Source: a virus
DNA length: 64,000 nt
IMG/VR virus record: IMGVR_UViG_3300045988_141926
Coordinates: 380-64,379 of that record
Strand: one strand, 5' to 3'
Part shown: positions 1 to 64,000 of the stretch, piece after piece
How the letters are laid out: each line of letters opens with the position of its first letter
Position numbering within the stretch: position 1 is the stretch's first letter
Made by a program: the position numbers and the translations under genes
Notes under the pieces: model-generated
What the model saw: the letters and a program-made list of their open reading frames with translations, nothing else
The model's database searches: none
Told to the model about the DNA's origin: nothing

Positions 1-3000
1 TAAAATAAATTTAATAATAGAAGAACTGTCTTCATCTTCCAAGCCATTCTATTCAGTACCGCCTTGTAATTTTAAATTTAAAGCAGTATAATCAGAAGCA
101 ATAGTATTTCCTATATCAATTAAACTAGATACCTAAAATAAATCCTTTAGAGTATCCATATTATCTAAATCAATTTTAGTATTTTTTAATTTCTCAATTA
201 AATCAACGCAAGCATTAAAAGGATATAAAAAATTATCATTATCATCAGTACCAATAAAATTAATAAACGCTTTAGTATCAGAATCTAAATTATCAGTCTA
301 TCCTAATAATTTATTTAAATTTCTACGAGATTGTTTTAAACGTCCATAATACCATAAAATTTCATGTATGCCACCCAAAACTTTTTGATATAATAATTTA
401 TCTAAAGCATCATCGTCATCTTGATCTTTTATAATAGCTAAATACCCTATTATAGTATCATATAATCCTTGAATAGAAGTCCAAGCATCAATATAATAAT
501 TCATTTGATTCCGACGAGCCTCAGCTTCAGAAGTATTGGTACTGCCCAGCCCTGCTAAAACTCTATTATAATGATTTTTTATATTAGTTAAAATCTCAGT
601 AATATTAATTGAAGACTCAATTTGCTCAAGATTATCTTTTATTGAGTTGTAATTAGAAGAAGTAACATTTGTTAATTGATTAGCTATACTCTAATAAATT
701 AAACAATATAACCATAATGCCGCTTTATATCTATAAACAGTTGCATTATAACCATCATCAGTAAGCGTTTGACCATTTTTATCAGCGATTTCATAAATTT
801 GATTTAATAAACCACTATAATCATTCGCAATAGAATTAGCATTTTCAATAGCAGAATTCTAATTATTATAAAGAGATTGTAATAAAGAATCTAATTTATT
901 TAATTTAGAATTAATACCTTCTTTAGTTGGTTGCTAAATTAAATCTAATAAATCCTATTCTTCTTCATCCTATAATTTTAATTCAGTATACATACCTTTA
1001 TTTATCTACATTCGCTTAATTGTTTTTAATACTTCTTTTTTTATTTCAGCTTTCTTCTCTTCAGTAATATCATTTGACCATAAATCAACAATATCAAAAT
1101 TCTTTAATGCTGCTGGTTTCATAGTATTTAAAATTTCATTAATAATATTACGATCCTGCCAATTAATTATTCTTTCTAAACGAGATTGATGATCATTTAA
1201 ATCTTCATAAGGAATATTATTTGATTCTGATAAACCATTTAATAAAGTATTATAACTGCGAGTTAAAGTTAAATATCTCTAAAAATTATTATCAGCTTCT
1301 GCTATTAGTTCATAATTACGATATAAAGCTCTTAAAAATTCTGATTGCTATATATAATTATCTTTAGCTCGTTTTGTTTCACTATCATTTACTTCAGTAT
1401 AATAATCTAAAATTTCTAACTAAAACGTTGCTTCCGCTATTAGCCCCGTACCAATCTTAATTATATCAGGAGAGCTTAAATTAGAAAAATATCTATTATC
1501 ATCATACTCTAACTCTACAGAATTATCAAAACGAATATAAAAATCTTTAATCTAATCTTGCTATACAATTGACTTAGCAATACTATTTTCATCAACAGTC
1601 CAATCAGTATGATAAAACTCAGGAACTGGATTATAATCTTCTTTATTCAACCAACGAATAGCTGTTGATAAATAATCTTTTTCATGAATTAATTCATTAT
1701 TATTTTTTATAGTTTTATAGAATGTAGCGTTTTTTAATAAATCTTCTAAAGATTTTATCTAAGCATCATAAAAATCATTAATAGCTTTATGGTCAAACAT
1801 AATAGCAGTTTGTAATTTTTTTTCTCTTAAATCATTTAATGCTTTAATTTGATTATTAATATAATCTTGATATTTATCTGTAGCTCCTTTAGGAATAATA
1901 TAAACATCCTTAACTAATTTATATTTTCCATCTTTTTCAACATACAACTCTAATTCATCATTTAAATATGTCTTTTTATTTTTAATTAAAACATAATATA
2001 ATCCAACTTCTTCGTCATATTGAATGTCATGTAATTTTTCATAACGATATTTTTCATTGATATAAAATGAAGTGTCAAAATCATCAATCACTGATTTCCA
2101 ATAACAATCATAATATTGACCAGTCTTTACTCCAAAAATATTAGTACGCTATGTTGGCATCCAAGAGTCAAAATGAGGAAAATACTCATACATCTAAAAT
2201 ACACAAAATTCATCATTTACATTAAAATATTCTCTTACTTTTGGAGTTAATTCATCTATTGGATAGGGCTCTCCAAAAGGAGAAACAGAATATAATAAAT
2301 ATTGACTTCCGAAATTTTCTTCATAATCATATTTAGAATAACTACCATCAGCTTGAGGCAAACATACATGAGTTGCTTTTCCATCACTAATCGCCCAAGG
2401 TACTCCAGATGGATTTTCCGCAGTTATCTTTGCCCATCCTTCAGGAGTGACATATTCATAAGGTACAGCATAAATAGGTATTAATTCGCGCACTTTTATG
2501 TGTAATTGTTCTAAATTTAAAACTTTTAATTTATCTCTAGTATAGTTATAGAATTGAGTATTAATATAAGACATAATATTGCCAGGTTCAAATCCTTTAG
2601 CCGCTAAAGTATCATAAATTTTTTCAAATGCAGAATTTGCATCTAATTTATTTAATACAATTCTTTCATTTAAAGAGCTTAATGCATTTCTAAATTTATT
2701 AACATCTGATTCAGTTAAAGACTAATCTTTCTATTTAGTAACTAAAGTGTCTAATTCAGTTAATACTGGATTAACTCCTACAAACTAATGACTTAAAATT
2801 GTTTTTAATTTTACTTCAGTGATTGCATCAAAGTCTCCATATCGAACTCCTTGATACTGGCATTCTAAAATGCCTACTGGATGAGTATATTCATCATTAG
2901 GTATTCTAATACGACTTATTTTTCGACTTGAATTATTATAAGTATATGAACCAGTAATTCCAATTAAAATTTCATCTTCTGTTTTTTCTGACACATCACC

Positions 3001-5469
3001 ATAAGTTAAGAAAATACTAGACCCAGGTAATAAATCTTGAACAGAAAATTGACTAATATTATTTGATTCAAAATCTATAGTAATATCCATACCTGGCTCA
3101 TATTCATTTAAATAATAACTACGCCATAATGAAATATATTTACTAACAATATCAGATTTTATAAATCCATATTTTAATAAATTTTCATAAGTTAAATCCG
3201 CAATTTCAACACATTGTCCGGTAAAAGAATGAAGCATACGTCCTAGTGTATCTACTGGCGACATAGAAATATTCATAATACGAACGATAAAATTCCCTTC
3301 TGGTCCAGACCGGAATAATTTAGGCTATCCATTATTTAACCAATCTAAGACTTCCATTTTAAAATTGCGCTCTTTATGAATATTATTTTCAATTAAATCA
3401 CAAGGATTTTCTAATACTTTTTCCATACGATCAAAAAATTCTGTACTATTTTTAATATCGGCATGGTCAGTACAAGTTCTAATATAATCTTGAATTTCTC
3501 TATCATAAAATAAAATTTCATCATCCATTTGGTAAGAAATTAATCCACTAATAGGAAATTCTTTATAAGCAACTTTTCCATTTCTGAAAATAAAGGGAAA
3601 TTTATTGCCAATTGTATTTGTTTTTTGTTCTAATATTGTAGTTTTAAATGAAGATACTTTAGGATTGAATTTTACTTTTAAAACTCTATCTCCATCATAT
3701 AAAAAGATATCTTCAAAATCAACTGAAACGGGTTCACTTTCAATACGAGAAGAGTAAATACCAAACAAATTATATTGAATTATACCATAAATATATTTAA
3801 CACCTTGTTTAACAGTATAATCATTATAATCCACTAATGATGGTTTCATATTTTCAAGTTTAAATCGTTTTAATTCTAACCAAGAACGATATTCATCCTC
3901 TTCGCTGGCCCTTACTAAAATGTATTGACCAAAATAAGTATCTTCTTGTTTATCTACTTGGTATTCAATATTAGAATCATATCCTAAAATATGTAAATAT
4001 TCTTTAGCTAATTCAGTAGATAAATTAGCCGTAGTAATAATATTTTGGCATAAATTAATTAAACTCTAATCTGTAACAATCTAATCTAACTCTGTTTCAT
4101 CAGCATTTATAGAATCCTATAAATAATTTAAATAAGAATTTACTCTATTCTATAAAATAATATTTAAATTTTTATATCCTTCAAATGAAGTAGCAATATA
4201 TACTGTAGTATTCCATAAAAATTTACTAAATAAATTATAATAATTTATTTCTTCTTTTTCTTTACCGATATTTTCTATAACAGAACCTAAATATTCTCCT
4301 AAATATAAATCAAATTCTTTTGATTCCATAATTAAAGACTCTAAAATACCAGTAGAAATACCACACATATCATTTAATAATGAAACATTATCTCGTAAAT
4401 ATATTCTATACTTTTCTAAAATATTAACAACAAATCCTGATTCCTAAATTCGATCAACCCACTCTTTAATTTGCGGATTATCTGGACTATTTGCCCCTTG
4501 ATAGAATCGTTTTAATTTTATCATTAAATTTTTAGAATAATTATAATAAGTATTAATACGAGTCATTTCCTTAATAACATTTTCTTGACGGACTACTCGT
4601 TCAATACCATGAAAATTAACATTAATACATCCACTATTTGGATGAGGGTCTGTTGTGATTGAAATACTTTTACTAGGAGCTAATAAAGTTTCTGCTGTTA
4701 CTCTATACATTGGGCTTGATGCCACATATCCATTTAAAGTTGTAACAGTATAAACTAATTTATAAACTTCACTAGTTTTAATGAAACTACTTAAAACAAC
4801 TGAATCAGTAGATATTCCATATTCAATATCATTAGAATTATTATGTAATAATTCACCAGTGGTATAATATAATTCCCCTTCTTCTGTATAAAATGAAAAA
4901 TTATAAGAATATACTTTTTCACTCTAATCAAAATCAGAAGATAATTCATACAAACCAAATAAATTATTATTAAATAAATTAATACTATCAATTGAATACC
5001 CTTTAACTGAAATTTTAGGTTCCTAAATACATTTAATAATACCAATAGTAGAATAGTATCCTGTTAATTTTTTAACAACATTAACTGTAATAGTTTCTTT
5101 CGTGTCAGGATCTTCTTTTGTTTCAGTCTATGTATATTGTGAAATATAGGCTAATTGTACCTTGTAATACTAACCTTCATTTAATAAGGCTCCCTAAGAA
5201 GGAGGTATCGTAAATGTAACAGTAGAATTAGCAGTATTAAAATCCATTGATTCGATTGGATTAAATAAATAAGTATTTGTTGAAGCAGTTTTTAATCGTA
5301 AAACAAATCCAACAAATTCTTTATCATTGACCGCGGCACTCGCAGTAAAAGGAATTGTAATCTGAACATCCTTTAATACTTTCGTGTCGCCTGTTTCAAT
5401 ATAACTCTTACAAAAAGCAGGTAAAGTACCTGCTATTACAGGAGGATATAATCTTTCAGGCATAGTCAT
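1..5469 (-). CDS. Giant tail fiber / tail-associated lysin-like structural protein, 3' end beyond window (>1820 aa)
   Basis: A continuous minus-strand frame runs from the ATG at 5469 (SD AAGGAG upstream) to position 1 with no TAA/TGA, only in-frame TAG, checked codon by codon. It sits after the tape measure and Dit-like genes. The start overlaps the upstream stop as ATGA. Confidence 0.6.
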
Positions 5470-8381
5470 TCTCCTTTACCACATAATTATTATTTATTTT
5501 CCAATGCTTGAATGCGTTTTACTAAATTTGGAATTGTTGTTTGCTATAATGTATTGAAATTACTTTCCAAAATTTGGATACGTTGTTCTAATTTATCGCA
5601 CCTATCAATTAAAGTCTTAATAGTAGAATTTGAAGATAAATTACATTGGACGGGTACTCCATTTAAGAAATATACTGGGTTCCCAGAGCTTCCAATATTT
5701 AATAAACTTTTATAATCAGCACTTGCTAAATTCTATGCTGAAGTAGCAGTTTTTATCCAAGCTTCTCCCTAATCGTTTATTTTAAATATATTTTTTTTAT
5801 TATCAAAAGCGTATAAACCATATTCTTCTAAATTATTATTATTTTTAAATGTACCCATTAGTACACCTTTAGTCTAATTACTATTTAATTGTCCTACTGT
5901 AGTAGAAATTAATTGTAAAGTTTCGTCATTAAAATTAATAGCTGCCCCTTGTAAATCATTCCACATTGCAATAGGATAATTATTTTTAATCACTACAATA
6001 GGCTATATCCATACTATTTTGTCTGTTTTATTCTATGCCTATACATAGAGACAAGTTGAATTATTATCTTGAGAGGAAAATACAGTAGGCGGAATAATTA
6101 TATTATTTTCAAATTTCCACTATGCTAAAATTTTGTTCTCATCATTTTTAATATTATTCTGCAAGCTCCAATTTAAATTTTCAGATACAGTTTCAAACCC
6201 ATCCATTTCAGTTGTATATTTAAAAATTTGATAATTAGTTTTTTCATATACCGGTTTTTTACCAGTAATATCATAAGTTATTATAGAGCATCCATCAGCA
6301 CAAACATATTCTGGATTAAATGTAGTAGGAATACTAATATATCCCTCTAAATTATTATTATTATAAGTTCCTTTTACTTTAACCACTAATTTTGATAAAA
6401 GATTAATATCAGATTCTGTTAATGCTTCATGAATTTTAATAATATTATCCACTAATGAAATCTTATCAGAATTTAAAGAATTATAATACCATTCATAAGT
6501 TAATTCAATATCAGAACGTCCTTGCCAAGTATAATCATATAAATTAGCAACTATTCGATACTCCTTATCTTGAGAAATAGGACAAATAACTTTACAATCC
6601 TTATACTAATCTTTAATTTTTTCTTGTAGTGATAATTGAAGTACACAATTAGCCCCAGAAGAGCCGCTATTACCAAATAATAATTCAATTGAACTGGTAT
6701 ATATCTAATTATTAATTTCAATTTCACATTTAATTGTATTATTTCTAAAAAGTGGATTGTATAAAGAGTTAATTCTAAAAGGTATATAATATATTTTAGT
6801 TGTAGGATTTAAATAATCATACATAGGAGCAGTATTTTTATCAGTATTTAATATATGCTCAAACTCATACTCATCATGCTTATTTATCTTTCCATTTTCC
6901 ACTGGAATAATCATTGTTTTTTTAGAAGGTAGCATATATCGTAATCGAACACCATTTGTCAATGTTGTAGTCTTACTAGTATCTTTGCTATTAAATTCTA
7001 CCGCAATATAATGGATTTTTTCTCCATCAGAACGAGCTAATAATTGGTTATCTTGTCCATATATATAAAATGTATTATTATTATTATTCGTAAATAAATT
7101 TAAACCAGCTAATAAACCAATATCTGGATTATATAATGTATTTGTATAAGAACATGACTAAGAATATCCTAAAACTTCTCTTGTTCCTATTTTACCTTTA
7201 AAATAAATCCTATATGATTGAGTAAAAATCTAATCTCCTAAACGGAGAGAGATAGAAATTGTATTACCCGCAAGAATAGGAATCTCATCATAGCTGCCAT
7301 CTGCTCTTGCACCTAAACGCCACCAACCTTGACCAAATACTGAACTATTTTCAGTTACATCTTTATCATAAGAATATAACCATATTTCTGCCCCAGTAAA
7401 TGTAGCCAAAGTCCCTGAAGTCATATCTATAACTCTAAACCCCATTGTAACCTTACGTTTTTCTTCATCTTGAGAGGGAGTGAACTAATATCTATTGCTA
7501 CCTCTTGGATATAAATAAACGCCAATATTACTATCAGTTGTAATATCTGAAAAATTACTTTTATAATATCCTAAATATAAATTTATATTTTTAAAAACAA
7601 TTGAAAAAGAATCTGAACTATCAATTTTATTATTATCACTATCGTAAAAATTGCCATTTTCCCATAATTCAATTTGGATATCATTAATAATTAAATTAGT
7701 AACATCTATATCAAAATATTGAGAAGTATAACCTCCTGTTTTATATGCACTTAAAAATAACATATCTTTATTAGAGGATATTGTTGTGGTCTGTCGAGTA
7801 AATGTTTTTAATTCTTTTGTTGTCTAATCTTTTCCACTTAATATAATACGGATACCATAAGTACCTTTATTTAAAGTTTTTGCGCCATTATATAAATCAG
7901 CCATTAAATTATAAGAAATACGTAAAGTCGTATATCCTACTAATTCATTATTACTTATATAACTCTGAGGACCCATAATAGTTTTACTAGACTCTCGACC
8001 TTCAGAACTAGGAATTAACACAATCTCTTTACTCTAATTAAAAAGCTAATTAGCTGCATAAAAAGTTTTAGAATCATCTTTACCAATTACTTCATAATCA
8101 CTAATTACACGTCCAGTAATCAATTTCTTACCAGAAAAATCGCCTTGTGGAATTAATACATAAACTTCTTCATTAAGAGCATAAGATTTATCTTTTTCAT
8201 TAACAAAAACTGTTAATTTAGCTCCTTTATAATTTACAATATATTTCTATGCTCCTTCAATACTTTCAGGAACACTTTCTACTACTCCAACTATTGTCTA
8301 GTCAAATGGTAAATTCTATAATCGAGCAGATACAATTGTGTCTACTGATCGGAATATTTTTTCATTTAATTCATTAGACAT
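5466..8381 (-). CDS. Large tail/baseplate protein (Dit-like position), ~971 aa
   Basis: Frame-0 minus ORF from the ATG at ~8381 (SD AAAGGAGAG) to the TGA at 5466-5468. Only in-frame TAGs were found. The TGA overlaps the next gene's ATG, so translation is probably coupled. Confidence 0.55.
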
Positions 8382-8454
8382 AATTCGCTCTCCTTTTTCT
8401 CATATTCTAATAAATTTTGAGAAAAAATCTTATTTTATTATTTATATTTGGCCA

Positions 8455-8492
8455 ATAAAAAAATGGCGAGGTTTAATTACCTCGCCATTTAA
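8455..8492 (-). terminator. GC hairpin with flanking A/T tracts at the 3' end of the tape measure gene
   Basis: aaaaatggcgaggtttaattacctcgccattt. Confidence 0.5.
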
Positions 8493-8493
8493 A

Positions 8494-11400
8494 TTAAATA
8501 GTCTTTCGACTAGCATATTGACTTGCTTCATTTTCCATCATTTCAAATGCTTCCATAATTTCATTACTATCAGTCACATTCGGGAAATCAGCATTAATAG
8601 AAACTTGTTGCATAAATTCTTGTGCAATTCTATCAACACCAAGAGAAGAAGGAATAAGATTAGATAAATAGCTTACAATAGTCTAAACATTTAATCCTAT
8701 ATTTTGTAATATAGTAGAAATATCTAAACTATCCATTAAAGCAGTATCAATATTTAATTCATTATTATTCATCCAACCTTCAATTTGTTTATTTATATCT
8801 AATTGATCTAACATATCTAAATAAGAGAATTGAGAAATATAATCAGGAATTCCAGCTGATTTATTAAAACTCTCAGAATTATGTTGAGTACTAATTATAT
8901 TATTGGCAGTCGCTGTTGAACGAGAATCAATAGCATTTTCATATTTACTATAATCAATACTCTACATTCCAGACAAAGCAGCCACCATTTCATTCATAGT
9001 TTTTACTAAAGCTTCATTACGCTTAATCGCACTATCAATTTTAGAAACATAAATAGATTCCCAATCACTGGCTGCTTTAATAACATCATTAAATGAATCT
9101 GTTGCATTTTTAACAATTTTTTCCATATCTGCAACGGCTTTATTTGATTCACCAGTAATTTTGATTGACCATCCAGAAGCTTCATCAGCAAAACTTCCTT
9201 CAATACCTGCTGTACTATTAATTTCTTTAATTTTATTTAAATAATCATCAAGTAATTTATTAGAATCAGCTACATAATTATCATGGCTTTTCCAGAATGC
9301 GTTAAACATTTCATCTAATGTAGAATATCCTGTTTTTAATGCTAAAGTAGTCTAATTGAAATTTTCAACTAATGCGCCAGAACTATCTTTATAATATGCT
9401 ACAAATTTTTCATTAGCATCTTTACTGTTTTTAAATACTTCTTCATACTACTAATGAATTTGCTGCATACGTTCATCATAATATTTTTCTAAATCAGCCG
9501 CCTACTTTTCATATTCAGCTTGAGAAATTTCACCTTGAGTGAATGACAACTTTATTGCTGTTAATTTTTCTTGATAATCAGATTGTAATTGAATAATATT
9601 ATTTTCTAAGGTTTTCAAATATTCTTCATTAGCTTTTTGATAAGCATTTAATTTATCTTCATATTCTTGTTCAGCTTCAGCTATTTTATCTTCATTAGCA
9701 CTATATACATATCCCCAATTCCCATTATTGTCACGAGTTAAACGAACAGTTTCATTAGAGTTTTGGGCGTCTTCCAATTTCTATCTAGCTAGCTCTAATT
9801 CATATTTAGATTGTAAAATCTTTAAATCATATTCACTAATTTTAGAGCCATCTTTTAATTTTTTATTTAACTCATCTTGTAATTTATTTAATGCTTGTTT
9901 ATGAGGAATAATGTCAGTATCATCAATAGAGCCTTCAATTTGGCGTCTTAGTTTATTTAATTCATAAGTCTTGTCAGCATCACTTAAATACTAATCATTT
10001 AATTCATTAGCTCTAGTAATAGCATCTTGCAAAGCCTCAATAGAACCATAAATAGGAGATATGCCATCTTCAAACTCTTTGACGATATTATCCATTTCTT
10101 CTTCAAAGATATCATGAGCTCTCTCTAATGTCTCTTGCCAAGTATCTAAGAAATTTTCTTCAGCATCATGAACTTGCTTATCAATTTCTTTTAAAGTGTC
10201 ACTCCATCGTTTAATTCCAATTGAATCTTCATTAGCAACAGCTTTATCATACTATTCTTGAGCGTCAGCACGCATTTGTTTTAATGCCTCTACTTGCTAT
10301 TTAGCTCCTGCAAGATTATTAATGCTATTATTCATTAATGAACGATTTAAATTACGCAATACTAATTTTGATTGTTCATTTAATTGAGCACCTAACAGGG
10401 AAGTAATATCTTTAACACCTTCAAGAATATTTTGATAGTGTTCAAATAAATCAATTTGGTCTTGAATATCCTCACTAAATTGATTAAAACTATCAAGAAC
10501 TTTTTCTTGAATAGTTGCTCTCATTTCAAGCAATTCTTGATTAGCTTCTAAAATACTAGAACGCCATTCTCGAATTTGATCAATTTCATCTTCAGTGAAA
10601 TTCTTAGCTTTTAAATCATCAACAGTTAATTTATCCAATTCTTCAATAGAATTAATACCATGATTATTTAATAACTCCAGCAAACCATCAGAATAAGTTT
10701 TGGTTTTTTCTAAAGCGTTTTCTGCTTTTTCACCAATTAATGCAATAGCTTCAGCCGCTGAATAGGCGTCATCTTCAATTTTACTAAGTAAATAATCAAG
10801 ATATTCCAACTCATCATCTTTAACGGCAATTTTAATTTCAATCTTGTATTGAGTTTTTTCAAAAATTACATCAGCTAATTCAGTTTGTAAATCATATAAT
10901 TTTTCTAATTCGTCTTGGCGCAGATTATTAGTTTCTTCATATTGTTCTAAAGCTTCAATAAAATCATCATAAGCCTCTTCTGCCGCTTTATCAGCATCTT
11001 CATTTTTACCAATAGATGAATTATATTTGTCAATCTGGCGCTTCATAATTTCATCATAATTAATAATAACACCAGTTTCATCAAACTCAGCCCCATAAGA
11101 TGCGATTAAAGACTTATCTTCTTCCCAGTATTTATTAATTTCATCAAGATATTGATTCTATAAATCAATCATTTCATCATATTTCTCAATTTCTTGATCC
11201 ATTAATTCTAATTTAGAAGTACCGAATGCTCTTTCTTTAGCTTTAGCTAAATGATCCATTACCTCTTGTAAATCTTCAATTTTTTGTTTAATTACATGAT
11301 AGCGCTCAATTTCATCTTTATACTCTTTTGGAGGAGGAGGAGTGTAATTACCACCGCCTCCACTAGGATTATTATCATTCGTATTATTATTTGTTGGACT

Positions 11401-14400
11401 GTTTTTATTACCACCTACAGTTTTTCCTCCAAATTTAGCTCCATCATATGTAATAGCTTGTACCGTAGGAGGAGGCTCTACCATAGTAGTTATTTCTTTA
11501 TCTTCATAACCAGTAATAATAGGCACAGGTAAAACACATCCATCAGGTCCATAATGCTCATAAATAGGATTCTATACAGTTGTAGTCTCCTCTACAGGTT
11601 CACTAGGTTCTACCTCTAAATTATAACCCATTTTACCCATTTCTTTAACAGCTTCATCTGCTGTCCATCCAAAAGCATCAACTATGCGTTGGCAGGCAGC
11701 AATAGCTTCACTGTCATCAACCCTAACACCGATCTATTTAGAATCGGCAAGATTAGCTAACGTATCAAAAGCTGAAGATAATTGTTCTACCATTGTATCA
11801 ATTTGATCTTGATTGTATTCTCCACACTCTCTTAATTTAGCTATATAAGGAGAAGTATCAGCGTCAATCATAATTTTTTTCTAAGCTTCAATTCTAAATT
11901 TAGCATAAGCTTCTTTATTTCCTTGCATCATTTTAGGAATTAATGGGCCTGCTTTTTTGATAAAATCTTTATCTTTCGCTAAAATTTTATCAAATGTTTC
12001 TTCACTTACTCCTGCCAACTATGAAAAACTATCTGAATTAGCATTTAAAAAATCTCCAAATGCATCATATTCTGATTCTGTTAATTCTACTCCTTTAGAT
12101 AATTTCTCAGCATATTTATCTAAAGCTTTACTATTATCATTCCACGCTTCCTAAATATCTTCAATAGTTCCAATATTTAAACCAGTTTTTTTTCGTAATT
12201 CATTAACTGCTTCAGCGTCTCCATTAATAGCTTTCTATATTAAATCAAAATTTTCTATAATATTATCACTATCGCTAATCCAATCTTCAAAGCCCTCTTT
12301 TGTCATATCAAACATCTTAGCATATTCTTCAGAGTTCTACTTTAAAACTTCTCCTACTTCTGATGCTTTAGATTCTAAAGCAGCTTGATAAGAATTATTT
12401 AATGTTTCTTCATCATATCCTTCAATTTGAGGGACCCCAGAATCTCTTAACTTTGAAAATTCATTAACGGTAGATTGATTTTTATCCCAAGTTTCTTTCG
12501 CTTTAGAAGCGCTTTCCCAAGTTGTTTTACTATCAGCTTCAATCCCTACATAATCATCAACATTAGCTATAGTATCTTCAGATGCTAATTTATTTTCCAG
12601 CCAAGCTCGTAACTCTGAAACAGAAATATTTTTAGTCTCTTTCTAATCTTCATCTATATATACTTCAATAGTTTTATCATTCTATAATTTAGATAAATTA
12701 CCCCAAAAATTATTATCTTTATAAGTATATCCTCTCTCTTTTAAAAACTCTTGAATATTTTCATTTGAATTATTTAAAACATTAAAAGCGGTAGCAGACT
12801 AGTCGGTATAATCTGTAGTATTAGAATTACGGACTGCATCTTCAGCCATTTTATAAGCAATATCAGAAGCATATTCATCACTAACTCCGGCTTCTTTTAA
12901 ATCTTCTAAAATGCCTTCAGAAACCATTTTATTATACATATCATTAGTTTCTATATCAGCAATTCGTTGTGCCTATATAGTTAATGCTTCAATAGCATCT
13001 TGTAAAGCACTATTATTATCAATTAAATCAATAACGCTTTGATCTAATCCTAAATCTTTTAATGTATTAGGATTAATTTCTAAACTTGGATTACGTAATT
13101 TAGCATTAACAATAGTATCCAAATCTTTAGATGTAATCTATTCTACATCATTGTCATAATGAGTCTATCCACGTTTAGTATAATCAGAAACAATTTCTTT
13201 TTTATTCTAATCATATTCATATTTGTCTTTAAATTTCTATTGAGCAGCTTTTGCTGATAATAAATTAGAACGTTCTTCATCCATTGAAGTCCGCATAGTC
13301 TCAGCGCCAGTATCTGTAATATATTTACGCCCCTGAGCATCAATATCCCAATCCTATCCCTTTATTAAACCATATTTTTCAATTAAATCATCAACTTCAT
13401 CATTTAATTCATTAACAGCATCTCGCCATTCTATAGTTCCATAAGTAAGATTGTCAATATTTTTACGCTTATCATTTAAGCCAGATAAAGTACTATTTAA
13501 TGTATTTAATCTACTATTTACATCATCTAACGCTGTTTTAGTTTCTTCTAAATTTTTATTATTCTATTCAGCATTTTCCGCAGCGGCTCCAGTAGCATTA
13601 TCATATATCGCCCAAGCCGCTACCAAAGCCCCTAAAGCTACAATTAAAGGCCAAATAGTAGCTAAAACTGGAACAATATTTAACCATAGACCTTTTAGAG
13701 CAGTAGAAAAAGCATTAGTTGTTACCGTCGCCTTTCCTGCTACAATAGCTTCAGCTTGCAATGCTGTAGTTTCAGTAACTACTCCTCCCGCTGCTAAAAC
13801 TGCTTGGATAGCATTCTTTTTAAAAGCATCATTTAATTTTTTACTAGCTAATATATTATCTATTTTCTTTTTTTGATTCTGGGTTAATACTATTGTATTA
13901 GCTCCTATTGCTACATTTTCTAAAGAAAGTGTAAGAAATTGTTTCTAGGACTATTGTTGTAAAAAAGCATTAGCAGTACCTAATCCTCGTAAAACACTAG
14001 ACACCCCAGGAACAATCATAGAAATACTAAATAAAACAGATGTAAATTTTTCCCATCCAGAAATATCAGGATCAGATAATGTTTGCATCATAGAATTAAA
14101 TGATTGTAATGCCATTGCGGCAGAACCACAAGCAGAGGCCAATGATATTATACTCTAAGTGAAAGGTATTTTATGAATTGGTTTAAAATTAATAACTGCT
14201 TGATTGAGTCCTTCTTGTGCTTCTTTTGCTTCTTTAGTAGCCTATCCCCACTATTTTAATGCTTTACCATGCGCCTAAATATCACCTTTAGCCTATTTCA
14301 TTGATTTACTTGTTGAACGACCCATTTGTTCTAAAGCATTAGCCGCATTTTTTCCTTCAACAGTAGTATTTTTTAGAACTTCTGCTAATTGTTTAAAAGC

Positions 14401-16767
14401 CTAACTTACTTCTTTTGGCTTTCCTCCATCTAATGCACTTTCAATAGCTTCTAAAGCATTTTGAAAATCTTTTGAAGATTTTGTGACTTCATCTACTGGA
14501 CCAATAAGCATATCAATAGAAGTTCGAACCGTTTCAAAATCAATTTCACCATTTAATTTAGTATACTAAGTCCCTAATTTTTTAAGTCCTTCAATTGTTA
14601 AAGAGTATAAATCATTTCCTGATAATAAAGTTTCATTTGTTTCATGCCCAATTTCAATAAAAGTTTTATAAGCATTTGTTAATTTTTCAACTGTTTGTGC
14701 TAATTGAGACGCTGCCTATTCCTGAATATCTAATTTATCATTCTAGAAAAAAGCTAAATCATTTCTAGCAGCGACTAAATCTGCCTAATTACTTTCAGAT
14801 GGATTATTACGATATGACTACTAAGCTTTATCTTTATTAGCTTTTAATTTTTGTAAATAACTAGTACCATAATCATAGATTTGATTAGGAGCATTTAAAT
14901 CAATAGGATTAGTATCTTTATTTAATTGTTCTCGTAATTTAATTAATTTTACTGTTTCCTACTATTGTTTTTCAATAAATTGAATTTCATTTTCATAATA
15001 TCTTTTTTCACTAACAGATAAATTTTCAGACACTGTTGCTAATTTATTTTTTACTCCTAATAATTCCTAAGAATTTTTTAATTCCTGCTCTTGAGCTGGA
15101 GTAAAATTAGTTCTTGCTTCTAACTATAATTTGATATTATCAGAAGTTTCTTTAGATATTTTAGCATAAACTTTATCTGCTCCACCTACTAAAATTTGAA
15201 TATTATTTATTGCATTATCTAAAGCCGGCTAAATTTTAGAGCTTAATGTCTAACCAATTAATGATAAAAATCCTAATAATAAAGGTTTAATTCCACCAAT
15301 TTTATCAATAAAAGAATCAACGCCATCAACCATATCAGATAAAAAATCTGTAAATTTAATAAAAAATTTATCATCAATTAAATCGGTGTATAAAGCTTGG
15401 AATGAAGCTTGTAAACGCTTATTAGCGGCTTCCCAAGATTCTTCATAAATTTTCTATTGTTCAGTTAATGTTCCAGTAGCATTACGAGCAGTTTCGAGAT
15501 TTTCTTTCATAAAATCCCATTTATCCATTAATGCCATTAATTGTGTATATTGACGAACACCAGCAACAGTTTGAGCTAATGCCACTTTAGCATCTTTAGA
15601 AATTAATGGATTCCCTTCAGCGTCAAATGAATTCCATTTTTCACCTAAATCATCAAGAATATCATCCATCTCTCGCAACCCACCGTCTGCTGTTTTAATA
15701 GAAACACCAACAGTTTCAAGAGCTTGAGAATATTTGCCTAATGTAGTACCATCATCAAGAGTTTTACCTAACTCTAAATCTTGAATACGAGCAAATAATG
15801 TTTTGAATGCAGTACCAACCACATCAGCAGATTGACGAGTCGTAGCAGTTACAGTCGCCAAAGCTGAAGTAGCATATTCATAACTTAAACCTACTGTGTT
15901 AGACACAGCTGCAAATTTTTCTAATCCTGCTGCTATTTCATCTGTGCTTGATGCAGTAGCTGCACCTAATGCAGTCATAACATCAGCATAATATTCCAAT
16001 GACTATGATCCATCATAGAAGTTATTCCAGACAGCAGTTAATTGATCTGATATTTTATCTGCACTTTCGCCAGCAGCATTAGCCATTTTAATTGTGACCG
16101 CAGTTCTATCTTCTACTTCTTTGTCTGACAAGCCCTGTTGATAGTAAATCAAAGAAGCATCAGTATAATTTAATGTAGAAGTGCTTAATGCCTTTGCTGC
16201 TTTATTTGCTTTATCAGCAAATTTATCCATATAGTCAATATTATGACCAGTAACAATTCGAATATCATTTAATGAACTATTTAAATTCTAAGCATAATGA
16301 TAAGCTCCTTGTAAAGCTCCCATTACACCATGAATCATACTTGAAGAAATTTGCCATTTAACTGTATTTTTAACAGTAGTTAAAAAATCCTATAAACGAG
16401 CATTTAATGTAATCATTGGCTAATCAGCAGCTGCTATTGATTGAGCTAATTTTATAAATGCTTGTTGTCCAGTTGTTCCCGCTTGGAGTAAGCTGGTAGA
16501 TAATTCAGTCACATTAGTTTTTGATTTAGCTAAACTAGCATTTAATTTACTTAAATCATAATTACCAGTTTTCTAATTATATGCTTCATTTAAATGAATA
16601 GCTAGTTCTTTAGCCGCCGCAGAAGCTTCTTTCATTTGACTGGGATCAATACCTAAATCAGTACTATATGCTACTTTAGTTAATAACTGCTGTAATTCCT
16701 AAATCTGCTATTTTGCTTGTGTGGTATTCGCAGTAAAATCTAATGCGACATTTAGTTGTTTTGCCAT
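8494..16767 (-). CDS. Tail tape measure protein (~2757 aa) with many in-frame TAG codons
   Basis: A continuous frame runs from the ATG at ~16767 (SD AAAGGAG) to the TAA at 8494-8496. The regions 8400-8960, 11520-13560 and 14160-15450 were checked codon by codon. It has coiled-coil, low-complexity sequence and a central hydrophobic segment (13564-13761) typical of tape measure proteins, and the expected position. Confidence 0.7.
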
Positions 16768-16807
16768 AAACGGGACTCCTTTCTCTCATAATATAAACAA
16801 AAAAAAA

Positions 16808-16838
16808 TGGGTGTGAGAAATAATCTTCTCACACCCAT
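16808..16838 (-). terminator. Hairpin between the chaperone and tape measure genes (possible attenuator)
   Basis: gggtgtgagaa-ataatc-ttctcacaccc with an A/T run. Confidence 0.45.
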
Positions 16839-16883
16839 ACACTTGATTATTCCTATTTAATTTTAAAAAATTAAATAGTTTAA

Positions 16884-17408
16884 TTATCCCAACTTGGTCA
16901 AAACATCTTTTAACAATCCTAATGTTTCAGGATTCTGAATATCATTAGTTAATTGCTCCATATCAAATGTTGTATCTTTATAATCAGTAGAAATAATATC
17001 TAAAATACCTGCCGCAGAATTTTTATACTCATAAATTGAATGAATAGTTTCCGCGACCCAACTTTTAATTTGTGCATATTCTCCTGGATTAATTTCTCCA
17101 AACACCTTAGCAGAAAAACCAGAGCCTACTACTAAATCATATAATTTCTTTGGATCTTCTTTTTGCTTGTCAGTGAAACTTACATTTGTATATGCCATAA
17201 TCATTTTTAAAATAGTATGAAGATATACACGAGCAGGGTTATAATAACCATTCTTATCAATAGAATCATTAATAATCTCTGAAATAAGATTTAACTTATC
17301 TCCAATAGGAAGGTAATCCTTAACTTCAATAATCTAATCTCCCCATTCAAATGTTGATACTTCTGTATTTTTATTTAAATTTAACTTTGAAAATGATACT
17401 TTTGCCAT
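16884..17408 (-). CDS. Tail assembly chaperone (by position), ~174 aa, one in-frame TAG
   Basis: ATG at ~17408 with SD AAAAGGAGG. Stop TAA at 16884. Lies immediately upstream of the tape measure gene. Confidence 0.5.
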
Positions 17409-17452
17409 TTCAAAAATCCTCCTTTTACACTTATTTATATTATACTAAAAAA

Positions 17453-18544
17453 TTAGTTTATTGTCAACCCAGATAATTTCAAATTTTTTCTTACATTATC
17501 TAAAATTTCTTTTTCCAAATCTTCATCAATTTTTTTGCTATCAATAGATGTCGCCATTGTAATTTTTAAATTTTCATATAAAAATGTCGCTATGTCCTAA
17601 CCCGTTTTATTTAAATAAGAATTTAAAGTATTAATAAAAGTTAAAAACTAAATACTAGCAATATCCCAACTACGTCCTTTTGTTCCTGATTTTACCTAAA
17701 TATTAAATAATATTTTACGAGTCCGATTATCCGCCGCAATAGCATCGCCTCCACGATACCAAGCCGTCGAATTTAAAGAATCCATAACTAATTGGATAAA
17801 ATTCCAACGCCCCTCTTCATTATAAACCGATTTCTCGAATGGAGAAACTATTATAGGATTTTCTAAATTATTTAAAGCTCTTAAATATTCTACATGTTTT
17901 CTACTAATATGATTAATAAAAGCATCATACATCTATCCTTGCGCAGCTACTTTATTCCCACTATAAAATATATCAAATAAACTCTTATTAGTCATATGTG
18001 TATCTTGAACTCGTTTATACCATTCTGTATTTTTATAATATTTACCTAAAGCTAAATGTATATTATGCCCTTCTACCTTAGTTAATTTCACTTTATTAAT
18101 TGAATTTTTCATATCCTCAAAATGTTTTTCTAATGCCATTTCAATATCACTCTAATATATTGTATTTAAAGTTGTTCGGTATTCTTTCATTAATGTCTTA
18201 TTAACTTGTATTTTCTAAGAAGTATAGCTATTTATTAAATCAGATTCTTTGTTAACAAAAGTATAATGATATTCTTTATCCCATTTTAAAATACCCAATA
18301 AAGAAACTGGAGTATTTCCAAATACTTCAGTATTAATCTATTCCCAAGAATTATATAATGCTTTTGGATTTTTTGCTGCCAATATATTACCATTTACTTC
18401 AGTTAGATAATTTTTAATTATAATCTATATTTTTTCAATAAAAATATTTTTTAATTCACTATTCCAAAATTCTTGAAAGATTTTTTTAAATTCTGCTTCA
18501 TATAAAAAATATCCTCCAAAAACTATGCCTTCTTGATTAACCAT
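17453..18544 (-). CDS. Structural (tail) protein, ~363 aa, about 6 in-frame TAG
   Basis: ATG at 18544 with SD GGAG. The frame is continuous through the fragment ORFs 17933-18139 and 17696-17932 down to the TAA at 17453. Confidence 0.5.
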
Positions 18545-18554
18545 TCTTTTTCTC

Positions 18555-18600
18555 CTAAAATAAAAAAATGGGAAGAGGAATAAATCCTCTCCCCATAAAA
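18555..18600 (-). terminator. Hairpin after the major-tail candidate gene
   Basis: gggaagaggaataaatcctctcccc flanked by A/T runs. Confidence 0.4.
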
Positions 18601-18613
18601 TTTTTTAATTAAA

Positions 18614-19690
18614 TTACCAATTATAACTATCGTGAGATTTCTGGTGAACTGTACTATGACGATGTAAGTCATCATTATCCAGATATTCAATTACTTGAAT
18701 TGCAGCCAAAACTTTCTTACTATGATTGAAACGAGTGTAATCAGGGAATGCGTCTAAGGTGAAAGTAAATGTACTTGGGTCACCAGAAGAAGCCATAGTA
18801 AAGGTGAAGTTAGACTGAATCTTGCAGTTAGGAATAATGAATTCAGCAGGCATATCTACACCGTTAGTATCACGGAATAGAGTAGAAGCCTCAAGATAAT
18901 AGTTGCCACCAAACTTATCAGCAGTAATTTCCATCTGAGTAGCACCAGACTTGCGCTCAGTATAATAATCAACTAGCACAGAATCAAACTTTAGACGATT
19001 TGGTAGAGTGACTACATCGTAAGCCGGGTCGCCACTTTCACTCTCATATTTATGTCCTTTATTCTGCTCATCTTCATAAGAAGCTAAACCAACATACATT
19101 TTATGATCCATAACAGCTACACGATAGTAGGTTTTACCATCTAGGTCAGTTACAGTCTCAGGCATAGCTTCACTATCAATAGCAGTATCATCACCCTCAT
19201 GAACAGGAATATAAGGCTCAGTAGTAATTTCACCATTCTTCATAAACATTACATAAGCAAAGTTATCACCAGCATTACCAGGTAGATAAGGCTTATTCTC
19301 AGTATAAACGGCAAACTTAAATCCAGTAGCATCAAACTTGAAACGTAATGAATCACTAGCATCAACAGTCTCAGTAATATGCTGATAGATTGGCTTATCG
19401 GCATTAGCAGCAATTAGGCCAGCACCAGAAAGAATCATAAATCCTTCAGGAGAAATTAGAGCATCCTCCATAGTGAAGGTCAGAGTTCTTTCACCTTCCC
19501 ATGCTACCAAACGAGAGTTACCACGACCACCTTGTGCATATACAGTGGTAGCAGCACCTTCTAAACTAGAAGTTTTCAGGGTGTCAAAATAAATAACAGG
19601 TTCACCAGCATAGAACACCTTATTACCGATTTTCTGTGCTGACTTAGCCTTTAATACAACATCACAAATTTCGCGGACACCGAATTTCAT
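18614..19690 (-). CDS. Major tail (tube) protein candidate, 358 aa, no TAG, elevated GC
   Basis: Intact ORF with SD GGAGG. Its GC content and codon usage differ from its neighbours, like a highly expressed structural gene, and it is followed by a terminator. Confidence 0.45.
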   Translation of the reverse strand: MKFGVREICDVVLKAKSAQKIGNKVFYAGEPVIYFDTLKTSSLEGAATTVYAQGGRGNSRLVAWEGERTLTFTMEDALISPEGFMILSGAGLIAANADKPIYQHITETVDASDSLRFKFDATGFKFAVYTENKPYLPGNAGDNFAYVMFMKNGEITTEPYIPVHEGDDTAIDSEAMPETVTDLDGKTYYRVAVMDHKMYVGLASYEDEQNKGHKYESESGDPAYDVVTLPNRLKFDSVLVDYYTERKSGATQMEITADKFGGNYYLEASTLFRDTNGVDMPAEFIIPNCKIQSNFTFTMASSGDPSTFTFTLDAFPDYTRFNHSKKVLAAIQVIEYLDNDDLHRHSTVHQKSHDSYNW

Positions 19691-19717
19691 AGTGTTATTT
19701 CCTCCTTGTATTTTTAA

Positions 19718-20446
19718 TTAATGAATGTTTTTCATCCAATTATCCGGGGTCCCTTCAGGTTTACCGCCAGCTAAACGCTAGCGTACATCCAGGTCCCAAG
19801 CAGTATATAGCGTATATCTCTCCATTAAATCATATAATTGGAACATTGTCAGATTTGTCAAATCCTATAATGACATTGAACACAATCCAATAGTCAAGAT
19901 TGACATATACTAACTAAAAACACTTACATTCGAATTACCGTTTTGGGCGGCAACTCGCTGTCTCCCTCGCATTAGCTTTTGAGCAATCTCACGAGCCTTA
20001 TCGTTGGCAGGATTGAAAGCCTACTAATCCATCGGGCCATTGTGCATACAAAAGATTAAACGCAACACTTCTTGTAATGCTTCAAAATTATTTCCATCTA
20101 CTGTAATTGGAGGAACACCTTCCTTCATAAATAACAATGAATTCGGCGTCACATTTATTTTGTATGATGGGAATAATAAATTTAAAACATTTAAAATGTT
20201 AGCTTTTTTATCCTTTGTTTCATCCTATAACATTATCGTCATAAATATCTAAAAATTATTGATACTGTCTAGAATAGTTTTGTCCTCTATAAACATTGTT
20301 TTATGCAAACAGAGGGTCTATGCTCCAATAAAAAAATCAGATTCCCCAATAAATGAAATTTCTTTTATCCTTGGTTGATGAGCGACTAAATTACATTCAG
20401 GAATCAACATATCAGTTCCGCAAATTAAATTTAAGCGGTAATCCAT
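19718..20446 (-). CDS. Head-tail joining / tail completion protein (by position), ~242 aa, several in-frame TAG
   Basis: Hand translation. The ATG overlaps the upstream TAA as TAATG. The TAA stop lies just upstream of the major-tail gene's SD. Confidence 0.45.
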
Positions 20447-21048
20447 TATTTACTAATGTAATCCTTGAATTCTTTAATAAATTGTTCCTCTTTAATTTTG
20501 CCGCTATTTTTATCAGGATAAGTTGGCATATATTTTTCATCTTCGCCACCATGAACAGTGCGATACATCAAACATAACCCAGCAAATTCATCGGTTAAAA
20601 CAATCTAAGTCGCACCCACAAATTCTAAATAACCAATACCAGTCAATTTTTTCAAATTGAACATTGAATCAATCTCTCCAGCAATTTTATATGGGCGCAA
20701 TGCATAATCTCTTAAATTCCATTGATCAAAATGACATACAATATCAAATTGAATAGTGTTATCTCTAAACTCTGGATTTTCACTGGGAATAAAATTATCA
20801 AAATTAATTAATACATAATTTAAAACAGAACCATCAACATATAATTTAGGAACTATTTTAATATTAGTCCCTAGTAAACTTAAAGACTAATCTTCAGTAA
20901 GATTAGGTTTTTCCATAGCATCACTAGTGGTATAATATAATAATTTTTTTAAACGATTATTTTTTAATATTTCATTAACAATAATCCCAGTGTCTTTTTC
21001 CATAGATAGAAAACTTGATTTTGGAATATGATATCCGTCTATTCTCAT
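20446..21048 (-). CDS. Head-tail connector-region protein, ~200 aa, 2 in-frame TAG
   Basis: ATG at ~21048 with SD AAGGAG. Translated by hand. Confidence 0.45.
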
Positions 21049-21070
21049 GTTTTCAATCTCCTTTTACTCA

Positions 21071-22225
21071 TTAAAACAATGATTCTACTACTATAGTTTT
21101 TCGACTAGTTCCATAAACTAAATCAAACTAACCACTATAAGTAGAATCCCATTTAAGTTTAATTGTTGCAAATCCTTTATCATTAGTTCCTTCGCTAATA
21201 ATTTGAACAGGAACATCATTACCTTCAATTTTCCAAGTCCCTCGAATATTTTTAATATTTAAATTAAAATCATATTCTTTTTTAGGTTTAATAAAGGTTT
21301 CACCAACAATATTTAAAATTTTATTATTATCTTTGTTATCATCTATAATTTTACGTTTTAATATTGGATCGGGTATTTTAAATACATCAGCTAATCCTGC
21401 GTCTCGATCATCAGTAAATTCATTAGCATAATATTCAACAGCGTTTACTTCAATAACGCCAGTCATGCTAATATTATTTACAGCTTCAACTCTCCAGCAG
21501 GTATCATAAACTGACCCATCTTCCGGCCAAATATAAAACTTCTAATAACGCTTAAAAAATTTCAAAGTTTTTTCATTTTTAGGAATTAATAAATTTAAAG
21601 AATAATTTGGATTATCTACACTAGTAGTATGTTTTTGAATATAATCAATTTTAGTTTCTACTGGGCCTCGATTAGCCACATAAACTACATTTAATTCATC
21701 ATCCATCATAAATGGAATCTAATAAGTACATCTACGAACATCTCCGCGGAAATAAGCTAATTCATCTAAATCTTGTAAATAAATTAACCAATATGTTCCA
21801 GTATTACACCATTCAAATACATCTCCGCAATTAAATTTATGTTCAAATCCAATCGAAATAACTTTATCATCATAATCCTATTTTAATTTATTAGGATTTA
21901 TTAATGCTCTAACTGGAGGTAAAATATTTTTTTCCTATTTAGTTTCTACCTCTGTAGCTGCACATTTACGTACCCAAGCCGCCTAATAAGAATACTTAGT
22001 GGCTTGATCTAACGAATGTCGTTTATCTTTGATCATTCGCTACTGTTGGGCAAAACCACCCGCACTCATTAATCGTTTAGCCATATTTAAACTACCATCA
22101 ACTGAATCTGGCTAAGGAATTTTTATACTTGTATCACCTAAACGAGCCCCTACAAGATTTACACTTTTATTAGTATTTAAACCATAAGGTAATAATTTTT
22201 CCATTCTTTCTGGACGTTTTGGCAT
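21071..22225 (-). CDS. Structural protein, ~384 aa, about 7 in-frame TAG
   Basis: ATG at ~22225 with SD AGGAG. Includes the fragment ORF 21128-21466. Stop TAA at 21071. Confidence 0.5.
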
Positions 22226-22524
22226 TACTTTTTAATCTCCTATAATAAACTAATACATTCAAATACAGTTTTTCTATAAATTGAGAATTCAATATCATTT
22301 AAAACATTTAATCCTTCTAATTTACTAAGCAACTATAAAAATCGCGGGTCCTAAATAAAAATTTCATTTAAGCCCGCAATTTCAATAATAACTGTATTTA
22401 ATTGTTTATCCCAATCTTCTTCATTTTCTCTCATAGGGATTAATTTCCACAGTTGATTAGTTAATCTTACTATATTTTTTTCCATGACTTCATCGGAAAT
22501 ATCTGTATGATATTTAGTTATCAT
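22225..22524 (-). CDS. Small connector-region protein, ~99 aa
   Basis: Hand translation. TAATG overlap with the downstream gene. Confidence 0.35.
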
Positions 22525-23101
22525 AAGGATAATTTTTATAATGAAATACGCCCCAATTGGATTCGTATTTCCCTTCTACTAATTTACGACGTTTATATAA
22601 ACGTTGCATATGAAATGATTGTCTCTAACATTCACTCAGTAAAGACATCAATTTTTGTAAATGATTAGCCTATGAAGTCATTTTAAAATCTGAACCACTA
22701 TACTTCATACGAGTGTGTTCAATAGAAGTAACTTGGCGCTATACCCAATTTACCATCATCAATATAGCTAAAATATTAATTTCCTCCGGTGTTAATTCAG
22801 CTCCAAAAAATGAATGTTCTATCATTACACGAGGAGGGCGGATTTCTGATTCTTCATCTTTTTCATCTTCCCACAAAAGACCAATTACAAAATCATCTTC
22901 TAATATTTCATTTTCATATTTAATTTCCTAATCAATAGTATAGTCATAAATATCAAATCTAGGAAATTCAAATTCAGGTAAAATATTTAGAAGTATTGCA
23001 CGTAAATCTTTAATTGTATCTTCTGGAGTTAATTCAATATAAAGGTCATCAGTAATTTTCCCAAGGAAGCGATTATAAATATCAGTGAATTTAGTTCCCA
23101 T
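22514..23101 (-). CDS. Connector-region protein, ~195 aa, in-frame TAGs
   Basis: ATG at ~23101 with SD AGGAGG. Stop TAA at ~22514. Confidence 0.4.
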
Positions 23102-23122
23102 GACACGCCTCCTATTTATTTA

Positions 23123-23710
23123 TTATTCAGCAGATTTAGTTTCAGTTTGCTTTACTACTTTATAAGCATTTCCAGAAGTACGACGTCCTGCTGGAGCAGA
23201 TTCTGTAACACGTCTTTCAGCTGGCTTATCTGCAATAGTTTCCTTTTTATCATCTTCTTTACTAGCGCGATCATTTTCGATAGCCTTATCTACATCAAAA
23301 CCAGTCTTAGCCTTTAAAGCTTCACGTTTAGCCATATCAGTGATAGGCAATTGAACAGACATAGTTTTAATTAAATCAATAACTCCAATAGGAGCAAAAT
23401 CAAGAGCATCTAAAAATGCGTCAATAGAACCGTTAAGAATTAAATCACGGACTTGCTCTTCTGACATATTATATTCAGGCTCACGATGAACATTTAAATC
23501 GTCAGTAACTTCATTTTCCATAATCTGTAAGAAATTAGCAATTAATTCACGTCCACCAGGTTGATAAGTCAATTTTTCTAGTTCCCCAAATGGAATGCGC
23601 TTTACCTCACCGGGCGCCCACTCGCGTCTCAAATTACTCTCAGGAATTCTATATACAACAACACTAGTACTTCTATTTTTTACATTAAACATATCTTCAG
23701 AACGAATCAT
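23123..23710 (-). CDS. Head-associated protein, 195 aa, no TAG, elevated GC
   Basis: Intact ORF with SD AAGGAG and stop TAA. Lies just downstream of the capsid gene. Confidence 0.5.
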   Translation of the reverse strand: MIRSEDMFNVKNRSTSVVVYRIPESNLRREWAPGEVKRIPFGELEKLTYQPGGRELIANFLQIMENEVTDDLNVHREPEYNMSEEQVRDLILNGSIDAFLDALDFAPIGVIDLIKTMSVQLPITDMAKREALKAKTGFDVDKAIENDRASKEDDKKETIADKPAERRVTESAPAGRRTSGNAYKVVKQTETKSAE

Positions 23711-23736
23711 TTTATTATCTCCTTTTTCTCTAAAAA

Positions 23737-23783
23737 AAATAAGGGGAGAGGGAGTAAATCCCTTCTCCCCTTAAATGAAATCT
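23737..23783 (-). terminator. Strong hairpin immediately after the major capsid gene
   Basis: aggggagaggga-gtaaa-tcccttctcccct. Confidence 0.5.
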
Positions 23784-23798
23784 ATATTAAGGTTTAAA

Positions 23799-24905
23799 TC
23801 AAATTTGTCCACTTAGACGTCCATCATAGGTAGCAACCTTACCAGTTACACCATCATAGTTCCAAGTATACATCTGACCCATTAATGAAGTATCAACATA
23901 AGAGCAAATGTTGTTAGCCAACATACAACCAACGCCGACCTTCTTATAAACCTGAATCTCACGAGAACGATCATAATTGCTGAATTCATCAACAATAGTG
24001 CCACCCTCGAAAGCAATCTTTACAGGCTTGCCATCAACACCAGTAGGAATAATCCAAGCATAACCAGGATCAATAACCTTACGGGTATTACTTTCATCCT
24101 CGAAGCCCTGCTCTAGAATAACAACCTTGGTTCCCTTATAAGAAGCCAAACGACCAGTATTCCACAGCTCAGTCTTCATAGCTTCAGTATAACGCCAAGC
24201 TTCATTAGGAATCATACGAACAGCAAATTCATAAGTACAATAAATAGTAGGAGTACCATAAGCAGAAGCGATGGTAATCAAACGATCCATAGCACCCTCA
24301 TCGAAACCTGCTGCAGCAACACGGTTAGCAGGAGGTAGCTGATTGATAGAAGACTTCAAAGCTAAAGCAACTTCCTTGTAAATCAGTTCATCCATACCAT
24401 CCATAATAATCTTGGTAACTTCAGCGAAGTCAACACGACCATCTAAGAACTCTTCGAAGCCAATTTGAGCAGCTCCACCGATAGCAGAGGTACGAACCTC
24501 AAAGCTCTCGTTCTCAGCAGGTCCCAGCTTGAAGACTTCATAAATACCAGCCAGTCCAACACGAGTTACGAACTGCTTAGCACGTGCGCGTGTATTTAGA
24601 GGACGACGGAAAATGGGCTTATCACCCTGAGCAAACTGCTTAACTTCAGCAAACTGCTCATAAGACTGAGAAACCTTCTTAGGAAGAACTTCATCCAAAG
24701 TTTCCTCAATCATTGAGAAAATCAGATTTTTATTTTCACGATATAGAGCATTGGTACCAGCCAGCTCATTCATCTCATTACGTAGAGTATCATTCAGAGC
24801 CTCATAAGAAAGGTTCTGACCATTATAACTGTAAGCCACAGGAGAAGAAGGATCAGCCTTAGCAACAGTCTTCATTAAAGCAACTAAATTGTTTCTATCT
24901 AACAT
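23799..24905 (-). CDS. Major capsid protein (HK97-fold type), 368 aa
   Basis: Intact ORF with elevated GC and no TAG. The sequence resembles phage major capsid proteins. It lies downstream of the scaffold gene. Confidence 0.7.
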   Translation of the reverse strand: MLDRNNLVALMKTVAKADPSSPVAYSYNGQNLSYEALNDTLRNEMNELAGTNALYRENKNLIFSMIEETLDEVLPKKVSQSYEQFAEVKQFAQGDKPIFRRPLNTRARAKQFVTRVGLAGIYEVFKLGPAENESFEVRTSAIGGAAQIGFEEFLDGRVDFAEVTKIIMDGMDELIYKEVALALKSSINQLPPANRVAAAGFDEGAMDRLITIASAYGTPTIYCTYEFAVRMIPNEAWRYTEAMKTELWNTGRLASYKGTKVVILEQGFEDESNTRKVIDPGYAWIIPTGVDGKPVKIAFEGGTIVDEFSNYDRSREIQVYKKVGVGCMLANNICSYVDTSLMGQMYTWNYDGVTGKVATYDGRLSGQI

Positions 24906-24922
24906 TATTCTTCTCTCCTTTC

Positions 24923-25855
24923 TTACGCAATACGTAGAATCTTAGCGCCACGTTGTCCATCAGGCATAGTATATACCTTAACAACCTGCCACTTCATATC
25001 CTGGCTCTCATCCTTAGCTAAAATACCCTTGGCATCAGGAGCTAGAATGTCACCAACAGAAACACTATCTTCATTAATCATATTAGTAGTGTAATGATCA
25101 CCAACATTAGTCTTAAAGACACGAGGAACCATTGCGGTACCTGGAGTCATGCGCTTCTCATGATATACACCAAGCTTCTTATATGGATCATTAGTCCAAG
25201 TTAGCTCTTCGTAAATATCAGCGACATCAGTTAGAACCTTATCATAAGCATACTTTACAGGTACAGGAGTCTTAGTTTGATTGGTCTTAGGATCAATCTC
25301 ATACTCTACACCATTATAAGTAAACTTATTGTCCTTAACATCATAAACTTCGCCAGCAATAGTAACGGTCTTTAGGCCCTAGTCTAAAGAAACAGTGTGC
25401 TCAAGCACCTTATGGTCAGCACCAGTTTCATCAACACCATTCCAGAAACGTCCACCATACTCAACCTCAGTATGCTCCCAATCATATGGAGAATAAATAC
25501 GAGCCTGATAATCGTCCTTTAGCATAGCAAATTCGCAATCCCACTGCTTAGTTCCATCAGGATGATCACGATATAACTTAATCTCATTGTAAACTAGCAT
25601 CCACTCGCCCTTGCCAGTAAAATTCACTTCACCAATGCCATTATCATTAGCGGCGTAATCGTACTTAACAAACTGACCGTTTTCAAGAATATTAATATCC
25701 TTGTTAGCAGGCAACTGAGCATAAATTTGAGCGGTTCTTTGTGCAGACAGGTGATTTGGCTCAACCTGACCATAACCAAACTCAACATACTTAGCCTGTG
25801 ACTTAGGTGGATTCTTACCAACGCCTAAATGAGAATTTAAAAAATCCTTAAACAT
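24923..25855 (-). CDS. Capsid-associated protein, ~310 aa, one in-frame TAG
   Basis: The fragment ORFs 25379-25855 and 24923-25150 share a frame and are joined by a TAG at 25379. GC is elevated. Confidence 0.5.
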
Positions 25856-25873
25856 TTAAGTATGTCCTCCTTA

Positions 25874-26830
25874 TTAGTTTTTATTGGCTGATTCTAGAAC
25901 AGCCTTGACCCAAGCTGGCATTCCAGCATCACTGTCATTATCTAAATTGCTTAAATTATAGGTAGTTGGGCCTTTATCATTATTATCATCATCAAGATTA
26001 AAATTAACCTTGTTGCGAACGCAAATAACAGAAAGTTTTGCTTCAATATCATCAACAGAATACTTGTCAATATTATCAATAACATCTTTCTTATCATCAT
26101 CAGACAACATATAGAATGATTGAATCATAGCTTCTTTATCCTTACGCTCAATACTATTTTTGAACTCAATCAAAGAAGTATTAGTCTCACTTAGAGTCTT
26201 ATTTTCAGCCTCTAATAAACTAAATTTATTTTGCAACTCTTCATACTGTGCCTTTAAATTAACATATTCTTCAATTTCATCCAAGGAATACTTTTTCTTT
26301 TTCTTGTCATCCTTATCATCTTTTGAAGGATCATCATCTTCATTTTCTGACTTTTGACCATTATTTTTAGAAGAATTATCATCTTTTTTCTTCTCAGGGT
26401 CGTCAGAATTATCGCCCTTATCATCGTTTGCCTTTTTATTTTCTTCTTCTTCTTCTTGCTTTTTCTTAAATTCGGTTTCATAAGCTTCAACCGCTTCTAA
26501 AGCAAATTGAGGTTCTGCTGCTGGATTATAAGATTTAGTCACTTCAATTAAACCTTCACCAGGAACAAGACCATCAGAATCATTTAAAGAAAAGTTTAAA
26601 CGATAATATTTCATATCTCCGCGGTCTTGAAGAATAGCAAATTTTTGACTATTATCTTCAAAAACACCATCAATACGATACTTAGAGCAATAATTGTTAG
26701 AGCCATCAGGGAAAGCTTTATTTACATACTCCCATAAAGCACTCCATAGAGAATCTCCGATTTCCACGGCGTATCTATTAAACACTTTTGCTCCTCCTTC
26801 TTTTAATAATTCTTTTAGTTCATTCATCAT
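25874..26830 (-). CDS. Scaffolding protein from an internal in-frame start (318 aa)
   Basis: Met-Met start at 26830 inside the longer frame. Has an acidic/Lys-rich coiled-coil low-complexity core. Confidence 0.45.
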   Translation of the reverse strand: MMNELKELLKEGGAKVFNRYAVEIGDSLWSALWEYVNKAFPDGSNNYCSKYRIDGVFEDNSQKFAILQDRGDMKYYRLNFSLNDSDGLVPGEGLIEVTKSYNPAAEPQFALEAVEAYETEFKKKQEEEEENKKANDDKGDNSDDPEKKKDDNSSKNNGQKSENEDDDPSKDDKDDKKKKKYSLDEIEEYVNLKAQYEELQNKFSLLEAENKTLSETNTSLIEFKNSIERKDKEAMIQSFYMLSDDDKKDVIDNIDKYSVDDIEAKLSVICVRNKVNFNLDDDNNDKGPTTYNLSNLDNDSDAGMPAWVKAVLESANKN

Positions 26831-27466
26831 TGAATATAGTTCATTTTTAAAACTATCATCAAATGAAAGAGAAAACTTTGTAATAGAGGAGCCTTCGAAG
26901 CAAGGTTCACACTCTTCTCCTAAAATACAAAGTTTAGAAATAATTGCTTCATTAATAATGAAAAACTACGGCTTTCCATTATTATCTTTCGTCCAAGTTC
27001 CATCTAAAGTGCCTTCATCGAGTTCCATAGAATGATTATTACCCTACTCAACAATGCGCTTACATTCTGGATATTGGCCGGTCCATAAATATCCTTCAGT
27101 CATAAGATATTCATGTTCATTAACGCCATCATCTAAAAATTTCTAAAACCAAACCTTGGCACCTAAATCTACAAAACCATAAGGTCTAGTAGTGTCTTTC
27201 ATTTCAAATTTACCATTTGAAATGTCAATAATTCTATTGTGTTCCTCAAAATCTCCATTAGATTCATTGTAAAAACCAACAATAGGACTGCCAGGGAGAC
27301 TGTTAGCCATCTCCCTTGCAATTTCTTTAGAAATAATGCTTCGATTGCGATTTGGTTCATCCCCAACGTAGCAAACTTTAATTTGGCATTTAGAAATCAA
27401 AGGATTAATAGGAGTTACATTAATAAATTCACAAGGCGTTTCAAGTTTAATACTTTGATGCTTCAT
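25874..27466 (-). CDS. Prohead protease-scaffold fusion frame (~530 aa)
   Basis: ATG at 27466 with SD AGGAGG. The frame continues through TAGs into the charged coiled-coil scaffold region. The layout resembles lambda C/Nu3. Confidence 0.45.
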
Positions 27467-27477
27467 GATTTACCTCC

Positions 27478-29139
27478 TTAATTCATTGACTCTTTATTTT
27501 TTATGGTTTTTTCACTTTTCTAATCATCAGCCTTTTCAGGTCGCCCAGACTATTTTGTTTCAGTAGTCTGTTTTGTAGTAGTCTATTGATTACTACTTCC
27601 TGAATTATTTTGTGTTTTATTCTAATTGTTTGAACCTTTATTACCCAAAACATCTTGACTGCTCATAGTAGAAGACATTAATGGTGGGATCATAATTTCA
27701 GTTAGTTTCAACACATCATTTTCAAATACCGCAGTATTTAAAATGAAACTCTAAGAATGACCAAGAGCAATTTGAGGTAACATCTTAGAATAACCAAGTT
27801 GCGTTTGCTCTTTATATAATTTTGACATTTCTTTATAATTATATTGTGTAGTTTCAAGCATATAAAATTTAAAACTATATTTCTTATTGTTCGCAACCTT
27901 CATCTTTACTATTCTATCAAAAAAAATGTTAAATTGCAACAACAAGTTTCTAACAGTTGACTCATCATTAAGGATAGACTTCTCTAATGATAAATTACCA
28001 TCAGTATTGAATAGATTTTGAGAAATACCTAAATTATTATAAACAGTACGTTCAACTTTTGCTAAATCATCTGTAGTAGTTGTAGTATTTTTATCTGATA
28101 AATCAATAGATTGAACATCAGTAAATGTTGTTAAAACATCAACGCCAATAGCTCTTGATAACATAGCAACAGCATTATTGTGTATGTCACGAGATTCATC
28201 AATATCAAATATTAAATCACCATTTTTATCCATTGGAAGTTTTTGAACAATAATTTTTAACAACTTCTACATTTGTTTTCTGCGGTCTAAATCTTGAGCA
28301 GCATCTAAATCCATAAGAGCAGGAATAGAATTAATAAATGGTGGGGTATCGCTACCATTAAAATTAAATTTCACACTTAATTCTGGGGATAGTAAATACC
28401 AGCTTCCACTATAATCTCCCTTAATATCAGGAAGTAATTTTCCTTTCTTATATAAAACATATCCACGCTAAAATTCTTCAGGGAATAATTTTAATACGCG
28501 CATACGATAATTAGGATCTGGGAACTAATCAAAAAACCGCATATCAAACTCAATTGCTGGCATACCAGCCACAAAGTATCTAGAACGGCAATAACTAGCA
28601 GGCAATTCTTGTAACATTAAACTATTTGCAGATTGCACTATATATCCATAATAACAACCATTTTTCATAATACTTTGAGCAATATCACCGCAGATTTTTT
28701 TAATATAAGTATTATCTAAGTAATTTAATAACTTTGAAAAATCTTTTAAAACTTTTTCATCTTTTACTGTATCATCTAAAATTTCTGGAGCGACATACCA
28801 ATCATATCTATACAAATAAGCAAAATAATTACATACTCGCTCATAAATGCCACTAATATCATAAAATAAATTAGAAATTCTACGCATTTCAACAATATCA
28901 CGATTTATCATAGCTCGTAATACATCATTTTTAGTGACCATGCGACATGGACCACGACGATTAGGATATAATCGAGCAAATGACCCTAAATCTAATACAG
29001 CATCATCTAATGTTTGAACCCCAACTTTTATCTTACGATATTCTGTTGGATCAGCAGTTCGATAATCACTTGTTCCATTGCTGATATTAAATCCTTTGGA
29101 GTGGATGATTTCCTAACGTGATAATTCTTTAGTATCCAA
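27478..29139 (-). CDS. Portal protein (~553 aa), TTG start, in-frame TAGs
   Basis: The fragment ORFs 28525-28941 and 27751-28263 share a frame. SD AAGGAGGTG lies upstream of the TTG. The TAA overlaps the next gene's SD. Confidence 0.55.
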
Positions 29140-29151
29140 AATTCCACCTCC

Positions 29152-29508
29152 TTAATATCCAGCTAATTTCATTATATAATCATATGTAATAAGATTTTCA
29201 TCTGTATAAGGAATCTCTATTAATTTAAAATCATGTAAAGCACAAAAACGTCGTTTCTGATTATCATTATACTGTTGTTGATATAAACCTTTTTTACCGC
29301 CAAATTTCGCACTAGGCTCATAATGCTATTTACCCTAATACTCAATAATAAAATCAATTCTACCATCATCATCAAAAACAACAAAATCGAAACGTAATGG
29401 TCTACCGCTTGGTGCTTTTAAATCTGGAAAAATATATTCCATCTTGAACGGTAATTCAGCTTGCCGCAAAATTTCTTCAATTTTAATTTCGCCTCTAGAC
29501 GCTCTCAT
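29152..29508 (-). CDS. DUF559/Vsr-like PD-(D/E)xK endonuclease (~118 aa)
   Basis: Motif RFDFVVFDDDGRIDFIIEY-G-H. SD GGAGGT. Sits between the terminase and portal genes, a common site for homing endonuclease insertion. Confidence 0.4.
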
Positions 29509-29518
29509 AATTACCTCC

Positions 29519-31252
29519 TTAGTTTAAGAAACACCAATCTTTAGCATTAAACTTTTTACGTTTCTTCTTTTTATCTTCTTCTAATTTTAAATAATATAGT
29601 CCATATTCAAAAGCAGAAAATTTATCTTTTCGGATACTTTTATTTGCTTGCTTCAGGATAATATTTACTCCTTCAGTTTCTTCACGCAAATTCATCATTT
29701 CTTCTTTTAATATGGAAGTTAAAGTAAATGGTTTTAATTCTTCTGCCCTCTATTCTGGAGTCATAGTTTGACCTTTCTTTTTAGCAAGAAGTTTATTTTT
29801 TGCTACGCGCTCATCAATTAAAAATTTTACTTTTCCAGAAGCGAGTTGTGATTTAGCAATAGCGTGAGCTTCTGTATTAAGTGGCGCATTAGCTTTTATA
29901 ATATACATAGCATCTAATACGGTATTAGATGTTTTATATTTCTTGTAAAATAAATCATCATCATTAACAACGCCAAAATCAGGGAAGATTTCGTTGGTTT
30001 CAGGGTCAATCTATGTTTTAACCATATAATCAATTAAACCAATTCCTAAACCATTACCATCAATTACAATTCTATCAGCATTATATTTATAATATAATTT
30101 TTTTAATTTAATAGTTTGGTCTTCAAAATGCTCATCAGACAATGTATATAAGTTTACTAAACTTTTAATTGAACCACCTTGTGATTGTGGGGTCACTTTA
30201 AATACACAAATAACTGAATCACATCCTTTACGGCCAACGTCGACCGCAAGTACATAAGATGCTAATTTTGAATTACGCCCAGATGCTTCATATTCAGGCT
30301 AATTTAATATTCTATTTCTATCAAATATTTCAGCATTAAAAAACGCATCTTCTACAGTACCAGACCATTTACTTTCATATTCTCGGTCAAATGAACTTTC
30401 ATTGAATGTTCCGTCCATTTTTAGGTCTTTAATAAAATTCGCATCCAATAATTTCATTAAAACAGGAATACGATAAGTACCACCCATAATAATGGATTGC
30501 TAAGGTTTAACAATTTCCCAAACTAATAATTGAATTAATTTATCATAAGGGAATGTATTTTTATACCCAGCAGTAGTAATATAAATTTGAGATTTATTAA
30601 GAGTTTCATCAGGTTGAGTAGTACCATCCATACACATACGAGAAATATTCATTGTAGGGATAATAACTTGTGATAGAATATCACCATCAACACCAACACA
30701 CTCTTCGATTAAACCACCATGGCGACGTTTACCACGAGAAGACTCTCTCGCGGCAATATTGTCAAAATATGAACCATTTTTAAATACATATTTAACATAA
30801 TCTTTTCCTTCAAGTGTCTAGCCACGGCGCCAATCTATTTCTTTCTAAAATGCAGGAATAAGAGTACAAATTTCTTGGACTTTTTCTTTTACAATTCCAG
30901 CCGCTTGTTCTTTACCACCAGAAGTAATAAATAATTTACATCTGGGATATAAAATCGCACGACACATTAAGACCATCATTGATAAAAAAGATTTTGAATA
31001 AGCACGAGGAAATACTGCATAAATATATTTATGACGCATCGCAGCGCGCAAAAAAATTCTCTAATAAAAATAGAGTTTAAAATGTTGAGGGCCGCCATCG
31101 GGTCCTGCCATAAAGTCGATAAACATATCTGGATATTCTCTCCAAAAGGCTATGTACTATCTTGCTTCTGGTATAATTGCACGAAGACGGTCCTCTGAAA
31201 TTCCAATCTTTTTACGCTTCTAAGATAAATCAAGTAAATCCTATAAAGCCAT
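29519..31252 (-). CDS. terL: Terminase large subunit (~577 aa), about 8 in-frame TAG
   Basis: P-loop-like RAYSKS and a nuclease-domain region (ESKWSG). The fragment ORFs 30845-31051, 30299-30487 and 30011-30196 share a frame. SD GAAGGA. Confidence 0.7.
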
Positions 31253-31253
31253 A

Positions 31254-32450
31254 TTATCCTTCTAAATTCCTCAAAGTCTAAGCATCTATTTCAGACTCTT
31301 CTTCAAGGAAATCATTATATTCAATTAAATCTTCATCTTTGAGATGGTCAATCTCTTCCATCGTTAAATCTTCTTCAATATCTTGGTCTTCTTCTTTATT
31401 TTCTTCTTCTTGCATTTTCTTGATAGCACCTTCAATGAGATTACCTAGATTCATTTCTTCGGTGACCAATGTATGTGTATAATTCTTTAAATCTTGTAGA
31501 GTTTCATCAACTTTATCTTTTGGACCTTCTGTGTAATACCGAGGAATAAATCCTTCAGTTTCACACATAGCCACTAATTCTCCGATAGAATCAAATGCTT
31601 CTCCTGTATCAGCCTTGTTTTGAGCGGCGGTGAAATTACCTGATTTCATTAGACTATCATAAACCTTGCTCATCTTTTGGAAACCTTCGATATCACCAAT
31701 ATCGATTAGCTAGTTCGCCTTCAAGGATGTTTTACAAATTAACTTTAATGTATCAATATGACCAGCGCCACGAATATCATAAGAACTCATCATTTCTTCA
31801 TAGAGTTGCTCTAATTTAACCCATTCTTCTGGTTTATAAGCTTTACCCCATTTCATACGAAGATATAGAATATCTTCTTCTGTTAAATCGAGGTCATCTG
31901 CTGGGTCATGTTCAATACCATTCTATTGGTCAAAATAATTATCACCATCTCTAAAACGCTCTGGTAATTCAGGAGTATAAGGTTTTAATTCTTCTTCTGG
32001 AATGGCGACGGTAGATTTAGCAATAGCAGTTGCTATTTGCTAGGCATCATAGCCTTGTCGTTTCATAGTTTGCTCTAATTTATTATTAGCCACTTCCTAT
32101 AAAAACTCAGAATCTTTCCATCTATAATCTTTATATTGTTTAAGTTTCATTTTGGACAAATATCTACCTAAAATACTCATACCAGTTAATTTAGATTTAT
32201 CTTGTCCATATTTCATCATTAATTTACTCCACTCATCAGGAACGTATGGTACATCAATCTCTTGTAAAATCCACATATAAGTTTCTGGATTCCAGTTATC
32301 TACAAGCATTGTGATGCATTTTTTACATTGAGGGAGTTTTCCATCATTTGGATATTTTTCTAAATTATTAGATGTATAGAATTGGTCAGCGCCCATAGTT
32401 CTATTACATCGTTCGCAATAATATACTTTATTACTATTATCTACAGCCAT
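31254..32450 (-). CDS. Hypothetical protein (~398 aa) with N-terminal CxxC...CxxC
   Basis: ATG at 32450 with SD AGGAGG. The frame is continuous through TAGs to the TAA at 31254, next to the terL start. Confidence 0.4.
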
Positions 32451-32492
32451 AATTTTCCTCCTTATATCTATCCAATAACAGGCATCTCAAAA

Positions 32493-33557
32493 TTATAACT
32501 GTTTGCCCTTGTTTTTGGCATTGCGGCATTTTTTACAAATACTATAATAACCATCTTTACTAGTTTTATTTTTGCTAAAATATTTATTATGTGCTAATTT
32601 AATTTGCCCACAGCGACTACATTTTTTATATTTACCTTTTGCTTTATGTAAATAGTAATCATATAGGTATTGGTCTTCAGCCGCTGAAGCGATTAATTTA
32701 GGAATTTTATTGCGCCATAAACTAGAAATATATTCTAAACTATGGGTAATATTAAATTCCTCTTGGATTCTCTTTTGGATGTCTATATTCTATAATCCAT
32801 CAATTTTATATTCAACTATTCTGTCATATAGTGGATAATCTTTAAGAGCGATGGTACATAAATTATCAAAATCTTCCATAATATACCATAAATCTCTTTC
32901 AAAATCTCCCCAACTATCTTGTTTTAAACGAGAATAATTACATAAAATTGCAGAACATACTCTAGGATCTAATAGTGAAATGCCATCCGGGATTGGATAA
33001 CCATCATCATCAAAAATGCAAGTTGTGTCCTCTAATGGAATAAAATTTCTTGAACGAGTAATTTTAGTCATAATAATTGGACGACGAACCGCATTTTTAA
33101 TAACATACTAATCTTTACGCATTTCAATAATAGCACGTTTAATTATAAATGCTTCGCGTCCTTCACTAACTCGTAATTTGGCTTCCCAAGTAGTAATGGC
33201 GTCTCTCAACTATTTTAAATGAGGTATTTCTTCTATATCTTTTTTAGTAATTGTAATTTTAGGCTAAAATATTGTATTTTTATTTTCAGTAATTAAATTA
33301 TAAATTCCATCTTCGCCATTCTCAAATTGGGAAACAAGACCTTCAAAAGATGTTTCACGTTTATTAACTGTTGCCATACGATTATCAGTTAATAGTTTAC
33401 GCTCCTTCTTCTCTTGTTTCTCCATACAAAGAATGATATAGTCCCCTAATATTTCTAAATATCGAGGAGAGGGGTCTGGGGTTTCCTCTAATATTTTCTT
33501 GACTAATTCATTTCTTTCTTCTGGAGTTTGTAAGGAATAATCTAATTTTATCATCAT
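32493..33557 (-). CDS. First gene of the late operon (~354 aa), C-terminal Zn-ribbon
   Basis: ATG at 33557 with SD GGAGGT. C-terminal CSRCGQ...CKKC motif. The frame continues through TAGs at 33264 and 32790. Confidence 0.4.
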
Positions 33558-33725
33558 TACCTCCAGATTTTTTTACGTCTTCATTATACAAAAAATTTTT
33601 CCAGGTGTCAAATTTTAATAAATGCATTTAAAAAATTTTTAAACGATACTATTAATTGGAAAAAATTTGACAATAAAAAAAATTTTTTGTATTATTATTA
33701 TAATAAAAAATAAAAGGAGAAGTTT
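33558..33725. promoter_or_regulatory. Divergent promoter region between the late operon and the plus-strand block
   Basis: ORF-free and AT-rich. Contains TTGACA...TATAAT upstream of the 33726 gene. Confidence 0.45.
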
Positions 33726-34124
33726 ATGGTAATTGCTATTGTTATATTAAGTATATTATTAATATTATCTATTATATATAATATATTGTTTACAAAGGGA
33801 GTAGTTAAACTTCTAGACCCTGAAACTATTGAACAAAAATATAATTTAATAGCAGATTATTATGAAGATGCAAATAATATTGAAGAAAGTTTCCCTTGTT
33901 GTTTACTATTACATCTTCAATTTAATGCGAAGGAATTCGCAAAAATCACAGACTTCTCTAATTATGAAAATTCTAATATAATCGCTTATTCAGTTTTGTC
34001 CAAGAGCCCACCACCGCCTGGATACGCAAATCAATTAGAGAAAGACGGCTCTATAAGAATATTAGTCCGCAATGTTCGAGTAAATAAATATAAGGATGGT
34101 GAATATTTTTGGGAGCCTATGTAA
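33726..34124 (+). CDS. Membrane-anchored hypothetical protein, 132 aa
   Basis: ORF with an SD. Hydrophobic N-terminus. Confidence 0.5.
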   Translation: MVIAIVILSILLILSIIYNILFTKGVVKLLDPETIEQKYNLIADYYEDANNIEESFPCCLLLHLQFNAKEFAKITDFSNYENSNIIAYSVLSKSPPPPGYANQLEKDGSIRILVRNVRVNKYKDGEYFWEPM

Positions 34125-34315
34125 TTGTTATCTTTTGGATAATCATTTCAGCATTAGTAATGTTTGAATATATTGATGCAATTCAAAGCGCCGGTGAAAA
34201 TAAATTAATTGTTTGTTTAATATTTTTTATTGGTGGCCCAATATTTGCTGCGAGTGATTTATTACAAAGAATTTTAGATATATTTTTACCGGAAGGGTGG
34301 AATGGTGATGACTGA
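34109..34315 (+). CDS. Small membrane protein, 68 aa
   Basis: Hydrophobic ORF. Confidence 0.4.
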   Translation: MGAYVIVIFWIIISALVMFEYIDAIQSAGENKLIVCLIFFIGGPIFAASDLLQRILDIFLPEGWNGDD

Positions 34316-34334
34316 AAAATAGATTAAATATATT

Positions 34335-34625
34335 TTGAAAAATTTTAAACGAGGCACTATTATTCTATTTATGGGTGTATCATTTAATCAATATATTAAT
34401 CTTGAACAATTAACTGAAGCAGGATATACTTGTATCCTATTGGGTGAAGGTCAAGATTATTGGCCCTATATTAAAAATAATATGATTATTTATGTGGATA
34501 ATATTGATACTAAAATAAATTGTTATCCACTACATTGTCCTATTTTTGTATATAATAAAAATCAAGTTATTAACGCGGAAGATAGAGATGTGCGCGTTTG
34601 GGCAGAAGTGTTAAAAGAGGAGTAA
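34335..34625 (+). CDS. Hypothetical protein
   Basis: ORF. Confidence 0.4.
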   Translation: MKNFKRGTIILFMGVSFNQYINLEQLTEAGYTCILLGEGQDYWPYIKNNMIIYVDNIDTKINCYPLHCPIFVYNKNQVINAEDRDVRVWAEVLKEE

Positions 34626-34626
34626 T

Positions 34627-34920
34627 ATGAAGATTTATAAATATTTAATTGAAACTCCAGGGTCAACTCATATTATGGACCATTTAACTGATATTGTATC
34701 TACTGGATTGGATGTAAATAATAATCCATGCGTATGGGCAGTTTATGATGAAAAGGCACCTGAAAAATATTTCCAGATTAATGCTGTTGGTACAGGTTGG
34801 GAATTGGATAAATATGTAAATAATAATGACAAGTATTTAGGAGTTATTAATGATGGTGAATATATTTGGCATATCATTAAGTCTTCTGGAGAAAAATGCC
34901 ATGTAATGGAGGAGAAGTGA
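34627..34920 (+). CDS. Hypothetical protein, 97 aa
   Basis: ORF. Confidence 0.45.
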   Translation: MKIYKYLIETPGSTHIMDHLTDIVSTGLDVNNNPCVWAVYDEKAPEKYFQINAVGTGWELDKYVNNNDKYLGVINDGEYIWHIIKSSGEKCHVMEEK

Positions 34921-34924
34921 TTTT

Positions 34925-35242
34925 ATGGAAGATGGAAAAAATTATTTTGATATTGTAATGCGAGAAGGCCAAGCAATAGTTCATAATGAAGGTTCTATTC
35001 ATTAGGTTGATAGTTTAGGCCGTCTTGTTTTTCCTAAAAATTTAAGACAAAAATATGGTATTGCTCCTGGCGACCGTATGGAATTTTATACTATTGAATA
35101 CAATGGTGAAATTTATGTTGGAGTGCGAGTGAGTAAACGATATGGTAGTAGAATAGAGTATTTACGCGCTAAAGAAGTATTAGATGATTTAGGAATTGAA
35201 ATTCCTCAAAAACTAACTGATGCTATTAATGGAGTAATATAA
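34925..35242 (+). CDS. AbrB/SpoVT-family DNA-binding protein with an in-frame TAG at ~35003
   Basis: VDSLGRLVFPKNLRQKYGIAPGDRMEF matches the AbrB swapped-hairpin domain. The TAG falls at the conserved RKVD position. Confidence 0.55.
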
Positions 35243-35244
35243 TT

Positions 35245-35388
35245 ATGCCTAAGTATAAAAGTTTTGGTAATGCACTTGCCGCTAAGATGCAGAAAAAAGC
35301 TAATTATTATGCTACTAAAGCAGTTCATCAAATTGTATGGGGTGAAAACCCTAAACGTGGTCGTCCTAAGAAGGAGAATAAAAAATGA
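35245..35388 (+). CDS. Small basic protein, 47 aa
   Basis: ATG after the TAA. Ends in TGA, overlapping the next ATG. Confidence 0.35.
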   Translation: MPKYKSFGNALAAKMQKKANYYATKAVHQIVWGENPKRGRPKKENKK

Positions 35389-35468
35389 TTCTTGAAGCAT
35401 TAGCATTAATAGGATTAATTTTATTTTTTCCTATTTGGTTTTTTGGTAGGAATAAAATTAAAAAATAA
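35385..35468 (+). CDS. 27-aa hydrophobic peptide
   Basis: MILEALALIGLILFFPIWFFGRNKIKK. Confidence 0.3.
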   Translation: MILEALALIGLILFFPIWFFGRNKIKK

Positions 35469-35530
35469 TTAAAAAAGTTCTACCGTTATCCAAATTGAAA
35501 AAAGTTCTACCGTTATCTGAATTGAAAAAA
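35469..35530. repeat. 2x ~25-bp direct repeat (aattgaaaaaagttctaccgttatc)
   Basis: Direct repeat. Confidence 0.6.
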
Positions 35531-35853
35531 GTTTTGGTGAGAGTTTGTACCAGCCAAACAAAAAAATAAAAATCAAAAAAAATTTTTTCCCGAAACCCAC
35601 CCCCCCCGGTCGGTTTTTATCTGAGAAAAAATCTGAACACTATCGAGGCCTTCTTGGGCTTGGCGCACGCGGAAAGGCTAGACCATCCCCAATACAGCCC
35701 CTCAACTCACAGGACCGCGAATGGCTGTCGCGGTCCTCATTCGCAATAAATACAAACTCCACAAAAAATCTCTCGCAAATTTGTGTATTCTGCCAATAGA
35801 CAAGCATCCTGAAATCTGGTATAATAGTATCATCAATCAAGGAGGAATAGTCT

Positions 35854-35949
35854 ATGTCTATCATCTACAAAGTCGTGCGCTTCATCACCGCGGTCGCTGT
35901 TGTCGCGGGCATTGGCATCCTGATGTGCCTCATCTGCCTCCCTCATTGA
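35854..35949 (+). CDS. 31-aa hydrophobic peptide with its own promoter, SD and terminator
   Basis: TAGACA-17-TATAAT, SD AAGGAGG, sequence MSIIYKVVRFITAVAVVAGIGILMCLICLPH. Terminator cctccctcattgagggaggtttttt. Confidence 0.45.
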   Translation: MSIIYKVVRFITAVAVVAGIGILMCLICLPH

Positions 35950-35977
35950 GGGAGGTTTTTTGTTGCCCTAAGATTGT

Positions 35978-36780
35978 TAAAAATTTAACAATGTAGCAAG
36001 ATTGTTAAAAGATTAACAATGTAGCGAGATTGTTAAAAATTTAACAATCACTCAACCAAGAGAAGACAAGGACACGCACGGCACAGTAGACAAGGCAGAG
36101 CGAGCCAACGAGCGAGCGACCAACAGACAAAGAGAACAACACACAACACAACACAATGATAGATACATTGTTAATGTATTAACAATGTAGTATAGTAGTA
36201 TGGTATGGTAGGGTATGGGTGGGGTGGGCTATGGGTAGTAGGTAGGGAGAGAGAGTAGGCCGACAATAAGAGAATGGAGCGCGCTTCCCACCGGTCGGGT
36301 ACACCGGGAACCGCGCACGATAAATCTAATGTAAGTATTCTATTTCTCTTTTGGGTTCATCATCGTTAACGGCCCTAATCGCCCAAGAATAAGCCCTCGC
36401 ACAATTGCCAAACAATACAGCGGCGCAGGCGCTGAACAGCGCGTATCCCGCAACACACAGCTCTCACAGAGGGGCGAGCAAGATTGTTAAAAATTTAACA
36501 ATGTGAGAGCCAAGAGCAAGAGAGTAAAGAGTGCGCTTGCACAGGTAGCAAGGAGGACACGCACGGCACAGTTGATACATTCGCTGACCGAGCAAGATTG
36601 TTAAAAATTTCACAATGTGTGGATGTGGTGAATGTGCTGTTTAATTGTTAAAAATTTCACATTCGCTGTTGGATGCCGAACACGGTCGCAACGCCCCAGA
36701 CTTCACCACATTAAAGTGTTAAAGAAAAAAAATCGCAAATCCGATTGTTAAAATAATCACAATCTTCGTCCCGAAAATAA
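35978..36780. repeat. ORF-free region with at least 8 copies of the 18-bp palindrome TTGTTAAA-NN-TTTAACAA, plus direct repeats and G-runs
   Basis: Copies at ~35981, 36008, 36035, 36166, 36483, 36596, 36644 and 36742, plus 37862. Also holds a T-depleted segment (36062-36155) and a C-depleted G-run segment (36188-36285). Confidence 0.7.
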
Positions 36781-36863
36781 ATAGGTTATTTTTGAAAAAA
36801 CCTCTTGACAAATTACCCCAAGTGTGCTACAATGATTACAGTAAAACAAAGGAGGACGATACA

Positions 36864-37100
36864 ATGTCTAACATCTATGGAGTCTGCTACACCACGAAAG
36901 AGCCTGTTGTCTACAACAGAGGGACACAGTGGGAGAAAACCTGTTCCGACTTCCTGTTCGTTCAGGCAAACAAGGACAATGGCACAAAGCTGGTGGACAA
37001 ACTGAACGCTATGCTTGCCGAGGGTGTGGAAAAATACGAACTGTTGGACATGACCAAGATTGACCATTTCTATCTTGACAAGTCCGAGGAAATGTATTAA
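36864..37100 (+). CDS. Hypothetical protein, 78 aa
   Basis: TTGACA-17-TACAAT, SD AAGGAGG. Confidence 0.55.
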   Translation: MSNIYGVCYTTKEPVVYNRGTQWEKTCSDFLFVQANKDNGTKLVDKLNAMLAEGVEKYELLDMTKIDHFYLDKSEEMY

Positions 37101-37113
37101 GGAGGAAATGACA

Positions 37114-37302
37114 ATGACACGCACTATCGCTAATACCTACATCTGTATCAACGCCGAGGGGCAGACCCTTTCCATCATCGCCCGCACGGGTAACGAAGCC
37201 CACAACATCGCAATAGGGTTTTTGCGGAAAGCCAACATCGTGAGCGTTCGCCGCGTATTCAAGTCCGGCAAGCTGGGCAAGGAAATTCTGAAAATCAAGT
37301 AA
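37114..37302 (+). CDS. Hypothetical protein, 62 aa
   Basis: SD GGAGG. Terminator at 37308-37334. Confidence 0.5.
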   Translation: MTRTIANTYICINAEGQTLSIIARTGNEAHNIAIGFLRKANIVSVRRVFKSGKLGKEILKIK

Positions 37303-37405
37303 AAAAATAGGGCGCAAGCCCTATTTTTTTTTTGAAAAAACTATTGACAAATCCCGCAACAGATGTTATAATGAATACAGAAATTAAGAAATGAGGTACA
37401 TAAAA

Positions 37406-37540
37406 ATGAAAAAAAGCACACAGGGTTGGTACAAATTCGCGGACGGCACACAAGCATGGTTTCACGGTCTGAGCGCGCAGGAGCGCAAGGTTGAGGAACG
37501 CAAGCACGGCAAAGTCGTGAGTTTCATCCCCACAGTATGA
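37406..37540 (+). CDS. Hypothetical protein, 44 aa
   Basis: Promoter with a conserved leader, SD GAGG, and a terminator. Confidence 0.45.
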   Translation: MKKSTQGWYKFADGTQAWFHGLSAQERKVEERKHGKVVSFIPTV

Positions 37541-37648
37541 CAGGGCGCAAGCCCTGTTATTTTTTTTTATTTTTTTTGAAAAAACTATTGACAAACACAA
37601 ATAAGCGTGTTATAATAAATACAGAAATTAAGAAATGAGGTATACAAA

Positions 37649-37837
37649 ATGAAGAACATCTATGAAATCGAGAACATCATCGACGGAATCTCCGCTGATG
37701 ACTGGGCTGGCATTTGTAATCTGATGGACTACTACTATCAGTCGAATTTCTCTGCTGACGCTGAACAGAGACTGGCAAGGGCAATCGCTCCTTACGGCTT
37801 GACCGTTGAGGAAATTCTGACCTGGGACGCTGAGTAA
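37649..37837 (+). CDS. Hypothetical protein, 62 aa
   Basis: Near-identical promoter and leader to the 37406 unit. Confidence 0.5.
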   Translation: MKNIYEIENIIDGISADDWAGICNLMDYYYQSNFSADAEQRLARAIAPYGLTVEEILTWDAE

Positions 37838-38067
37838 GCGTCCTATTTTTTTGCTGTTGGATTGTTAAAATTTTAACGAGCATCGTCGCGCTCATCAGGC
37901 ACGTGGCGCTCCGAAATATTATACCACAGCAGTCCACCAGTTGTCAAGAGAAAAATGCGAAAATTTCGCACAAAATTCGCCATCCCGATTTGTATAGTCT
38001 GCCAATAGACAAAATGAAATAAGCGTGTTATAATGAATACAACAAAACAACAAAGGAGATACACACT

Positions 38068-38376
38068 ATGATTAACATTCGTTCTATCCGCAAGTTGGGC
38101 AACAATGACGGGCTGACGCTCAAACTGGGCAAAAAGGTAAACTACAAATCCGGTTGGCAGGTTGCCACTGAGGGCATCGAGTGTAAGACCGCACAAGAAG
38201 CCATTGACGCGGTGAGAGACTACGGCGGCAACTGTGGCGTGTGGTTCAGTGAGGGCGTGTATTACATCGACAAAAGCAAGCGCGTGGCGACAAAGCGTGA
38301 AGCTATGGAAATCGGCAAAGCGTGTAATCAAATTTCCGTGCTGAAATGGGCGACTATGACGCTTGCCTACTGCTAA
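38068..38376 (+). CDS. Hypothetical protein, 102 aa
   Basis: Promoter, SD AAGGAG, and terminator at 38383-38406. Confidence 0.55.
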   Translation: MINIRSIRKLGNNDGLTLKLGKKVNYKSGWQVATEGIECKTAQEAIDAVRDYGGNCGVWFSEGVYYIDKSKRVATKREAMEIGKACNQISVLKWATMTLAYC

Positions 38377-38486
38377 AATAATAGGGCGAAAGCCCTATTA
38401 TTTTTTGAAAAAATTTTGAAAAAGGTATTGACAAATCCCGAAATAGGTGCTATAATTAAACCATCAAAAGAGAGGAGCTAAACGCT

Positions 38487-38678
38487 ATGACAAACTTTGA
38501 ACAGTATCTCGAAAACCTGATGGGCATGAAGAAAGCGGAAATCATCAACGAGGGCATCACCTGGGGCATCTGGGCGAACACCGAGGGCAACAAAGCCGAG
38601 CTGATGAAATGGAAAAAAGTTCTGCTGGCGCGGTGTCTCGCCGATAGGCTGGAAAGGCTGGAAAGGCGGGGCTACTAA
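38487..38678 (+). CDS. Hypothetical protein, 63 aa
   Basis: Promoter, SD GAGGAG, and a terminator. Confidence 0.5.
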   Translation: MTNFEQYLENLMGMKKAEIINEGITWGIWANTEGNKAELMKWKKVLLARCLADRLERLERRGY

Positions 38679-38744
38679 GACAAGGGCGAAAGCCCTTGTT
38701 TTTTTTATATGGCATTATGCCCATAATTCGGTTGAAAATTTTGG

Positions 38745-38940
38745 TCATTTTGCCTATTGACATTCTGCCCCATTTGTGTTATACTCGGTCGCGCGTCCAC
38801 GGCCCTGATGCGCGGAAATTCCATTATACCACAGCCCAGCCAATTTGTCAAGCATTTTGTGTTCGGTATTTTCAACAATTTTTTATCCCGAAATTTGTGC
38901 AATTTGACGGTTGACAACGCCCAGTAGGTGTGCTATACTT
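38745..38940. promoter_or_regulatory. Convergent-promoter palindromic module, copy 1
   Basis: Rightward TTGACA-17-TATACT. GC hairpin. Leftward TTGACA-17-TATAAT on the minus strand (plus-strand attata-N17-tgtcaa). Third rightward promoter TTGACA-17-TATACT. Confidence 0.6.
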
Positions 38941-38968
38941 ATACTATCAATTAAAGGAGGTCATTCAA

Positions 38969-39145
38969 ATGGCTACTATCGCAATCCTCGCAATCCTCGC
39001 CCTCGCTGGCTTCGCTGGCGTTCAGTGTGTCGGCGGGTATATGGTCTATCGTCAGACGCACGACTGGCACTTCCTCGTTGGCTCTATCCTATATGGCGTT
39101 GCCTGTATCGGTCTGGTGCGCTTCGTGTTCAATATGGGATGGTAA
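38969..39145 (+). CDS. 58-aa membrane protein with two transmembrane segments
   Basis: SD AAAGGAGG. Confidence 0.5.
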   Translation: MATIAILAILALAGFAGVQCVGGYMVYRQTHDWHFLVGSILYGVACIGLVRFVFNMGW

Positions 39146-39146
39146 T

Positions 39147-39470
39147 ATGGAAAACTACACTATGTCGAACCATCTGACAGAGGAGCGGGCTAACCGGCTC
39201 GCCCTCTTACAGGAATATCTCGGATATTCCGACCGCGTGATGATTGAGGTCATCGACCAGCGACAGACCGCTCGACTGCGTTTGCTCTCGACTGGTATTA
39301 TCCTCGTGCTGGACTTATATGAGAATTTCATCATCACCGCATACCCCGCAACTTTTGAACGGGCTGTCGCTATATACAAGAGTGCTGGCAAAAACCGTCT
39401 GCCCCAGCAGTTGGTTAAGCGCATCCGCAAGAATGAGGAACGCCACCCGGAATTTTATGTGGTAAAGTAG
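39147..39470 (+). CDS. Hypothetical protein, 108 aa. The only TAG-terminated ORF in the GC-rich block
   Basis: ORF. A TGA lies 5 codons after the TAG. Confidence 0.5.
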   Translation: MENYTMSNHLTEERANRLALLQEYLGYSDRVMIEVIDQRQTARLRLLSTGIILVLDLYENFIITAYPATFERAVAIYKSAGKNRLPQQLVKRIRKNEERHPEFYVVK

Positions 39471-39541
39471 AAAATTGGGGCTTGACAACAAGCCCCATTT
39501 CTGCTATAATGAGTATAACAAAGCAAGGGAGGACGAAAAAA

Positions 39542-39868
39542 ATGTCTGATGTAATTATCGCTGGTCTGCTTATGGCTGGTCTGATGGGTCTGCCTGTTGG
39601 TCTGATTATCGCCATTAGCCGCGACCACTGGTGGAGTAAGGTACTGGCTCTCATTATTTCCTGTGCTATCTTCTTCGGCTTCGGCTGTGCGTTCGGGCAA
39701 GAGAGTGTCAATGACCGCGACACATTTAACAACGGTGTATGTGTCAAGTGTGGTGGCGAATATCGTTTCAGTTCCTCTACTCGCTACCGTATGAGCGAAA
39801 CATTTTACTACACCTGTCAAGACTGCGGTTGGACAATCGAAACCAACTGCTTGATGAACAAAAATTAA
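39542..39868 (+). CDS. Membrane-anchored Zn-ribbon protein, 109 aa
   Basis: N-terminal transmembrane segment, CxxC-N25-CxxC. The promoter's -35 lies in a terminator loop. Confidence 0.5.
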   Translation: MSDVIIAGLLMAGLMGLPVGLIIAISRDHWWSKVLALIISCAIFFGFGCAFGQESVNDRDTFNNGVCVKCGGEYRFSSSTRYRMSETFYYTCQDCGWTIETNCLMNKN

Positions 39869-39937
39869 GATAGGGGCTTGACAAACAAGCCCTTATCTGT
39901 TATAATAGATAATACCAAGAGAAAGGAGAATATCAAA

Positions 39938-40168
39938 ATGGAATTTATTGAGTCCCCTATCTATGTCAAGTTGAGTGATGAAGAGCGCAATTCACTCCAT
40001 GAGGTTTATGTCATTCTGAATGACCTTGTAAACGCCGCCGAAGAGAATGACTGCGAGTATGTGGGCAATCCGTTGACTGGTGATGGCTATGGGCGGTTTG
40101 ATGTGAGCCAAGCCGCTGAAATTTGCCGAGTGTTCGCACCTGCTGAAAAGTTAGAAATCAGTAATTAA
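39938..40168 (+). CDS. Hypothetical protein, 76 aa (paralog A)
   Basis: Promoter and SD. Confidence 0.5.
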   Translation: MEFIESPIYVKLSDEERNSLHEVYVILNDLVNAAEENDCEYVGNPLTGDGYGRFDVSQAAEICRVFAPAEKLEISN

Positions 40169-40182
40169 AGGAGGGAAACAAA

Positions 40183-40410
40183 ATGGAAGTTATTAAAGCC
40201 CCCATCTATGTCAAAATGACAGAGAAAGAGCGGAAAACCCTGCGCGATGCCTATGACATTCTGAATGAATTGTATAACGTCATCGCCGATAATGACTGCG
40301 ACTATGTGGGCGATACTTGCGGGAATACCTATGACAGAGTGGACGTCGCGCTTACGGCGAATGTGCTTCAAATGCTTGCCCCCACTGAAAAAGTGGAAAT
40401 CGGTAAATAA
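40183..40410 (+). CDS. Hypothetical protein, 75 aa (tandem paralog B)
   Basis: About 45% identical to the 39938 product. Confidence 0.5.
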   Translation: MEVIKAPIYVKMTEKERKTLRDAYDILNELYNVIADNDCDYVGDTCGNTYDRVDVALTANVLQMLAPTEKVEIGK

Positions 40411-40498
40411 AAAAATGTGGGAGAAATCCCACATTTTTTATTGACAACAACCAGTAGGTGTGCTATAATGTAGACAATGAAACAAGGAGGTAAAAACA

Positions 40499-40705
40499 AT
40501 GACTGCATTTGAAATTCGAGAGGAACTGGCGAACCGCTACAATTTAGAAATCCGCAATGTCTGCTGTTATCACTGTCAATACTGGGGCTATAACTGCGGT
40601 AAGGTGCTGAACTCTCAGTGTGAGAGCCGATGCACCAAGAGAATGAAAGACTGGACGTGGGCAAGCCAGTATTGCCGTGGCTTCGTTCCGAAATCGGGAA
40701 AGTAA
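40499..40705 (+). CDS. Cys-rich protein, 68 aa
   Basis: Promoter and SD. Confidence 0.45.
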   Translation: MTAFEIREELANRYNLEIRNVCCYHCQYWGYNCGKVLNSQCESRCTKRMKDWTWASQYCRGFVPKSGK

Positions 40706-40729
40706 ATCAAATAAAAAGGAGATACACTT

Positions 40730-40978
40730 ATGAAAATCATTCTCATTATTTACATCATTGGTATTGTTCTCTACTGGCTGGGTATCGCAAGCATCATTTC
40801 GACTATGAAGAAAAACAAGGAACAGGCGCAAGAAGTATTCAAGAACCGGGGTGAAAGCAAGCGCAGTCCGTTCTCTAACTGGTTGACCGTTATCACCGGC
40901 TCAATCATTCCGATTTTTCATTACGCCGTAGCATTCCTCTACATTTTCAAACCGGATTTTATTTTTGAAAAGGAATAA
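40730..40978 (+). CDS. Membrane protein, 82 aa
   Basis: Two hydrophobic segments. Confidence 0.45.
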   Translation: MKIILIIYIIGIVLYWLGIASIISTMKKNKEQAQEVFKNRGESKRSPFSNWLTVITGSIIPIFHYAVAFLYIFKPDFIFEKE

Positions 40979-41034
40979 AAATCATTTGGGCTGGATGAAC
41001 AAAAATCCAGCCCAATTTTTGTATAATTTTCCAC

Positions 41035-41170
41035 TTGACATTTTCGGCCGCGCGCTCACGAATGTGGCGCCCGGCATTTTTGTCAATAGGTATACTTCAC
41101 AAATTTTTCGCCGCAATTTTGTGCATTTTGACGATTGACTTCTATCCCGTAATGTAGTACAATGGCTATA
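41035..41170. promoter_or_regulatory. Degenerate copy of the convergent-promoter module (copy 2)
   Basis: Retains the GC hairpin, the leftward -35 tgtcaa and the third promoter (TTGACT-17-TACAAT). Palindrome arms are lost. Confidence 0.4.
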
Positions 41171-41192
41171 CTGAAACAAGGAGGTATGTATT

Positions 41193-41411
41193 ATGGATTT
41201 AAAGCAAGCGTATCAGGCGGTTTTCGCAGACCTGCGTGAATGCCCTATGTTCCACGGGCGGTATGACGCCATCAATGGCAATCCCTACTTTATGTCCGGC
41301 ATTGAGACGGTTATGGAGGTAATCGCCAATCGCGCCTATGATGATGATTTTGCCGAGAAGTTCTCCAATGAATTTACTGACAATATGTTAAGGAGTAGAG
41401 AAAGTGTTTAA
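41193..41411 (+). CDS. Hypothetical protein, 72 aa
   Basis: ORF with an SD. Confidence 0.5.
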   Translation: MDLKQAYQAVFADLRECPMFHGRYDAINGNPYFMSGIETVMEVIANRAYDDDFAEKFSNEFTDNMLRSRESV

Positions 41412-41580
41412 TATTGTATTGGCACTAATCGCCGTAGGCGGGTGCGCGTGGGCGATTATCCGCTCTATTCTCTGGCGAAATGAAAAATACCTATCCACCG
41501 AGGAGCAAATCCGCGAAATGATGGATGAAACGTCTATTTCCACTGAAACGCTGTGGAATCTGTTTGACAGACTAAACTGA
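41404..41580 (+). CDS. Membrane-anchored 58-aa protein (GTG start)
   Basis: Overlaps the upstream stop. Confidence 0.3.
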   Translation: MFNIVLALIAVGGCAWAIIRSILWRNEKYLSTEEQIREMMDETSISTETLWNLFDRLN

Positions 41581-41594
41581 AAGGAGTAAGAACA

Positions 41595-41966
41595 ATGTTT
41601 GATTTTCAGAAACTGACGCTCAAAAAATGGGCGCGCAATTTCCTCATTCTGTGTGGTTTTATCCTGCTGGTGTATGGTATGTTCAAATCCACATTCGTGC
41701 TGTATGCGGCTGTCGCCATTCTGACCCTGACTATCGCGGGCGCGTGCGCGTATACTCTGATAAGTTCTATCCGCTGGGATTGGCGGTTGCGTGGCAAGCT
41801 GACAGAGGACGAGTATAAGGCATACCAATCCTGTGATAGATGGTTTGGTTTTCAAGATGATAAATACCTGCCGACTGATGAACAAATTGTATGGATGGCT
41901 GAAAACACAAACAATTCCTGTGATACCTTATGGAGTATGTATAATAAACTGACAGAGGGGCATTAA
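41595..41966 (+). CDS. Membrane protein, 123 aa
   Basis: SD GGAG, two transmembrane segments, and a terminator. Confidence 0.5.
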   Translation: MFDFQKLTLKKWARNFLILCGFILLVYGMFKSTFVLYAAVAILTLTIAGACAYTLISSIRWDWRLRGKLTEDEYKAYQSCDRWFGFQDDKYLPTDEQIVWMAENTNNSCDTLWSMYNKLTEGH

Positions 41967-42112
41967 CGCCCCTCTTGTCAGATTTAGTTCTGACTAACTG
42001 CACGGAACAAAAAACTAATCCTGTGAGAATTTAACTACGGCAAAAATTTTTCTTGACATTTTCAAATAAATGTGGTAGTATTATAATAGAAATTAAGAAA
42101 GGAATTGATACT

Positions 42113-42313
42113 ATGAACATCCCCTCTAAGCTGAAACAAGTTGCTAATGAGTTGGAGCAACTGTCCATCGAAATCGCCGCAGAAAAGAAAAACCTGTCCA
42201 ATAGCGAGGACAAGCAAGCCGCTCAAAATTTGAGTGATGATTTGTTTGAAATCCAGTCTCACCTGCGCACATCTATGTACTGGCTGGCGGAAGCTATGTT
42301 CGGGGAGGATTGA
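42113..42313 (+). CDS. Hypothetical protein, 66 aa
   Basis: TTGACA promoter, SD. Confidence 0.5.
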   Translation: MNIPSKLKQVANELEQLSIEIAAEKKNLSNSEDKQAAQNLSDDLFEIQSHLRTSMYWLAEAMFGED

Positions 42314-42789
42314 TGACTATGAACGCAATTATCCTATTCATTGTCTGCACCGCTGTGAATGTGGTGCTGTCCACCATCAAATCCATTCTCACGGTCAAGG
42401 GCAACAAGTGGGTAGCCGCTGGTATCAATGCGCTGACCTATGGCTTCTATTCCTATGTCATTATCCTGACCAACATTGACGGCGTTTCTACGCTGGCAAA
42501 GATGGGCATTACCGCCGCCTGTAATTTCATCGGCGTGCTGGCGGTCAAATGGGTGGAGGAGTTGGCGCGCAAGGAAAAATTGTGGAAGATTGAAATGACT
42601 GTCCCCACAAAGTATCGTGCCGCTGTTGATTTTGACCTGCGAGACATTCCCCACTCATACATTGAGATTAGCAACAAACACACGTTATTCAATTTCTATT
42701 GTGCCACGCAAGCCGAGAGCAAAAAGGTCAAGGACATTGTGGCGCAGTATGGCGCAAAATATTTCGTAGCAGAAAGCAAAAATCTGTAA
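42310..42789 (+). CDS. Membrane protein, 159 aa
   Basis: Four predicted transmembrane segments and a soluble C-terminus. Confidence 0.5.
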   Translation: MMTMNAIILFIVCTAVNVVLSTIKSILTVKGNKWVAAGINALTYGFYSYVIILTNIDGVSTLAKMGITAACNFIGVLAVKWVEELARKEKLWKIEMTVPTKYRAAVDFDLRDIPHSYIEISNKHTLFNFYCATQAESKKVKDIVAQYGAKYFVAESKNL

Positions 42790-42855
42790 AATAGGGGTTG
42801 ACAAATCAGCCCCTCTGTGTTAGAATGGTATCATCAAATAAGGGAGGACAACAAA

Positions 42856-43005
42856 ATGGAAATGATTAAAGTTTTCAATGACCACACTGGCGAAATCCTT
42901 GAAAAGACGTTCGTAGACCCCGCGGACGCGGACGACTTCGAGTTCATTCTCGACTTCCTTGAAGCGAGATACGAACGCTACCACAACGGCGAACAAATCT
43001 ACTAA
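42856..43005 (+). CDS. Hypothetical protein, 49 aa
   Basis: The promoter's -35 lies in a terminator loop. SD AGGGAGG. Confidence 0.4.
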   Translation: MEMIKVFNDHTGEILEKTFVDPADADDFEFILDFLEARYERYHNGEQIY

Positions 43006-43018
43006 GGAGGGCGCGACA

Positions 43019-43216
43019 ATGGAAATCAAAGATGTGTACTACAATGTTGAGTGGTGGGGCATAACCACTTGGGGCGAACGCTTCACTAATAGCGAGTGGT
43101 TCAAGGACGAAAACGAAACTCTGTCGTTCATCGCAAATGACCTGGCAAATGACCCGCTTGTTCGTGGAGCAACCTTCACCACACACAAAACCATCGTATT
43201 TAAGAGAGGTGAATAA
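43019..43216 (+). CDS. Hypothetical protein, 65 aa
   Basis: SD GGAGG. Confidence 0.45.
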   Translation: MEIKDVYYNVEWWGITTWGERFTNSEWFKDENETLSFIANDLANDPLVRGATFTTHKTIVFKRGE

Positions 43217-43217
43217 A

Positions 43218-43427
43218 ATGATTACTATTCTGATAATGGTTATTGCCCTTGGCATTTCGTTCCTGTTTACTGCTGGGCTGGTCTGGCTTCTCTGCTGGCT
43301 TCTCCCTATGATTGGCATCGCGTCCATCGGCTCTATCGCCATCGTGTTTTCGTGGAAACTGGCGTTGGTCATTTGGCTCATTATCGCACTCCTACGCTCT
43401 ATTTTCAGCATCACTGTCAAGAAGTAA
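43218..43427 (+). CDS. Membrane protein, 69 aa
   Basis: Hydrophobic. Confidence 0.45.
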   Translation: MITILIMVIALGISFLFTAGLVWLLCWLLPMIGIASIGSIAIVFSWKLALVIWLIIALLRSIFSITVKK

Positions 43428-43469
43428 TAATTGAAAAATCTCCCAAATTTAGGAGATTTTTTTTGTTCA

Positions 43470-43690
43470 TTTTACCTATTGACAAACGCCCCTATTTGTG
43501 CTATACTCAGCCGAGCGCCCACGGTCCTGGCGCTCGAAATTTCCATTATACACCCTGCCAGCAATTTTGTCAATAGGTAAATTGAACAAATTTGACCAAA
43601 CACACATCCCGAAAGTTTGTGCAAAATAACCAACGAAAATTTGACAATTCTAAAAATTTTTTGTATAATAATGTCAATGACATAGATGGG
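43470..43690. promoter_or_regulatory. Convergent-promoter palindromic module, copy 3
   Basis: Same architecture with an 8-bp GC stem. Confidence 0.6.
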
Positions 43691-43704
43691 AGGATGGTCT
43701 AAAA

Positions 43705-44448
43705 ATGGACTATTACGTTTACATAACAACAAATAAAATTAACGGCAAACAATACATTGGGTAGCACAAAGGACGCCCAGACGATAACTATTTAGGTAGT
43801 GGAACAACTATACTAAAAGCAATCAGCAAGTATGGCAAGGAGAATTTTACTAAAAGTGTTTTGTGTTTTTGTGAAACAAGAGAAGAAGCCGACGCAAAAG
43901 AACGAGAATACATCCAATTATACAACGCAGTAAATGATGATAATTTTTATAATAATGCGGAAGGTGGCACAGGTGGAGACGGCTGGCGCAGTTGTCAAAG
44001 ATGGCTGGAACAACATCCAGAAGAAGCGCAAGCCATGTATAAACGAAATGGGGAACATTTGCGGAAATGGTGTGATACTCATCCAGAAGAATACAAAGAA
44101 AAATGTATTAAGCCAATGTTAGAAGCAAGTCATAAGCGATTAAAAGAAAATCCTGAACTCGTTAAACAACAAGTAATAAGATTAAATCAGGCAAAAGAAA
44201 AATGGCAACAAGAACATCCAGAAGAGCACCAAGCACAAGTAAATGAATGGCGAAAGGCTGGAAGTATTGCTAATAGTAAAGCAGTAATTTGTTTAACTAC
44301 TAATCGTGTATTTGAGTCTCAATCAGCGGCGGCTCGATACTATGGCGTTCCACAAAGCAACATTAGTAAATGTTTGAAAGGAGAGCGTAAAAGCGCGGGA
44401 GTAGACCCTGATACGGGTGAAAAATTATTTTGGGAATTTGTAAAATAA
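43705..44448 (+). CDS. GIY-YIG homing endonuclease with a NUMOD-like C-terminal helix-turn-helix. In-frame TAG at ~43762
   Basis: YVYITTNKINGKQYIG-TAG-HKG matches the GIY-YIG motif. C-terminal region ...QSNISKCLKGERKSAG. Confidence 0.7.
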
Positions 44449-44512
44449 CTCTTGACAAATAGGAGAATAGGCGTTATAATGTAGATACAATAAAACGAAG
44501 GAGACAAAAAGT

Positions 44513-44959
44513 ATGACTATTTACCTCGATCTCGATGGGACGGTGATTGATTTTTACGGCGTCCCCAACTGGTTGGAGTGCCTCGAAGCACAGGACAGCA
44601 CACCATATCGTGTGGCAAAGCCCCTTGTGCATCTGTCCACCCTCGCCCGCTATCTGAACCGCTTACAGGCGCGGGGCTACAATATCGGCATCATCAGTTG
44701 GCTGTCCAAGAGCGGAACGGATAAGTTCAACGCCGAAGTAGCCGAGGTCAAGCGGGAATGGCTGGCAAAGCATCTCCCCAGCGTTCAGTGGGACGAAATC
44801 CATATTGTCCCCTATGGCGTCCCCAAGTCCAACTGTGCGACCTGCCCCAACGCGATTTTGTTCGATGATGAACAGCGAAATCTCAATGAGTGGACGGCAA
44901 ACACCCACAATATGGCATACAACGCCAACCTGCTTATGGAAATCCTGCGAAACCTGTAA
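44513..44959 (+). CDS. HAD-superfamily 5'-nucleotidase-like phosphatase, 148 aa
   Basis: DLDGTV motif I and a C-terminal FDDE. Confidence 0.55.
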   Translation: MTIYLDLDGTVIDFYGVPNWLECLEAQDSTPYRVAKPLVHLSTLARYLNRLQARGYNIGIISWLSKSGTDKFNAEVAEVKREWLAKHLPSVQWDEIHIVPYGVPKSNCATCPNAILFDDEQRNLNEWTANTHNMAYNANLLMEILRNL

Positions 44960-45071
44960 AAAAAATAGCAAATAGGGGTTGACAATCTCACCCCTATTTG
45001 CTATAATATGTAATGTAATTAAGGTATGGGACACGATGGTAAACCCAACCAAGAGAAAAGGAGAATGAACA

Positions 45072-45728
45072 ATGAAAAATATCTACTGCACGCTGGACAC
45101 TGAAACGGTAGGCGGCGCGGCTCACCCCACGGGAATGTATAATGTGGGCGCGATTATCCACGACCGCAAGGGCGAAATCCTTGCCACCACTTCCCTGCTG
45201 GTGATGGAGCATTATGACGAAATCGCCACCGATGGCTATGCCAAGAAGAATTTTCCGGTATATGCCGAACGGCTCAAAGCTGGTGAAATCTCCGCTATCG
45301 CCACGGAGCGCGAAGCCTATGAGGTAATCAAAAACCTGTGCGACCATTACGGCGTTCGCTATGTGATGGCATACAATTCCGGTTTTGACTTCTGCAAGAC
45401 CTGTTTCCGCGACCTGCTGGACACTTTCGAGTTCATCGACCTGTATCTCATGGCACTGGAAACTATCACCCACAAAAAGTCCTATGCGGACTATTGCCGA
45501 GAAAATGGCAAGCGTTCCAAGAATGGCAAGACCTGTGCAACCTCTGTCGAAGCGGTGTATGGTTATCTCCACGGCAATCCTGACTTTGAGGAAGAACACA
45601 CCGCCCTGTCTGACGCTATGCAGGAAATGGAAATTTTCCTTGCTTGTCAGAAGATGCACAAGCGATACACCAAGAACGTCCACGCATGGGACGCGCCCTT
45701 TGAGGTAAAATGTTTTCCCAAGTTTTGA
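45072..45728 (+). CDS. DnaQ-like (DEDDh) 3'-5' exonuclease, 218 aa
   Basis: Exo I LDTET, Exo II YNSGFD, Exo III HTALSDA. Confidence 0.65.
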   Translation: MKNIYCTLDTETVGGAAHPTGMYNVGAIIHDRKGEILATTSLLVMEHYDEIATDGYAKKNFPVYAERLKAGEISAIATEREAYEVIKNLCDHYGVRYVMAYNSGFDFCKTCFRDLLDTFEFIDLYLMALETITHKKSYADYCRENGKRSKNGKTCATSVEAVYGYLHGNPDFEEEHTALSDAMQEMEIFLACQKMHKRYTKNVHAWDAPFEVKCFPKF

Positions 45729-45795
45729 GATTGGGGCTTGACAGCCCCTTTCTCATGTGGTATAATGGCTATACTAAGACAAGGAGGTAAGCGAA

Positions 45796-46008
45796 ATGCC
45801 TAAGCAGGTTCTTTTCAAGAGCGACCATTCAGATGGCGTTCAGGCAGGTATTCAGGTAGATAATGGAAATGTTATCTGTGCCTGTTGTGGTGGAGTATTC
45901 GAGGGCGAGGAGACTACCATTCTCCACGAGTTCGACTATTGGGTTGACTTTTCCGAATGGATTGGCGACCCTGACCTGACTGAATACCGCAAGCACGACA
46001 CCCCGTAA
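45796..46008 (+). CDS. Hypothetical protein, 70 aa
   Basis: Promoter, SD. Confidence 0.5.
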   Translation: MPKQVLFKSDHSDGVQAGIQVDNGNVICACCGGVFEGEETTILHEFDYWVDFSEWIGDPDLTEYRKHDTP

Positions 46009-46122
46009 AAAAAGTTTGGAATGGGGGTTGACAACGCCCCCATTCCATGCTATAATAACATTACAAATTCAAGGTAGGGGAAACGATGGTAAGCCCCACC
46101 AATAGAAAAGGAGAAAAAAACT

Positions 46123-46656
46123 ATGAAAGCTCGCTATGCTAACCTCAGAAATTTCAACCGCACGGTCAAGACCTACAAGTGGCTGGTAGACCTGTTCGGA
46201 AACAAGGAGTTCACTTCCGAGGACTTCTCCAAGGCAAAGCACGACTACCGGCGGTACACCTACAATTCCCTGTCGTTCCTGCGGGATGAGGGTATCATCA
46301 AGGTGGTACGCACCGAACAGACCACCAAGGAAATCAAGCTCGACCCGTGGGACGCGGAAAGCTGGATGATTGACAAGAATGGCAACGCCCTGATGACCGA
46401 GTACAACTGGATGCGTTTGCCGGAAGTGGCACAGTCCGCTCTGCTGGCTCTGAATGGTCAGGACTTCCGCGTTGAGCGCAAGGACACCAAGACCGTGGAA
46501 AAGGAGAAGCTTATTTACACGGTCAATCCCGCTGGTATGTTGAACTGGCGCAAGGGCTATGGGCGTCTGTTGGCTATGAGAGCTGACGCGCTGGCGGGCG
46601 AAATCGTCAGACTGAACGAAAAGCGGGACGCATTCCTTGCTTGTCAGATGGACTAA
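46123..46656 (+). CDS. Hypothetical protein, 177 aa
   Basis: Conserved structured leader. Confidence 0.55.
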   Translation: MKARYANLRNFNRTVKTYKWLVDLFGNKEFTSEDFSKAKHDYRRYTYNSLSFLRDEGIIKVVRTEQTTKEIKLDPWDAESWMIDKNGNALMTEYNWMRLPEVAQSALLALNGQDFRVERKDTKTVEKEKLIYTVNPAGMLNWRKGYGRLLAMRADALAGEIVRLNEKRDAFLACQMD

Positions 46657-46689
46657 AAAAATGAGGGGATTTTCCCCTCATTTTTTGTG

Positions 46690-46885
46690 CATTTTTACCT
46701 ATTGACAAATGCGCCTGGGTGTGGTATAATGGCCGGCCGATTTCGCGCGTCTCGGCCGGAATTCACCATTATACACCCCGTCAGCAATTTTGTCAAGAGT
46801 TTTTTTACACAAATTTTTTTATTTATTTTTCCCGAAACTTGTGCAGTCTGACTATTGCAATCTGCGCTCACCTATGGTACAATAC
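46690..46885. promoter_or_regulatory. Convergent-promoter palindromic module, copy 4
   Basis: TTGACA-17-TATAAT, GC hairpin with an 8-bp stem, leftward attata-N17-tgtcaa, third promoter. Confidence 0.6.
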
Positions 46886-46985
46886 ATAATGTCAAGAGGG
46901 GACAGCAAGTTGCTTCTCGGGGGAGCCACGCTGGCGGGTGTGATAACTCGGTAACTGACCCGCATTTCCCCTCTTGACAATCTTC
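46886..46985 (+). ncRNA. Small non-coding transcript 1
   Basis: The 5' GUCAAGAGGGGA pairs with a 3' UCCCCUCUUGAC. The 3' arm is the next promoter's -35. Confidence 0.45.
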
Positions 46986-47007
46986 GTCAAAGGTGCTATA
47001 ATGGGTA

Positions 47008-47100
47008 GTGTCAAGAGGGGAACGGCACGGCAGATGCGTCTAATGTGTCGCTTGTGTAGACAGGTTTCAGAAATTTGAAAAAATTTCAAAAAACCTCTTG
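47008..47100 (+). ncRNA. Small non-coding transcript 2
   Basis: Same 5' motif. Closing stem caagagg/cctcttg. Confidence 0.45.
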
Positions 47101-47138
47101 ACAATCCCCAGCACCCGTGCTATAATTGATAATGTCAA

Positions 47139-47400
47139 GAGGGGAACAGCCCCACCCAAGAAATCCGCGGGTCGCGAACCGTGCGAGAGTAAAGGAAGTA
47201 AGCCCTATACCAGCGCAGTAAAGCCTGAGCATGGAGCGGAAAGTGAGCAATTTGTGAGCAAGGTACAGACCGGAACTTCTAACCGGACTGCGACGCAATA
47301 ACATGGCAATACTCTTATCCGTATTCCGGGGTTGTAAGTCGTTGTGAATACTTGTGGAGCGTTCCCCTGTTGGCACTATCAAAAAAAATCAAGAATTTTG
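47139..47400 (+). ncRNA. ~260-nt non-coding transcript 3
   Basis: Same 5' motif. 3' GUUCCCC complement, then an A-run. No SD-preceded ORF. Confidence 0.4.
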
Positions 47401-47495
47401 AAAAAAAGTCTTGACAATCCCAGCGCAAGCTGTTATAATAGATAATGTCAGGAGGGCAAAGCCCTCAAAACCAAATGGAGAAAGGAATTGATACT

Positions 47496-47876
47496 ATGGC
47501 TAACACTAACACCACCACCCGCAAGCCCACCAAGCGCGATAATTTCACCGCCCTGCTGAAACTGTCCGAGGTCAAGGCTGACCCCAAGCTGGTGGAGTTC
47601 ATCACCCACGAAATCGACCTGCTCGACCGCAAGAACACCGTGGACAAGAAGCCCACCAAGACCCAGCAGGAGAATGAGGTCATCAAGACCACTGTCCTGT
47701 CCGCTATGGAGCGCGACCGCCTGTACTCCATCAGTGAGATGCTCAAAGAGTTCCCTGTCTGCAAGGACATGAGCAATCAGAAGCTGTCCTCCCTCGTTCG
47801 GCAGATGGTGCTGGACAAGCAGGTGGAGCGCGTGGAGGATAAGCGCAAGGCGTTCTTCCGCAAGGTGAGCGAGTAA
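47496..47876 (+). CDS. Cassette gene A1, 126 aa
   Basis: ELLDRKNTVDKKPT motif. The mRNA has a 5' stem-loop. Confidence 0.55.
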   Translation: MANTNTTTRKPTKRDNFTALLKLSEVKADPKLVEFITHEIDLLDRKNTVDKKPTKTQQENEVIKTTVLSAMERDRLYSISEMLKEFPVCKDMSNQKLSSLVRQMVLDKQVERVEDKRKAFFRKVSE

Positions 47877-47929
47877 ACCGCCCAAGGGTGGGGAGAAATC
47901 CCCACCCTATCCCCGAAAGGAGTAAGCGC

Positions 47930-48286
47930 ATGAATGAGCGTATTGCCGACCTTATGCGAAAGCTGGATTGCACCGAAGCCGAAGCCAAGGATATTATTGT
48001 CCAAGATGCTATTATCGACAAGGGCGGCAATCCGTTTCCGCTGACCGAGGAACAGGAAAAGGCAAGCAAGAAAGCGCGTGGAGTAGGACGCCAGCCGACC
48101 GCATACAAGTTCGCACCAAGAGAAAGAAAGGCTAATCTCACGAAGCAGGGCATTATCACCTTGCTGACCGAGACACTGACCACATACGGCGCGACTGACC
48201 TGAACGTGAGCAACGCGGAGCGCGAATTTTTATTCACGCTTGATGGAACAAAATACAAGGTTGTGCTGTCGTGTCCGCGCAAGTGA
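47930..48286 (+). CDS. Cassette gene B1, 119 aa, basic
   Basis: PTAYKFAPRERKAN motif. Confidence 0.55.
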   Translation: MNERIADLMRKLDCTEAEAKDIIVQDAIIDKGGNPFPLTEEQEKASKKARGVGRQPTAYKFAPRERKANLTKQGIITLLTETLTTYGATDLNVSNAEREFLFTLDGTKYKVVLSCPRK

Positions 48287-48317
48287 GGGAGAGAAATCTC
48301 CCTCATTTTTTTTGTGT

Positions 48318-48520
48318 ATTTTGACTATTGACAAATCCGGGCGCGCGTGGTATAATTCGGTCGCGCGTCCACGTATGTGGCGCTCGAAATTTCTATTATA
48401 CACCCCACTGGCAATTTTGTCAAGCGTTTTTTTGCACAAATTTCAAAGATTGAAAATCCCGTTTTTTGTAGGTATTGCCTATTGTAATTCTCCTGTAATG
48501 TGTTATAATGATGATACTGA
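48318..48520. promoter_or_regulatory. Convergent-promoter palindromic module, copy 5
   Basis: Same architecture. Third promoter TTGTAA-16-TATAAT. Confidence 0.6.
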
Positions 48521-48535
48521 AAGGAGCGATGAACG

Positions 48536-49219
48536 ATGGAGTTTCCGAGAGTTCAGGATTTTATCCTGATTATCCAGCAGGCGGTATCTGAAAAGCCTGT
48601 GCGGGTCAGAAGTGCTGACAGACTATCCCGCGCTATCCACCGAGAATATCCTAATGTCAAGATAGCTACCAGCAACGGCGCAAGCAAGGAATGTCTGGTA
48701 TTCCCTGATTTGGGCTATGTTCTCAAATGGTCTACGGAGACGCGGGACGCAGAGCGCGAAGTGGCTGTGTATAAGAAAGCCGTAGAAGCAAACCTCGCGG
48801 ATTTTTTCCCCGCCACCGAGTTGGCTGGCTACATTGTTCCCCCGCGTAAGTGTGATGACCCTATCGCGTTCACCGCTCAACAGATTATCACCAACAGCGC
48901 ACACAAAATCATGTGGAATGAGGGCGGGATAAAAACTCGTCTCTTGCGTATCGCAAAGACTGTCCCCGACTGTCGCATCAAGCAGATTGAGCGGCAGTTC
49001 CGCAAAGCCGACCTCAATGGCTATGGGCGTGAGCTGGACGGACTGTGGGCGAAAGTTGCCGTTTCTATCTACGGCAAGCGCAAGGTTATCGCCCTCTGTG
49101 AGTTCGTTAAAAAGTATCACATCAACGACCTCCACGGCTCAAACATCGGCTACATTGGCATTTCTCCTGTTATCCTCGATTTCTCCGGCTATGGCGTCTG
49201 TGATGGTTTAGAGTTTTGA
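48536..49219 (+). CDS. Protein-kinase-like fold phosphotransferase, 227 aa
   Basis: HINDLHGSNIGY and ILDFSGYG, plus a lysine in YVLKW and a glutamate in EREVAVYKK. Confidence 0.45.
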   Translation: MEFPRVQDFILIIQQAVSEKPVRVRSADRLSRAIHREYPNVKIATSNGASKECLVFPDLGYVLKWSTETRDAEREVAVYKKAVEANLADFFPATELAGYIVPPRKCDDPIAFTAQQIITNSAHKIMWNEGGIKTRLLRIAKTVPDCRIKQIERQFRKADLNGYGRELDGLWAKVAVSIYGKRKVIALCEFVKKYHINDLHGSNIGYIGISPVILDFSGYGVCDGLEF

Positions 49220-49264
49220 AAAAAACTCTTGACAAACAGCCCCGCCTGTGCTATACTAACATCG

Positions 49265-49612
49265 TGAGGTGAGAAAAATGAAATGGCGATTGTATCGTCC
49301 CCCTTAGTAGTCAATCATAGTTTGATTAGATAGTTTAATGATTGATTATATTTATACCCCAGCCAAGATGGAGTTTAATAGAGTGTTTGTCCCACTCAAT
49401 AATTTCTTCTCAACCGCCATCTTGAACCCCTCGTTAGAAATTGGGACTGGGTACGAAGTTCTAACCACATTCACCGCGTGCCAAGAAAGACCATCTATGT
49501 GGGCATTGCGCCCGTCTGATTAGGTCTGCTGTGTAGAAGTGGGCTGGCTGTCCGGACGGCTGGCGAACATCAACAGGGGAACCAGCGTAGTAGCCAACTA
49601 CGCTGGTTTATT
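49265..49612 (+). ncRNA. ~340-nt non-coding transcript candidate
   Basis: TTGACA-17-TATACT upstream and a terminator at ~49575-49612. Only a 61-aa ORF with no SD. Confidence 0.35.
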
Positions 49613-49617
49613 TTTGT

Positions 49618-49810
49618 GTATTTTGCCTATTGACAAATGCGCTCAAATGTGGTATAATGGGTCGGGCGCTCACGAACGTGGCGCCCGAAATTTCCATTAT
49701 ACCACGCGGCACAAATTTTGTCAAGTGTTTTTTTGCACAAATTTTAGATGTTGAAAATCCCATTTTTTGTGAGTATTGACTATTGTAATTTGCCCAAGGG
49801 TGTGGTAATA
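49618..49810. promoter_or_regulatory. Convergent-promoter palindromic module, copy 6 (canonical)
   Basis: Perfect consensus on both strands: 12-bp arms gtggtataatgg/ccattataccac and hairpin cgggcgc-N11-gcgcccg. Third promoter TTGACT-18-TGgTAATAT. Confidence 0.65.
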
Positions 49811-49988
49811 TATAATTGTTCCAAGGGAGAGGGCGAGAGCCTCCGGCGGGGCGTGTACCTTAAAAAAATTCCACAAATCCGAAAAAAAGTCTTGACAAGG
49901 CTTCGGATATGTGTTAGAATATAGATGTTCCAAGAGGGAAACAACAATAAGGTGGGCGACACCTAAAAACGCAGAAAGGGTTGATACT

Positions 49989-50408
49989 ATGACTAACACT
50001 ACTTCCTCTGTGCGCCTGACCAAGCGCGACTACTTCACCGCCATTCTGTCCAAGGTGGATATGGACGCCACTTATGACATTCCCAAGGGCGATGCCACTG
50101 TCAAGGTTTCCGGTGCTGATGTGGCGGGCTTCCTGAACCACGAGCTGGAACTGCTCGACCGCAAGAACACCGTGGACAAGAAGCCCACCGCCACCCAGCT
50201 GGCAAACGAGGGTATCAAGGCTGACATCAAGGCGTTCCTGGACGCCCACAAGGGCGAGAAGTACACCGTCTCCGCTCTGATGAAGTCTGTCCCCGCTATC
50301 GCCGATGCGTCCAATCAGAAGGTTTCTTCTTTGGTGCGTCAGATGGTCATTGACGGTCTGGCAGAGCGTATCGAAGATAAGCGCAAGGCGTATTTCACCG
50401 CCAAGTGA
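49989..50408 (+). CDS. Cassette gene A2, 139 aa
   Basis: Shares ELLDRKNTVDKKPT and QKVSSLVRQMV with A1. Confidence 0.55.
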   Translation: MTNTTSSVRLTKRDYFTAILSKVDMDATYDIPKGDATVKVSGADVAGFLNHELELLDRKNTVDKKPTATQLANEGIKADIKAFLDAHKGEKYTVSALMKSVPAIADASNQKVSSLVRQMVIDGLAERIEDKRKAYFTAK

Positions 50409-50472
50409 GACAAGAGGGGGGGGAGATAACCTCTCCCCCTCTCTCCCCTAAAATCTGAAAAGGCGGTGTTTT

Positions 50473-50871
50473 ATGGCTGACATTTCCAAAACCGAATGGC
50501 TGAAAAACGCTATGGCGAAAATGGGCTGGACTGCCGATGAAGCGGAAGCCGTGTGGAACTCTGACCGAGAAATCGACAAGGGTAAGAAACAGGATTTTGA
50601 CCTGTCGAAAGAACAGCTTAAAATCGCCCAAAAATTCGCCAAGACTGGCACACGCAAGACCCCCACCGCATACAAATTCACCACAAGGGAACGCAAGGCA
50701 AATCCCACAAAAGCGGCTATTATCGCTGAATTGGCAACATTTTTGACCGAAAATAGCGAAAATGCCTGCGAAAATGTGGAAATTACCAACAAAGAGCGTC
50801 AAATTGCGTTCAAAATCGGTGAAAACTCCTATGAACTGACGCTTGTGCAGAAGCGCAAGCCGAAAAGTTGA
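50473..50871 (+). CDS. Cassette gene B2, 132 aa
   Basis: Shares PTAYKF-RERKAN with B1. Confidence 0.55.
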   Translation: MADISKTEWLKNAMAKMGWTADEAEAVWNSDREIDKGKKQDFDLSKEQLKIAQKFAKTGTRKTPTAYKFTTRERKANPTKAAIIAELATFLTENSENACENVEITNKERQIAFKIGENSYELTLVQKRKPKS

Positions 50872-50921
50872 GAAAATGGGGGAGAAATCCCCCATTTTCC
50901 CCGGAAATCGAGGAAAAAAGT

Positions 50922-51266
50922 GTGAAAAACAAGGAATTTTTGTATGTTGGACACTATTATGATGAAAATGGCGTCTACATTCTGAAAATAGGCACGACTA
51001 ACGACTTAAAGCGCAGACAGCGAGAGCATACACGAAACTACAAGAAATCGCCTGTTTACCGTCTACCGAAAACTGGCAAGTTCATTTACGATTTTTCGCT
51101 ACCGCTCTCCAAGTACAATACTCTACGCTACGAGGACAAAAACCGTGAACGCTGGCAAAAACTGGGATACGGCGAGTTTGTGAGAAATGACAGATTTGCG
51201 TGTCCTGTGAAGCCGAAATCTGTTGAAATTACCATTCGTCGAACTTACCAAATCGCTCTCGATTGA
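50922..51266 (+). CDS. Small GIY-YIG domain protein (~115 aa, GTG start)
   Basis: FLYVGHYYDENGVYILKIGTTNDLKRRQREH. Confidence 0.5.
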   Translation: MKNKEFLYVGHYYDENGVYILKIGTTNDLKRRQREHTRNYKKSPVYRLPKTGKFIYDFSLPLSKYNTLRYEDKNRERWQKLGYGEFVRNDRFACPVKPKSVEITIRRTYQIALD

Positions 51267-51289
51267 GGGCGATTTTTTTTTATTTAATT

Positions 51290-51440
51290 TGACTATTGAC
51301 AACGCCCTCTGACTGTGGTATAATGGGTCGGGCGCTCACGGATGTGGCGCCCGGCATTTTTGTCAATACACATTTTCAACAATTTTTCCGGCGAAAGTTT
51401 GTATAAATTGACTATTGCATTTTGTCCCGAAATGCGCTAT
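51290..51440. promoter_or_regulatory. Degenerate copy of the convergent-promoter module (copy 7)
   Basis: TTGACA-17-TATAAT and a hairpin. The 3' arm is deleted. Confidence 0.45.
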
Positions 51441-51491
51441 ACTATAAACAATCTGAGGGAGCTGGAACCCACCAACAGCACGGAGGCATCT

Positions 51492-52100
51492 ATGAATAAG
51501 AGCCAGTTTTTTGACCACGAAATCGAGTTCATTCAGTCCGAGGATTTGCGCTCATTCGTGCGCTATTACTTCGATTGTATCGTTCCCGACTATTTCTGGA
51601 CTATCGGCGCGAGTTCTTCCGGCAAGTTCCATCCGGCTATGAGCCAAGGCGAGGGCGGTTTGGTACGCCACACTAAGGCGGTTGCGTGGTTTTGTGAGGA
51701 ATTGCTCCGCATGAGCCAGTGGGCGTATCTCACTGACGAGCGCAAGGACTACGCAAGAGTTGCCTGTCTGCTCCACGATACAGCCAAGTATGGTTTACAC
51801 GAGTTCGACAAGGAGTTGTACCCCAAGCACGGGGAAATGGCGGCTGACCAAGTACGCCGTTCGTGGCTGGTCTTTTTCGAGAGCGACTGCCCCTATGAGT
51901 TGACGCAAGCCATCAAGTCCCACATGGGTCAATGGACTACCGACAAGGCGAACAGACCTTTCACTCCTATTGATAGGTTGGTACACATGGCTGACTATGT
52001 GGCAAGCCGAGCGTTTATCGACATTCCGGCAATCAACGCTGACTATAACGACAAGGCGGAGTTAAACCAGATTGTGCCTGACCTGCCGTGGGAAGATTAA
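51492..52100 (+). CDS. HD-domain phosphohydrolase, 203 aa
   Basis: H...HD...D motifs. Confidence 0.55.
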   Translation: MNKSQFFDHEIEFIQSEDLRSFVRYYFDCIVPDYFWTIGASSSGKFHPAMSQGEGGLVRHTKAVAWFCEELLRMSQWAYLTDERKDYARVACLLHDTAKYGLHEFDKELYPKHGEMAADQVRRSWLVFFESDCPYELTQAIKSHMGQWTTDKANRPFTPIDRLVHMADYVASRAFIDIPAINADYNDKAELNQIVPDLPWED

Positions 52101-52134
52101 TTTGTTAAGGGTGGAGAAATCCACCCTTAATTTT

Positions 52135-52440
52135 TGTTCATTTTACCTATTGACAAATTGGGCCAGGTGTGGTATACTAAAAGGGGAGGTACAACGGGCC
52201 GAGCGCGGGCGCTGCGGTCCGAATTCCCGATCTGTACCCCCATATGGAAAATTTTCCGTAATTCTAGCGGCCTTCATATGCGCCCATATTTTCCCAAAAC
52301 CCGAGGCACCGCTCGGTACCCATATGCCGCCCGGTTTGACATAAAAAAAAATTTATGTTATAATGATAAAAAAAACCATTTTTTTTCTCACTTGACTTTT
52401 AAAAAAATTTTTTGTATAATATGTATATACAAAATGAAAA
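52135..52440. promoter_or_regulatory. Divergent copy of the convergent-promoter module (copy 8) with a 3x CATATG repeat, followed by two AT-rich promoters
   Basis: TTGACA-17-TATACT, then a GC-rich insert in place of the palindrome, then AT-rich promoters before the 52453 gene. Confidence 0.4.
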
Positions 52441-52452
52441 GAGGTTATTTTA

Positions 52453-52827
52453 ATGAATAAGAACGATATTCTGACGCGCTTAATGAATGGCGAGAGCGCT
52501 GAGGATATTGCTAAGGAAATGACTGCAATGCTGAATGACGCCACTAAGGCATATGCTGACCAGAAGAAGGACAAGGAAAAGATGGCCCGAGCGGAAGCGG
52601 TTGCCGATGCTATCAACGACTATGCGGCCTATATTGGCTACAAGGGTGCAGAGTTGAAGGGCGAGGACGTCATTAAGATGATGGACAGTTTCTTGAAGTT
52701 CTATAAAGACCTTCACAATTTCAAGATTGAGATTCCCGGTTTCCGTTTTGAGACGAGAACTGATAAGCCCACCAAGAAGGGCAAAACCGTAGATGAAATC
52801 CTCAACGACTGGATTTCTCGCATTTAA
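52453..52827 (+). CDS. Hypothetical protein, 124 aa
   Basis: SD AAGAGG. A long hairpin terminator lies at 52838-52900. Confidence 0.55.
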   Translation: MNKNDILTRLMNGESAEDIAKEMTAMLNDATKAYADQKKDKEKMARAEAVADAINDYAAYIGYKGAELKGEDVIKMMDSFLKFYKDLHNFKIEIPGFRFETRTDKPTKKGKTVDEILNDWISRI

Positions 52828-52837
52828 TTTCGAATAA

Positions 52838-52900
52838 CGTGTCGGCCCAGGTATTTTTCATTTGGGAAATTGGCGATTAGAATACCTGGGCTCGACGTTT
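52838..52900 (+). terminator. Long (~15-bp stem) hairpin terminator
   Basis: gtcggcccaggtattt...aatacctgggctcgac followed by TTTTTT. Confidence 0.55.
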
Positions 52901-53214
52901 TTTGGAAAGGGTATCTTGAAAAATTCAGAGGATGACGATAACGATGAAATTGAGTGATGAGTTGGTACCGAGCGGGGGCACCAAACTTCCATTATTTTCA
53001 TCATTCTTTTCATCCCATCATCATTCTACCATAATCATTTTGTTATTAAGAAAAAATATTATAAGGTTTCATTATTCGTTATTTACAACTATATTCATCA
53101 AACCCCGCTAATAGGTTTATTTAATCTAGTTTTATGGAGATAAAACAATAATCAAAAGACTTCGGACTCAAAAAAAAGCATCATAAGTTAAAAAGCATCA
53201 TAAGTCAAAAAAAA

Positions 53215-53250
53215 ATGGAGTGGTTTATCGCCACTCCATTTTTTTTATTC
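53215..53250. terminator. Bidirectional terminator
   Basis: aaaaaaaaatggagtggtttatcgccactccatttttttt. Confidence 0.5.
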
Positions 53251-53628
53251 CTTAAACATCAAATCACTTAAAATGTCATTATATGCTGATTCCAGGAGAG
53301 AATCAACGAGAGTTGAATCAACATTAAGGTTAATATCATTCTTGCCACTCTCATCACCCTCAGGACACACTAGTAGCCTGCCCACCGGCGAGGTTCGCTC
53401 TTGCTTTTTCCAAGGTGATTCCCATTTACGATTTAAACTACCATCTTCACTGATATTCGCAATCCAATAGCCATCAACAATGAGAGCATTATTACAATCA
53501 TACAAGACATAAACATTATCGCCCAAATCATCATACTTAGAGCGCACAATCACATCTCTACCTTTATAATTGCCAACTCTCTTACCATATTTATTTTTTA
53601 ATACATCATAACTGAATTCATTTTTCAT
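53245..53628 (-). CDS. Hypothetical protein, 127 aa
   Basis: ORF ending in TAA. Confidence 0.45.
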   Translation of the reverse strand: MKNEFSYDVLKNKYGKRVGNYKGRDVIVRSKYDDLGDNVYVLYDCNNALIVDGYWIANISEDGSLNRKWESPWKKQERTSPVGRLLVCPEGDESGKNDINLNVDSTLVDSLLESAYNDILSDLMFKE

Positions 53629-53805
53629 TTTTCATTTCATTTTTTCATTTCATTTTTCAAAATATCTACTCCCACCGGAGTTTTTCAAATGAAATTCCAA
53701 AATGGCACCTCCTACTTTTATATATAAATATTATATAATAATTTTATATATAAATCAAGTGCCATAATATTGCCCCAGGGTACGGGAACGAAGTCCCTGT
53801 CTGTC

Positions 53806-54286
53806 ATTTATTATAAATCTTATAAAATATATTATTTAATGCATCTCCTGCTTCTTCTGCACTACATCCCATAGCATTTACTTGTTTACTCAAATCCAAT
53901 AGAGAATCAAATATAGAGACATAACTATTATCATAAATATTATTAGGCTAAGCATAATCTGTCGTATCACTATTATTTATATAATCATTATCTTGATGAT
54001 ATCCAGTAGAACGAAAATCTACATTTAACTTTTGATTGCCCTTTCCGCCATAAACAACACCCTCGGGAGGTGCGAAGGGGCGGAGCTCCTCTGCGAAACA
54101 AATCTTTACTGGTTTATAGTTGTTAGGTAATACAAAATAAATTGTATCATCTTTTAAATATGTTTCTACTTTAATTGCCTTTTCAGGTACTTCTTCTTTA
54201 CAGCATCTTTGAAAATGCTTTACATACTTACTATTTACTTCCACAGGAATACTATATTCTCCATTTAATCCACTATGATAACCCAT
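53806..54286 (-). CDS. Hypothetical protein (~160 aa) with one in-frame TAG
   Basis: The fragment ORF 53948-54286 continues through a TAG to a TGA at ~53806. Confidence 0.4.
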
Positions 54287-54465
54287 TTTTATTTCTCCTT
54301 TTGTTCTTTATTTTTGTTCTCGTCTCTACGATTTTTACATCGGGAAAATTCCCAATGGGATTAAATAAGCCGGCGTCAGCCGGATTATTTAAGCCCACCC
54401 TCTATTGCCACAAACCTATTTCAACCCTCTATTACTATTTAATAGGTTTCTAAAAATTGACCACT

Positions 54466-54550
54466 TTTATAGAAAATTTTGACCACTTTATCTAACACCA
54501 TCAGAAAATTTTGACCACTTTTATCAGAAAATTTTGACCACTTTATTTAG
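54466..54550. repeat. Iteron array: 4x AAAATTTTGACCACTTT(T)AT
   Basis: Direct repeats with about 20-bp periodicity. Confidence 0.7.
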
Positions 54551-54797
54551 GGAGTTCGTTCTTCACCCACAAAAATTCAAGACACGTCTTATTATCTTCT
54601 AATATTTTTAATCTATAATCTAATAATCCTAAACGTTTAAGAATATCAATAGTATCATCAATTATAGCATTATTAGATGTAGTAGTTGTAGCAATACCAA
54701 TATATTCTTTAATCTATCTAAATGTAGCGATAAATGGCTAAAAACTACTAGTATAGTATTTATTAAACAAATAAATATATATATTTATACTATTCTT

Positions 54798-55172
54798 CTA
54801 AAATACATTCATCATTTTTAATAATGTATTATATTCAATTAAATTAGCTTCTGACCCATCTAATACTGTTAAATAATAATATTCATCGCCTTCATCACTA
54901 ACAAGATTTGAATCAATTAAATAAGAAAAATATTTCGCAATAGTTTTACGAGACATAGCTTTTTCAATAGTTCCATCACTTAATTCACGAGTAAAATCAC
55001 GCTCAATACTAGCCCATTTAACTTTCTTTTTCTCTATTCTACGGCGTGAAGTATTTACATTTTCTCGTTCAGAATTACATTGAAGCCAGGCATATAATAA
55101 ATCGCAATAATCCTTTTCTCGCACAATAGATGTAGTTGATGGCATTTGACGAGAGTTCTTTTTAATAACCAT
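54798..55172 (-). CDS. Small basic protein (~124 aa) flanked by iterons; candidate replication initiator or regulator
   Basis: SD GGAGG. Iteron arrays lie on both sides. Confidence 0.45.
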   Translation of the reverse strand: MVIKKNSRQMPSTTSIVREKDYCDLLYAWLQCNSERENVNTSRRRIEKKKVKWASIERDFTRELSDGTIEKAMSRKTIAKYFSYLIDSNLVSDEGDEYYYLTVLDGSEANLIEYNTLLKMMNVF

Positions 55173-55235
55173 AAATACCAACCTCCTTCCATAGAACAAT
55201 AAAAATTACGCCTTTTCTATTGAATGGTCCTGACC

Positions 55236-55385
55236 AGAATTTTTTAACCACTTTTATAGAAAATTTTGACCATTTTTATAGAAAAAATTACTCTTTTTTA
55301 TAGAAAATTTTGACCACTTTTATAGAAATTTTTGGACACTTTTATAGAAAATTTTGACCACTTTTATATCAAATGACCATTTTTG
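55236..55385. repeat. Iteron array: about 6x TTTTGACCACTTTTATAGAAAA
   Basis: Same unit as 54466-54550, with about 22-bp periodicity. Confidence 0.7.
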
Positions 55386-55467
55386 TCCGACACGGTAAGA
55401 CGCGGAAACGAAATTTCGTTTATCTCAACATTTTTATTCTAAATTTCGCTAACCGCTCTTTAATTGA

Positions 55468-55510
55468 TTTTTAATAAAAATTTTTATATAATATATATAT
55501 AAACAATAAG
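55468..55510 (+). promoter_or_regulatory. Class-II AT-rich conserved promoter, copy 1
   Basis: ttttaataaaaatttttatataatatatatataaacaataag. Confidence 0.45.
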
Positions 55511-55558
55511 AAATGAATTAACAACAGTTCAACTACAACTAATCAGGAGGTAATAAAT

Positions 55559-56014
55559 ATGGATGCTGGCTTTTATCGTTTCGACGTTCATTTCTTCGAT
55601 GGCGCTGAACAGAATGCCCACGGTTTCGTATATGCGAAGAATTACGCGAATGCCGTTGAGAAGGTTTGTGATATGGTTGATGATGAAGACATCGCGGATA
55701 TCAAGATTGAAGGTATGGAGCCCAGTGAAGTCCTCCTGATGCCCGACTGGATTGCCGACAAAATTACCAAGTATGACTACTTTTCCAGCGACTACGCGCG
55801 CGAGGACAAAAATGTTCAATTTAAGAATGTTAATTCTGTGCTGTCCGCAGAAAAGACTGATGAAGTTATGAAGGAGATTGAGAAGCATCTGACCAGTGGC
55901 AACTATGGCCCCTCCGACAAACTCCCTCTGTCTCAGCAGTCTATCGAATATATCAATGAGTGCGTGGCAAATGGTCTCCCTATCCAGATGCCAGACCATC
56001 GTGGTGAAATCTAA
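55559..56014 (+). CDS. Hypothetical protein, 151 aa
   Basis: SD AGGAGG. Confidence 0.55.
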   Translation: MDAGFYRFDVHFFDGAEQNAHGFVYAKNYANAVEKVCDMVDDEDIADIKIEGMEPSEVLLMPDWIADKITKYDYFSSDYAREDKNVQFKNVNSVLSAEKTDEVMKEIEKHLTSGNYGPSDKLPLSQQSIEYINECVANGLPIQMPDHRGEI

Positions 56015-56466
56015 TGTGGCAACGAATCTGTAAAGAGTGCGCCTATTTCGATGATATGCGCTGTAAGATTAGCGGACAACCCGCTATCTCTCACAATATC
56101 GCTTGCGCCTCATTTAGTAGCCAACGCTACGAGTGCGATATTTGCCACCGTCAAATTCACCATACTGAGGTAATCTATGATAGCAAAAGTAATAAGATTG
56201 TTTGTTCAGATTGCTGTAATCGTTTGTCTACGTGTGATAATTGCCATAATGGGAATATCTGCCTTTTTGAAACAGACCCATCACCACTTCCGAAACAAAT
56301 ACAAAAACAAATCCGTCAGGGAAATATGTTCGGACAAACAATCATAAAAAATCCCGAGAGGGTTCGACAGATTTGCGAAGTCAAATGTTCTTGTTGGGAC
56401 AAAGAAAACCAACAATGTTTAAAAACTACTTCCCATTATTGTCCCAACATTCAGGAGGTTATATGA
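56014..56466 (+). CDS. Cys-rich metal-binding protein, 150 aa
   Basis: More than 20 Cys residues in CxxC pairs. Confidence 0.5.
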   Translation: MWQRICKECAYFDDMRCKISGQPAISHNIACASFSSQRYECDICHRQIHHTEVIYDSKSNKIVCSDCCNRLSTCDNCHNGNICLFETDPSPLPKQIQKQIRQGNMFGQTIIKNPERVRQICEVKCSCWDKENQQCLKTTSHYCPNIQEVI

Positions 56467-56708
56467 TATTTACAGTAATGCATAACGGCTCTCCTTACTT
56501 CACCGTCGAGGCCAGTGAAATCATTGGTATTGCCAAAGTCTATAATGGCGAGGTAAATTTCAGCACAGTAATGCTTCTCAAAAATGGCGGTTCCTATAAA
56601 TTTCCTTTTCCCACAAAAGATGAACAACTCAACAAGATTCGCCAGAATTGGCTTCTTGCTCGGACTAAAACAAATTTTCCTACGCCTGATGTAATCATTG
56701 ATGTGTGA
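56463..56708 (+). CDS. Hypothetical protein, 81 aa
   Basis: SD GGAGG. ATGA overlap. Confidence 0.5.
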   Translation: MIFTVMHNGSPYFTVEASEIIGIAKVYNGEVNFSTVMLLKNGGSYKFPFPTKDEQLNKIRQNWLLARTKTNFPTPDVIIDV

Positions 56709-56758
56709 GCACGTTGGGCAAAACTATTAAATTTAACAAAACTGACCAGGAGGAGCGT

Positions 56759-56956
56759 ATGAAACGTAAGGGCTACGACATCTACATCGGCAAACGTGGA
56801 GCGATTTATTACCTCGAAACTATCGAGGAAACTAATCCTCTCGTCGCAGATACCTATGCCTATGATAAGGCACTCGACAAGTTTGGCGATATTCCAGAAG
56901 TAGTATGGAAAGCAATCCCGGCAGTAATTTGGATACCGGAGGATGGAAGAGAATGA
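56759..56956 (+). CDS. Hypothetical protein, 65 aa
   Basis: SD AGGAGG. Confidence 0.5.
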   Translation: MKRKGYDIYIGKRGAIYYLETIEETNPLVADTYAYDKALDKFGDIPEVVWKAIPAVIWIPEDGRE

Positions 56957-57171
56957 CACTATTTAAAATTAACCTTGAAGACTGTGGCTGTTTCTGTATT
57001 GACCTTGATACCATTAGTTCATTCTATATCGGCTTCGGCAATAAACTGAAAATTCTCCCTATCGGAGGGTCTGACTACATTGCCCCTATTACGATTTGCC
57101 CGCAGGATGCTAAACGTCTTGTTGAAGCCTGGGAAAATAGACAGGAGCGCATTAACAATGGAACTCTATAA
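56953..57171 (+). CDS. Hypothetical protein, 72 aa
   Basis: ATGA overlap. Confidence 0.45.
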   Translation: MTLFKINLEDCGCFCIDLDTISSFYIGFGNKLKILPIGGSDYIAPITICPQDAKRLVEAWENRQERINNGTL

Positions 57172-57532
57172 TCTCTATTCATATATTGAAGTGGTCGATG
57201 ACCCTGATACATTTGTATATTTATGGTCGGCTCACTACGACAATGCCGAAGCCGCCCAATCAGATGCTTGGAACGAGACTTGTCTCCGTTATGAAGAGAA
57301 TGCCAAAGAATTCCAGTTGCCTGACTACGATGAAATGATTGAGCGACTCCAAGAGTTCGAGCGGTCAAGAGGTAGGCCAGATACAATAGATAAGAAAATG
57401 ATGGACCACGCAATTGAGTTAGCCATTGAAGCGCGTGATGATTGCATTGATTATTACGTAGTACCCGCTCGACTTGATGAACGAGATTACGAAGACCTCG
57501 TAGTAATAGATGCTGATGAATATAATCTATAA
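57158..57532 (+). CDS. Acidic hypothetical protein, 124 aa
   Basis: ORF. Confidence 0.5.
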   Translation: MELYNLYSYIEVVDDPDTFVYLWSAHYDNAEAAQSDAWNETCLRYEENAKEFQLPDYDEMIERLQEFERSRGRPDTIDKKMMDHAIELAIEARDDCIDYYVVPARLDERDYEDLVVIDADEYNL

Positions 57533-57620
57533 TTAAATTTGCCACGATTTTCACCACCTTATATTTCTATTATCATTATACCAAATAATTTTGGAAAAAT
57601 CAATACAAGGAGAATTGAAA

Positions 57621-57902
57621 ATGGCTGTTAAAATCCGCAAAGCGTTTACCATTATGCCCGATTCCCTCAATGATGACCAGCGCTATATTTTCCACGGCAT
57701 CGACCGCGCAGAAGCCGAAGAGATTTGTCTCGCATTTGTCGAGGAGCTCTTGGATGATGATATCCAGATGTGCCAGCGCGCTGAACACTATCCTGAGATT
57801 ACGTGGTGCCCTGATTGGTGGAAGGATGTTGAGCCTGACCTTCGTCTCTGTGAATACGATTCATTCGTATACGAAACCTCAATTTACGATTTTGGACACT
57901 AA
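57621..57902 (+). CDS. Hypothetical protein, 93 aa
   Basis: SD AAGGAG. Terminator at 57905-57940. Confidence 0.5.
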   Translation: MAVKIRKAFTIMPDSLNDDQRYIFHGIDRAEAEEICLAFVEELLDDDIQMCQRAEHYPEITWCPDWWKDVEPDLRLCEYDSFVYETSIYDFGH

Positions 57903-57943
57903 TATATAAGAGTATTTGGCGATGCCAAATACTCTTATTTGAT

Positions 57944-57979
57944 TTTTTTATAAATTTATAATATAATATATATATAAGA
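57944..57979 (+). promoter_or_regulatory. Class-II AT-rich conserved promoter, copy 2
   Basis: tttttttataaatttataatataatatatatataag. Confidence 0.45.
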
Positions 57980-58001
57980 TGAAGAAAGGAAATGATACAA
58001 A

Positions 58002-58244
58002 ATGAATGATATTGTAATGCGTTTCAGAACTGAGCACGGCCAGACTATTGAGATGACTATGAATGACCTCAAAGATGCATACGACGAGTATCGTTTCCTG
58101 ACTAAGCGTGAATATATTCTTGAAAACTATCCTGAGTCCGAGGCTTGCGTGGACAGAATCGCCGCTCGTGCCATCGAACTCGAAGACAGTTATCATTATC
58201 GGGAAGACGACGCAATCGAACAGGCGTTCGATGAGATTATGTGA
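58002..58244 (+). CDS. Hypothetical protein, 80 aa
   Basis: ORF. Confidence 0.5.
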   Translation: MNDIVMRFRTEHGQTIEMTMNDLKDAYDEYRFLTKREYILENYPESEACVDRIAARAIELEDSYHYREDDAIEQAFDEIM

Positions 58245-58256
58245 GGAGGATGCGCT

Positions 58257-58487
58257 ATGAAGTGGCATTTGTTTTCTGAGAAGCGGCCTGAGATTGGCAC
58301 TGATGTTCTCATCTGTTTCGAGCCGGGCAATCCTTTTGCCTGTGATGTGTGTAGCCTCGAAGAGGAAGGCGAAGGCCACTATGTTTGGTGGCGCCTTGAA
58401 AAAAGTTATCCCGTTGATGATACTGATTATTGGGCTGAGATTCCGATGCCTCAGCTGAGAATTCCCGCATATAAGGAGGAGGATTAA
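58257..58487 (+). CDS. DUF551-like phage protein, 76 aa
   Basis: KWH...W...IPMP pattern. Confidence 0.35.
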   Translation: MKWHLFSEKRPEIGTDVLICFEPGNPFACDVCSLEEEGEGHYVWWRLEKSYPVDDTDYWAEIPMPQLRIPAYKEED

Positions 58488-58489
58488 CT

Positions 58490-59233
58490 ATGATTGAAGG
58501 TCTCTACCCGCCGTTCCAGCACTGGGGCGCGTCCGGTACCACGTGGATTCTGAGCGATACACATTTTAATGACCCTGACCTCATTCACGCCTATGTTGAC
58601 CGCCCCTCCGCAGAAGAGCAGGTGAAGCGCATCAATGCTAAGTGCGGTCGTGCGGATACGCTGATTATCCTCGGCGATGTTGGCGATATCTCCTATGTGC
58701 GTCAGTTGCGCGCCAAGTATAAGATTCTCGTGATGGGCAACCACGACTCTGGCGCATCCAACTATCAGCGTCAGATTTTCAGACAGAAGTTTGATAAAGG
58801 CCTGTTCCAGAAGCACGAGGCATTGGACGAGATGAAGCGTCTCTATCCTGATTGCGCTTATTCTATCACTGATAGTTATGATTATCTCGATAATTTTCCC
58901 TGTTGGGAGGTTCGCGCTGATAATAAACTTTTCGACCAGGTGTTCTCTGGTGTTGTAGTTATTGGAGAGAAATTGATGCTCTCTCACGAGCCTATTAAGG
59001 GATGCGATTGGTGTATGAATATCCACGGCCACGATCATTCTCGCTCTCATAAAAATGATAAATATCATTTCAACGTGTGCGCTGATGTGATTGGCTACGA
59101 GCCCATCAACTTCAATAAGTGGATGAAGGAAGGCCATCTCGCGCCCATCGTATCCATTCACCGCGACACCATTGACAACGCAACGGCTCGCGCACGCAAA
59201 CGAGGGTATAGATTGGGGAGGAAACCCCAGTGA
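58490..59233 (+). CDS. Calcineurin-like metallophosphoesterase (Ser/Thr phosphatase type), 247 aa
   Basis: SDTHF, GDVGD, GNHD, GHDH. Confidence 0.7.
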   Translation: MIEGLYPPFQHWGASGTTWILSDTHFNDPDLIHAYVDRPSAEEQVKRINAKCGRADTLIILGDVGDISYVRQLRAKYKILVMGNHDSGASNYQRQIFRQKFDKGLFQKHEALDEMKRLYPDCAYSITDSYDYLDNFPCWEVRADNKLFDQVFSGVVVIGEKLMLSHEPIKGCDWCMNIHGHDHSRSHKNDKYHFNVCADVIGYEPINFNKWMKEGHLAPIVSIHRDTIDNATARARKRGYRLGRKPQ

Positions 59234-59402
59234 TACTACGCCTTATTCTCCTTATGGTTCTTGGAGGCTCTATTTGTATAGGGATTGAGACAATGTGGCG
59301 CGCGTTTAAAAATGGGAAATGGCCTCTTGGAATAGTAGTAATTTTTGAGGTTATAGGATTTATTCTTATGACTATATTCTTTGTGAAGGAACAGGTGCTA
59401 TA
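59220..59402 (+). CDS. Small membrane protein (~60 aa, GTG start)
   Basis: Hydrophobic. Confidence 0.3.
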
Positions 59403-59579
59403 ATGATTTTTAATATTTTGAACCAACTTCTTCTGTTTATCTTCGGTCTTCTGTTGTTCGCTATTATGCTGAATAATATCGAAGAGCCTTATTTCCATAG
59501 TAAATGGGGCATCATTCTTCCGTTCGTTGGCGCTCTCGCTTGCGCGGCCTGTGTCATTTACAATTTGTTTCAGGGGTGA
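59403..59579 (+). CDS. Small membrane protein, 58 aa
   Basis: Hydrophobic. Confidence 0.35.
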   Translation: MIFNILNQLLLFIFGLLLFAIMLNNIEEPYFHSKWGIILPFVGALACAACVIYNLFQG

Positions 59580-59584
59580 TTACT

Positions 59585-59779
59585 ATGTCTGTTTTTAGCG
59601 TTATTACATTTATTGTTTGTATAATTCTGATTTTTACTTATATGTATCAATCTTATCATATCGTTAAATATTACCGTGAGCAGGGTAGATGGGGCGTTTG
59701 GGCGATTTTGAACATTTTATCTATCCTAATTATCGTGGAGGCCACTGAAATTATGGCGGAGGTAGTACATCTATGCTGA
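59585..59779 (+). CDS. Small membrane protein, 64 aa
   Basis: Hydrophobic. Confidence 0.4.
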   Translation: MSVFSVITFIVCIILIFTYMYQSYHIVKYYREQGRWGVWAILNILSILIIVEATEIMAEVVHLC

Positions 59780-60177
59780 TTACTATTTTGTTTGTAATTG
59801 TATTTATCCTCAGCGCATCTCTATGCTACAAATTCCGCAATCACGATGTTTCTATGGTTCTTCTTTTGCTTGCGGTTATCTGTGCGGTCGGTCTTATTGT
59901 GTGCGGGGCTATGTGTGCCTGTACGCCATATGACTCTGACCTCCGCACCCAAGACGCAATGGATAAGGAGCGTATGCTTCTTGAATTGCGTATTGATGAT
60001 GACTACTGGCGCAAAGACGCACGCCTGACCGCAGAACTTGTCCACGATGTAGACGAATACAATGAATTGGTTATCTCGATGCGCAAGACCTATAACAGTG
60101 AATGGACTTCTTGGTTTGGTCGCTCTTGGATGGCTGACCTAACTACCGTAGAATTTCCAGAAGGAGGATGGAAATGA
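59773..60177 (+). CDS. Membrane-anchored protein, 134 aa (paralog A)
   Basis: Transmembrane region plus a soluble domain. Confidence 0.5.
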   Translation: MLITILFVIVFILSASLCYKFRNHDVSMVLLLLAVICAVGLIVCGAMCACTPYDSDLRTQDAMDKERMLLELRIDDDYWRKDARLTAELVHDVDEYNELVISMRKTYNSEWTSWFGRSWMADLTTVEFPEGGWK

Positions 60178-60566
60178 TTCTCTTACTGATACCTTTTGTA
60201 GTAATGATAATTTGTATCATTCTATCTTGTAAGATTCAAGATGTTGATACAAATGAATGTATCTGTGTTGTTGGAGGAGTTGCTCTTTGTATTGTTCTTG
60301 CGTTAGGCTTTGTCTGTTTCCTTATGCGCGTTTGCGATTATGACAAGTTTGAGATTGATGCGGAACGCGCAAATATTGTTCGATATATTGAACGGTATGG
60401 CGATGACGCAGAGACTAATGAAGCTACCTACAACACTATTTATAACAAGGTTTACAATTTTAATTATCGAGTATATAGATGTCAGAGAACTCGGTCAAAT
60501 CCTTTCATTAGCTGGTTCAAAGCCGGATGGTGGATGGAGATTGAGCCGATAGATTGGGCGCCATAA
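60168..60566 (+). CDS. Membrane-anchored protein, 132 aa (tandem paralog B)
   Basis: Same architecture as the 59773 product. Confidence 0.5.
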   Translation: MEMILLLIPFVVMIICIILSCKIQDVDTNECICVVGGVALCIVLALGFVCFLMRVCDYDKFEIDAERANIVRYIERYGDDAETNEATYNTIYNKVYNFNYRVYRCQRTRSNPFISWFKAGWWMEIEPIDWAP

Positions 60567-60577
60567 GGAGGTATAAT

Positions 60578-60862
60578 ATGGATTCTTTGTTTGATTTGAT
60601 GTTCGGCATTATGAATAATGATTATTCTAAGGCTGACAAGGCTGGCCACGACACTGTTGGCGACTACACCATCGACACTTGCGACACCGTGGACCAGGGC
60701 TATGAGACCGCTATGTGGAAGGGCGATGGCGATATTATCATCGTTGAGCGCTACCCCGATAAGGAGCGCGCTGAGGCTGGCCACACGAAGTGGTGTGAGT
60801 TCGCTAAGACGAACCCTGAGCACGTGTATAGTGTTCAGATGGATGAGCACGTCAATTTCTAA
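60578..60862 (+). CDS. Hypothetical protein, 94 aa
   Basis: SD GGAGGT. Terminator at 60870-60912. Confidence 0.5.
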   Translation: MDSLFDLMFGIMNNDYSKADKAGHDTVGDYTIDTCDTVDQGYETAMWKGDGDIIIVERYPDKERAEAGHTKWCEFAKTNPEHVYSVQMDEHVNF

Positions 60863-60910
60863 ATAACTAAGTCAATGGAGGGTTTTACCAAACGTAAAAT
60901 CCTCCATTGA

Positions 60911-60947
60911 TTTTTTTTAAAATTTATTATATAATATATATATAAGG
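60911..60947 (+). promoter_or_regulatory. Class-II AT-rich conserved promoter, copy 3
   Basis: ttttttttaaaatttattatataatatatatataagg. Confidence 0.45.
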
Positions 60948-60962
60948 TAAAAGAGAAAGGAA

Positions 60963-61652
60963 TTGATGTTTATGATGATTTTTCCCACCTTACATATTGA
61001 GTTTGAAAAGTGGAAATTTAATAAGGAGTATGGAGTTTGGGTTTCTAACTTCGGCAACTTCAAGGACATTCATAAGCGTCCTATTCCTAAGAAAATCTTC
61101 CAGCAAAATGGTTATGTGTCTGTGAAAACCAAGCACGGCAATCGTATGGCGCATCGCTTGGTTATGTATACGTGGTGCCCCATTGAAGACCGCGAGGCGT
61201 TCACTGTTGACCACATTGACCACAATAAACGTAATAACCGCGTTGACAATCTGGAATGGGTCAGCCAGGCTGAGAATCTGATTCGAGCCCAGGATGACAT
61301 TGTGGTGAGTGCTGTTCCTACTATTAATAATGCGGGCGCCGAACCCGCCGGTCGGGACACTGGGAAAATTCTGGAAGAGTGCGACAATACTCTGGCCAAG
61401 TGGCTTGCCACTACCACGGACACCACTTGCCGTTCCTTTATCGTTCAGGAGGGTATCACTCTTGATACTGTTTTTACCAACACTGATGGTTTTAAGGGTA
61501 CGGCGATGGAGGCTATTGACTGGCTCCAAAAGCATAACTCTAAGGTCAGCACTACCGAAGAGAAGTTCTTCTTCAAACTGTGCAATAGCATCCGTATGGA
61601 CGGTTTTATGTATTCTCGTAAGTGGAATTTTTTGAGAGGAGTTAAACAATGA
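60963..61652 (+). CDS. HNH homing endonuclease with a NUMOD4-like N-terminus, 229 aa
   Basis: WVSNFGNF, HRLVMYTW, VDHIDHNKRNNRVDNLEWVSQAEN. Confidence 0.7.
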   Translation: MMFMMIFPTLHIEFEKWKFNKEYGVWVSNFGNFKDIHKRPIPKKIFQQNGYVSVKTKHGNRMAHRLVMYTWCPIEDREAFTVDHIDHNKRNNRVDNLEWVSQAENLIRAQDDIVVSAVPTINNAGAEPAGRDTGKILEECDNTLAKWLATTTDTTCRSFIVQEGITLDTVFTNTDGFKGTAMEAIDWLQKHNSKVSTTEEKFFFKLCNSIRMDGFMYSRKWNFLRGVKQ

Positions 61653-61945
61653 GAGTAGCAATTTATGCGACTGAACCTTATTATGGTGGGCTCCACGGAT
61701 ATTTCAACTGCGGTATCTACCACATTGATATGTTTAGTGAGGCTGATGAAATTGGTCATTATCTGTGTGATGAACTGATTGATAGTTATACTACACTGAC
61801 CGATCTCTACGAAGATGGCGAACGTGAGTATGATTACGCAATCTATGAAATCCCTAATGCGTTCGATGATATCGACGATGACCAGCTCGACGCCGACCTC
61901 TATGACTACGGTTTGAGCGGTTTTATCAAGAAATATTCTCTCTAA
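61649..61945 (+). CDS. Acidic hypothetical protein, 98 aa
   Basis: ATGA overlap. Confidence 0.5.
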   Translation: MRVAIYATEPYYGGLHGYFNCGIYHIDMFSEADEIGHYLCDELIDSYTTLTDLYEDGEREYDYAIYEIPNAFDDIDDDQLDADLYDYGLSGFIKKYSL

Positions 61946-61948
61946 TTG

Positions 61949-61985
61949 ATTTTTTTAAAAATTTATAATATAATATATATATAAG
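61949..61985 (+). promoter_or_regulatory. Class-II AT-rich conserved promoter, copy 4
   Basis: tttttttaaaaatttataatataatatatatataag. Confidence 0.45.
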
Positions 61986-62008
61986 ATAAAGGAAGGGGAA
62001 ATCAAACA

Positions 62009-62197
62009 ATGTATCGTACTGTTGAAATTTGGGATGACGATGATGTCGTTGAGACTGATTTTGATACCTATAATCAGGCATTTGCCCTGTATGCGCATCG
62101 GTTCTCCTATGGTACTCTTCCTTTTGTTGATTTTCTCATTGTGGATATGAGCACTGGCGAAGTGGTGCTTCAAGCATCGACTGCTAAAATGGTTTAA
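62009..62197 (+). CDS. Hypothetical protein, 62 aa
   Basis: ORF. Confidence 0.5.
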   Translation: MYRTVEIWDDDDVVETDFDTYNQAFALYAHRFSYGTLPFVDFLIVDMSTGEVVLQASTAKMV

Positions 62198-62207
62198 GGA
62201 GGAACGT

Positions 62208-62405
62208 ATGGCTCGTCGAGAATTTCGTAATTTGGCTAAATACTGTGAGAAGACCTATGGGTCTCATTATGAAGAAGATGAGGCCTGGTTCATCTGTCCT
62301 GAGTGCGGGGAACCTATCTACTTCGATGATTGGACTGAGGAAGAGACTCACGGCTGGGCGGATTGCCCCATCTGTGAAACCAATCTGTATGAGGATGTGG
62401 AATAA
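62208..62405 (+). CDS. Zn-ribbon protein, 65 aa
   Basis: CPECG...CPICE. Confidence 0.5.
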   Translation: MARREFRNLAKYCEKTYGSHYEEDEAWFICPECGEPIYFDDWTEEETHGWADCPICETNLYEDVE

Positions 62406-62581
62406 TGAAGATTTGGTATGAGCGCACTGTTCGCAATTTCATCAATGTCCCGTGCGATTGGCCGGAGTCGAAGATTTATAAATACCTCCGCGAGAATACC
62501 TGTGGCCCGTATGATGATTTGGCTTGGTGGTATGATAAGGAGATTGTCGAGGGTGATGAAGATGAAGATGAAACTTTCTGA
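62405..62581 (+). CDS. Hypothetical protein, 58 aa
   Basis: ATGA overlap. Confidence 0.35.
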   Translation: MKIWYERTVRNFINVPCDWPESKIYKYLRENTCGPYDDLAWWYDKEIVEGDEDEDETF

Positions 62582-62768
62582 TAATTTTAAATGGCGAGAT
62601 TATTGTAATAAGTTGATGGACTTGGATATGGCGCTGGAACGTCTGGATGGTTTGTTTGATATGGTTAGCGTGGCGATGTACGAAAAGGAACTTGAAGAAG
62701 CCGAGTATGACATTCAGCGCATTTATGAGTTCCGCAATTATATTGACAAAATGTTGGAGGGCAAATAA
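62562..62768 (+). CDS. Hypothetical protein, 68 aa
   Basis: SD GAGGG. Confidence 0.35.
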   Translation: MKMKLSDNFKWRDYCNKLMDLDMALERLDGLFDMVSVAMYEKELEEAEYDIQRIYEFRNYIDKMLEGK

Positions 62769-62944
62769 TGAATATTCCTACTACTGTTAATAAGGTCGAA
62801 GCCAATGTTTGCCTGTTGAATATTCGGACTGAGATTGATGCCTTGGTCAATCACGGCGAACTGGATAACGATGAAGGGTGCTATATCGCTCACTGTCTGG
62901 ACATCATCGACACCTATATCAATCGGGGTGATGCGGAATGATGA
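62768..62944 (+). CDS. Hypothetical protein, 57 aa
   Basis: Overlapping stops and starts. Confidence 0.35.
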
Positions 62945-63225
62945 CTAAATACTTCCACATCACTATCACTACCGCGCTTAGAGACAAGGATGAGTTCTAT
63001 GTCTATTTCAGAGGTAATTCTGAGGACGAAATCTATTATACGCTTCACGACTTTATTGAAGATAACTTGGACGAGATTGCGACTAAGTATTTTGATAGCG
63101 ATGAAATCGTTAAGCGTGGTATGACCGAAGATTATTACTTTCACGAGTCCGAGGCCGACTATGATGAAATCACCGAAACTGAATACCGCGAAGCAATGAA
63201 TCAAATTTTTGGCAATCTCGATTAA
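62938..63225 (+). CDS. Acidic hypothetical protein, 95 aa
   Basis: ORF. Confidence 0.5.
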   Translation: MMTKYFHITITTALRDKDEFYVYFRGNSEDEIYYTLHDFIEDNLDEIATKYFDSDEIVKRGMTEDYYFHESEADYDEITETEYREAMNQIFGNLD

Positions 63226-63237
63226 GGAGGTAGTCAA

Positions 63238-63600
63238 ATGAAGAAAATAGATTTAGACCGTTTTATGATTTGGACTTGTCTACTATTGCTCTTGGGTATG
63301 ATGATTTGGGTGGTAGTTAAGACAATCCACAAGATGGAACAAGGTCGTATAAACGGTCCTGCGAATCAAATGGAAGAATTACAAGACGGAAGTTTCTTTC
63401 CTGTCGATAGTGAGCGATTCTTGAAAATAGACAGTGGCGACGTATGCGGACACGACGCCACAGTGTATGCCGATTCTATTACTGGCGTTATGTATATTTT
63501 CGTCGGTGGATATGGCAGTTTCTGTCCGCTATATAACGAAGATGGGTCATTGATGATATATGACCCCGGTGAGGAAATGTTAGATGTGGGATTCGATTAA
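63238..63600 (+). CDS. Membrane-anchored secreted-domain protein, 120 aa (paralog A)
   Basis: SD AAGGAGG, N-terminal transmembrane segment. Confidence 0.5.
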   Translation: MKKIDLDRFMIWTCLLLLLGMMIWVVVKTIHKMEQGRINGPANQMEELQDGSFFPVDSERFLKIDSGDVCGHDATVYADSITGVMYIFVGGYGSFCPLYNEDGSLMIYDPGEEMLDVGFD

Positions 63601-63877
63601 GAAACATCTTGGAACTGCGTGCTTGACTGCGGCGATTCTGTTGGTGGCGATTATGTTTATTAACATCTTCTCATCATTTAAGCCAAGCGTCGTAGACAAG
63701 GGCGTAGTATTTCCAGAAGATAGAGAACTATTTATTCCAGTTGATAAGGGCGAGGTGCTAGGTGGAGACGCATATGCGGTTGTCGACCGAAATACAGGCG
63801 TCGTATATATTTATACAAATGGAGCACTCTCGCCCTTATATGATAAAGAAGGGAATTTGATTATCTATGAGCGTTGA
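63584..63877 (+). CDS. Membrane-anchored secreted-domain protein, 97 aa (tandem paralog B)
   Basis: Shares FP-D-E-F and YI-GG-PLY-EGL-IY with the 63238 product. Confidence 0.5.
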   Translation: MWDSIKKHLGTACLTAAILLVAIMFINIFSSFKPSVVDKGVVFPEDRELFIPVDKGEVLGGDAYAVVDRNTGVVYIYTNGALSPLYDKEGNLIIYER

Positions 63878-64000
63878 AATTAAAAGTGGCTGGGTGAATG
63901 CCATTGAGAGCACACCCAGTGATTATCCGTCTCTCAAAGATAAGGCCAGAGCCTATGTTGTTCATACCGCTCCTATTTATCGGGGTCGCCCCGATATGAC
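63864..64000 (+). CDS. Hypothetical protein, 5' fragment
   Basis: Runs off the window. Confidence 0.35.

Follow-up and report, generated by a model that had tools for sequence, protein, structure and literature searches.

A repeated hairpin and promoter cassette between early operons of a recoded gut phage, a candidate boundary element

Cassette copies in the window

We analysed a window of 64,000 nt from an IMG/VR virus record (IMGVR_UViG_3300045988_141926, positions 380–64,379), in which a cassette is repeated between the early operons of a recoded gut phage. The cassette consists of a GC hairpin with host-type promoters on one or both sides, and its copies lie in an island at ~35–53 kb. 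PR1 denotes the rightward promoter that runs into the hairpin, PL the leftward promoter that faces it, and PR2 the third, rightward promoter. The features are as follows.

35711–35737, no strand: degenerate left-edge copy, 27-nt GC hairpin without flanking PR1 or PL (dG -18.3)
35797–35825, plus: PR2-type promoter TAGACA-17-TATAAT from the promoter scan, TTTGTGTA motif upstream
37862–37879, no strand: M0p palindrome TTGTTAAAATTTTAACGA in place of PR1; relatives L346, L359 and L377 are arranged alike
37883–37914, no strand: M0p hairpin, imperfect (dG -10.2 on the plus strand, -12.3 on the minus strand)
37918–37947, minus: M0p PL, TTGACA-18-TATAAT
38006–38034, plus: M0p PR2, TAGACA-17-TATAAT
38757–38785, plus: M1 PR1, TTGACA-17-TATACT
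38789–38815, no strand: M1 hairpin, 27 nt
38823–38851, minus: M1 PL, perfect TTGACA-17-TATAAT
38911–38939, plus: M1 PR2, TTGACA-17-TATACT, followed by a ribosome-binding site and gene 38970
41035–41086, no strand: M2d, with TTGACA, hairpin (41047–41075), T-run and TGTCAA; both -10 hexamers absent
41135–41163, plus: M2d PR2, TTGACT-17-TACAAT
43479–43507, plus: M3 PR1, TTGACA-17-TATACT
43512–43536, no strand: M3 hairpin, perfect 8-bp stem
43545–43573, minus: M3 PL, perfect
46702–46730, plus: M4 PR1, perfect
46733–46759, no strand: M4 hairpin, CCGGCCGA/TCGGCCGG, 27 nt
46768–46796, minus: M4 PL, perfect
46855–46883, plus: M4 PR2, TTGCAA-17-TACAAT
47496–48286, plus: conserved two-gene operon 3' of M4, a 126-aa winged-helix protein and a 118-aa partner
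48328–48356, plus: M5 PR1, perfect
48361–48387, no strand: M5 hairpin, 27 nt, imperfect
48395–48423, minus: M5 PL, perfect
48482–48509, plus: M5 PR2, TTGTAA-16-TATAAT
49630–49658, plus: M6 PR1, perfect
49662–49688, no strand: M6 hairpin, TCGGGCGC/GCGCCCGA, 27 nt
49696–49724, minus: M6 PL, perfect
49783–49811, plus: M6 PR2, TTGTAA-17-TAATAT, 58 nt past the PL -35
49989–50871: paralogue of the M4 two-gene operon, 3' of M6
51296–51324, plus: M7d PR1, perfect (type C copy, see below)
51327–51367, no strand: M7d hairpin (51327–51355) followed by gcaTTTTTGTCAA, terminator-like, without PL -10 and spacer
51415–51443, plus: M7d PR2, TTGCAT-17-TATACT
52150–52178, plus: M8d PR1, TTGACA-17-TATACT
52195–52221, no strand: M8d hairpin, 27 nt; PL -10 mutated to GATCTG, no TGTCAA

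Five modules (38757, 43479, 46702, 48328 and 49630) are face-to-face, with TTGACA-17-TATAAT or TTGACA-17-TATACT opposing a perfect leftward TTGACA-17-TATAAT across the GC hairpin. The copy at 37918 has the leftward promoter only, and four copies are degenerate. A preceding sequence-only reading had listed eight copies of one face-to-face module; the tenth copy recognized here (35711–35825) comprises only a hairpin and PR2. A rightward TTGACA-17-TATAAT, said to open every module, is present in M4, M5, M6 and M7d, is replaced by the TATACT variant in M1, M3 and M8d and is missing at 37918. The leftward -35 (tgtcaa) lies at 17 nt in five of the six copies named, the spacer at 37947 being 18 nt. 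Degenerate copies do all keep the hairpin, as described, but the one at 52150 lacks TGTCAA; the -10 losses affect both hexamers at 41035, only the leftward one (with its spacer) at 51296 and, by mutation, the leftward one at 52150. M2d, with its hairpin and T-run, is terminator-like, and the hairpins at 35711 and 41047 are the two in the window that no -10 hexamer abuts. The gap between facing -10 hexamers is 37–38 nt, not ~32 bp, and the third rightward promoter was found as PR2. A terminator precedes every copy, but not all of these terminators look bidirectional.

The pattern is far above chance. GTGGTATAATGG with at most two mismatches has 29 matches (4.9 expected), and the interval 35.0–53.5 kb holds 82 promoter-like sites (29.9 expected), of which 25 are perfect 12/12 TTGACA-17-TATAAT, the spacer being 18 nt in one case. 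Six of the perfect promoters are on the minus strand, five with a 17-nt spacer (-35 at 38851, 43573, 46796, 48423 and 49724) and one with 18 nt (37947). The complete pattern TTGACA-N17-TATAAT-N30-48-ATTATA-N17-TGTCAA occurs three times compared to 0.00 in shuffles, and M1 and M3 add two further complete patterns with TATACT as the rightward -10.

Architectures in relatives, hairpin and promoter geometry

The search of other phage genomes that had been proposed for this architecture recovered 59 unique face-to-face copies in a first viral scan. A wider census yielded 287 unique promoter-plus-hairpin instances (>250 distinct copies) at 113 loci on phAss-1-like gut phage contigs, with up to 10 cassette copies per genome; phAss-1 also has copies. 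The cassette sits after the terminator of the upstream operon and before PR2, the promoter of the next. Three architectures are roughly equally frequent, namely sense PR1 plus antisense PL (type A), PL only (type B) and PR1 only (type C), with 65 type A and 55 type C copies viewed from the near side and 63 type A and 82 type B copies viewed from the far side. Scans anchored on the leftward promoter lacked the rightward partner in 21 of 53 copies, and those anchored on the rightward promoter lacked the leftward one in 27 of 51. The face-to-face pair is thus not the conserved unit it was taken for; the invariant element is a hairpin that one or two promoters abut. Type C copies resemble canonical terminators, with a T-run usually after the hairpin (typical tail AGTTTTTTGTCAAG): at least five T in the 9-nt tail were present in 58% of type C copies vs. 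6% of type A (R side) and 4% of type B.

The hairpin core is GC-rich, usually 27 nt long (60 of 112) and has 8–10 perfect Watson-Crick pairs. Folding, another check suggested beforehand, showed that the hairpins fold (e.g., dG -18.3 at 35711). Their stems covary: 67 distinct arms occur in 75 non-redundant copies, and both sides of a pair changed in 66 cells compared to 20.8 in shuffles (0 of 500 shuffles as high), with slid controls pairing in just 26–46% of cells. Perfect promoters with GG..AATT after them carry a hairpin in 102 of 108 cases, vs. 176 of 1084 for other perfect promoters. The constant 27-nt length, the conserved CGC/GCG stem top and the loop bias nnCGnnCGTnn exceed what a plain terminator or stabiliser needs and thereby hint at a specific binding partner. 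Main-stem pairs comprise 953 Watson-Crick, 11 G.U and 11 A.C pairs, and fold stability is about equal on the plus and minus strands (p = 0.096). Because G.U is as rare as A.C and both strands fold alike, functions at the RNA and DNA levels are not separable on these grounds.

The PR1 -10 hexamer ends 2–4 nt 5' of the stem and that of PL 7–8 nt before it, the latter offset being kept in 96 of 112 PL copies. TATAAT is the -10 of PL in 33 of 34 copies and of PR1 in 16 of 34. Downstream of PL lies GGAAATTT, downstream of PR1 the GC-rich stem. Hexamers, 17-nt spacing and a TG extension are conserved in both, a behaviour that supports regarding PR1 and PL alike as promoters under selection. The reported 12-bp inverted repeat exists, but it is simply two facing extended -10 plus GG discriminator consensuses, and the 17-nt spacers are not mutually complementary. 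All start sites are predictions from promoter geometry, with transcription taken to begin 7 nt downstream of the -10, and PR1 and PL starts would lie ~24–26 bp apart. The predicted PR1 RNA starts in the 5' arm and keeps a median of 5 of 8 stem pairs; its hairpin has a mean dG of -8.5 in type A (-16.3 for the whole hairpin) and of -10.4 in type C with a T-run (-17.0 for the whole hairpin). The predicted PL RNA has the entire hairpin at its 5' start. PL is antisense to the flanking ORFs in all PL-only cases inspected, and PR2 is back-to-back with PL at a modal distance of 58 nt from its -35. Bidirectional upstream terminators next to PL were not significantly in excess (43% vs. 33%, p = 0.18), so PL RNA would have no defined 3' end in most copies. 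Further motifs are TTTGTGCA, 9 nt upstream of each -35, a spacing kept for all three promoters, AAAATTGCTGG in the PL spacer, and a TTGTTAAAATTTTAACAA palindrome that stands in for PR1 in some copies. In the window, exact TTTGTGCA is weakly enriched (8 matches vs. 3.2 expected); in relative L340 this motif takes the form of a palindrome, TTTGTGCAAAATGCACAAA.

Candidate functions at operon boundaries

Judged from sequence, the module is best explained as a putative oriented regulatory cassette at early-operon boundaries of TAG-recoded gut siphophages related to phAss-1. The sequence-only reading, partly supported overall, had considered it strand-symmetric, but its hairpin offsets are asymmetric in a way that matches gene direction in 45 cases and conflicts with it in 5. 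Among the functions it had offered, insulator and mutual-exclusion switch are the best remaining candidates; paired hairpin RNAs are unlikely as stated, since the rightward RNA, beginning in the stem, would form a hairpin only about half as stable.

We favour, with a probability of roughly 0.4, a boundary insulator or gate at which rightward transcription would be stopped by termination (type C) or by an opposing dominant promoter (types A and B). In type C, hairpin and U-tract would act as an intrinsic terminator on polymerases coming from upstream, and RNA started at PR1, beginning in the 5' arm with a hairpin about half as stable, would read on. In types A and B, PL would take the place of the U-tract and fire back over the boundary; with its full consensus, AT-rich initial transcribed region and whole hairpin at the RNA 5' end, it would use occlusion and collision to block PR1 and the polymerases arriving from upstream, and would also yield a short antisense RNA. 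PR1 and PL of type A are probably mutually exclusive, because their -10 hexamers are just 37–38 nt apart; with starts ~24–26 bp apart, and 22 bp too short in the helD system described below, the earlier claim that two polymerases cannot sit there together appears sound. PL is predicted to dominate, as PR1 has the weaker -10 and a GC-rich discriminator. The downstream operon would be driven by PR2, at its fixed distance from PL. PR1 of type A is strong yet blocked in this model, which counts against it and leaves the purpose of PR1 unexplained unless PL is regulated. The 35711 and 41047 copies, with no adjoining -10, also count against the gate, as do a hairpin constrained beyond the needs of a plain terminator, PL RNAs that would mostly lack a defined 3' end, and stem pairing that suits RNA and DNA functions alike.

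The product might instead be an abundant short hairpin RNA made by each cassette as a mini-gene, from either strand according to type. In trans, it could for instance sequester an RNA-binding protein of host or phage, a nuclease or an immune sensor, as a decoy or sponge does; in cis, it could resemble OOP and be antisense to the upstream mRNA at its 3' end. A consensus promoter abutting the hairpin in nearly all copies, at the fixed PL offset, would suit such a gene, as would the complete tiny transcription unit formed by promoter, hairpin and T-run in type C, Watson-Crick stem pairing on both strands, which would be expected were either one transcribed, the constrained hairpin length, stem top and loop, and up to 10 copies per genome. 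We nonetheless consider it rather unlikely: a PR1 start that halves hairpin stability is odd for a hairpin gene, lower stems differ within one genome so that a partner would read only shape and stem top, PL RNAs have no defined 3' ends, and an Rfam search gave no match.

Type A could also be a sensor or timer of RNA polymerase traffic like helD/pps, the convergent dual-promoter 'rifampicin alarm' of Bacillus subtilis (Sudzinova et al., NAR 2026, PMC12802891). Antisense PL, carrying high traffic, would repress PR1; where takeover factors of the phage or polymerase-targeting antibiotics, for instance, inhibit, modify or deplete polymerase, PL would be arrested first, releasing PR1 and boosting the downstream operon. 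In favour are the same logic as in helD and pps, both dissected by experiment, the greater strength predicted for PL, and the position of cassettes upstream of a conserved operon with a winged-helix regulator. This sensor is improbable, because helD needs 45–55 nt between its -10 hexamers, no module matches the published helD motif, and types B and C have a single promoter, so it could not be the ancestral or general function.

Recombination joints comparable to the promoter-early stem-loops (PeSLs) of T4-type phages, offering mainly repeated homology by which phages could exchange and reshuffle small gene cassettes, recall the cassette-boundary recombination site proposed before, which is not supported for these modules, and are, in our judgement, very unlikely. 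The island shows hyperplasticity: single-gene indels and one tandem duplication set close relatives apart and have repeated promoter/terminator elements at their flanks (e.g., 39528–39867 and 37413–37540). In addition, nucleotide-level similarity to more distant relatives is confined to module DNA. Observed indel breakpoints, however, fall in other repeat classes outside the face-to-face modules, which are syntenic in relatives and keep their place before one gene family even at protein identities as low as 30–60%, indicating vertical conservation of a regulatory region; homology exchange also leaves hairpin covariation and fixed promoter offsets unexplained. Least probable is a DNA-level role in which a hairpin, cruciform or single-strand fold-back with flanking TTTGTGCA and AAAATTGCTGG forms a protein-binding, replication-priming or single-stranded-DNA promoter site: Watson-Crick stems intolerant of G.U, the fixed TTTGTGCA distance and its palindromic form in L340, the TTGTTAAAATTTTAACAA palindrome in the place of PR1 and the predicted winged-helix DNA binder encoded downstream would fit, but 8–10 bp stems with 9–11-nt loops make poor cruciforms, non-complementary spacers would give a fold-back promoter large internal loops, 8–10 origins in 17 kb are implausible and exact TTTGTGCA is only weakly enriched.

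Relation to known systems

Closely spaced face-to-face phage promoters with transcriptional interference are known from pR/pL of coliphage 186 (and Pe/Pc of P2), single-copy lysis-lysogeny switches in which each promoter drives an operon under repressor control. The cassette shares the close convergent spacing and, by prediction, the interference, but its PL drives no gene, it is repeated 8–10 times and a hairpin fills the gap between start sites. Lambda OOP RNA and P22 sar RNA are short non-coding RNAs from constitutive promoters that run against early transcription and overlap a neighbouring gene at its end or in its leader; each has its own terminator, a defined length and specific targets. 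The predicted PL RNA would likewise be short and oppose early transcription, but its 3' end is undefined in most copies and its body consists mostly of sequence complementary to another promoter.

PeSLs (PMC2839356, PMC4122927) are, like the cassette, repeated composites of a stem-loop and a strong sigma-70-type early promoter between small non-essential genes of a hyperplastic early region, and the island's GGGGCTTGACA..GCCCC elements are of this kind, as are type C copies. PeSLs, however, lack an antisense promoter and carry the stem-loop upstream of the promoter, not at the transcription start; they are also defined by mediating indels, whereas the modules are syntenic and indels lie in other repeats.

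In helD, a stronger antisense promoter represses the convergent sense promoter and its RNA ends near the terminator of the upstream gene; start sites are 39 bp apart, both polymerases can bind, and the del17 construct, which shortens this distance by 17 bp to ~22 bp, abolishes inducibility (PMC12802891). The PL/PR1 pair of type A resembles this antisense/sense pair in having two convergent sigma-A promoters in an intergenic region upstream of a gene and, as predicted here, a stronger antisense promoter that represses by interference and a short antisense RNA directed towards the upstream terminator. It differs in its -10 gap of 37–38 nt, near that of the non-functional del17 construct, in its central covarying hairpin, multiple copies and divergent third promoter, all of which helD lacks, and in that cassettes with one promoter occur as often as those with two. 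The cassette is thus akin to known convergent-promoter and terminator-promoter devices, is closest to the helD dual-promoter system and the T4 PeSLs, and is a member of neither.

Host phage, high-GC island and face-to-face promoters

The window derives from a siphophage in which TAG is recoded to Gln. Its relative phAss-1 was the sole match in the annotated phage collection, with the match located on the modules themselves. The longest minus-strand ORF between 1 and 33.5 kb measures 368 aa, and 2757 aa once TAG is read through. Clostridia hosts were predicted for phAss-1 (phAss-1 paper), and the promoter consensus of TTGACA and an extended -10 supports a putative Bacillota (Clostridia) host. 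The modules lie in an island (35.6–52.35 kb) of 44–50% GC between flanks of 25–33% GC. Its genes are small, plus-strand and mostly unannotatable, each has its own promoter and terminator, and their stop codons are ordinary (TAA 19, TGA 9, TAG 1), while structural genes elsewhere need TAG as an amino acid. phAss-1 has a GC content of ~50% throughout, with no island-type contrast, and contains only two or three, weaker modules. Between 35.0 and 53.5 kb, 82 promoter-like sites were counted against 29.9 expected, and 25 sites match both hexamers perfectly (12/12; 24 with a 17-nt spacer, one with 18 nt). The minus-strand recoded block and the plus-strand block diverge at 33585–33700, where a perfect minus-strand TTGACA-17-TATAAT and a plus-strand promoter close to consensus point away from each other; the recoded block therefore appears to use a host-type promoter too.

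Each cassette comprises a GC hairpin of ~27 nt and abutting promoters, namely PR1 (rightward, sense), PL (leftward, antisense, facing PR1) or both, and PR2 denotes the rightward promoter of the next operon. Six perfect promoters are on the minus strand, although all island genes are on the plus strand.

Perfect minus-strand promoters, by position of the -35 hexamer
38851, 43573, 46796, 48423 and 49724; minus strand; 17-nt spacer
37947; minus strand; 18-nt spacer

Opposite each, on the far side of a GC hairpin, lies a rightward promoter; only at 37947 is it replaced by a palindrome. All 24 bases of the pattern are matched at three sites (0.00 in shuffles), and in two further face-to-face copies the rightward -10 is TATACT. 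The sequence-only reading had reported face-to-face promoters across a GC hairpin, and this observation stands. Its distance of ~32 nt between the -10 hexamers is corrected to 37–38 nt, as measured in all five face-to-face copies, and the 12-bp inverted repeat that it described is present and consists of two oppositely oriented extended -10 plus GG sequences. The 17-nt spacers of PR1 and PL have no mutual complementarity. Conservation had been taken to be strand-symmetric; the module is instead asymmetric, and the asymmetry of the hairpin offsets follows gene direction (45 vs 5 cases).

Degenerate and additional copies of the module
41035; degenerate copy without both -10 hexamers
51296; degenerate copy without the leftward -10 and spacer
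52150; degenerate copy with a mutated leftward -10
35711; tenth copy, hairpin and PR2 only

Pattern scans found the architecture, which had been proposed for a search in other phages, in many 80–200-kb gut phage contigs. The cassette is real and strongly conserved. The earlier interpretation was right in part, but had taken the promoter pair for the conserved unit, which is the promoter-abutted hairpin.

Hairpin, architectures and neighbouring elements

Among 112 unique PL-anchored copies, main-stem pairs comprise 953 Watson-Crick, 11 G.U and 11 A.C combinations, and the hairpin is 27 nt long in 60. The 5' arms are highly diverse (67 distinct among 75 non-redundant copies), and stems also differ inside one genome. 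When 34 hairpins of 27 nt were aligned without gaps, 66 cells had changes on both sides of the pair versus 20.8 in shuffles, with none of 500 shuffles as high. Slid controls paired in 26–46% of cells; copies were chosen for having a stem, which in part dictates how many cells pair but leaves the diversity of pair types unaffected. A hairpin follows 102 of 108 perfect promoters that are succeeded by GG..AATT and 176 of 1084 other perfect promoters. Conservation is partial at the stem top (CGC/GCG) and in the loop, which reads nnCGnnCGTnn on the PL strand.

PR1, PL and PR2 share one layout, which consists of a TTTGTGCA-like motif, 9 nt, TTGACA, 17 nt and a TG-extended TATAAT; exact TTTGTGCA was weakly enriched. 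PL and PR2 stand back-to-back with a modal distance of 58 nt between their -35 hexamers. The stem begins 2–4 nt past the -10 of PR1 and 7–8 nt past that of PL, and a conserved GGAAATTT directly follows PL. In 34 non-redundant copies, the -10 of PL is TATAAT in 33, with an AT-rich start region, and that of PR1 is TATAAT in 16, TAAAAT in 12 and TATACT in four, with a GC-rich discriminator.

Three interconvertible architectures surround the hairpin: PR1 and PL (type A), PL alone (type B) and PR1 alone (type C). A scan anchored on PL and the hairpin start alone recovered 53 unique copies, with PR1 opposite in 32 and absent in 21. In these 21 copies, the hairpin adjoins the reversed terminator of the upstream gene or a TTGTTAAAATTTTAACAA palindrome, and PL is antisense to both flanking ORFs. 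Conversely, a scan anchored on the PR1 upstream region alone recovered PR1 and hairpin together 51 times, 24 with PL and 27 with none. A census of viral loci comprised 287 unique instances of a strong promoter followed by a GC hairpin at 113 loci (from the near side, 65 type A and 55 type C; from the far side, 63 type A and 82 type B). At least five T in the 9 nt after the hairpin were present in 58% of type C, 6% of type A (R side) and 4% of type B copies. The hairpin of type C looks like a canonical intrinsic terminator because a T-run usually comes next, typically as AGTTTTTTGTCAAG, and the remnant of PL is its -35 hexamer; the tail of face-to-face copies is AAATTTCC. In the window, the copies at 41047 and 51327 have the GC hairpin and U-tract of an intrinsic terminator, whereas the face-to-face copies lack the U-tract.

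Two paralogous operons in the island encode a winged-helix protein and a partner.

Winged-helix operons
47496–47876, partner 47930–48286; plus strand; two-gene operon of winged-helix protein and partner
49989–50408, partner 50473–50871; plus strand; paralogous two-gene operon of winged-helix protein and partner

In the model of the first gene product (pLDDT 85.5), the C-terminal part is a winged helix of MecI/MarR/PadR type. The partner had no noteworthy sequence match to solved structures and its model (pLDDT 71) no meaningful fold match; the partner family numbers over 3400 metagenomic proteins, which lack annotation. In distant relatives, both genes are likewise conserved beside cassettes. 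The leader upstream of the winged-helix gene (46880–47495) contains three more perfect promoters (46974, 47098, 47411), each followed by TGTCAAGAGGGGAAC, which is complementary to a downstream TTCCCCTCTTGACA or GTTCCCCTGTTGGCA. This leader had no Rfam match and may give rise to structured non-coding RNAs of ~100–260 nt. A further non-coding unit of ~350 nt (49229–49609), with a promoter at 49229–49257 and a strong terminator at 49579–49609, had no convincing ORF and no Rfam match.

An ORF-free array of nine TTGTTAAAAATTTAACAA palindromes occupies 35974–36762, with a T-free tract at ~36050–36150 and a C-free, G-rich tract at 36190–36262; one more palindrome lies at 37862–37879 in the partial, PL-only module copy. 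TTGTTAAAAATTTAACAA has 26 matches against 1.85 expected and takes the position of PR1 in relatives. The array could represent operators or an origin. Directly after the module at 43573, a low-GC GIY-YIG homing-endonuclease gene (43640–44448), which has a promoter of its own and a TAG codon in frame, replaces PR2; it is absent from the close relatives L047 and L027. At six places (39476–39497, 39872–39893, 42793–42815, 44974–44996, 45733–45748, 46022–46045), terminator and promoter overlap, because the -35 hexamer of the next promoter lies in the terminator loop (GGGGCTTGACAACAAGCCCC). The gene at 39543–39868, between two such elements, is missing in L047, and a tandem 244-bp duplication of a promoter and small-gene cassette (37320–37807; promoter/RBS stretches 37364–37405 and 37608–37649 93% identical) is single-copy there.

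Proposed function and alternatives

An invariant, covarying hairpin sits between the upstream terminator and PR2 and is abutted by one or two consensus promoters at fixed offsets and in fixed orientation to the genes. From sequence, we infer a cassette function for which our leading reading, with a probability of roughly 40%, is a gate or insulator that stops rightward transcription at the operon boundary. The U-tract of type C and the antisense promoter of types A and B would be analogous right flanks, both halting rightward transcription, the former by intrinsic termination and the latter by occlusion, by collision with polymerases from a PL that is expected to dominate and through a short antisense RNA. 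With start sites assumed 7 nt past the -10, the predicted PL RNA has a 4–5-nt leader and then the entire hairpin; the predicted PR1 RNA begins within the 5' arm, so that a median of five of eight pairs remain and hairpin stability roughly halves, from -16.3 to -8.5 kcal/mol in type A and from -17.0 to -10.4 in type C with a T-run. A PR1 transcript could thus pass a terminator that stops read-through, because it lacks the full hairpin. Predicted start sites in type A are ~24–26 bp apart; given that 22 bp between start sites was too short for two polymerases in the helD study (PMC12802891, del17), binding should be mutually exclusive, with PL favoured. The gate model leaves the benefit of PR1 in type A unexplained and the 3' ends of PL RNAs undefined, and the constraints on the hairpin exceed the needs of a terminator.

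The other readings are not all mutually exclusive. That the hairpin RNA is itself the product seems rather unlikely. The constraints on the hairpin are consistent with it. No strand bias was found in G.U versus A.C pairs of the main stem (11 vs 11) or in folding energies (p = 0.096), and an apparent L-strand excess of G.U (99 vs 32) was due to pairs in the flanks and loop and was not sustained. Upstream bidirectional terminators, as a sign of discrete PL RNAs, were not significant. Rfam 15 had no match at gathering thresholds in the window and sub-threshold chance matches only in 35.5–52.5 kb, and a tRNA scan found none. A CRISPR-repeat mimic (RNA anti-CRISPR) was set aside, with stems variable within a genome and no shared repeat-like sequence.

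Unlikely as well is an undescribed, phage-specific device, either an array of hairpin-RNA mini-genes or one of polymerase-traffic sensors, in which a dedicated protein reads the stem top and loop. As mini-genes, 5'-triphosphate GC-hairpin RNAs from either strand may flood the cell and titrate a host factor, for example a nuclease, an immune-system RNA sensor or an accessory protein of the polymerase; as sensors, the array may time the early programme. The partial conservation of stem top and loop is compatible with a reader, which may be, for example, the products of the co-conserved winged-helix operon. A helD-like sensor of polymerase traffic, which would apply to type A only, is more doubtful still. 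PL is predicted from sequence to be stronger than PR1; the published helD motif, TTGN3-N17,18-[AT]6-N45,55-[AT]6-N18,19-N3CAA (PMC12802891), matched none of the modules when scanned.

Recombination joints resembling the promoter early stem-loops (PeSLs) of T4-type phages are improbable. Differences between the window and its close relatives (L047, L027/L303, L356 and L364; ~90% identity) are single-gene indels and the tandem duplication, and they end in other repeated promoter/terminator elements; the breakpoints 39528/39867 and 37413/37540 lie in such repeats and not in face-to-face modules, which occupy the same positions in these relatives. In distant relatives (30–60% protein identity), the PL unit lies 300–800 nt upstream of nearly every member of the winged-helix gene family. 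Modules kept in place and PL upstream of the same gene family therefore argue for an old, vertically kept regulatory region and not a free-shuffling joint. A DNA-level site for protein binding, an origin or a fold-back promoter is the least probable reading, and an integron attC, an N4-type hairpin promoter and an Frpo-like single-strand promoter were set aside on variable stems, the lack of a conserved core site, long loops and non-complementary spacers.

Very little is known about regulation in recoded gut phages that have not been cultivated. The cassette, a cis-element present in multiple copies, is sharply delimited and highly conserved, and its perfect host promoters are used unusually, being antisense, hairpin-nested and predicted to be mutually exclusive. 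It offers a concrete handle on how early transcription is partitioned and timed in these phages, and compact natural parts that may serve as insulators or switches in synthetic biology.

Comparison with known systems

In coliphage 186, both strands carry genes that are driven by the face-to-face promoters. Unlike in the 186/P2 lysis-lysogeny switch, there is no plausible leftward ORF at the modules, whose flanks code plus-strand genes only. In bacterial genomes, mostly of Oscillospiraceae and Ruminococcus, we found more than 120 loci with perfect face-to-face promoters 30–48 nt apart. They are a different class, because they lie between divergent genes, have operator-like repeats (e.g. TTACGAAATTTCGTAA) in their spacers and lack a GC hairpin; among Clostridia, face-to-face promoters appear to be widespread as a switch layout. 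Three contigs (L140, L239, L274; one from a Thiobacillus MAG, two from IMG/VR) carry a separate family of multi-copy face-to-face consensus promoters, with two GGCGCC-type direct repeats and no hairpin between the -10 hexamers.

T4-type PeSLs (PMC2839356, PMC4122927) likewise combine a stem-loop with a strong sigma-70-like early promoter and are repeated among small ORFans in a hyperplastic region, and terminator-like hairpins adjoin consensus promoters in the island. Unlike the modules, PeSLs have no antisense promoter, and the indel breakpoints within elements that define PeSLs were not seen for the face-to-face modules in L047, L027, L356, L364 or distant relatives. PeSLs are also characterised by mini-circles that arise when adjacent elements recombine.

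The closest mechanistic relative is helD/pps, where the sense promoter is repressed by a convergent, stronger antisense promoter whose RNA ends close to the terminator of the upstream gene, and is induced by sub-inhibitory rifampicin (PMC12802891). Both have intergenic convergent sigma-A/sigma-70 promoters less than 300 bp upstream of a gene, here in five copies and ahead of plus-strand genes. In helD/pps, the -10 hexamers are 45–55 nt and the start sites 39 bp apart, and both polymerases can bind (PMC12802891). Membership of the cassette fails because its -10 gap is 37–38 nt, and helD/pps, unlike the cassette, has no hairpin. Our literature search found no paper describing the hairpin cassette, and we classify it as a previously undescribed variant of convergent-promoter and terminator-promoter devices, which would extend the convergent-promoter logic of helD to viruses in a tighter geometry.

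Follow-up and report, generated by a model that had tools for sequence, protein, structure and literature searches.

Putative structured RNA modules with paired ends inside an early promoter stack of an uncultured gut phage

In a 64,000-nucleotide stretch of viral DNA (positions 380 to 64,379 of IMG/VR record IMGVR_UViG_3300045988_141926, hereafter the window), four sigma-70/sigmaA-type promoters stand in tandem before gene A1, with three units that lack an open reading frame (ORF) lying behind them. The 5' motif heading these units covaries with the extended -35 sequence of the next promoter, two of the unit families analysed in depth have folds conserved through compensatory changes, and units are exchanged among related phages. 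We hold, with moderate confidence and on the evidence of sequence comparison, that the units are early structured RNA modules with clamped ends, inserted in a host-type promoter stack that feeds gene A1.

Layout of the promoter stack and its units

The source of the window is an uncultured human-gut phage with a reassigned stop codon (TAG), the genome of which shows a sharp compositional split between a TAG-recoded, low-GC late region and an early region in the standard code. The late region consists of minus-strand genes (bases 1-34000; GC 24-40%, mostly 24-34%), and its long frames show up only when TAG is read through. Read-through takes the count of stop-to-stop frames with 200 codons or more from 6 to 17 and extends the longest one from 380 to 2763 codons. 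The early region (bases 36000-52500; GC 43-50%) carries small plus-strand genes and is dense with consensus promoters. Between 40 and 58 kb, there are 82 promoter-like sites, 18 of which are perfect TTGACA-17-TATAAT, against 36.8 +/- 5.1 in shuffled sequences. At 35966-36620, where transcription and GC skew diverge, the 20-bp palindrome ATTGTTAAAAATTTAACAAT occurs six times, with three of the copies at 28-bp spacing; these palindromes look like an operator or iteron array.

The promoter stack occupies 46855-47440 (Table 1). Its four promoters are spaced by 119, 124 and 313 bp, and the predicted transcripts each start with (A)AUGUCAAGAGGGGAAC. Promoter 1, the weaker one, comes after a face-to-face promoter module, an arrangement seen again at 48482 and 49783 (repeat family D11), while an A-rich context is found upstream of nearly all CCTCTTGACA promoters (repeat families D3 and D4). 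No terminator-like site was found on the plus strand from 46686 to 48281, so primary transcripts probably continue into gene A1, and both A1 and B1 would receive all the read-through transcription from the array. With all four promoters placed ahead of the first terminator, the locus has the organization of a tandem early promoter stack of the T7 A1-A3 type.

Table 1. Features of the promoter stack and its surroundings (window coordinates)
Feature	Position	Strand	Description
Promoter 1	46855..46883	+	TTGCAA-17-TACAAT, TG before the -10; weaker
Unit 1 (U1, "alpha" RNA, ~94 nt)	46887..46980	+	Arms 46890-46902 / 46967-46979, 13-bp closing stem
Promoter 2	46974..47002	+	Perfect TTGACA-17-TATAAT; -35 plus upstream CCCCTC = unit 1 3' arm
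Unit 2 (U2, "beta" RNA, ~98 nt)	47006..47103	+	Arms 47009-47018 / 47094-47103, 10 bp
Promoter 3	47098..47126	+	Perfect TTGACA-17-TATAAT
Unit 3 (U3, "gamma" RNA, ~246 nt)	47130..47375	+	Arms 47133-47147 / 47361-47375
A-rich linker	47376..47410	+	UP-element-like region of promoter 4
Promoter 4	47411..47439	+	Perfect TTGACA-17-TATAAT; drives gene A1 mRNA
Gene A1 leader	47443..47495	+	Degenerate 5' motif UGUCAGGAGGGCA, local 5' hairpin, then Shine-Dalgarno
Gene A1	47496-47876	+	
Gene B1	47930-48286	+	
First intrinsic terminator 3' of array	48281..48308	+	12-pair stem, T run
Second, smaller stack (paralogous cassette)	49783..49988	+	Weak promoter, ~80 nt ORF-less spacer, promoter 49892-49920

The three ORF-less units behind these promoters differ in how they end. 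U1 terminates in the full 13-nt complement UCCCCUCUUGACA, which is at the same time the -35 region of promoter 2. Its interior forms two hairpins, the second with an 18-nt loop (GUGAUAACUCGGUAACUG), and the unit folds at -44.8 kcal/mol (z = -5.26). In U2, the terminal complement, CCUCUUGACA, is 10 nt long and coincides with the -35 region of promoter 3, whose UP-like region is supplied by an A-rich stretch following the hairpins of the unit (fold -34.2 kcal/mol, z = -4.78). The complement in U3, GUUCCCCUGUUGGCA (47361-47375), is 15 nt long and offers 13 Watson-Crick pairs, one G-U pair and one G-G mismatch; it lies 36 nt 5' of the next -35 and is not a promoter itself. In U3, conserved domains on the 5' side (AAGAAAUCC..GAGAGUAAAGGAAGUAA) and on the 3' side flank a central hairpin that varies, and the unit folds with a terminal stem at -81.8 kcal/mol (z = -2.4). 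In the variant present in the window, the closing helix grows to ~20 bp with bulges. A first-pass annotation of this DNA had proposed that the 3' complement of every unit is also the next -35. This is true of U1 and, over 10 nt only, of U2, but U3 has its own copy of the sequence outside any promoter. The absence of a plausible ORF from U3, also proposed there, agrees with our finding no conserved ORF in this unit of ~246 nt.

Exact copies of the motif TGTCAAGAGGGGA are found at 46890, 47009 and 47133 on the plus strand and at 46967 on the minus strand, with two-mismatch copies at 47446 (+) and 47363 (-). Seven matches were counted against 0.96 expected, a number reached in none of 100 shuffles. 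Each plus-strand copy lies 5-6 nt 3' of a -10 hexamer; by the usual spacing rule, transcripts would start 0-2 nt upstream of UGUCAAGAGG. The first-pass annotation had also listed two related leaders. That of gene A1, at 47446 (UGUCAGGAGGGCAAAGCCCUC), carries a two-mismatch copy of the motif and, as had been noticed, a local stem-loop GAGGGC-AAA-GCCCUC (47452-47466), whereas the leader at ~49926 has only AAGAGGGAAAC in common.

The smaller stack at the end of Table 1 precedes gene A2, whose leader contains GUUCCAAGAGGGAAAC. The regions 47496-48286 and 49989-51266 are paralogous gene cassettes, each behind its own promoter stack, in which A1 and A2 are ~75-80% identical in blocks. The proteins of both cassettes, A1 and B1 included, have no significant match in Pfam, PHROGs or PDB.

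Several other elements of the early region combine promoters with RNA structure. A five-copy module (38735-38871, 43457-43593, 46680-46816, 48307-48443 and 49608-49744) is built of a bidirectional terminator followed by two perfect promoters placed face to face ~38 bp apart, with a GC-rich hairpin between them. Its minus-strand promoter would read ~105 nt into the terminator, which makes the product a candidate antisense small RNA, and the hairpin at 46733-46767 shows 100% identity across four relatives. At promoters 39469, 39865, 42785, 44966, 45725 and 46008, the -35 hexamer is inside the loop or stem of a GGGGC...GCCCC hairpin (families D5 and D8), so that the promoter overlaps a terminator-like hairpin. 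The mRNA leaders at 45010-45060 and 46060-46110, together with leaders in the related loci L040 and L060, have a common hairpin with a conserved loop, AAACGAUGGUAA, just 5' of the Shine-Dalgarno sequence; the stems differ yet pair (GGGG/CCCC, UGGG/CCCA, GAUGAAG/CUUCAUU), and this hairpin may be a translational operator. Finally, at 49229-49612 a promoter (49229-49257) and a strong terminator (49579-49609) surround ~350 nt of partly AT-rich sequence without a convincing ORF. This segment is kept in the related loci L036, L038 and L039 and includes AUCAACAGGGGAAC, a complement of the U3 3' arm.

Covariation of the 5' motif with the downstream arm

The motif has two possible partners, since it can pair backward across its own promoter, as a 42-nt-wide hairpin that might just as well be a DNA operator, or forward with the next promoter, which would close the unit. 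For the forward pairing, 61 distinct pairs of a 5' arm and its own 3' arm were compared. In these, 81.5% of cells are paired and 17 cells are changed on both sides, against 7.7 +/- 2.0 in shuffles, none of the 500 shuffles reaching 17; the covariation score is higher than in all 500 shuffles, and slid controls score much lower. Arm positions 1-10 were chosen by the motif search, and only the shuffle-controlled covariation therefore counts as evidence for the stem. For the backward pairing (81 distinct pairs), there is no excess, the observed values being reached by 386, 422 and 450 of 500 shuffles. A hairpin across each promoter was rejected as a selected structure because this pairing is no better than in shuffles.

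Individual substitutions illustrate the forward pairing. The combination TGTCAAGGGG...CCCCTTGACA is found in three unrelated families, beside GAGG/CCTC units of the same contig, and GAGGGAA occurs with TTCCCTC where other units pair GAGGGGA with TCCCCTC. Single changes in the 5' arm (A-to-G or C-to-U) all leave a G-U pair. The first units of arrays have the motif even though the -35 context of their own promoter differs, and 14 of the 15 positions of the U3 3' arm pair with the 5' arm despite having no promoter function. Together, these observations support the conclusion that the 5' motif covaries with the extended -35 of the next promoter (CCUCUUGACA), not with its own -35, and forms an RNA stem that closes the unit. 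The long terminal stem joining the 5' and 3' ends, which had been predicted from the window by itself, is thus supported by compensatory changes across unrelated unit families. Covariation confined to the downstream arm is as expected of base-pairing in RNA, and it speaks against a DNA operator or a protein-binding consensus common to the units.

Over its first 10 nt, the motif is complementary to CCTCTTGACA, the extended -35 consensus of this phage family. Conservation of the 5' end can consequently be explained without a protein, by a pairing partner that is under constraint because it serves as a promoter, and the common recognition factor invoked in the first-pass annotation is not needed. 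The GGGRAAC tail of the motif is nevertheless conserved even where it is unpaired. This conservation, along with the use of the motif in 5' hairpins of mRNA leaders (such as the one at 47452-47466), suggests that the motif has a further, general function in promoter escape or in stabilising the 5' end. In these phages, AACCTCTTGACA is the usual context of promoters, whereas the 5' motif stands at the head of only some transcripts. The feature that comes next after a motif-bearing promoter is a promoter in 72 cases and a gene in 44, compared to 228 and 500 for other promoters, an excess (odds ratio 3.6, Fisher p = 5e-10) whose p-value is optimistic because the sequences are related.

Conserved folds and module exchange in related phages

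Scans of viral and metagenome collections yielded many gut-phage contigs, 80-200 kb in length, that are related to the window and have arrays of this kind. These arrays are modular, with units swapped in and out; over all fetched loci, 137 distinct motif-headed units fall into 32 sequence families. U3 is present in the window and in all of the related loci L036-L039, U1 in the window, L036, L038 and L039, and U2 in the window, L036, L037 and L038, while two further modules are found only in L037 and/or L038. The presence or absence of a module is independent among genomes that are ~90% identical. Altogether, alpha is represented by eight variants in 14 loci and beta by seven variants in 12 loci.

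Sequence conservation is high inside the units. The interiors of U1 and U2 are 97-100% identical in most close relatives (90% for U1 in L039; 98-100% for U2 in three relatives), and third codon positions of the flanking genes are 70-94% identical in the same relatives. This shows that the U1 and U2 interiors, which change less than the third codon positions of neighbouring genes, are under purifying selection. The proposal of the first-pass annotation that each unit has a promoter of its own is supported, as is conservation of the units.

The alpha family folds in a consistent way. An alignment of seven variants has 26 consensus pairs, four with compensatory changes. The closing stem encloses two hairpins, one variable at its tip (GCUUCUCGGGGGAGC, GCCGAACGGC or CUCGCAAGAG) and the other bearing the 18-nt loop. 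This loop is invariant in six of the seven variants, and the seventh differs by a single U-to-C change.

Gamma is the more widespread family. A search with a 39-nt degenerate pattern retrieved 28 viral and 56 metagenome stretches, representing 58 distinct sequences, of which 36 are long (220-246 nt), 21 short (~141 nt) and one intermediate (~170 nt). Members each have their own promoter, most being directly followed by another promoter, and the downstream gene differs between clades. In a scan of genome collections, gamma was found in only two metagenome-assembled contigs, labelled Treponema and Mollicutes, which are probably mis-binned phage and so point to no host. The RNAalifold consensus of 16 long forms contains 31 pairs, 99.2% of them paired compared to 94.4% in shuffles, and 17 cells are changed on both sides against 4.6 +/- 1.6 (none of 500 shuffles; 0-8 in slid controls), although many of these compensatory changes separate two clades and hence represent few independent events. 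All-against-all column covariation is dominated by the same two-clade split, and we left it out of the evidence. Clearer evidence than the two-clade changes is provided by the central extended hairpin, the tips of which are unrelated in sequence but always paired (UCCAUGcgCAUGGA, GCGGAuacgUCCGC, UUCGGAUuuAUCCGAA, CUGUAUAuuUAUACAG and ACCGG...CCGGU). With compensatory changes in gamma, in alpha and in the closing stems, and with no conserved ORF, the units qualify as structured non-coding RNA.

The sole annotated relative of the phage is Phass-1 ("code 15 clade"), a weak match when the locus and its surroundings were compared to GenBank phage records; the segment 46860-47500 had no match in these records. 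In Phass-1 (OQ749652), motif-headed ORF-less units of the same design as those of the window are seen at locus positions 3245-3306 and 7137-7226. One of them is overlapped on the other strand by an annotated "hypothetical protein" of 55 codons, possibly a spurious gene call. Promoters and non-coding RNA are not discussed in the Phass-1 paper.

Possible roles of the units and comparison with known systems

The units match no known RNA family that we looked for. Against Rfam 15, the whole window gave no hits at the gathering threshold, for 6S, Y RNA/YrlA, pRNA, tmRNA, EAR, RNase P, SRP and self-cleaving ribozymes among others. At E <= 10, the segment 46650-47520 gave ten weak hits, all far below gathering scores (best E 0.066), several of which fall on the terminator hairpin at 46656-46686 and the rest of which are scattered. 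ARAGORN detected no tRNA or tmRNA genes in the window. Judged on unit lengths (94, 98 and 246 nt) and unrelated interiors, the array is not CRISPR-like, its only repeated parts being the promoter and the 15-nt motif. Nor do the units resemble classical sRNA genes, which have an own promoter and an own intrinsic terminator, since each has a promoter but none has a terminator within 46686-48281. A ToxI-like type III antitoxin array is not indicated either, because the units are not identical repeats and their neighbours lack such a match in Pfam or PHROGs. Within the window, no antisense targets of U1-U3 were found, and a search with the complement of the U1 loop found no target.

Known systems share parts of this design. 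In Bacillus phages, the SPO1/SP82 host-takeover module combines a cluster of consensus sigmaA early promoters with conserved Bs-RNase III sites and a polypurine 5' stabiliser, the stems and purine-rich 5' sequences being linked to RNA processing and stability. The window is alike in its dense consensus promoters, small early genes, conserved RNA stems and purine-rich 5'-proximal sequences, but its stems join a transcript start to the next promoter and enclose ORF-less modules, and there is no detectable sequence relationship. Phage RNA anti-CRISPRs, which resemble single CRISPR repeats and have been proposed to work as decoys, are also small, promoter-driven, structured and sometimes several in a row, whereas the units in the window vary in length (94-246 nt) and sequence and have no 28-37-nt repeat. 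The decoy or anti-defence role suggested in the first-pass annotation is neither favoured nor disfavoured by the evidence. A closing helix formed from both ends is seen in 6S RNA, Y RNA (YrlA) and phi29 pRNA, which are abundant and protein-binding, pRNA being made from an early phage promoter. However, the units have no Rfam match and differ in internal architecture, which is multi-branched in gamma. Like gamma, GOLLD, ROOL and HEARO are conserved structured RNAs with covariation that come mainly from phages and metagenomes, but gamma is far smaller, has no sequence relation to them and forms part of a promoter stack. Literature searches for comparable arrays found nothing relevant, and the layout of the array, while well supported, appears not to be described in the literature and sequence databases that we searched.

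Stems at the very ends of an RNA are known to be protective. A 5'-terminal stem with at most 2-4 free nt shields a transcript from 5'-end-dependent decay (by RNase E in E. coli and RNase J1 in Bacillus), and 3' stems block 3' exonucleases. From this protection, we infer the following sequence of events for a host-type early promoter stack whose inter-promoter spaces are filled by independent structured RNA modules. The start of a module, 0-2 nt upstream of UGUCAAGAGG, would pair with the RNA copy of the next promoter's extended -35 (CCUCUUGACA) or, for U3, with the separate copy of this sequence that the unit carries. A 10-15 bp stem would close the module into a panhandle with almost no free 5' end. 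Polymerase, meeting no terminators, would read through the later modules into A1 and B1, and each module would fold once its 3' arm emerges. Cleavage in the A-rich single-stranded linkers and exonuclease trimming to the closing stems may then release stable small RNAs, presumably made in large amounts immediately after infection. These RNAs would most likely bind a host or phage protein or nucleic acid via their conserved loops, with the U1 18-nt loop and the purine-rich joints of U3 as candidate binding parts.

A more specific version of this proposal, which we put forward tentatively, is that the units are terminator-less small-RNA genes, their ends set by pairing of the transcript start with the RNA copy of the next -35, and that they include a gamma class acting on the host. 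The DNA of a promoter could then also provide the 3' clamp of the RNA before it, with recombination at promoters as a possible means of shuffling modules. Gamma could be a new, widespread class of structured RNA (~140-246 nt), expressed early in TAG-recoded gut phages and, for example, titrating a host protein.

The alternative that fares best, while still unlikely in our view, is that there is nothing but a promoter stack. As in T7, several promoters would maximise early transcription of A1 and B1, and the units would be spacers whose A-rich 3' parts work as UP elements and whose 5' motif is either a generic 5' stabiliser or a downstream promoter element. T7 heads its early operon with three strong promoters ~125 bp apart (A1, A2 and A3), and RNA structure defines processed ends. 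Its early promoters and RNase III site R0.3 parallel the window in that strong host-polymerase promoters are placed in tandem into the same genes. The 119 and 124 bp spacings would suit non-overlapping polymerase footprints, no terminator separates the units from A1, and 44 ordinary mRNA leaders are headed by the motif as well. Moreover, in other clades, gene-A homologues are preceded by promoter stacks with minimal spacers (60-75 nt) that contain only a small hairpin and lack the motif, which shows that a promoter stack can exist without RNA modules. However, spacers do not account for unit interiors that evolve more slowly than synonymous sites and keep their folds through compensatory changes, for a 5' motif that covaries with a downstream arm, or for gamma, whose 58 distinct sequences lie upstream of unrelated genes. 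The T7 spacers, unlike those of the window, are not independent, conserved and shuffled RNA modules, and we know of no pairing in T7 between an RNA 5' end and the -35 of the next promoter.

It is improbable that the units are cis-acting leader modules of one long transcript, serving in antitermination (as HK022 put and the Bacillus EAR RNA do), as insulators for the A1 ribosome-binding site, or as double-stranded processing sites of the RNase III type (as in T7 and SP82). Read-through would be expected of such leaders, terminator-promoter junctions, which an antiterminated polymerase would cross, abound in the early region, and the ~20-bp bulged closing helix of the window's gamma is long enough for RNase III. 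Yet 32 families with wholly different sequence and fold are a poor fit to one polymerase-modifying structure, most closing stems have only 10-13 bp, and no Rfam antitermination family was matched.

We regard as very improbable a DNA-level element, in which the inverted repeats TGTCAAGAGG / CCTCTTGACA would be operators shutting off the early promoters, or recombination sites. The repeats do lie on both sides of every internal promoter at a fixed 42-bp centre-to-centre distance, promoter-spanning hairpins fold well (-29.3 and -18.8 kcal/mol), and module shuffling shows that recombination takes place at these repeats. An operator palindrome is nonetheless contradicted by the first units of arrays, which have the 5' motif without a matching upstream arm, and by the motif's covariation with the downstream and not the upstream arm, with compensating pairs that differ inside one genome. 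Lastly, we give next to no credence to encoded micro-peptides (a 14-codon ORF in U1 or U2, or a 98-codon minus-strand ORF across U3): such short ORFs exist and the motif is purine-rich and Shine-Dalgarno-like, but the U1 start codon is lost in L011 and L039, three relatives have TGG in place of the U2 stop, the ATG is 13 nt away from the motif, and single-base indels and replaced segments set the U3 relatives apart.

Returning to the clamped RNA modules, if these RNAs are real and stable, recoded uncultured gut phages give their strongest early promoters to non-coding RNAs, not to proteins. There would then be at least one new family of structured RNA, with dozens of members, open to structural and functional study. 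The arrays would also embody a compact design rule, namely that the -35 of a promoter can clamp the 3' end of an RNA; this rule explains a conserved 5' motif without a protein and would be reusable in synthetic biology. The analysis also brings to light unannotated features of published Phass-type genomes.

Follow-up and report, generated by a model that had tools for sequence, protein, structure and literature searches.

In the phages T4 and SPO1, the pairs MotA/AsiA and gp33/gp34 are encoded early, one partner binding DNA and the other adapting the host polymerase. The DNA-binding domain of MotA is a double wing, not a winged helix, and to our knowledge sigma-like factors are not winged helices. 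SPO1 also has a host-takeover module, in which small early genes are arranged in short operons with promoters and ribosome-binding sites typical of high expression (PMC6873191). Its protein Gp27 drives the early-to-middle switch and combines a helical N-domain with a disordered, basic region that binds DNA and a C-domain that binds RNAP (PMC13401047). Here, we analyzed a duplicated two-gene cassette (A1-B1 and A2-B2) in a 64,000-nt stretch of viral DNA (IMG/VR record IMGVR_UViG_3300045988_141926, positions 380 to 64,379), referred to below as the window.

The window originates from a ~200-kb siphophage of Firmicutes/Clostridia, of which the late-region genes require TAG to be read as sense and the terminase is closest to those of Enterococcus, Geobacillus and phAss-1 siphophages. 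Other loci carrying the A family were found in Clostridia, Lachnospiraceae and Ruminococcus bins. We use "the clade" for these uncultured TAG-recoded siphophages of gut Firmicutes, with genomes of about 130-400 kb. The cassettes had been placed in an early region, which is supported by about 25 perfect sigma-A consensus promoters between 34 and 54 kb. When sites of any strength were counted, the same interval contained 95 consensus-like promoters, including those of both cassettes, and 39 terminator-like sites, while 38 and 19, respectively, were expected by chance. The early genes are small, and each unit combines a sigma-A promoter and a ribosome-binding site, both strong, with a terminator; an optimized translation-initiation region is common to several of them. 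No tRNA was found in the window.

BLASTP established the homology of the two cassettes (Table 1). A1 and A2 shared 47% identity over 137 columns (E = 2e-38) in an alignment containing ELLDRKNTVDKKPT and QKxSSLVRQMV, and B1 and B2 shared 37% over 123 columns (E = 4e-19), including PTAYKFxxRERKAN. The cassette duplication reported in the original prediction, with its shared motifs, thus holds in proper alignment, and the basic character that it assigned to the B proteins extends to all four (pI 8.9-9.5). A1 and A2 also have in common a tract identical even at synonymous sites, while their overall pS is 0.48; this is likely a short gene-conversion tract. As had also been described, a kinase-like gene and repeated intergenic modules separate the cassettes. 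By eye, this ORF contains HxNDLHxxN and DFS motifs, and it had no match in Pfam or PDB. The gene 3' of the B2 hairpin is T5orf172/GIY-YIG-like (T5orf172, E = 1.4e-4).

Table 1. Features of the duplicated cassette and its surroundings, in window coordinates.
Feature	Position	Strand	Description
Cassette 1 promoter	47411-47439	+	TTGACA-N17-TATAAT, 12/12 match, TG-extended -10
A1 leader	47440-47495	+	Small 5' hairpin GAGGGCAAAGCCCTC, then translation-initiation region AGAAAGGAATTGATACTATG; fold z = -1.4
A1	47496-47876	+	ORF, 126 aa
A1/A2 39-nt tract	47619-47657 (A1) = 50151-50189 (A2)	+	Identical, synonymous sites included
A1-B1 intergenic hairpin	47886-47907	+	GC-rich, GNRA loop, without U-tract; -23.9 kcal/mol, z = -3.8
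B1	47930-48286	+	ORF, 118 aa; B1-clade member
Cassette 1 intrinsic terminator	48281-48316	+	12-bp stem and U-run; z = -5.2
Kinase-like ORF	48536-49219		Between the two cassettes, with repeated intergenic modules
Cassette 2 promoter	49892-49920	+	TTGACA-N17-TAGAAT, 11/12 match
A2 leader	49921-49988	+	Small hairpins, then AGAAAGGGTTGATACTATG; z = -1.2
A2	49989-50408	+	ORF, 139 aa
A2-B2 intergenic hairpin	50413-50443	+	GC-rich; -28.5 kcal/mol, z = -2.3
B2	50473-50871	+	ORF, 132 aa; B2-clade member
Hairpin 3' of B2	50872-50899	+	Weak U-tract; z = -3.9; precedes the T5orf172/GIY-YIG-like gene

The promoter arrangement of cassette 1 recurs upstream of the A genes in all related loci, each A having its own promoter. 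In the window, B comes after A and the intergenic hairpin with no promoter between them, whereas B has its own consensus promoter in several relatives. An equivalent hairpin lies 3' of the A genes of distant relatives, where a separate promoter for B often comes next. For the A1-B1 hairpin, the candidate roles are those of a read-through, processing or stabilizer element. The leaders, ~55-70 nt long, had been described as similarly structured. Each cassette does have a promoter and small leader hairpins, but the folding is weak and the conserved 3' part is not specific to the cassettes. Indeed, AGAAAGGAATTGATACTATG is also found upstream of an unrelated non-A gene at 42096, as well as upstream of the exonuclease and HD genes in relatives. 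Because it precedes unrelated early genes, we rejected AGAAAGGAATTGATACTATG as an A-specific translational operator, and the structured leaders are generic early-gene signals. For the two leader types, RNAalifold gave weak support, with stems of 4 pairs and 3 pairs whose covariation terms were near zero, and compensatory changes (TTGCG/CGCAA, TCGTG/CACGA, TGACG/CGTCA) were seen by eye in the type II leader hairpin beside the Shine-Dalgarno sequence. No Rfam family was detected in the window or the leaders.

In distant relatives, two to three A copies accompany a single gene of the B1 type and a single gene of the B2 type, in the order exonuclease, A-B1, A-B2, HD, which recurs even where the exonuclease is only 25-65% identical. 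Among 24 further loci, B followed 24 of the 31 A genes and all 24 B genes were preceded by A; some relatives had an A without B. Every related locus of sufficient length contained the pair, which, judging from these loci, belongs to the universal core of the clade and is no sporadic accessory. In phylogenetic analysis, B1 and B2 formed separate clades, while the A copies clustered by genome. The divergence of the A copies does not track the type of B, so that specificity of A1 for B1, or of A2 for B2, is only putative. These gene orders and trees show the duplication to be ancient, predating the split of phage lineages with 25-65% identical exonucleases; this age and the separate, ancient B1 and B2 clades contradict the rapid divergence previously proposed. 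Both families are large and single-domain, with more than 7400 (A) and 3400 (B) clusters at 90% identity, and 1200 clusters at 50% identity for B. Longer database matches were rejected as domain fusions, as they were ORFs mis-extended through the upstream promoter. A tblastn search of 50,697 phage records with A and B returned metagenomic relatives only. In the GenBank genome of phAss-1, the annotation covering the B gene is on the wrong strand. An ORF directly downstream of this B homologue appeared A-like by eye and was unsupported by hhalign (probability 0.3%).

Orthologue comparisons gave dN/dS values of 0.04-0.18 for A1, B1 and B2 (0.04-0.12 for B1), which are under purifying selection. 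The C-terminal part of A2 had values of 0.03-0.24, and the only variable part of the four proteins by this measure was the A2 N-terminal segment of ~60 codons. Two alleles of this segment exist, with dS of 0.5-0.9, dN of ~0.48 and omega of 0.5-0.9, hence below 1; since dS and dN are both high, segment exchange is indicated rather than positive selection. The paralogue dN/dS comparison suggested in the original prediction was run and carries no information, because dS reaches 0.75 for A and is saturated, at about 2.2, for B. Hence, a true, diverged duplication in a phage early region stands, but rapid divergence and diversifying selection do not: we found neither dN/dS of about 1 or more nor a patchy distribution.

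Structure prediction had been proposed as a further check, and it resolved A as a winged helix and B as a tripartite model without a significant structural relative. A1 comprises a helical N-domain (13-48), the invariant linker KKNxxEKKPTxxQ and a C-terminal winged helix (55-123), with a three-helix bundle and a beta-hairpin wing after the recognition helix. A2 has the same architecture plus an N-domain insertion of 13-24 aa, present as two alleles among close relatives. Variation lies in the helical N-domain, the recognition helix, wing and linker being almost invariant; SNQK, SNQR, TNQR and STSK occur as variants of the recognition helix. The polar and basic residues that are invariant map to H3 and the wing, the parts of a winged helix that touch DNA, and we infer that A binds DNA. 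None of the four proteins had a match at threshold in Pfam, PHROGs, NCBIfam or PADLOC; A family members gave only sub-threshold Pfam matches (best E of 1.5e-4 to 9e-4). Searches of PDB sequences with single proteins and profiles gave nothing significant, and the A profile gave nothing below E = 1. We compared candidate A sites across relatives, including TTGTTAA palindromes and AT-spacer promoters, and identified no binding site for A; no test links the palindromes at 35966-36620, the AT-spacer promoters or the convergent-promoter modules to this protein. The repeated DNA motifs include 28-bp palindromes.

B1 is predicted to have an acidic helical N-domain, a basic arm (pI 11.6) and an alpha-beta-beta-beta C-domain ending in LSCPRK. 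In B2, the predicted helices 6-17, 21-35 and 46-56 are followed by a basic disordered arm at 57-79, a helix at 80-93, three strands within 100-123 and a KRKPKS tail; the pI of the three segments is 5.3, 11.2 and 5.3. Identity within the B2 clade is 79% for the compact C-domain and 52% for the N-domain. The role of B is guesswork, since no significant sequence or structural relative was found in Pfam, NCBIfam, PADLOC, PDB sequences or by fold comparison. Positions 81-128 of the B profile align to residues 4-52 of the ribosomal protein eL38 with the same helix-strand-strand-strand order, a likeness that is consistent but not significant against PDB (E about 0.1) or Pfam Ribosomal_L38e (4 of 76 members matching, best E 0.016).

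The explanation that we favor, at somewhat less than even odds (about 45%), is that A and B are core early nucleic-acid-binding regulators of TAG-recoded gut Firmicutes siphophages, expressed from early consensus promoters and organized in paired modules. The A-B1 module beside the DnaQ-like exonuclease gene and the A-B2 module beside the HD phosphohydrolase gene derive from an old duplication, both copies of which were kept by purifying selection. Host sigma-A consensus promoters would drive A and B immediately upon infection. A would bind phage or host DNA, probably as a dimer, and B, recruited beside A, would engage DNA or the transcription machinery through its basic arm and conserved C-domain; both the contact between A and B and the regulatory role are inferred. 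The two modules may serve two target sets in the phage temporal program, for example switching off early consensus promoters or switching on the AT-spacer promoters that head low-GC, recoded genes.

Host-takeover or anti-defence effectors, the role originally predicted, would be fast-evolving proteins under diversifying selection, each of A and B neutralizing a host protein and the duplicate tracking host variation. An early region organized like the SPO1 host-takeover module (PMC6873191) fits such a role, as do the two very different A2 N-domain alleles among otherwise close phages and the variable N-domain within the B2 clade. We nevertheless consider it unlikely given the low dN/dS of A1, B1 and B2, which stays below 1 even in the variable A2 segment, and the invariant residues located where a winged helix contacts DNA. 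Moreover, both paralogues are kept in the same order in all lineages sampled, unlike sporadic anti-defence genes, and we found no positive evidence for this role: A and B resembled no known defence or anti-defence protein in PADLOC, PHROG or Pfam, although PADLOC, which covers defence components, is a weak test. Because the cassette is real, old and constrained, it is a poor target to be chased as a fast-evolving anti-defence locus. A is doubtful, too, as a protein that binds the origin or other replication DNA, with B as its loader or adaptor, as in Firmicutes phages. The modules do lie in a neighborhood of DNA and nucleotide metabolism, between the DnaQ-like exonuclease (PHROG 20187/192) and HD phosphohydrolase (PF01966) genes and by a HAD-like phosphatase; MCM and ORC winged-helix domains were among the weak Pfam matches of A, and the window contains iterons at 54448-55390. 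However, these iterons are 4 kb away and flank another small ORF (54798-55199), the cassettes adjoin no helicase, primase or polymerase gene, and no likeness to known replisome organizers or loaders was seen. Two to three A copies and two B types per genome would also be unusual for an initiator.

Action at the RNA level seems even less probable; here B, and perhaps A, would bind the ribosome or mRNA leaders and so control how early mRNAs are translated or how stable they are, or would aid the TAG switch. The phage must re-program termination at TAG, the eL38 match of the B C-domain is consistent in order, and A leaders have hairpins with compensatory changes beside the Shine-Dalgarno sequence; yet the eL38 E-values fall short of significance, folding of the leaders is weak (z about -1.3), RNAalifold support for their hairpins is thin and the conserved initiation region is common to unrelated early genes, leaving no cassette-specific operator. 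We regard as very improbable a toxin-antitoxin-like addiction or abortive pair, which the gene order and sizes recall, a DNA-binding protein of ~120 aa (the antitoxin, A) preceding a basic one of ~120 aa (the toxin, B) as in type II modules. B matched no toxin family in Pfam, NCBIfam, PADLOC, PDB sequences or by fold, and neither protein matched a defence or TA model. Often, each gene is served by its own consensus promoter of the constitutive type instead of lying in an autoregulated operon, some A copies occur without B, and two ancient paralogous sets keep a fixed place in an early region of lytic type.

A bolder version of the regulator reading, which we hold to be improbable, is that A-B1 and A-B2 form an undescribed kind of phage switch with two parts, specific to Firmicutes phages that recode a stop codon. 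A would be a constant winged-helix DNA anchor recruiting one of two B adaptors, whose ultra-conserved C-domains would dock on a conserved machine of the host, RNA polymerase or the ribosome/RF1. If true, such a switch would set when standard-code, GC-rich early genes give way to the low-GC middle and late genes that are TAG-recoded. Both families are abundant in gut metagenomes and neither is functionally annotated; what A and B bind would offer a handle on how uncultured code-switching phages run their early-to-late program.

Among bacterial regulators, the winged-helix types closest to A are ArsR/SmtB, PadR, MarR and BlaI/MecI. A matched no model of the MarR, PadR, BlaI-MecI or ArsR families at curated thresholds and did not have their dimerization helices or sensor domain where these usually lie. 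Its extra helices are N-terminal, it has an invariant KKNxxEKKPTxxQ linker that those families lack and no evident ligand or metal site, and two to three paralogues occur per phage, paired with B. SPO1's module for host takeover and the early region of the window, both from large Firmicutes phages, are alike in their small-gene clusters, short operons and strong promoters and ribosome-binding sites (PMC6873191). The SPO1 takeover genes are largely dispensable, whereas A and B are conserved clade-wide under strong purifying selection; neither had a PHROG match to SPO1 gp37-gp60, and no PHROG or Pfam family of SPO1-like phages was matched. B has the predicted layout of SPO1 Gp27, both being about 120-155 aa with a small helical N-domain, a basic flexible segment of DNA-binding type and a small folded C-domain (PMC13401047). 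This likeness is one of layout, with no homology seen: the basic region has about 70 residues in Gp27 and about 23 in B, and the C-domain consists of two helices in Gp27 and of a helix and three strands in B. RNA polymerase binding and condensates belong to the Gp27 side of the comparison, B being known from its sequence and a model. Likewise, polymerase contact is a feature of MotA/AsiA and gp33/gp34, while A and B are known here from their genes alone. The analogy with these early pairs is purely functional, and the two A-B sets could serve two temporal classes.

The original prediction of a duplicated two-gene cassette was borne out. All four ORFs were confirmed, and the paralogues aligned far above chance, A1 with A2 (winged-helix proteins) from end to end (47% identity, E = 2e-38) and B1 with B2 (their small basic partners) at 37% identity (E = 4e-19). 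Both cassettes run from a consensus promoter through a leader to A, a GC hairpin, B and a second hairpin, which 3' of B1 is a true terminator (z = -5.2). The strong GC hairpins between A and B carry a GNRA-type loop and lack a U-tract (z = -3.8 in cassette 1, -2.3 in cassette 2). The A leaders (approximately 55-70 nt), noted at first as similarly structured, do share this layout and each contain a small hairpin, but their folding is weak (z = -1.4 and -1.2) and their conserved end is not cassette-specific. Every A gene of the relatives shows the same upstream layout with a nearly invariant 3' end, AGAAAGGAATTGATACTATG, also found upstream of their exonuclease (DnaQ-like) and HD (phosphohydrolase) genes. 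An exact copy of this A1 initiation region lies at 42096-42115, before an unrelated 66-aa early gene (42113-42313). Hence, AGAAAGGAATTGATACTATG is a generic strong initiation region of the clade.

Positions of the cassettes and of other elements in the window
Feature	Position	Strand	Remarks
Cassette 1 promoter	47411-47439	+	consensus
A1	47496-47876	+	ORF
B1	47930-48286	+	ORF
Cassette 2 promoter	49892-49920	+	consensus
A2	49989-50408	+	ORF
B2	50473-50871	+	ORF
Repeated intergenic module	38735, 43457, 46680, 48307, 49608, 51274, 52127		~140-220 nt per copy; partial copy at 41046
Units without plausible ORF	47127-47400, 49258-49609		promoter to terminator
Kinase-like ORF	48536-49219		227 aa; VLKW, HINDLHGSNIG and ILDFSG seen by eye
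Homing-endonuclease-like genes	43861-44448, 50868-51266, 60963-61652		GIY-YIG/NUMOD, T5orf172, HNH_3
Iteron arrays, AGAAAATTTTGACCACTTTTAT	54448-54570, 55214-55390		22-23 bp; 5 and 7 copies
Palindromic repeat, TTGTTAAnnnnnTTAACAA	35966-36620		~28 bp, 6 copies; late/early region boundary
Second promoter class	33611 (-), 43641, 52392, 55464, 57939, 60907, 61946		conserved A/T palindromic spacer (TTGAYn...AAAAATTTTTTGTATAAT)

The gene order exonuclease, A-B1, A-B2, optional GIY-like gene and HD recurs in 14 viral and 24 genome-bin contigs, even where exonuclease identity falls to 25-65%. A is present in two or three copies per genome, and B, in loci with enough sequence, as one gene each of the B1 and B2 types. 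Across the 24 additional loci, A was immediately upstream of B in 24 of 24 cases and B downstream of A in 24 of 31. A neighbour-joining tree placed B1 and B2 in cleanly separate clades across phages and grouped the A copies mostly by genome; this clustering, together with the conserved synteny, suggests concerted evolution. A 39-nt tract identical in A1 and A2, synonymous sites included (47619-47657 and 50151-50189), fits a short gene-conversion event.

AlphaFold2 modeling of A with a 39-sequence alignment (pLDDT 87.6) predicted helices at 13-21, 24-27 and 30-48, a short linker and a winged helix (55-123), the conserved surface being its DNA-reading face. Conservation is highest in the linker KKNxxEKKPTxxQxxN (84% mean pairwise identity), in the recognition helix and in the wing RxEDKRKAYF, and lowest in the N-domain (60%). 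The model of B has a pLDDT of 80.3 and a pTM of 0.38, the latter explained by loosely tethered domains. It comprises an N-domain (helices 6-17, 21-35 and 46-56; pI 5.3), an arm that is basic and predicted with low confidence (57-79; pI 11.2), a C-domain in which helix 80-93 precedes three strands (100-123), and a basic tail. Identity within the B2 clade is 79% for the C-domain, 69% for the arm and 52% for the N-domain. Profile searches of PDB and Pfam with B gave no known match, with a non-significant but consistent eL38 signal in the C-domain (E about 0.1), and the sole BFVD match was an uncharacterised relative. An exhaustive HMM search brought the B family to 1200 clusters at 50% identity. 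No domain fusion was seen among the best 150 matches listed, all of 87-164 aa; apparently longer forms had mis-called starts.

The window belongs to a siphophage of Firmicutes, ~200 kb in size, whose late genes are stop-codon-recoded, an already known phenomenon (bioRxiv 10.1101/2021.08.26.457843). This assignment rests on TAG-dependent ORFs, terminase identities, homologue contig sizes and bin labels. The G+C content is approximately 28% over 1-34 kb versus 46% over 35-52 kb, and the low-GC part yields an unbroken series of 17 long minus-strand ORFs only with TAG as sense. Long ORFs of the late structural region (5490-33572, minus strand) require this reading, with up to 56 in-frame TAG codons in the 2763-aa tape-measure protein, whereas the early region (35000-52200, plus strand) uses the standard code. 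No tRNA was found in the window. For the large terminase, identity is 44-53% to its counterparts in Enterococcus Schiekvirus-like phages, Geobacillus E3 and phAss-1, a TAG-recoded gut phage (PMC10607447). In phAss-1 (L039), a B homologue that lacks annotation (hhalign probability 96.7%; L039 4869-5282, GenBank OQ749652.1 about 128178-128591, minus strand) is overlaid by a CDS called on the other strand; the published genome appears mis-annotated in its early region. Homologues of A2 and B2 occur on metagenomic contigs of 166-201 kb, and A-carrying bins are labeled Clostridia, Lachnospiraceae, Ruminococcus, Acutalibacteraceae and Bacilli. One bin, assembly JAZNAJ01 ("Clostridia bacterium SGB_2131"), holds at least 10 A-carrying contigs with phage-type neighbours (related loci L017-L019, L023-L025, L028, L029, L037, L038). 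It probably contains phage contigs, which makes its label weak host evidence.

Between 34000 and 54000, 25 perfect TTGACA-N17-TATAAT promoters, whose -10 is TG-extended in the majority, together with 39 terminator-like hairpins cut the early region into numerous, very short transcription units, a layout resembling the SPO1 host-takeover module (PMC6873191). The repeated module combines a consensus promoter pointing forward, a GC hairpin with a stem that differs in sequence between copies, a reverse-facing consensus promoter ~95 nt away, which makes a convergent pair, and a third promoter-like site; distant relatives also carry it (loci L007-L011, L016, L026-L028). The two units without plausible ORF, which had no Rfam match, are possibly non-coding RNAs. 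The second forms, with the kinase-like gene, one insertion absent from related locus L001. This gene, present in only some close relatives, had no Pfam, PHROG or PDB match. The T5orf172 gene, directly 3' of B2, is missing from related locus L003. The iteron arrays border a small minus-strand ORF (54798-55199) on both sides and look like a replication origin with its binding protein, and the TTGTTAAnnnnnTTAACAA repeats look like an operator for a dimeric DNA-binding protein. The second promoter class heads the late operon (33611) and low-GC genes at 52-62 kb.

The cassettes had been read as rapidly diverging host-interaction or anti-defence proteins under diversifying selection. This interpretation holds only in part: a diverged duplicate in an early region is indeed present, but selection and distribution both contradict fast-evolving host-takeover or anti-defence effectors, a reading that we consider unlikely. 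Orthologue comparisons covering the window plus four close relatives gave a dN/dS of 0.08-0.18 for A1, 0.04-0.12 for B1 and 0.04-0.16 for B2. The range for A2 (0.16-0.56) was elevated in the N-terminal ~60 codons only, with 0.03-0.24 elsewhere; this segment occurs as two alleles (dS 0.5-0.9, dN about 0.48), and its variation is apparently segment replacement rather than point-wise positive selection. The comparison between paralogues, suggested at the outset as a check, was saturated (dS 0.75 for A, about 2.2 for B).

Early host-type promoters, tight linkage, universal retention, strong constraint, the conserved DNA-reading face of A and the shared build of both proteins, a variable helical N-domain joined to a conserved nucleic-acid-type part, speak instead for a core role within the programme of the phage itself, exerted on nucleic acid. 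We tentatively prefer (probability about 0.45) a role at the DNA level, either regulatory or organising: A would anchor on DNA, B would serve as adaptor beside it, and the two ancient modules would serve two target sets; the second-class promoters are among the possible targets. The shared build also makes contact through the N-domains a reasonable guess. A replication-organiser pair is as doubtful as the effector reading, regulation at the RNA level or of translation is less probable again, and a toxin-antitoxin-like pair is very improbable.

The regulatory or organising role we favor has a possible parallel in SPO1 Gp27, a small protein that drives an early-to-middle switch and consists of a helical N-domain, a DNA-binding segment that is basic and disordered, and a folded C-domain that binds RNAP (PMC13401047). 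This likeness is an analogy of possible working only and does not assign B to the Gp27 family. In the cassette we see a new and very abundant pair of families belonging to a familiar type of element, that of small, putatively DNA-binding early phage proteins.

What the first reader, a model, noticed from the sequence alone, without database searches (positions are those of the whole stretch)
48536..59233. Phage-encoded protein-kinase-like enzyme and a Ser/Thr-phosphatase-type metallophosphoesterase
The 48536 ORF carries the catalytic-loop and Mg-binding motifs of the protein kinase-like superfamily (HINDLHGSNIGY, LDFSGYG) in only 227 aa. The 58490 ORF has all calcineurin-like metallophosphoesterase signatures. 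A kinase and phosphatase pair in one phage suggests timed phosphorylation of host or phage targets, as T7 gp0.7 does.
Basis: partly seen in the sequence, partly recalled or inferred. Interest (0 to 1): 0.55.

Follow-up and report, generated by a model that had tools for sequence, protein, structure and literature searches.

The report
Minimal phage kinase-like enzyme, unpaired phosphoesterase
A large gut phage carries an early gene for a stripped-down kinase-like enzyme from a big, unannotated, phage-only family that most resembles the phage T7 kinase, while the supposed partner "phosphatase" 10 kb away is an unrelated generic metallophosphoesterase.

Summary

The ORF at 58490-59233 is a genuine calcineurin-like metallophosphoesterase but not PPP-type; its nearest solved relative is Aquifex aq_1665. 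It lies in a different operon and promoter class. Only 2 of 34 kinase-bearing contigs also carry it, against about 53 detections expected among the 79 phosphoesterase contigs if the pairing were obligate.

Verdict: the kinase-like call is supported and extended, and the kinase/phosphatase pair is not supported.

The parts
48281..48308 (+). Intrinsic terminator of the preceding gene (12-bp stem plus T-run), which isolates the kinase-like gene as its own transcription unit
   Evidence: terminator scan; sequence
48328..48356 (+). Promoter P1: perfect TTGACA-N17-TATAAT with an extended -10 TG. It is one of 26 perfect sites in the window (0.04 expected by chance).
48482..48509 (+). Promoter P2: TTGTAA-N16-TATAAT with TG extension (10/12 match), proximal to the gene
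   Evidence: sequence
48520..48526 (+). Shine-Dalgarno sequence AAAGGAG, 9 nt before the ATG
   Evidence: read directly from the sequence
48536..49219 (+). Minimal protein-kinase-like enzyme, 227 aa. N-terminal helices span residues 6-37. The N-lobe has b1-b3 at 44-66 (G48-A-S-K51 loop, K64), helix aC at 71-84 (E75), and b4-b5 at 94-116. Four C-lobe helices span 132-193. The catalytic loop is I196-N-D198-L-H200-x-x-N203, followed by a b-hairpin at 204-213 and D215-F-S-G218. The protein ends at 227.
47445..47876 (+). p143, a small protein with a winged-helix-like C-terminal half. It belongs to the family that is the most conserved neighbour of the kinase-like gene (17 of 32 viral loci).
49911..50408 (+). 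p165, a paralog of p143 (same family) lying downstream of the kinase-like gene
   Evidence: (D8, D14)
57939..57967 (+). Class-B promoter (TTGATT-N17-TATAAT with an AT-rich spacer) heading the transcription unit that contains the metallophosphoesterase. It follows a terminator at 57906-57938.
58490..59233 (+). Calcineurin-like metallophosphoesterase, 247 aa, with generic motifs D23-x-H25, G62-D63, G83-N84-H85, H166 and G180-H181-x-H183. It is not part of the kinase unit.

Best explanation
The ORF at 48536-49219 encodes a catalytically competent, single-domain, minimal member of the protein-kinase-like (PKL) superfamily. By analogy with solved kinases, ATP would sit between a five-stranded N-lobe and a small helical C-lobe. 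In that scheme the G48-A-S-K51 loop and the K64-E75 pair hold the phosphates, D198 is the catalytic base, and N203 and D215 bind Mg2+. These roles are inferred, not shown. The polypeptide ends about 7-12 residues after the DFG-type aspartate. It therefore has no activation segment and none of the helices aF-aI that canonical kinases use for regulation and substrate docking. The inference is that the enzyme is constitutively active and has an open, probably permissive substrate face, as in the phage T7 kinase domain. T7K shares the same D-x-H-x-x-N-I catalytic loop and has its DFG-equivalent at residues 213-215. The gene is a stand-alone early unit: terminator, tandem near-consensus sigma-70 promoters, strong ribosome-binding site and standard genetic code, in a phage whose late genes are TAG-recoded. 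It is therefore most likely made by host RNA polymerase and ribosomes immediately after infection, and most likely phosphorylates host or early phage proteins during take-over or counter-defence. The metallophosphoesterase at 58490 is a separate generic binuclear-metal phosphoesterase of unknown substrate in another operon, not a dedicated antagonist of the kinase.
Confidence: 0.55

Rival explanations
1. The protein has the same kinase-like fold and chemistry, but its substrate is a small molecule (an antibiotic, sugar, lipid, nucleotide or immune second messenger), as with aminoglycoside phosphotransferases, choline/ethanolamine kinases or fructosamine kinases, rather than proteins.
Against: APH, ChoK and FN3K enzymes have large helical substrate-binding subdomains after the DFG-equivalent, and these are absent here. 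T7K, a proven protein kinase, shares the D-x-H-x-x-N-I loop and the truncated layout and is the closest annotated viral structural match. No small-molecule pathway genes are conserved next to the gene.
Confidence: 0.2
2. The kinase-like fold is used for different chemistry or none: AMPylation/NMPylation (as in SelO or NiRAN), glutamylation (as in SidJ), an ATPase switch, or a nucleotide-binding scaffold that acts together with the conserved winged-helix-like neighbour.
For: PKL folds with a complete set of 'kinase' residues are known to perform other transfers (established knowledge for SelO, SidJ and NiRAN). Nidovirus replicase (NiRAN-containing) entries appear among weak BFVD hits. A conserved neighbour family occurs in 17 of 32 loci.
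Against: The canonical orientation set (b3 Lys, aC Glu, D-x4-N, DFG Asp) is intact and invariant. This is the pattern of phosphotransferases. SelO-type enzymes lack the catalytic-loop Asp in the canonical position (established knowledge). The NiRAN-type hits are far weaker than the kinase hits.
Confidence: 0.1
3. One reading: the 48536 kinase and the 58490 metallophosphoesterase form a functional kinase/phosphatase pair that times phosphorylation of shared targets.
For: Both genes are present in this roughly 200-kb phage clade and in one more distant contig, UViG ...145614, again about 10-12 kb apart across the contig ends. They lie in regions with different promoter classes, which would be compatible with sequential expression.
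Against: The phosphoesterase is not PPP-type. Its only solved relative by profile is aq_1665, and no lambda-PP, PP1 or calcineurin is found at E<=10. It is in a different operon, 9.3 kb away, beyond an opposite-strand block. It never lies within +/-10 kb of the kinase gene in the distant loci. Only 2 contigs are shared out of 34 and 79. The kinase scan pattern detects 67% of family members, so about 53 detections were expected among the 79 if the pairing were obligate (binomial P about 5e-35).
Confidence: 0.07

Closest known systems
Phage T7 protein kinase gp0.7 (T7K), kinase domain residues 1-242 (PHROGs 2828/15752/18305; Pfam PF27024)
   Same: Both are phage-restricted early genes transcribed by host RNA polymerase. 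Both have a minimal kinase domain of about 230 aa with N-terminal helices, a catalytic loop D-[LM]-H-x-x-N-I-x-[FY], and the Mg-binding Asp at residue 213-215, almost at the end of the domain. T7K-type kinases are the best annotated structural neighbours in the viral library (TM up to 0.54). The two align co-linearly over all motifs (PMC13645617).
   Different: There is no significant sequence or profile match: hhalign probability is at most 28%, and the T7K PHROGs do not hit. This family has D-F/Y-S-G where T7K has D-P-V. It has no C-terminal shut-off domain. There are about 30 more residues between the b3 Lys and the catalytic Asp. It is found in large gut phages of probable Firmicutes hosts rather than in Autographiviridae.
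Minimal or atypical cellular kinases: Bud32/PRPK, RIO1/RIO2, and the Shigella effector OspG
   Different: Those proteins still carry helices after the DFG motif, whereas this family stops a median of 7 residues after it. No sequence-level relationship was detected.
Aminoglycoside phosphotransferase / choline kinase / fructosamine kinase group (small-molecule PKL kinases)
   Different: This family lacks the C-terminal helical substrate-binding subdomain of that group, and no Pfam APH or Fructosamin_kin match reaches significance.
For the 58490 ORF: calcineurin-like metallophosphoesterase superfamily (PF00149), aq_1665-like branch (PDB 1xm7); phrog_547
   Same: It has all five metal and phosphate motifs, it exceeds the Pfam gathering score, and its profile hits 1xm7 at E 3.9e-5.
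   Different: It is not a PPP Ser/Thr phosphatase. It lacks GDxHG, GDxVDRG and GNHE in their PPP form, and it does not retrieve lambda-PP, PP1 or calcineurin. It has a conserved insert of about 70 residues between motifs III and IV. The substrate is unknown.

Membership tests
Protein-kinase-like (PKL) superfamily | Bilobal fold: N-lobe of five strands with helix aC, helical C-lobe, and the catalytic loop and Mg-loop at the cleft | tested here: met
Protein-kinase-like (PKL) superfamily | ATP-anchoring b3 Lys paired with aC Glu | tested here: met
   K64 is 100% and E75 99% conserved in 143 sequences. K64 lies in strand 61-66 and E75 in helix 71-84. The salt-bridge geometry was not measured.
Protein-kinase-like (PKL) superfamily | Catalytic loop Asp and Asn five residues apart (D-x4-N) | tested here: met
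   D198 and N203 are both 100% conserved.
Protein-kinase-like (PKL) superfamily | Mg-binding Asp of a DFG-type motif about 12-13 residues after the Asn | tested here: met
   D215 is 100%, F/Y216 98% and G218 94% conserved, and D215 lies 12 residues after N203.
Protein-kinase-like (PKL) superfamily | Phosphotransferase activity | not testable with these tools
   This needs biochemistry.
Eukaryotic-type protein kinases (ePK, Pfam Pkinase) | Activation segment (DFG...APE) and helices aF-aI after the DFG motif; GxGxxG loop; HRD motif | tested here: not met
   The protein ends a median of 7 residues after the DFG Asp. Only one Gly is invariant in the loop. The residue at the 'H' of HRD (195) is not conserved (11% His). 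There is no Pfam Pkinase hit.
T7 gp0.7 kinase family (T7K; PHROG 2828/15752/18305; Pfam PF27024) | Significant sequence or profile similarity to T7K | tested here: not met
   T7K PHROGs give no hit for the window protein or five divergent members at E<=10. hhalign family against family gives probability 28% over 54 columns only. PF27024 is absent from the local Pfam copy, so that model itself could not be run.
T7 gp0.7 kinase family (T7K; PHROG 2828/15752/18305; Pfam PF27024) | Divergent DPV motif in place of DFG (PMC13645617) | tested here: not met
   This family has D-F/Y-S/C/A-G.
T7 gp0.7 kinase family (T7K; PHROG 2828/15752/18305; Pfam PF27024) | Kinase domain layout: D-x-H-x-x-N-I catalytic loop and Mg-binding Asp near residue 213-215 at the domain's C-terminal edge | tested here: met
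   The T7K sequence was read from V01146. The alignment is co-linear. BFVD structural hits to T7-type kinases have TM 0.43-0.54.
T7 gp0.7 kinase family (T7K; PHROG 2828/15752/18305; Pfam PF27024) | C-terminal host shut-off domain | tested here: not met
   The protein ends at residue 227, 12 residues after D215.
PPP-family Ser/Thr protein phosphatases (lambda-PP, PP1, calcineurin), for ORF 58490 | Signature GDxHG ... GDxVDRG ... GNHE (established knowledge) and profile similarity to PPP enzymes | tested here: not met
   The sequence reads SDTHF, GDVGD and GNHD. The family profile against the PDB finds only aq_1665 (1xm7, E 3.9e-5) and no PPP enzyme at E<=10. NCBIfam gives only weak YfcE and PdeM hits.
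Calcineurin-like metallophosphoesterase superfamily (PF00149), for ORF 58490 | Five motifs D-x-H / GD / GNH[DE] / H / GHxH and a Pfam score above the gathering threshold | tested here: met
   Pfam scores 36 bits against a cut-off of 21.5. phrog_547 matches at 2.4e-22. The motif residues are invariant in 17 relatives.

The most novel reading that the evidence does not exclude
This is a second, independent (or very anciently diverged) lineage of T7K-like 'bare' kinases. It is a large phage-restricted family, with at least 598 clusters at 50% identity and sometimes 2-3 tandem paralogs. Its members would be constitutively active, promiscuous early kinases that large gut phages of Firmicutes use to take over the host and disarm defence systems. 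They may work with the conserved adjacent winged-helix-like protein.
Probability: 0.3. Interest if true: 0.75.

Novelty: new variant of a known kind. Interest (0 to 1): 0.55.

Why it matters
As of 2021 only a handful of phage kinase families were recognised: T7 gp0.7, 933W Stk, CotH-type and HipA-type (PMC8008677). In 2026 the T7 kinase was reported to disarm diverse bacterial defences by pervasive phosphorylation, and its homologues were found almost only in phages (PMC13645617). The family found here is invisible to Pfam, PHROGs, NCBIfam and BLAST against 50,697 deposited phage genomes, and it would not have been captured by a PHROG-HMM-based survey. Yet it is abundant in metagenomic phages and keeps a perfect kinase catalytic set in the shortest layout I am aware of, ending at the DFG motif. 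If it is active, early promiscuous phosphorylation would be a much more general phage strategy than T7-like phages suggest. It would also give a very small natural kinase scaffold for structural and engineering work. The result also corrects an attractive but unsupported kinase/phosphatase-pair story.

Tried and rejected
1. Direct annotation of the 48536 ORF with Pfam, PHROGs, NCBIfam, PADLOC and phmmer against the PDB gave nothing significant.

2. AF2 with a shallow alignment of 17 close relatives gave a poor model (pLDDT 58.8, C-terminal third below 50), and I did not use it. The deep alignment fixed this.

3. Megablast of 14 kb of the window, and tblastn of the window protein and three divergent members, against INPHARED phages found no match. 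tblastn of the metallophosphoesterase also found no match.

4. The AFDB50 fold library was unavailable, so BFVD was used instead.

A 19-sequence alignment worked.

6. Pfam PF27024 (the T7K family) is not in the local Pfam copy, since T7K itself hits nothing there. Membership of that model could not be tested directly.

7. hhalign against T7K, both as a single sequence and as a family, gave only weak support. I therefore do not file the protein as a T7K homologue.

8. I considered that the motifs might be chance. This is rejected by family-wide invariance and by the fold.

9. I considered a pseudokinase. This is rejected because every catalytic residue is invariant.

10. Rfam and tRNA scans of the window found nothing.

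11. Model coordinates are not exposed to scripts, so active-site distances could not be measured.
Full report
**Observation**

Both ORFs exist exactly as described. ORF 48536-49219 (+) encodes 227 aa, with HINDLHGSNIGY at residues 195-206 and LDFSGYG at 214-220. ORF 58490-59233 (+) encodes 247 aa with the usual metallophosphoesterase motifs.

**Source of the window**

- The window is from a phage. On the minus strand of 1-33,557 (29% GC), reading TAG as a sense codon raises the longest open frame from 380 to 2,763 aa. This yields a tightly packed gene string with up to 56 in-frame TAGs per gene.
- The TAG=Q translations match a portal protein (phrog_2739, 8e-82), large terminase PHROGs and a virion structural protein.
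- Close relatives of the two ORFs sit on metagenomic contigs of about 195-201 kb.
- The right half of the window (34-64 kb, about 45% GC) is read in the standard code.
- Megablast finds nothing in 50,697 deposited phage genomes.

**The 48536 protein at sequence level**

- There is no significant match in Pfam, PHROGs, NCBIfam, PADLOC or PDB sequences.
- The word-indexed homology search returns only close relatives (72-97% identity), all unnamed or 'hypothetical'.
- A profile of these, run exhaustively against 1.84 billion cluster representatives, finds 598 proteins at E<=1e-3, 97 of them at E<=1e-10. They are nearly all 195-230 aa and match up to about profile position 219.
- In a 143-sequence alignment reaching 22% identity to the query, the only invariant columns are G48, K64, D198, N203 and D215. 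Conservation of at least 90% is seen at K51, V62, E75, Y79, A82, F91, Q115, W171, G180, L199, H200, G205, P211 and G218.
- By established knowledge of the protein-kinase-like (PKL) superfamily, this is the Gly-loop glycine, the b3 lysine, the aC glutamate, the catalytic-loop D-x4-N, and the DFG aspartate 12 residues further on.
- One correction: H195 is not conserved (11%). The conserved histidine is H200, at position D+2.
- Sub-threshold hits all point to PKL families. The PDB profile search gives ribulosamine-3-kinase (E 0.064) aligned over the catalytic loop and DFG. The Pfam member scan gives DUF4135, Kinase-PolyVal and Fructosamin_kin. None is significant.

**Structure**

- With 17 close relatives AF2 gave pLDDT 58.8, with the motif-bearing C-terminus below 50. 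I discarded that model.
- With the 143-sequence alignment, all five models reach pLDDT 93.6-94.7 and pTM is 0.90.
- The order of elements is:
  - helices at 6-19, 21-25 and 27-37
  - strands at 44-47, 51-56 and 61-66 (K64)
  - a helix at 71-84 (E75)
  - strands at 94-100 and 110-116
  - helices at 132-140, 145-156, 169-179 and 181-193
  - the I196-N-D-L-H-x-x-N203 loop
  - a hairpin at 204-207 and 210-213
  - D215-F-S-G218, and the end at 227
- The Foldseek PDB top 50 are likewise all PKL, but scores are modest (best E 2.6e-3, TM 0.3-0.39).
- The fold test is therefore passed. The protein is highly divergent and is not closest to any one cellular subfamily.

**The unusual feature**

Across the family the polypeptide ends a median of 7 residues after the DFG aspartate (IQR 6-10). 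The median length is 215 aa. Everything that follows DFG in canonical kinases is absent: the activation segment and helices aEF, aF, aG, aH and aI. The C-lobe is built from four helices that precede the catalytic loop. Which elements replace the aF core could not be examined, because model coordinates are not exposed.

**Relationship to the T7 kinase**

- In the viral structure library the matches are much better than in the PDB. Four uncharacterised phage proteins of 209-248 aa score E 4e-11 to 4e-7 with TM up to 0.62.
- The best annotated entries are T7-type 'protein kinases': Enterobacter phage IME278 (E 1.6e-4, TM 0.54), Pantoea SK1 and Klebsiella NahiliMali. A0A7L7SMK1 also appears, and PMC13645617 names it as a T7K homologue.
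- That paper places the T7K kinase domain at residues 1-242, with a DPV motif at 213-215 replacing DFG.
- I read gene 0.7 from V01146. T7K has ...FDMHSGNIMF...PYITDPVSF... where this family has ...INDLHxxNIGY...PVILDFSGY...
- hhalign of the family against T7K, or against a 22-member T7K alignment, aligns exactly this segment (E 6e-4 to 3e-3, but probability only 10-28%).
- At low alignment stringency the alignment becomes co-linear over the whole domain: G48-G76, K64-K93, W171-W173, D198-D195, H200-H197, N203-N200, P211-P209 and D215-D213.
- T7K's own PHROGs (2828, 15752, 18305) do not match this family. A few divergent members weakly touch phrog_4301, of unknown function. PF27024 is missing from the local Pfam copy.
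- Conclusion: the layout and motif style match T7K, which is the closest characterised relative, but homology beyond common PKL ancestry is not established. It is a distinct family.

**Distribution**

- 34 IMG/VR viral contigs of 30-198 kb carry a member, often near a contig end. The family HMM confirms all of them at E 1e-27 to 1e-75.
- L034 and L035 carry three copies each.
- Only 4 hits occur among 185,579 bacterial and archaeal species genomes. All are on 5-20 kb MAG contigs: Ca. Egerieisoma, Eubacteriales, Lachnospiraceae and one Treponema.
- tblastn with four members finds nothing in deposited phage genomes.
- Ten divergent clusters come only from Logan, ENA or JGI, and the single name given is 'hypothetical protein'.
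- I found no paper describing the family.

**Expression context**

- The gene is a stand-alone unit:
  - an upstream terminator at 48281-48308
  - promoter P1, a perfect TTGACA-N17-TGgTATAAT, at 48328-48356
  - promoter P2, TTGTAA-N16-TGtTATAAT, at 48482-48509
  - AAAGGAG 9 nt before the ATG
  - the next perfect-type promoter immediately after the stop codon
- The window holds 26 perfect TTGACA-N17-TATAAT sites where 0.04 are expected by chance, and 24 of them lie in 37.3-52.4 kb.
- The inference is that this is the immediate-early region, read by host sigma-70-type RNA polymerase and by unmodified host ribosomes, since it uses the standard code. This agrees with the published idea that recoding separates late from early expression (bioRxiv 10.1101/2021.08.26.457843).

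**Neighbours**

- Across 32 viral loci the only strongly recurrent neighbour is the family of the window's p143 (47445-47876) and p165 (49911-50408). It is present within +/-5 kb in 17 loci and is often immediately downstream.
- Its C-terminal half weakly resembles winged-helix regulators: Lrp/AsnC-type at E 0.008, AdcR at 0.012, and Lrs14, MarR and T4 MotA more weakly. This is a lead, not a finding.

**The 58490 protein**

- It is a genuine calcineurin-like metallophosphoesterase. It passes Pfam Metallophos (36 bits against a 21.5 cut-off) and matches phrog_547 at 2.4e-22. The motif residues are invariant. It has 1,024 homologs, and those that carry a name are called 'calcineurin-like phosphoesterase family protein'.
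- It is not PPP-type. The motifs read SDTHF, GDVGD and GNHD. Its family profile retrieves only Aquifex aq_1665 (1xm7, E 3.9e-5) from the PDB, and no lambda phosphatase, PP1 or calcineurin at E<=10.
- Its substrate is unknown. A phosphoprotein is one of many possibilities.

**Is there a pair?**

- The two genes are 9.3 kb apart. A minus-strand block (53.2-55.2 kb) lies between them.
- The phosphoesterase sits in a separate unit that runs from the terminator at 57906-57938 and the promoter at 57939-57967 to the terminator at 60869-60913.
- That promoter belongs to a second class, TTGATT-N17-TATAAT with an AT-rich spacer. There are 7 such sites, all in 53.2-62.0 kb, where 0.09 are expected by chance.
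- The phosphoesterase is never within +/-10 kb of the kinase gene in distant loci.
- Of 34 kinase-bearing and 79 phosphoesterase-bearing viral contigs, only 2 are shared. The kinase scan pattern detects 67% of family members, so about 53 detections among the 79 would be expected for an obligate pair (P about 5e-35).
- Caveats: the scans are pattern-based, and some contigs are incomplete.
- The different promoter classes are compatible with sequential expression, but nothing links the two enzymes' substrates.

**Mechanism proposed**

- Shown: a PKL fold, an intact and invariant catalytic set, truncation at the DFG motif, restriction to phages, and early-type promoters.
- Inferred: a constitutively active phosphotransferase, because there is no activation loop to regulate. 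It would have an open substrate face, be made at the very start of infection, and act on host or early phage proteins as T7K does.
- Probabilities: about 0.85 that it is an active PKL phosphotransferase, about 0.55 that it is a protein kinase used for take-over or counter-defence, about 0.2 for a small-molecule kinase, about 0.1 for other chemistry or a scaffold role, and about 0.07 for a dedicated pair with the metallophosphoesterase.

**Verdict**

The finding is real and more interesting on the kinase side than stated. It is a large, unannotated, phage-only family of minimal kinases with a T7K-like layout. It is wrong on the phosphatase type and on the pairing. Novelty: a new variant (a new family with an extreme truncation) of a known kind. 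Interest: 0.55.

Noticed in passing
window 1-33557 (minus strand) versus 34000-64000: The late and structural module is TAG-recoded, with up to 56 in-frame TAGs in a 2,757-aa ORF at 8494-16767, and has 29% GC. The early region uses the standard code and has about 45-50% GC. Portal (27478-28941), large terminase (29519-31252) and a structural protein (18614-19690) are recognised only after reading TAG as a sense codon. No suppressor tRNA lies in the window. This is a known kind of phenomenon (Borges et al.), but the 16-20 point GC gap between the two halves is striking.
   Followed up: partly
window 37344-52364 and 53278-61974: There are two spatially separate promoter classes. One is 26 perfect TTGACA-N17-TATAAT sites (0.04 expected), mostly with a TG extension and GC-rich spacers, with 24 of them in 37.3-52.4 kb. 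The other is 7 TTGATT-N17-TATAAT sites (0.09 expected) with AT-rich spacers of the type TTGATTTTTTT-AAAAATTTAT-ATATAAT, all in 53.2-62.0 kb. These may be immediate-early and delayed or middle classes.
   Followed up: partly
window 46680-46870, 48306-48510, 49608-49811, 51274-51420, 52128-52178: A repeated intergenic module of about 200 nt. It holds a perfect forward promoter, then a GC-rich hairpin (GGGCGC...GCGCCC) right after the -10 element. A perfect promoter on the opposite strand faces it about 40 bp away (46768-46796, 48395-48423, 49696-49724), and a second forward promoter follows. This could be a face-to-face promoter arrangement, an operator or a small antisense RNA. Rfam has no match.
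   Followed up: partly
window 47445-48286 and 49911-50871: Two paralogous two-gene cassettes (143/165-aa and 132/132-aa proteins, 73-81% DNA identity in parts) flank the kinase-like gene. The 143/165-aa family (winged-helix-like) is the most conserved neighbour of the kinase family, present in 17 of 32 viral loci. It often occurs as tandem duplicates in other phages.
   Followed up: partly
window 46657-47444: An 800-nt stretch holds four perfect promoters (46702, 46974, 47098, 47411). Each is followed by a conserved ...TAATGTCAAGAGGGGAAC... element, and there is no convincing ORF. It may encode very short peptides or non-coding early transcripts.
   Followed up: no
window 51342-52100 and 50868-51266: An HD-domain phosphohydrolase (PF01966 3e-10; phrog_5889 5e-43, unknown function) and a T5orf172-domain protein lie 1.6-2.1 kb downstream of the kinase-like gene in the same promoter-class territory. 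The T5orf172 gene recurs near the kinase gene in 10 loci and the HD gene in 5.
   Followed up: partly
window 59230-60566: Directly after, and overlapping, the metallophosphoesterase gene lies a run of five small ORFs of 57-134 aa encoding strongly hydrophobic, membrane-type proteins. Several pairs overlap at their start and stop codons.
   Followed up: no
L034 6376-10120; L035 3-10129: Some uncultivated phages carry three copies of the minimal kinase-like gene, in L034 two directly adjacent and a third 1.7 kb on. This suggests diversification of substrate range.
   Followed up: no
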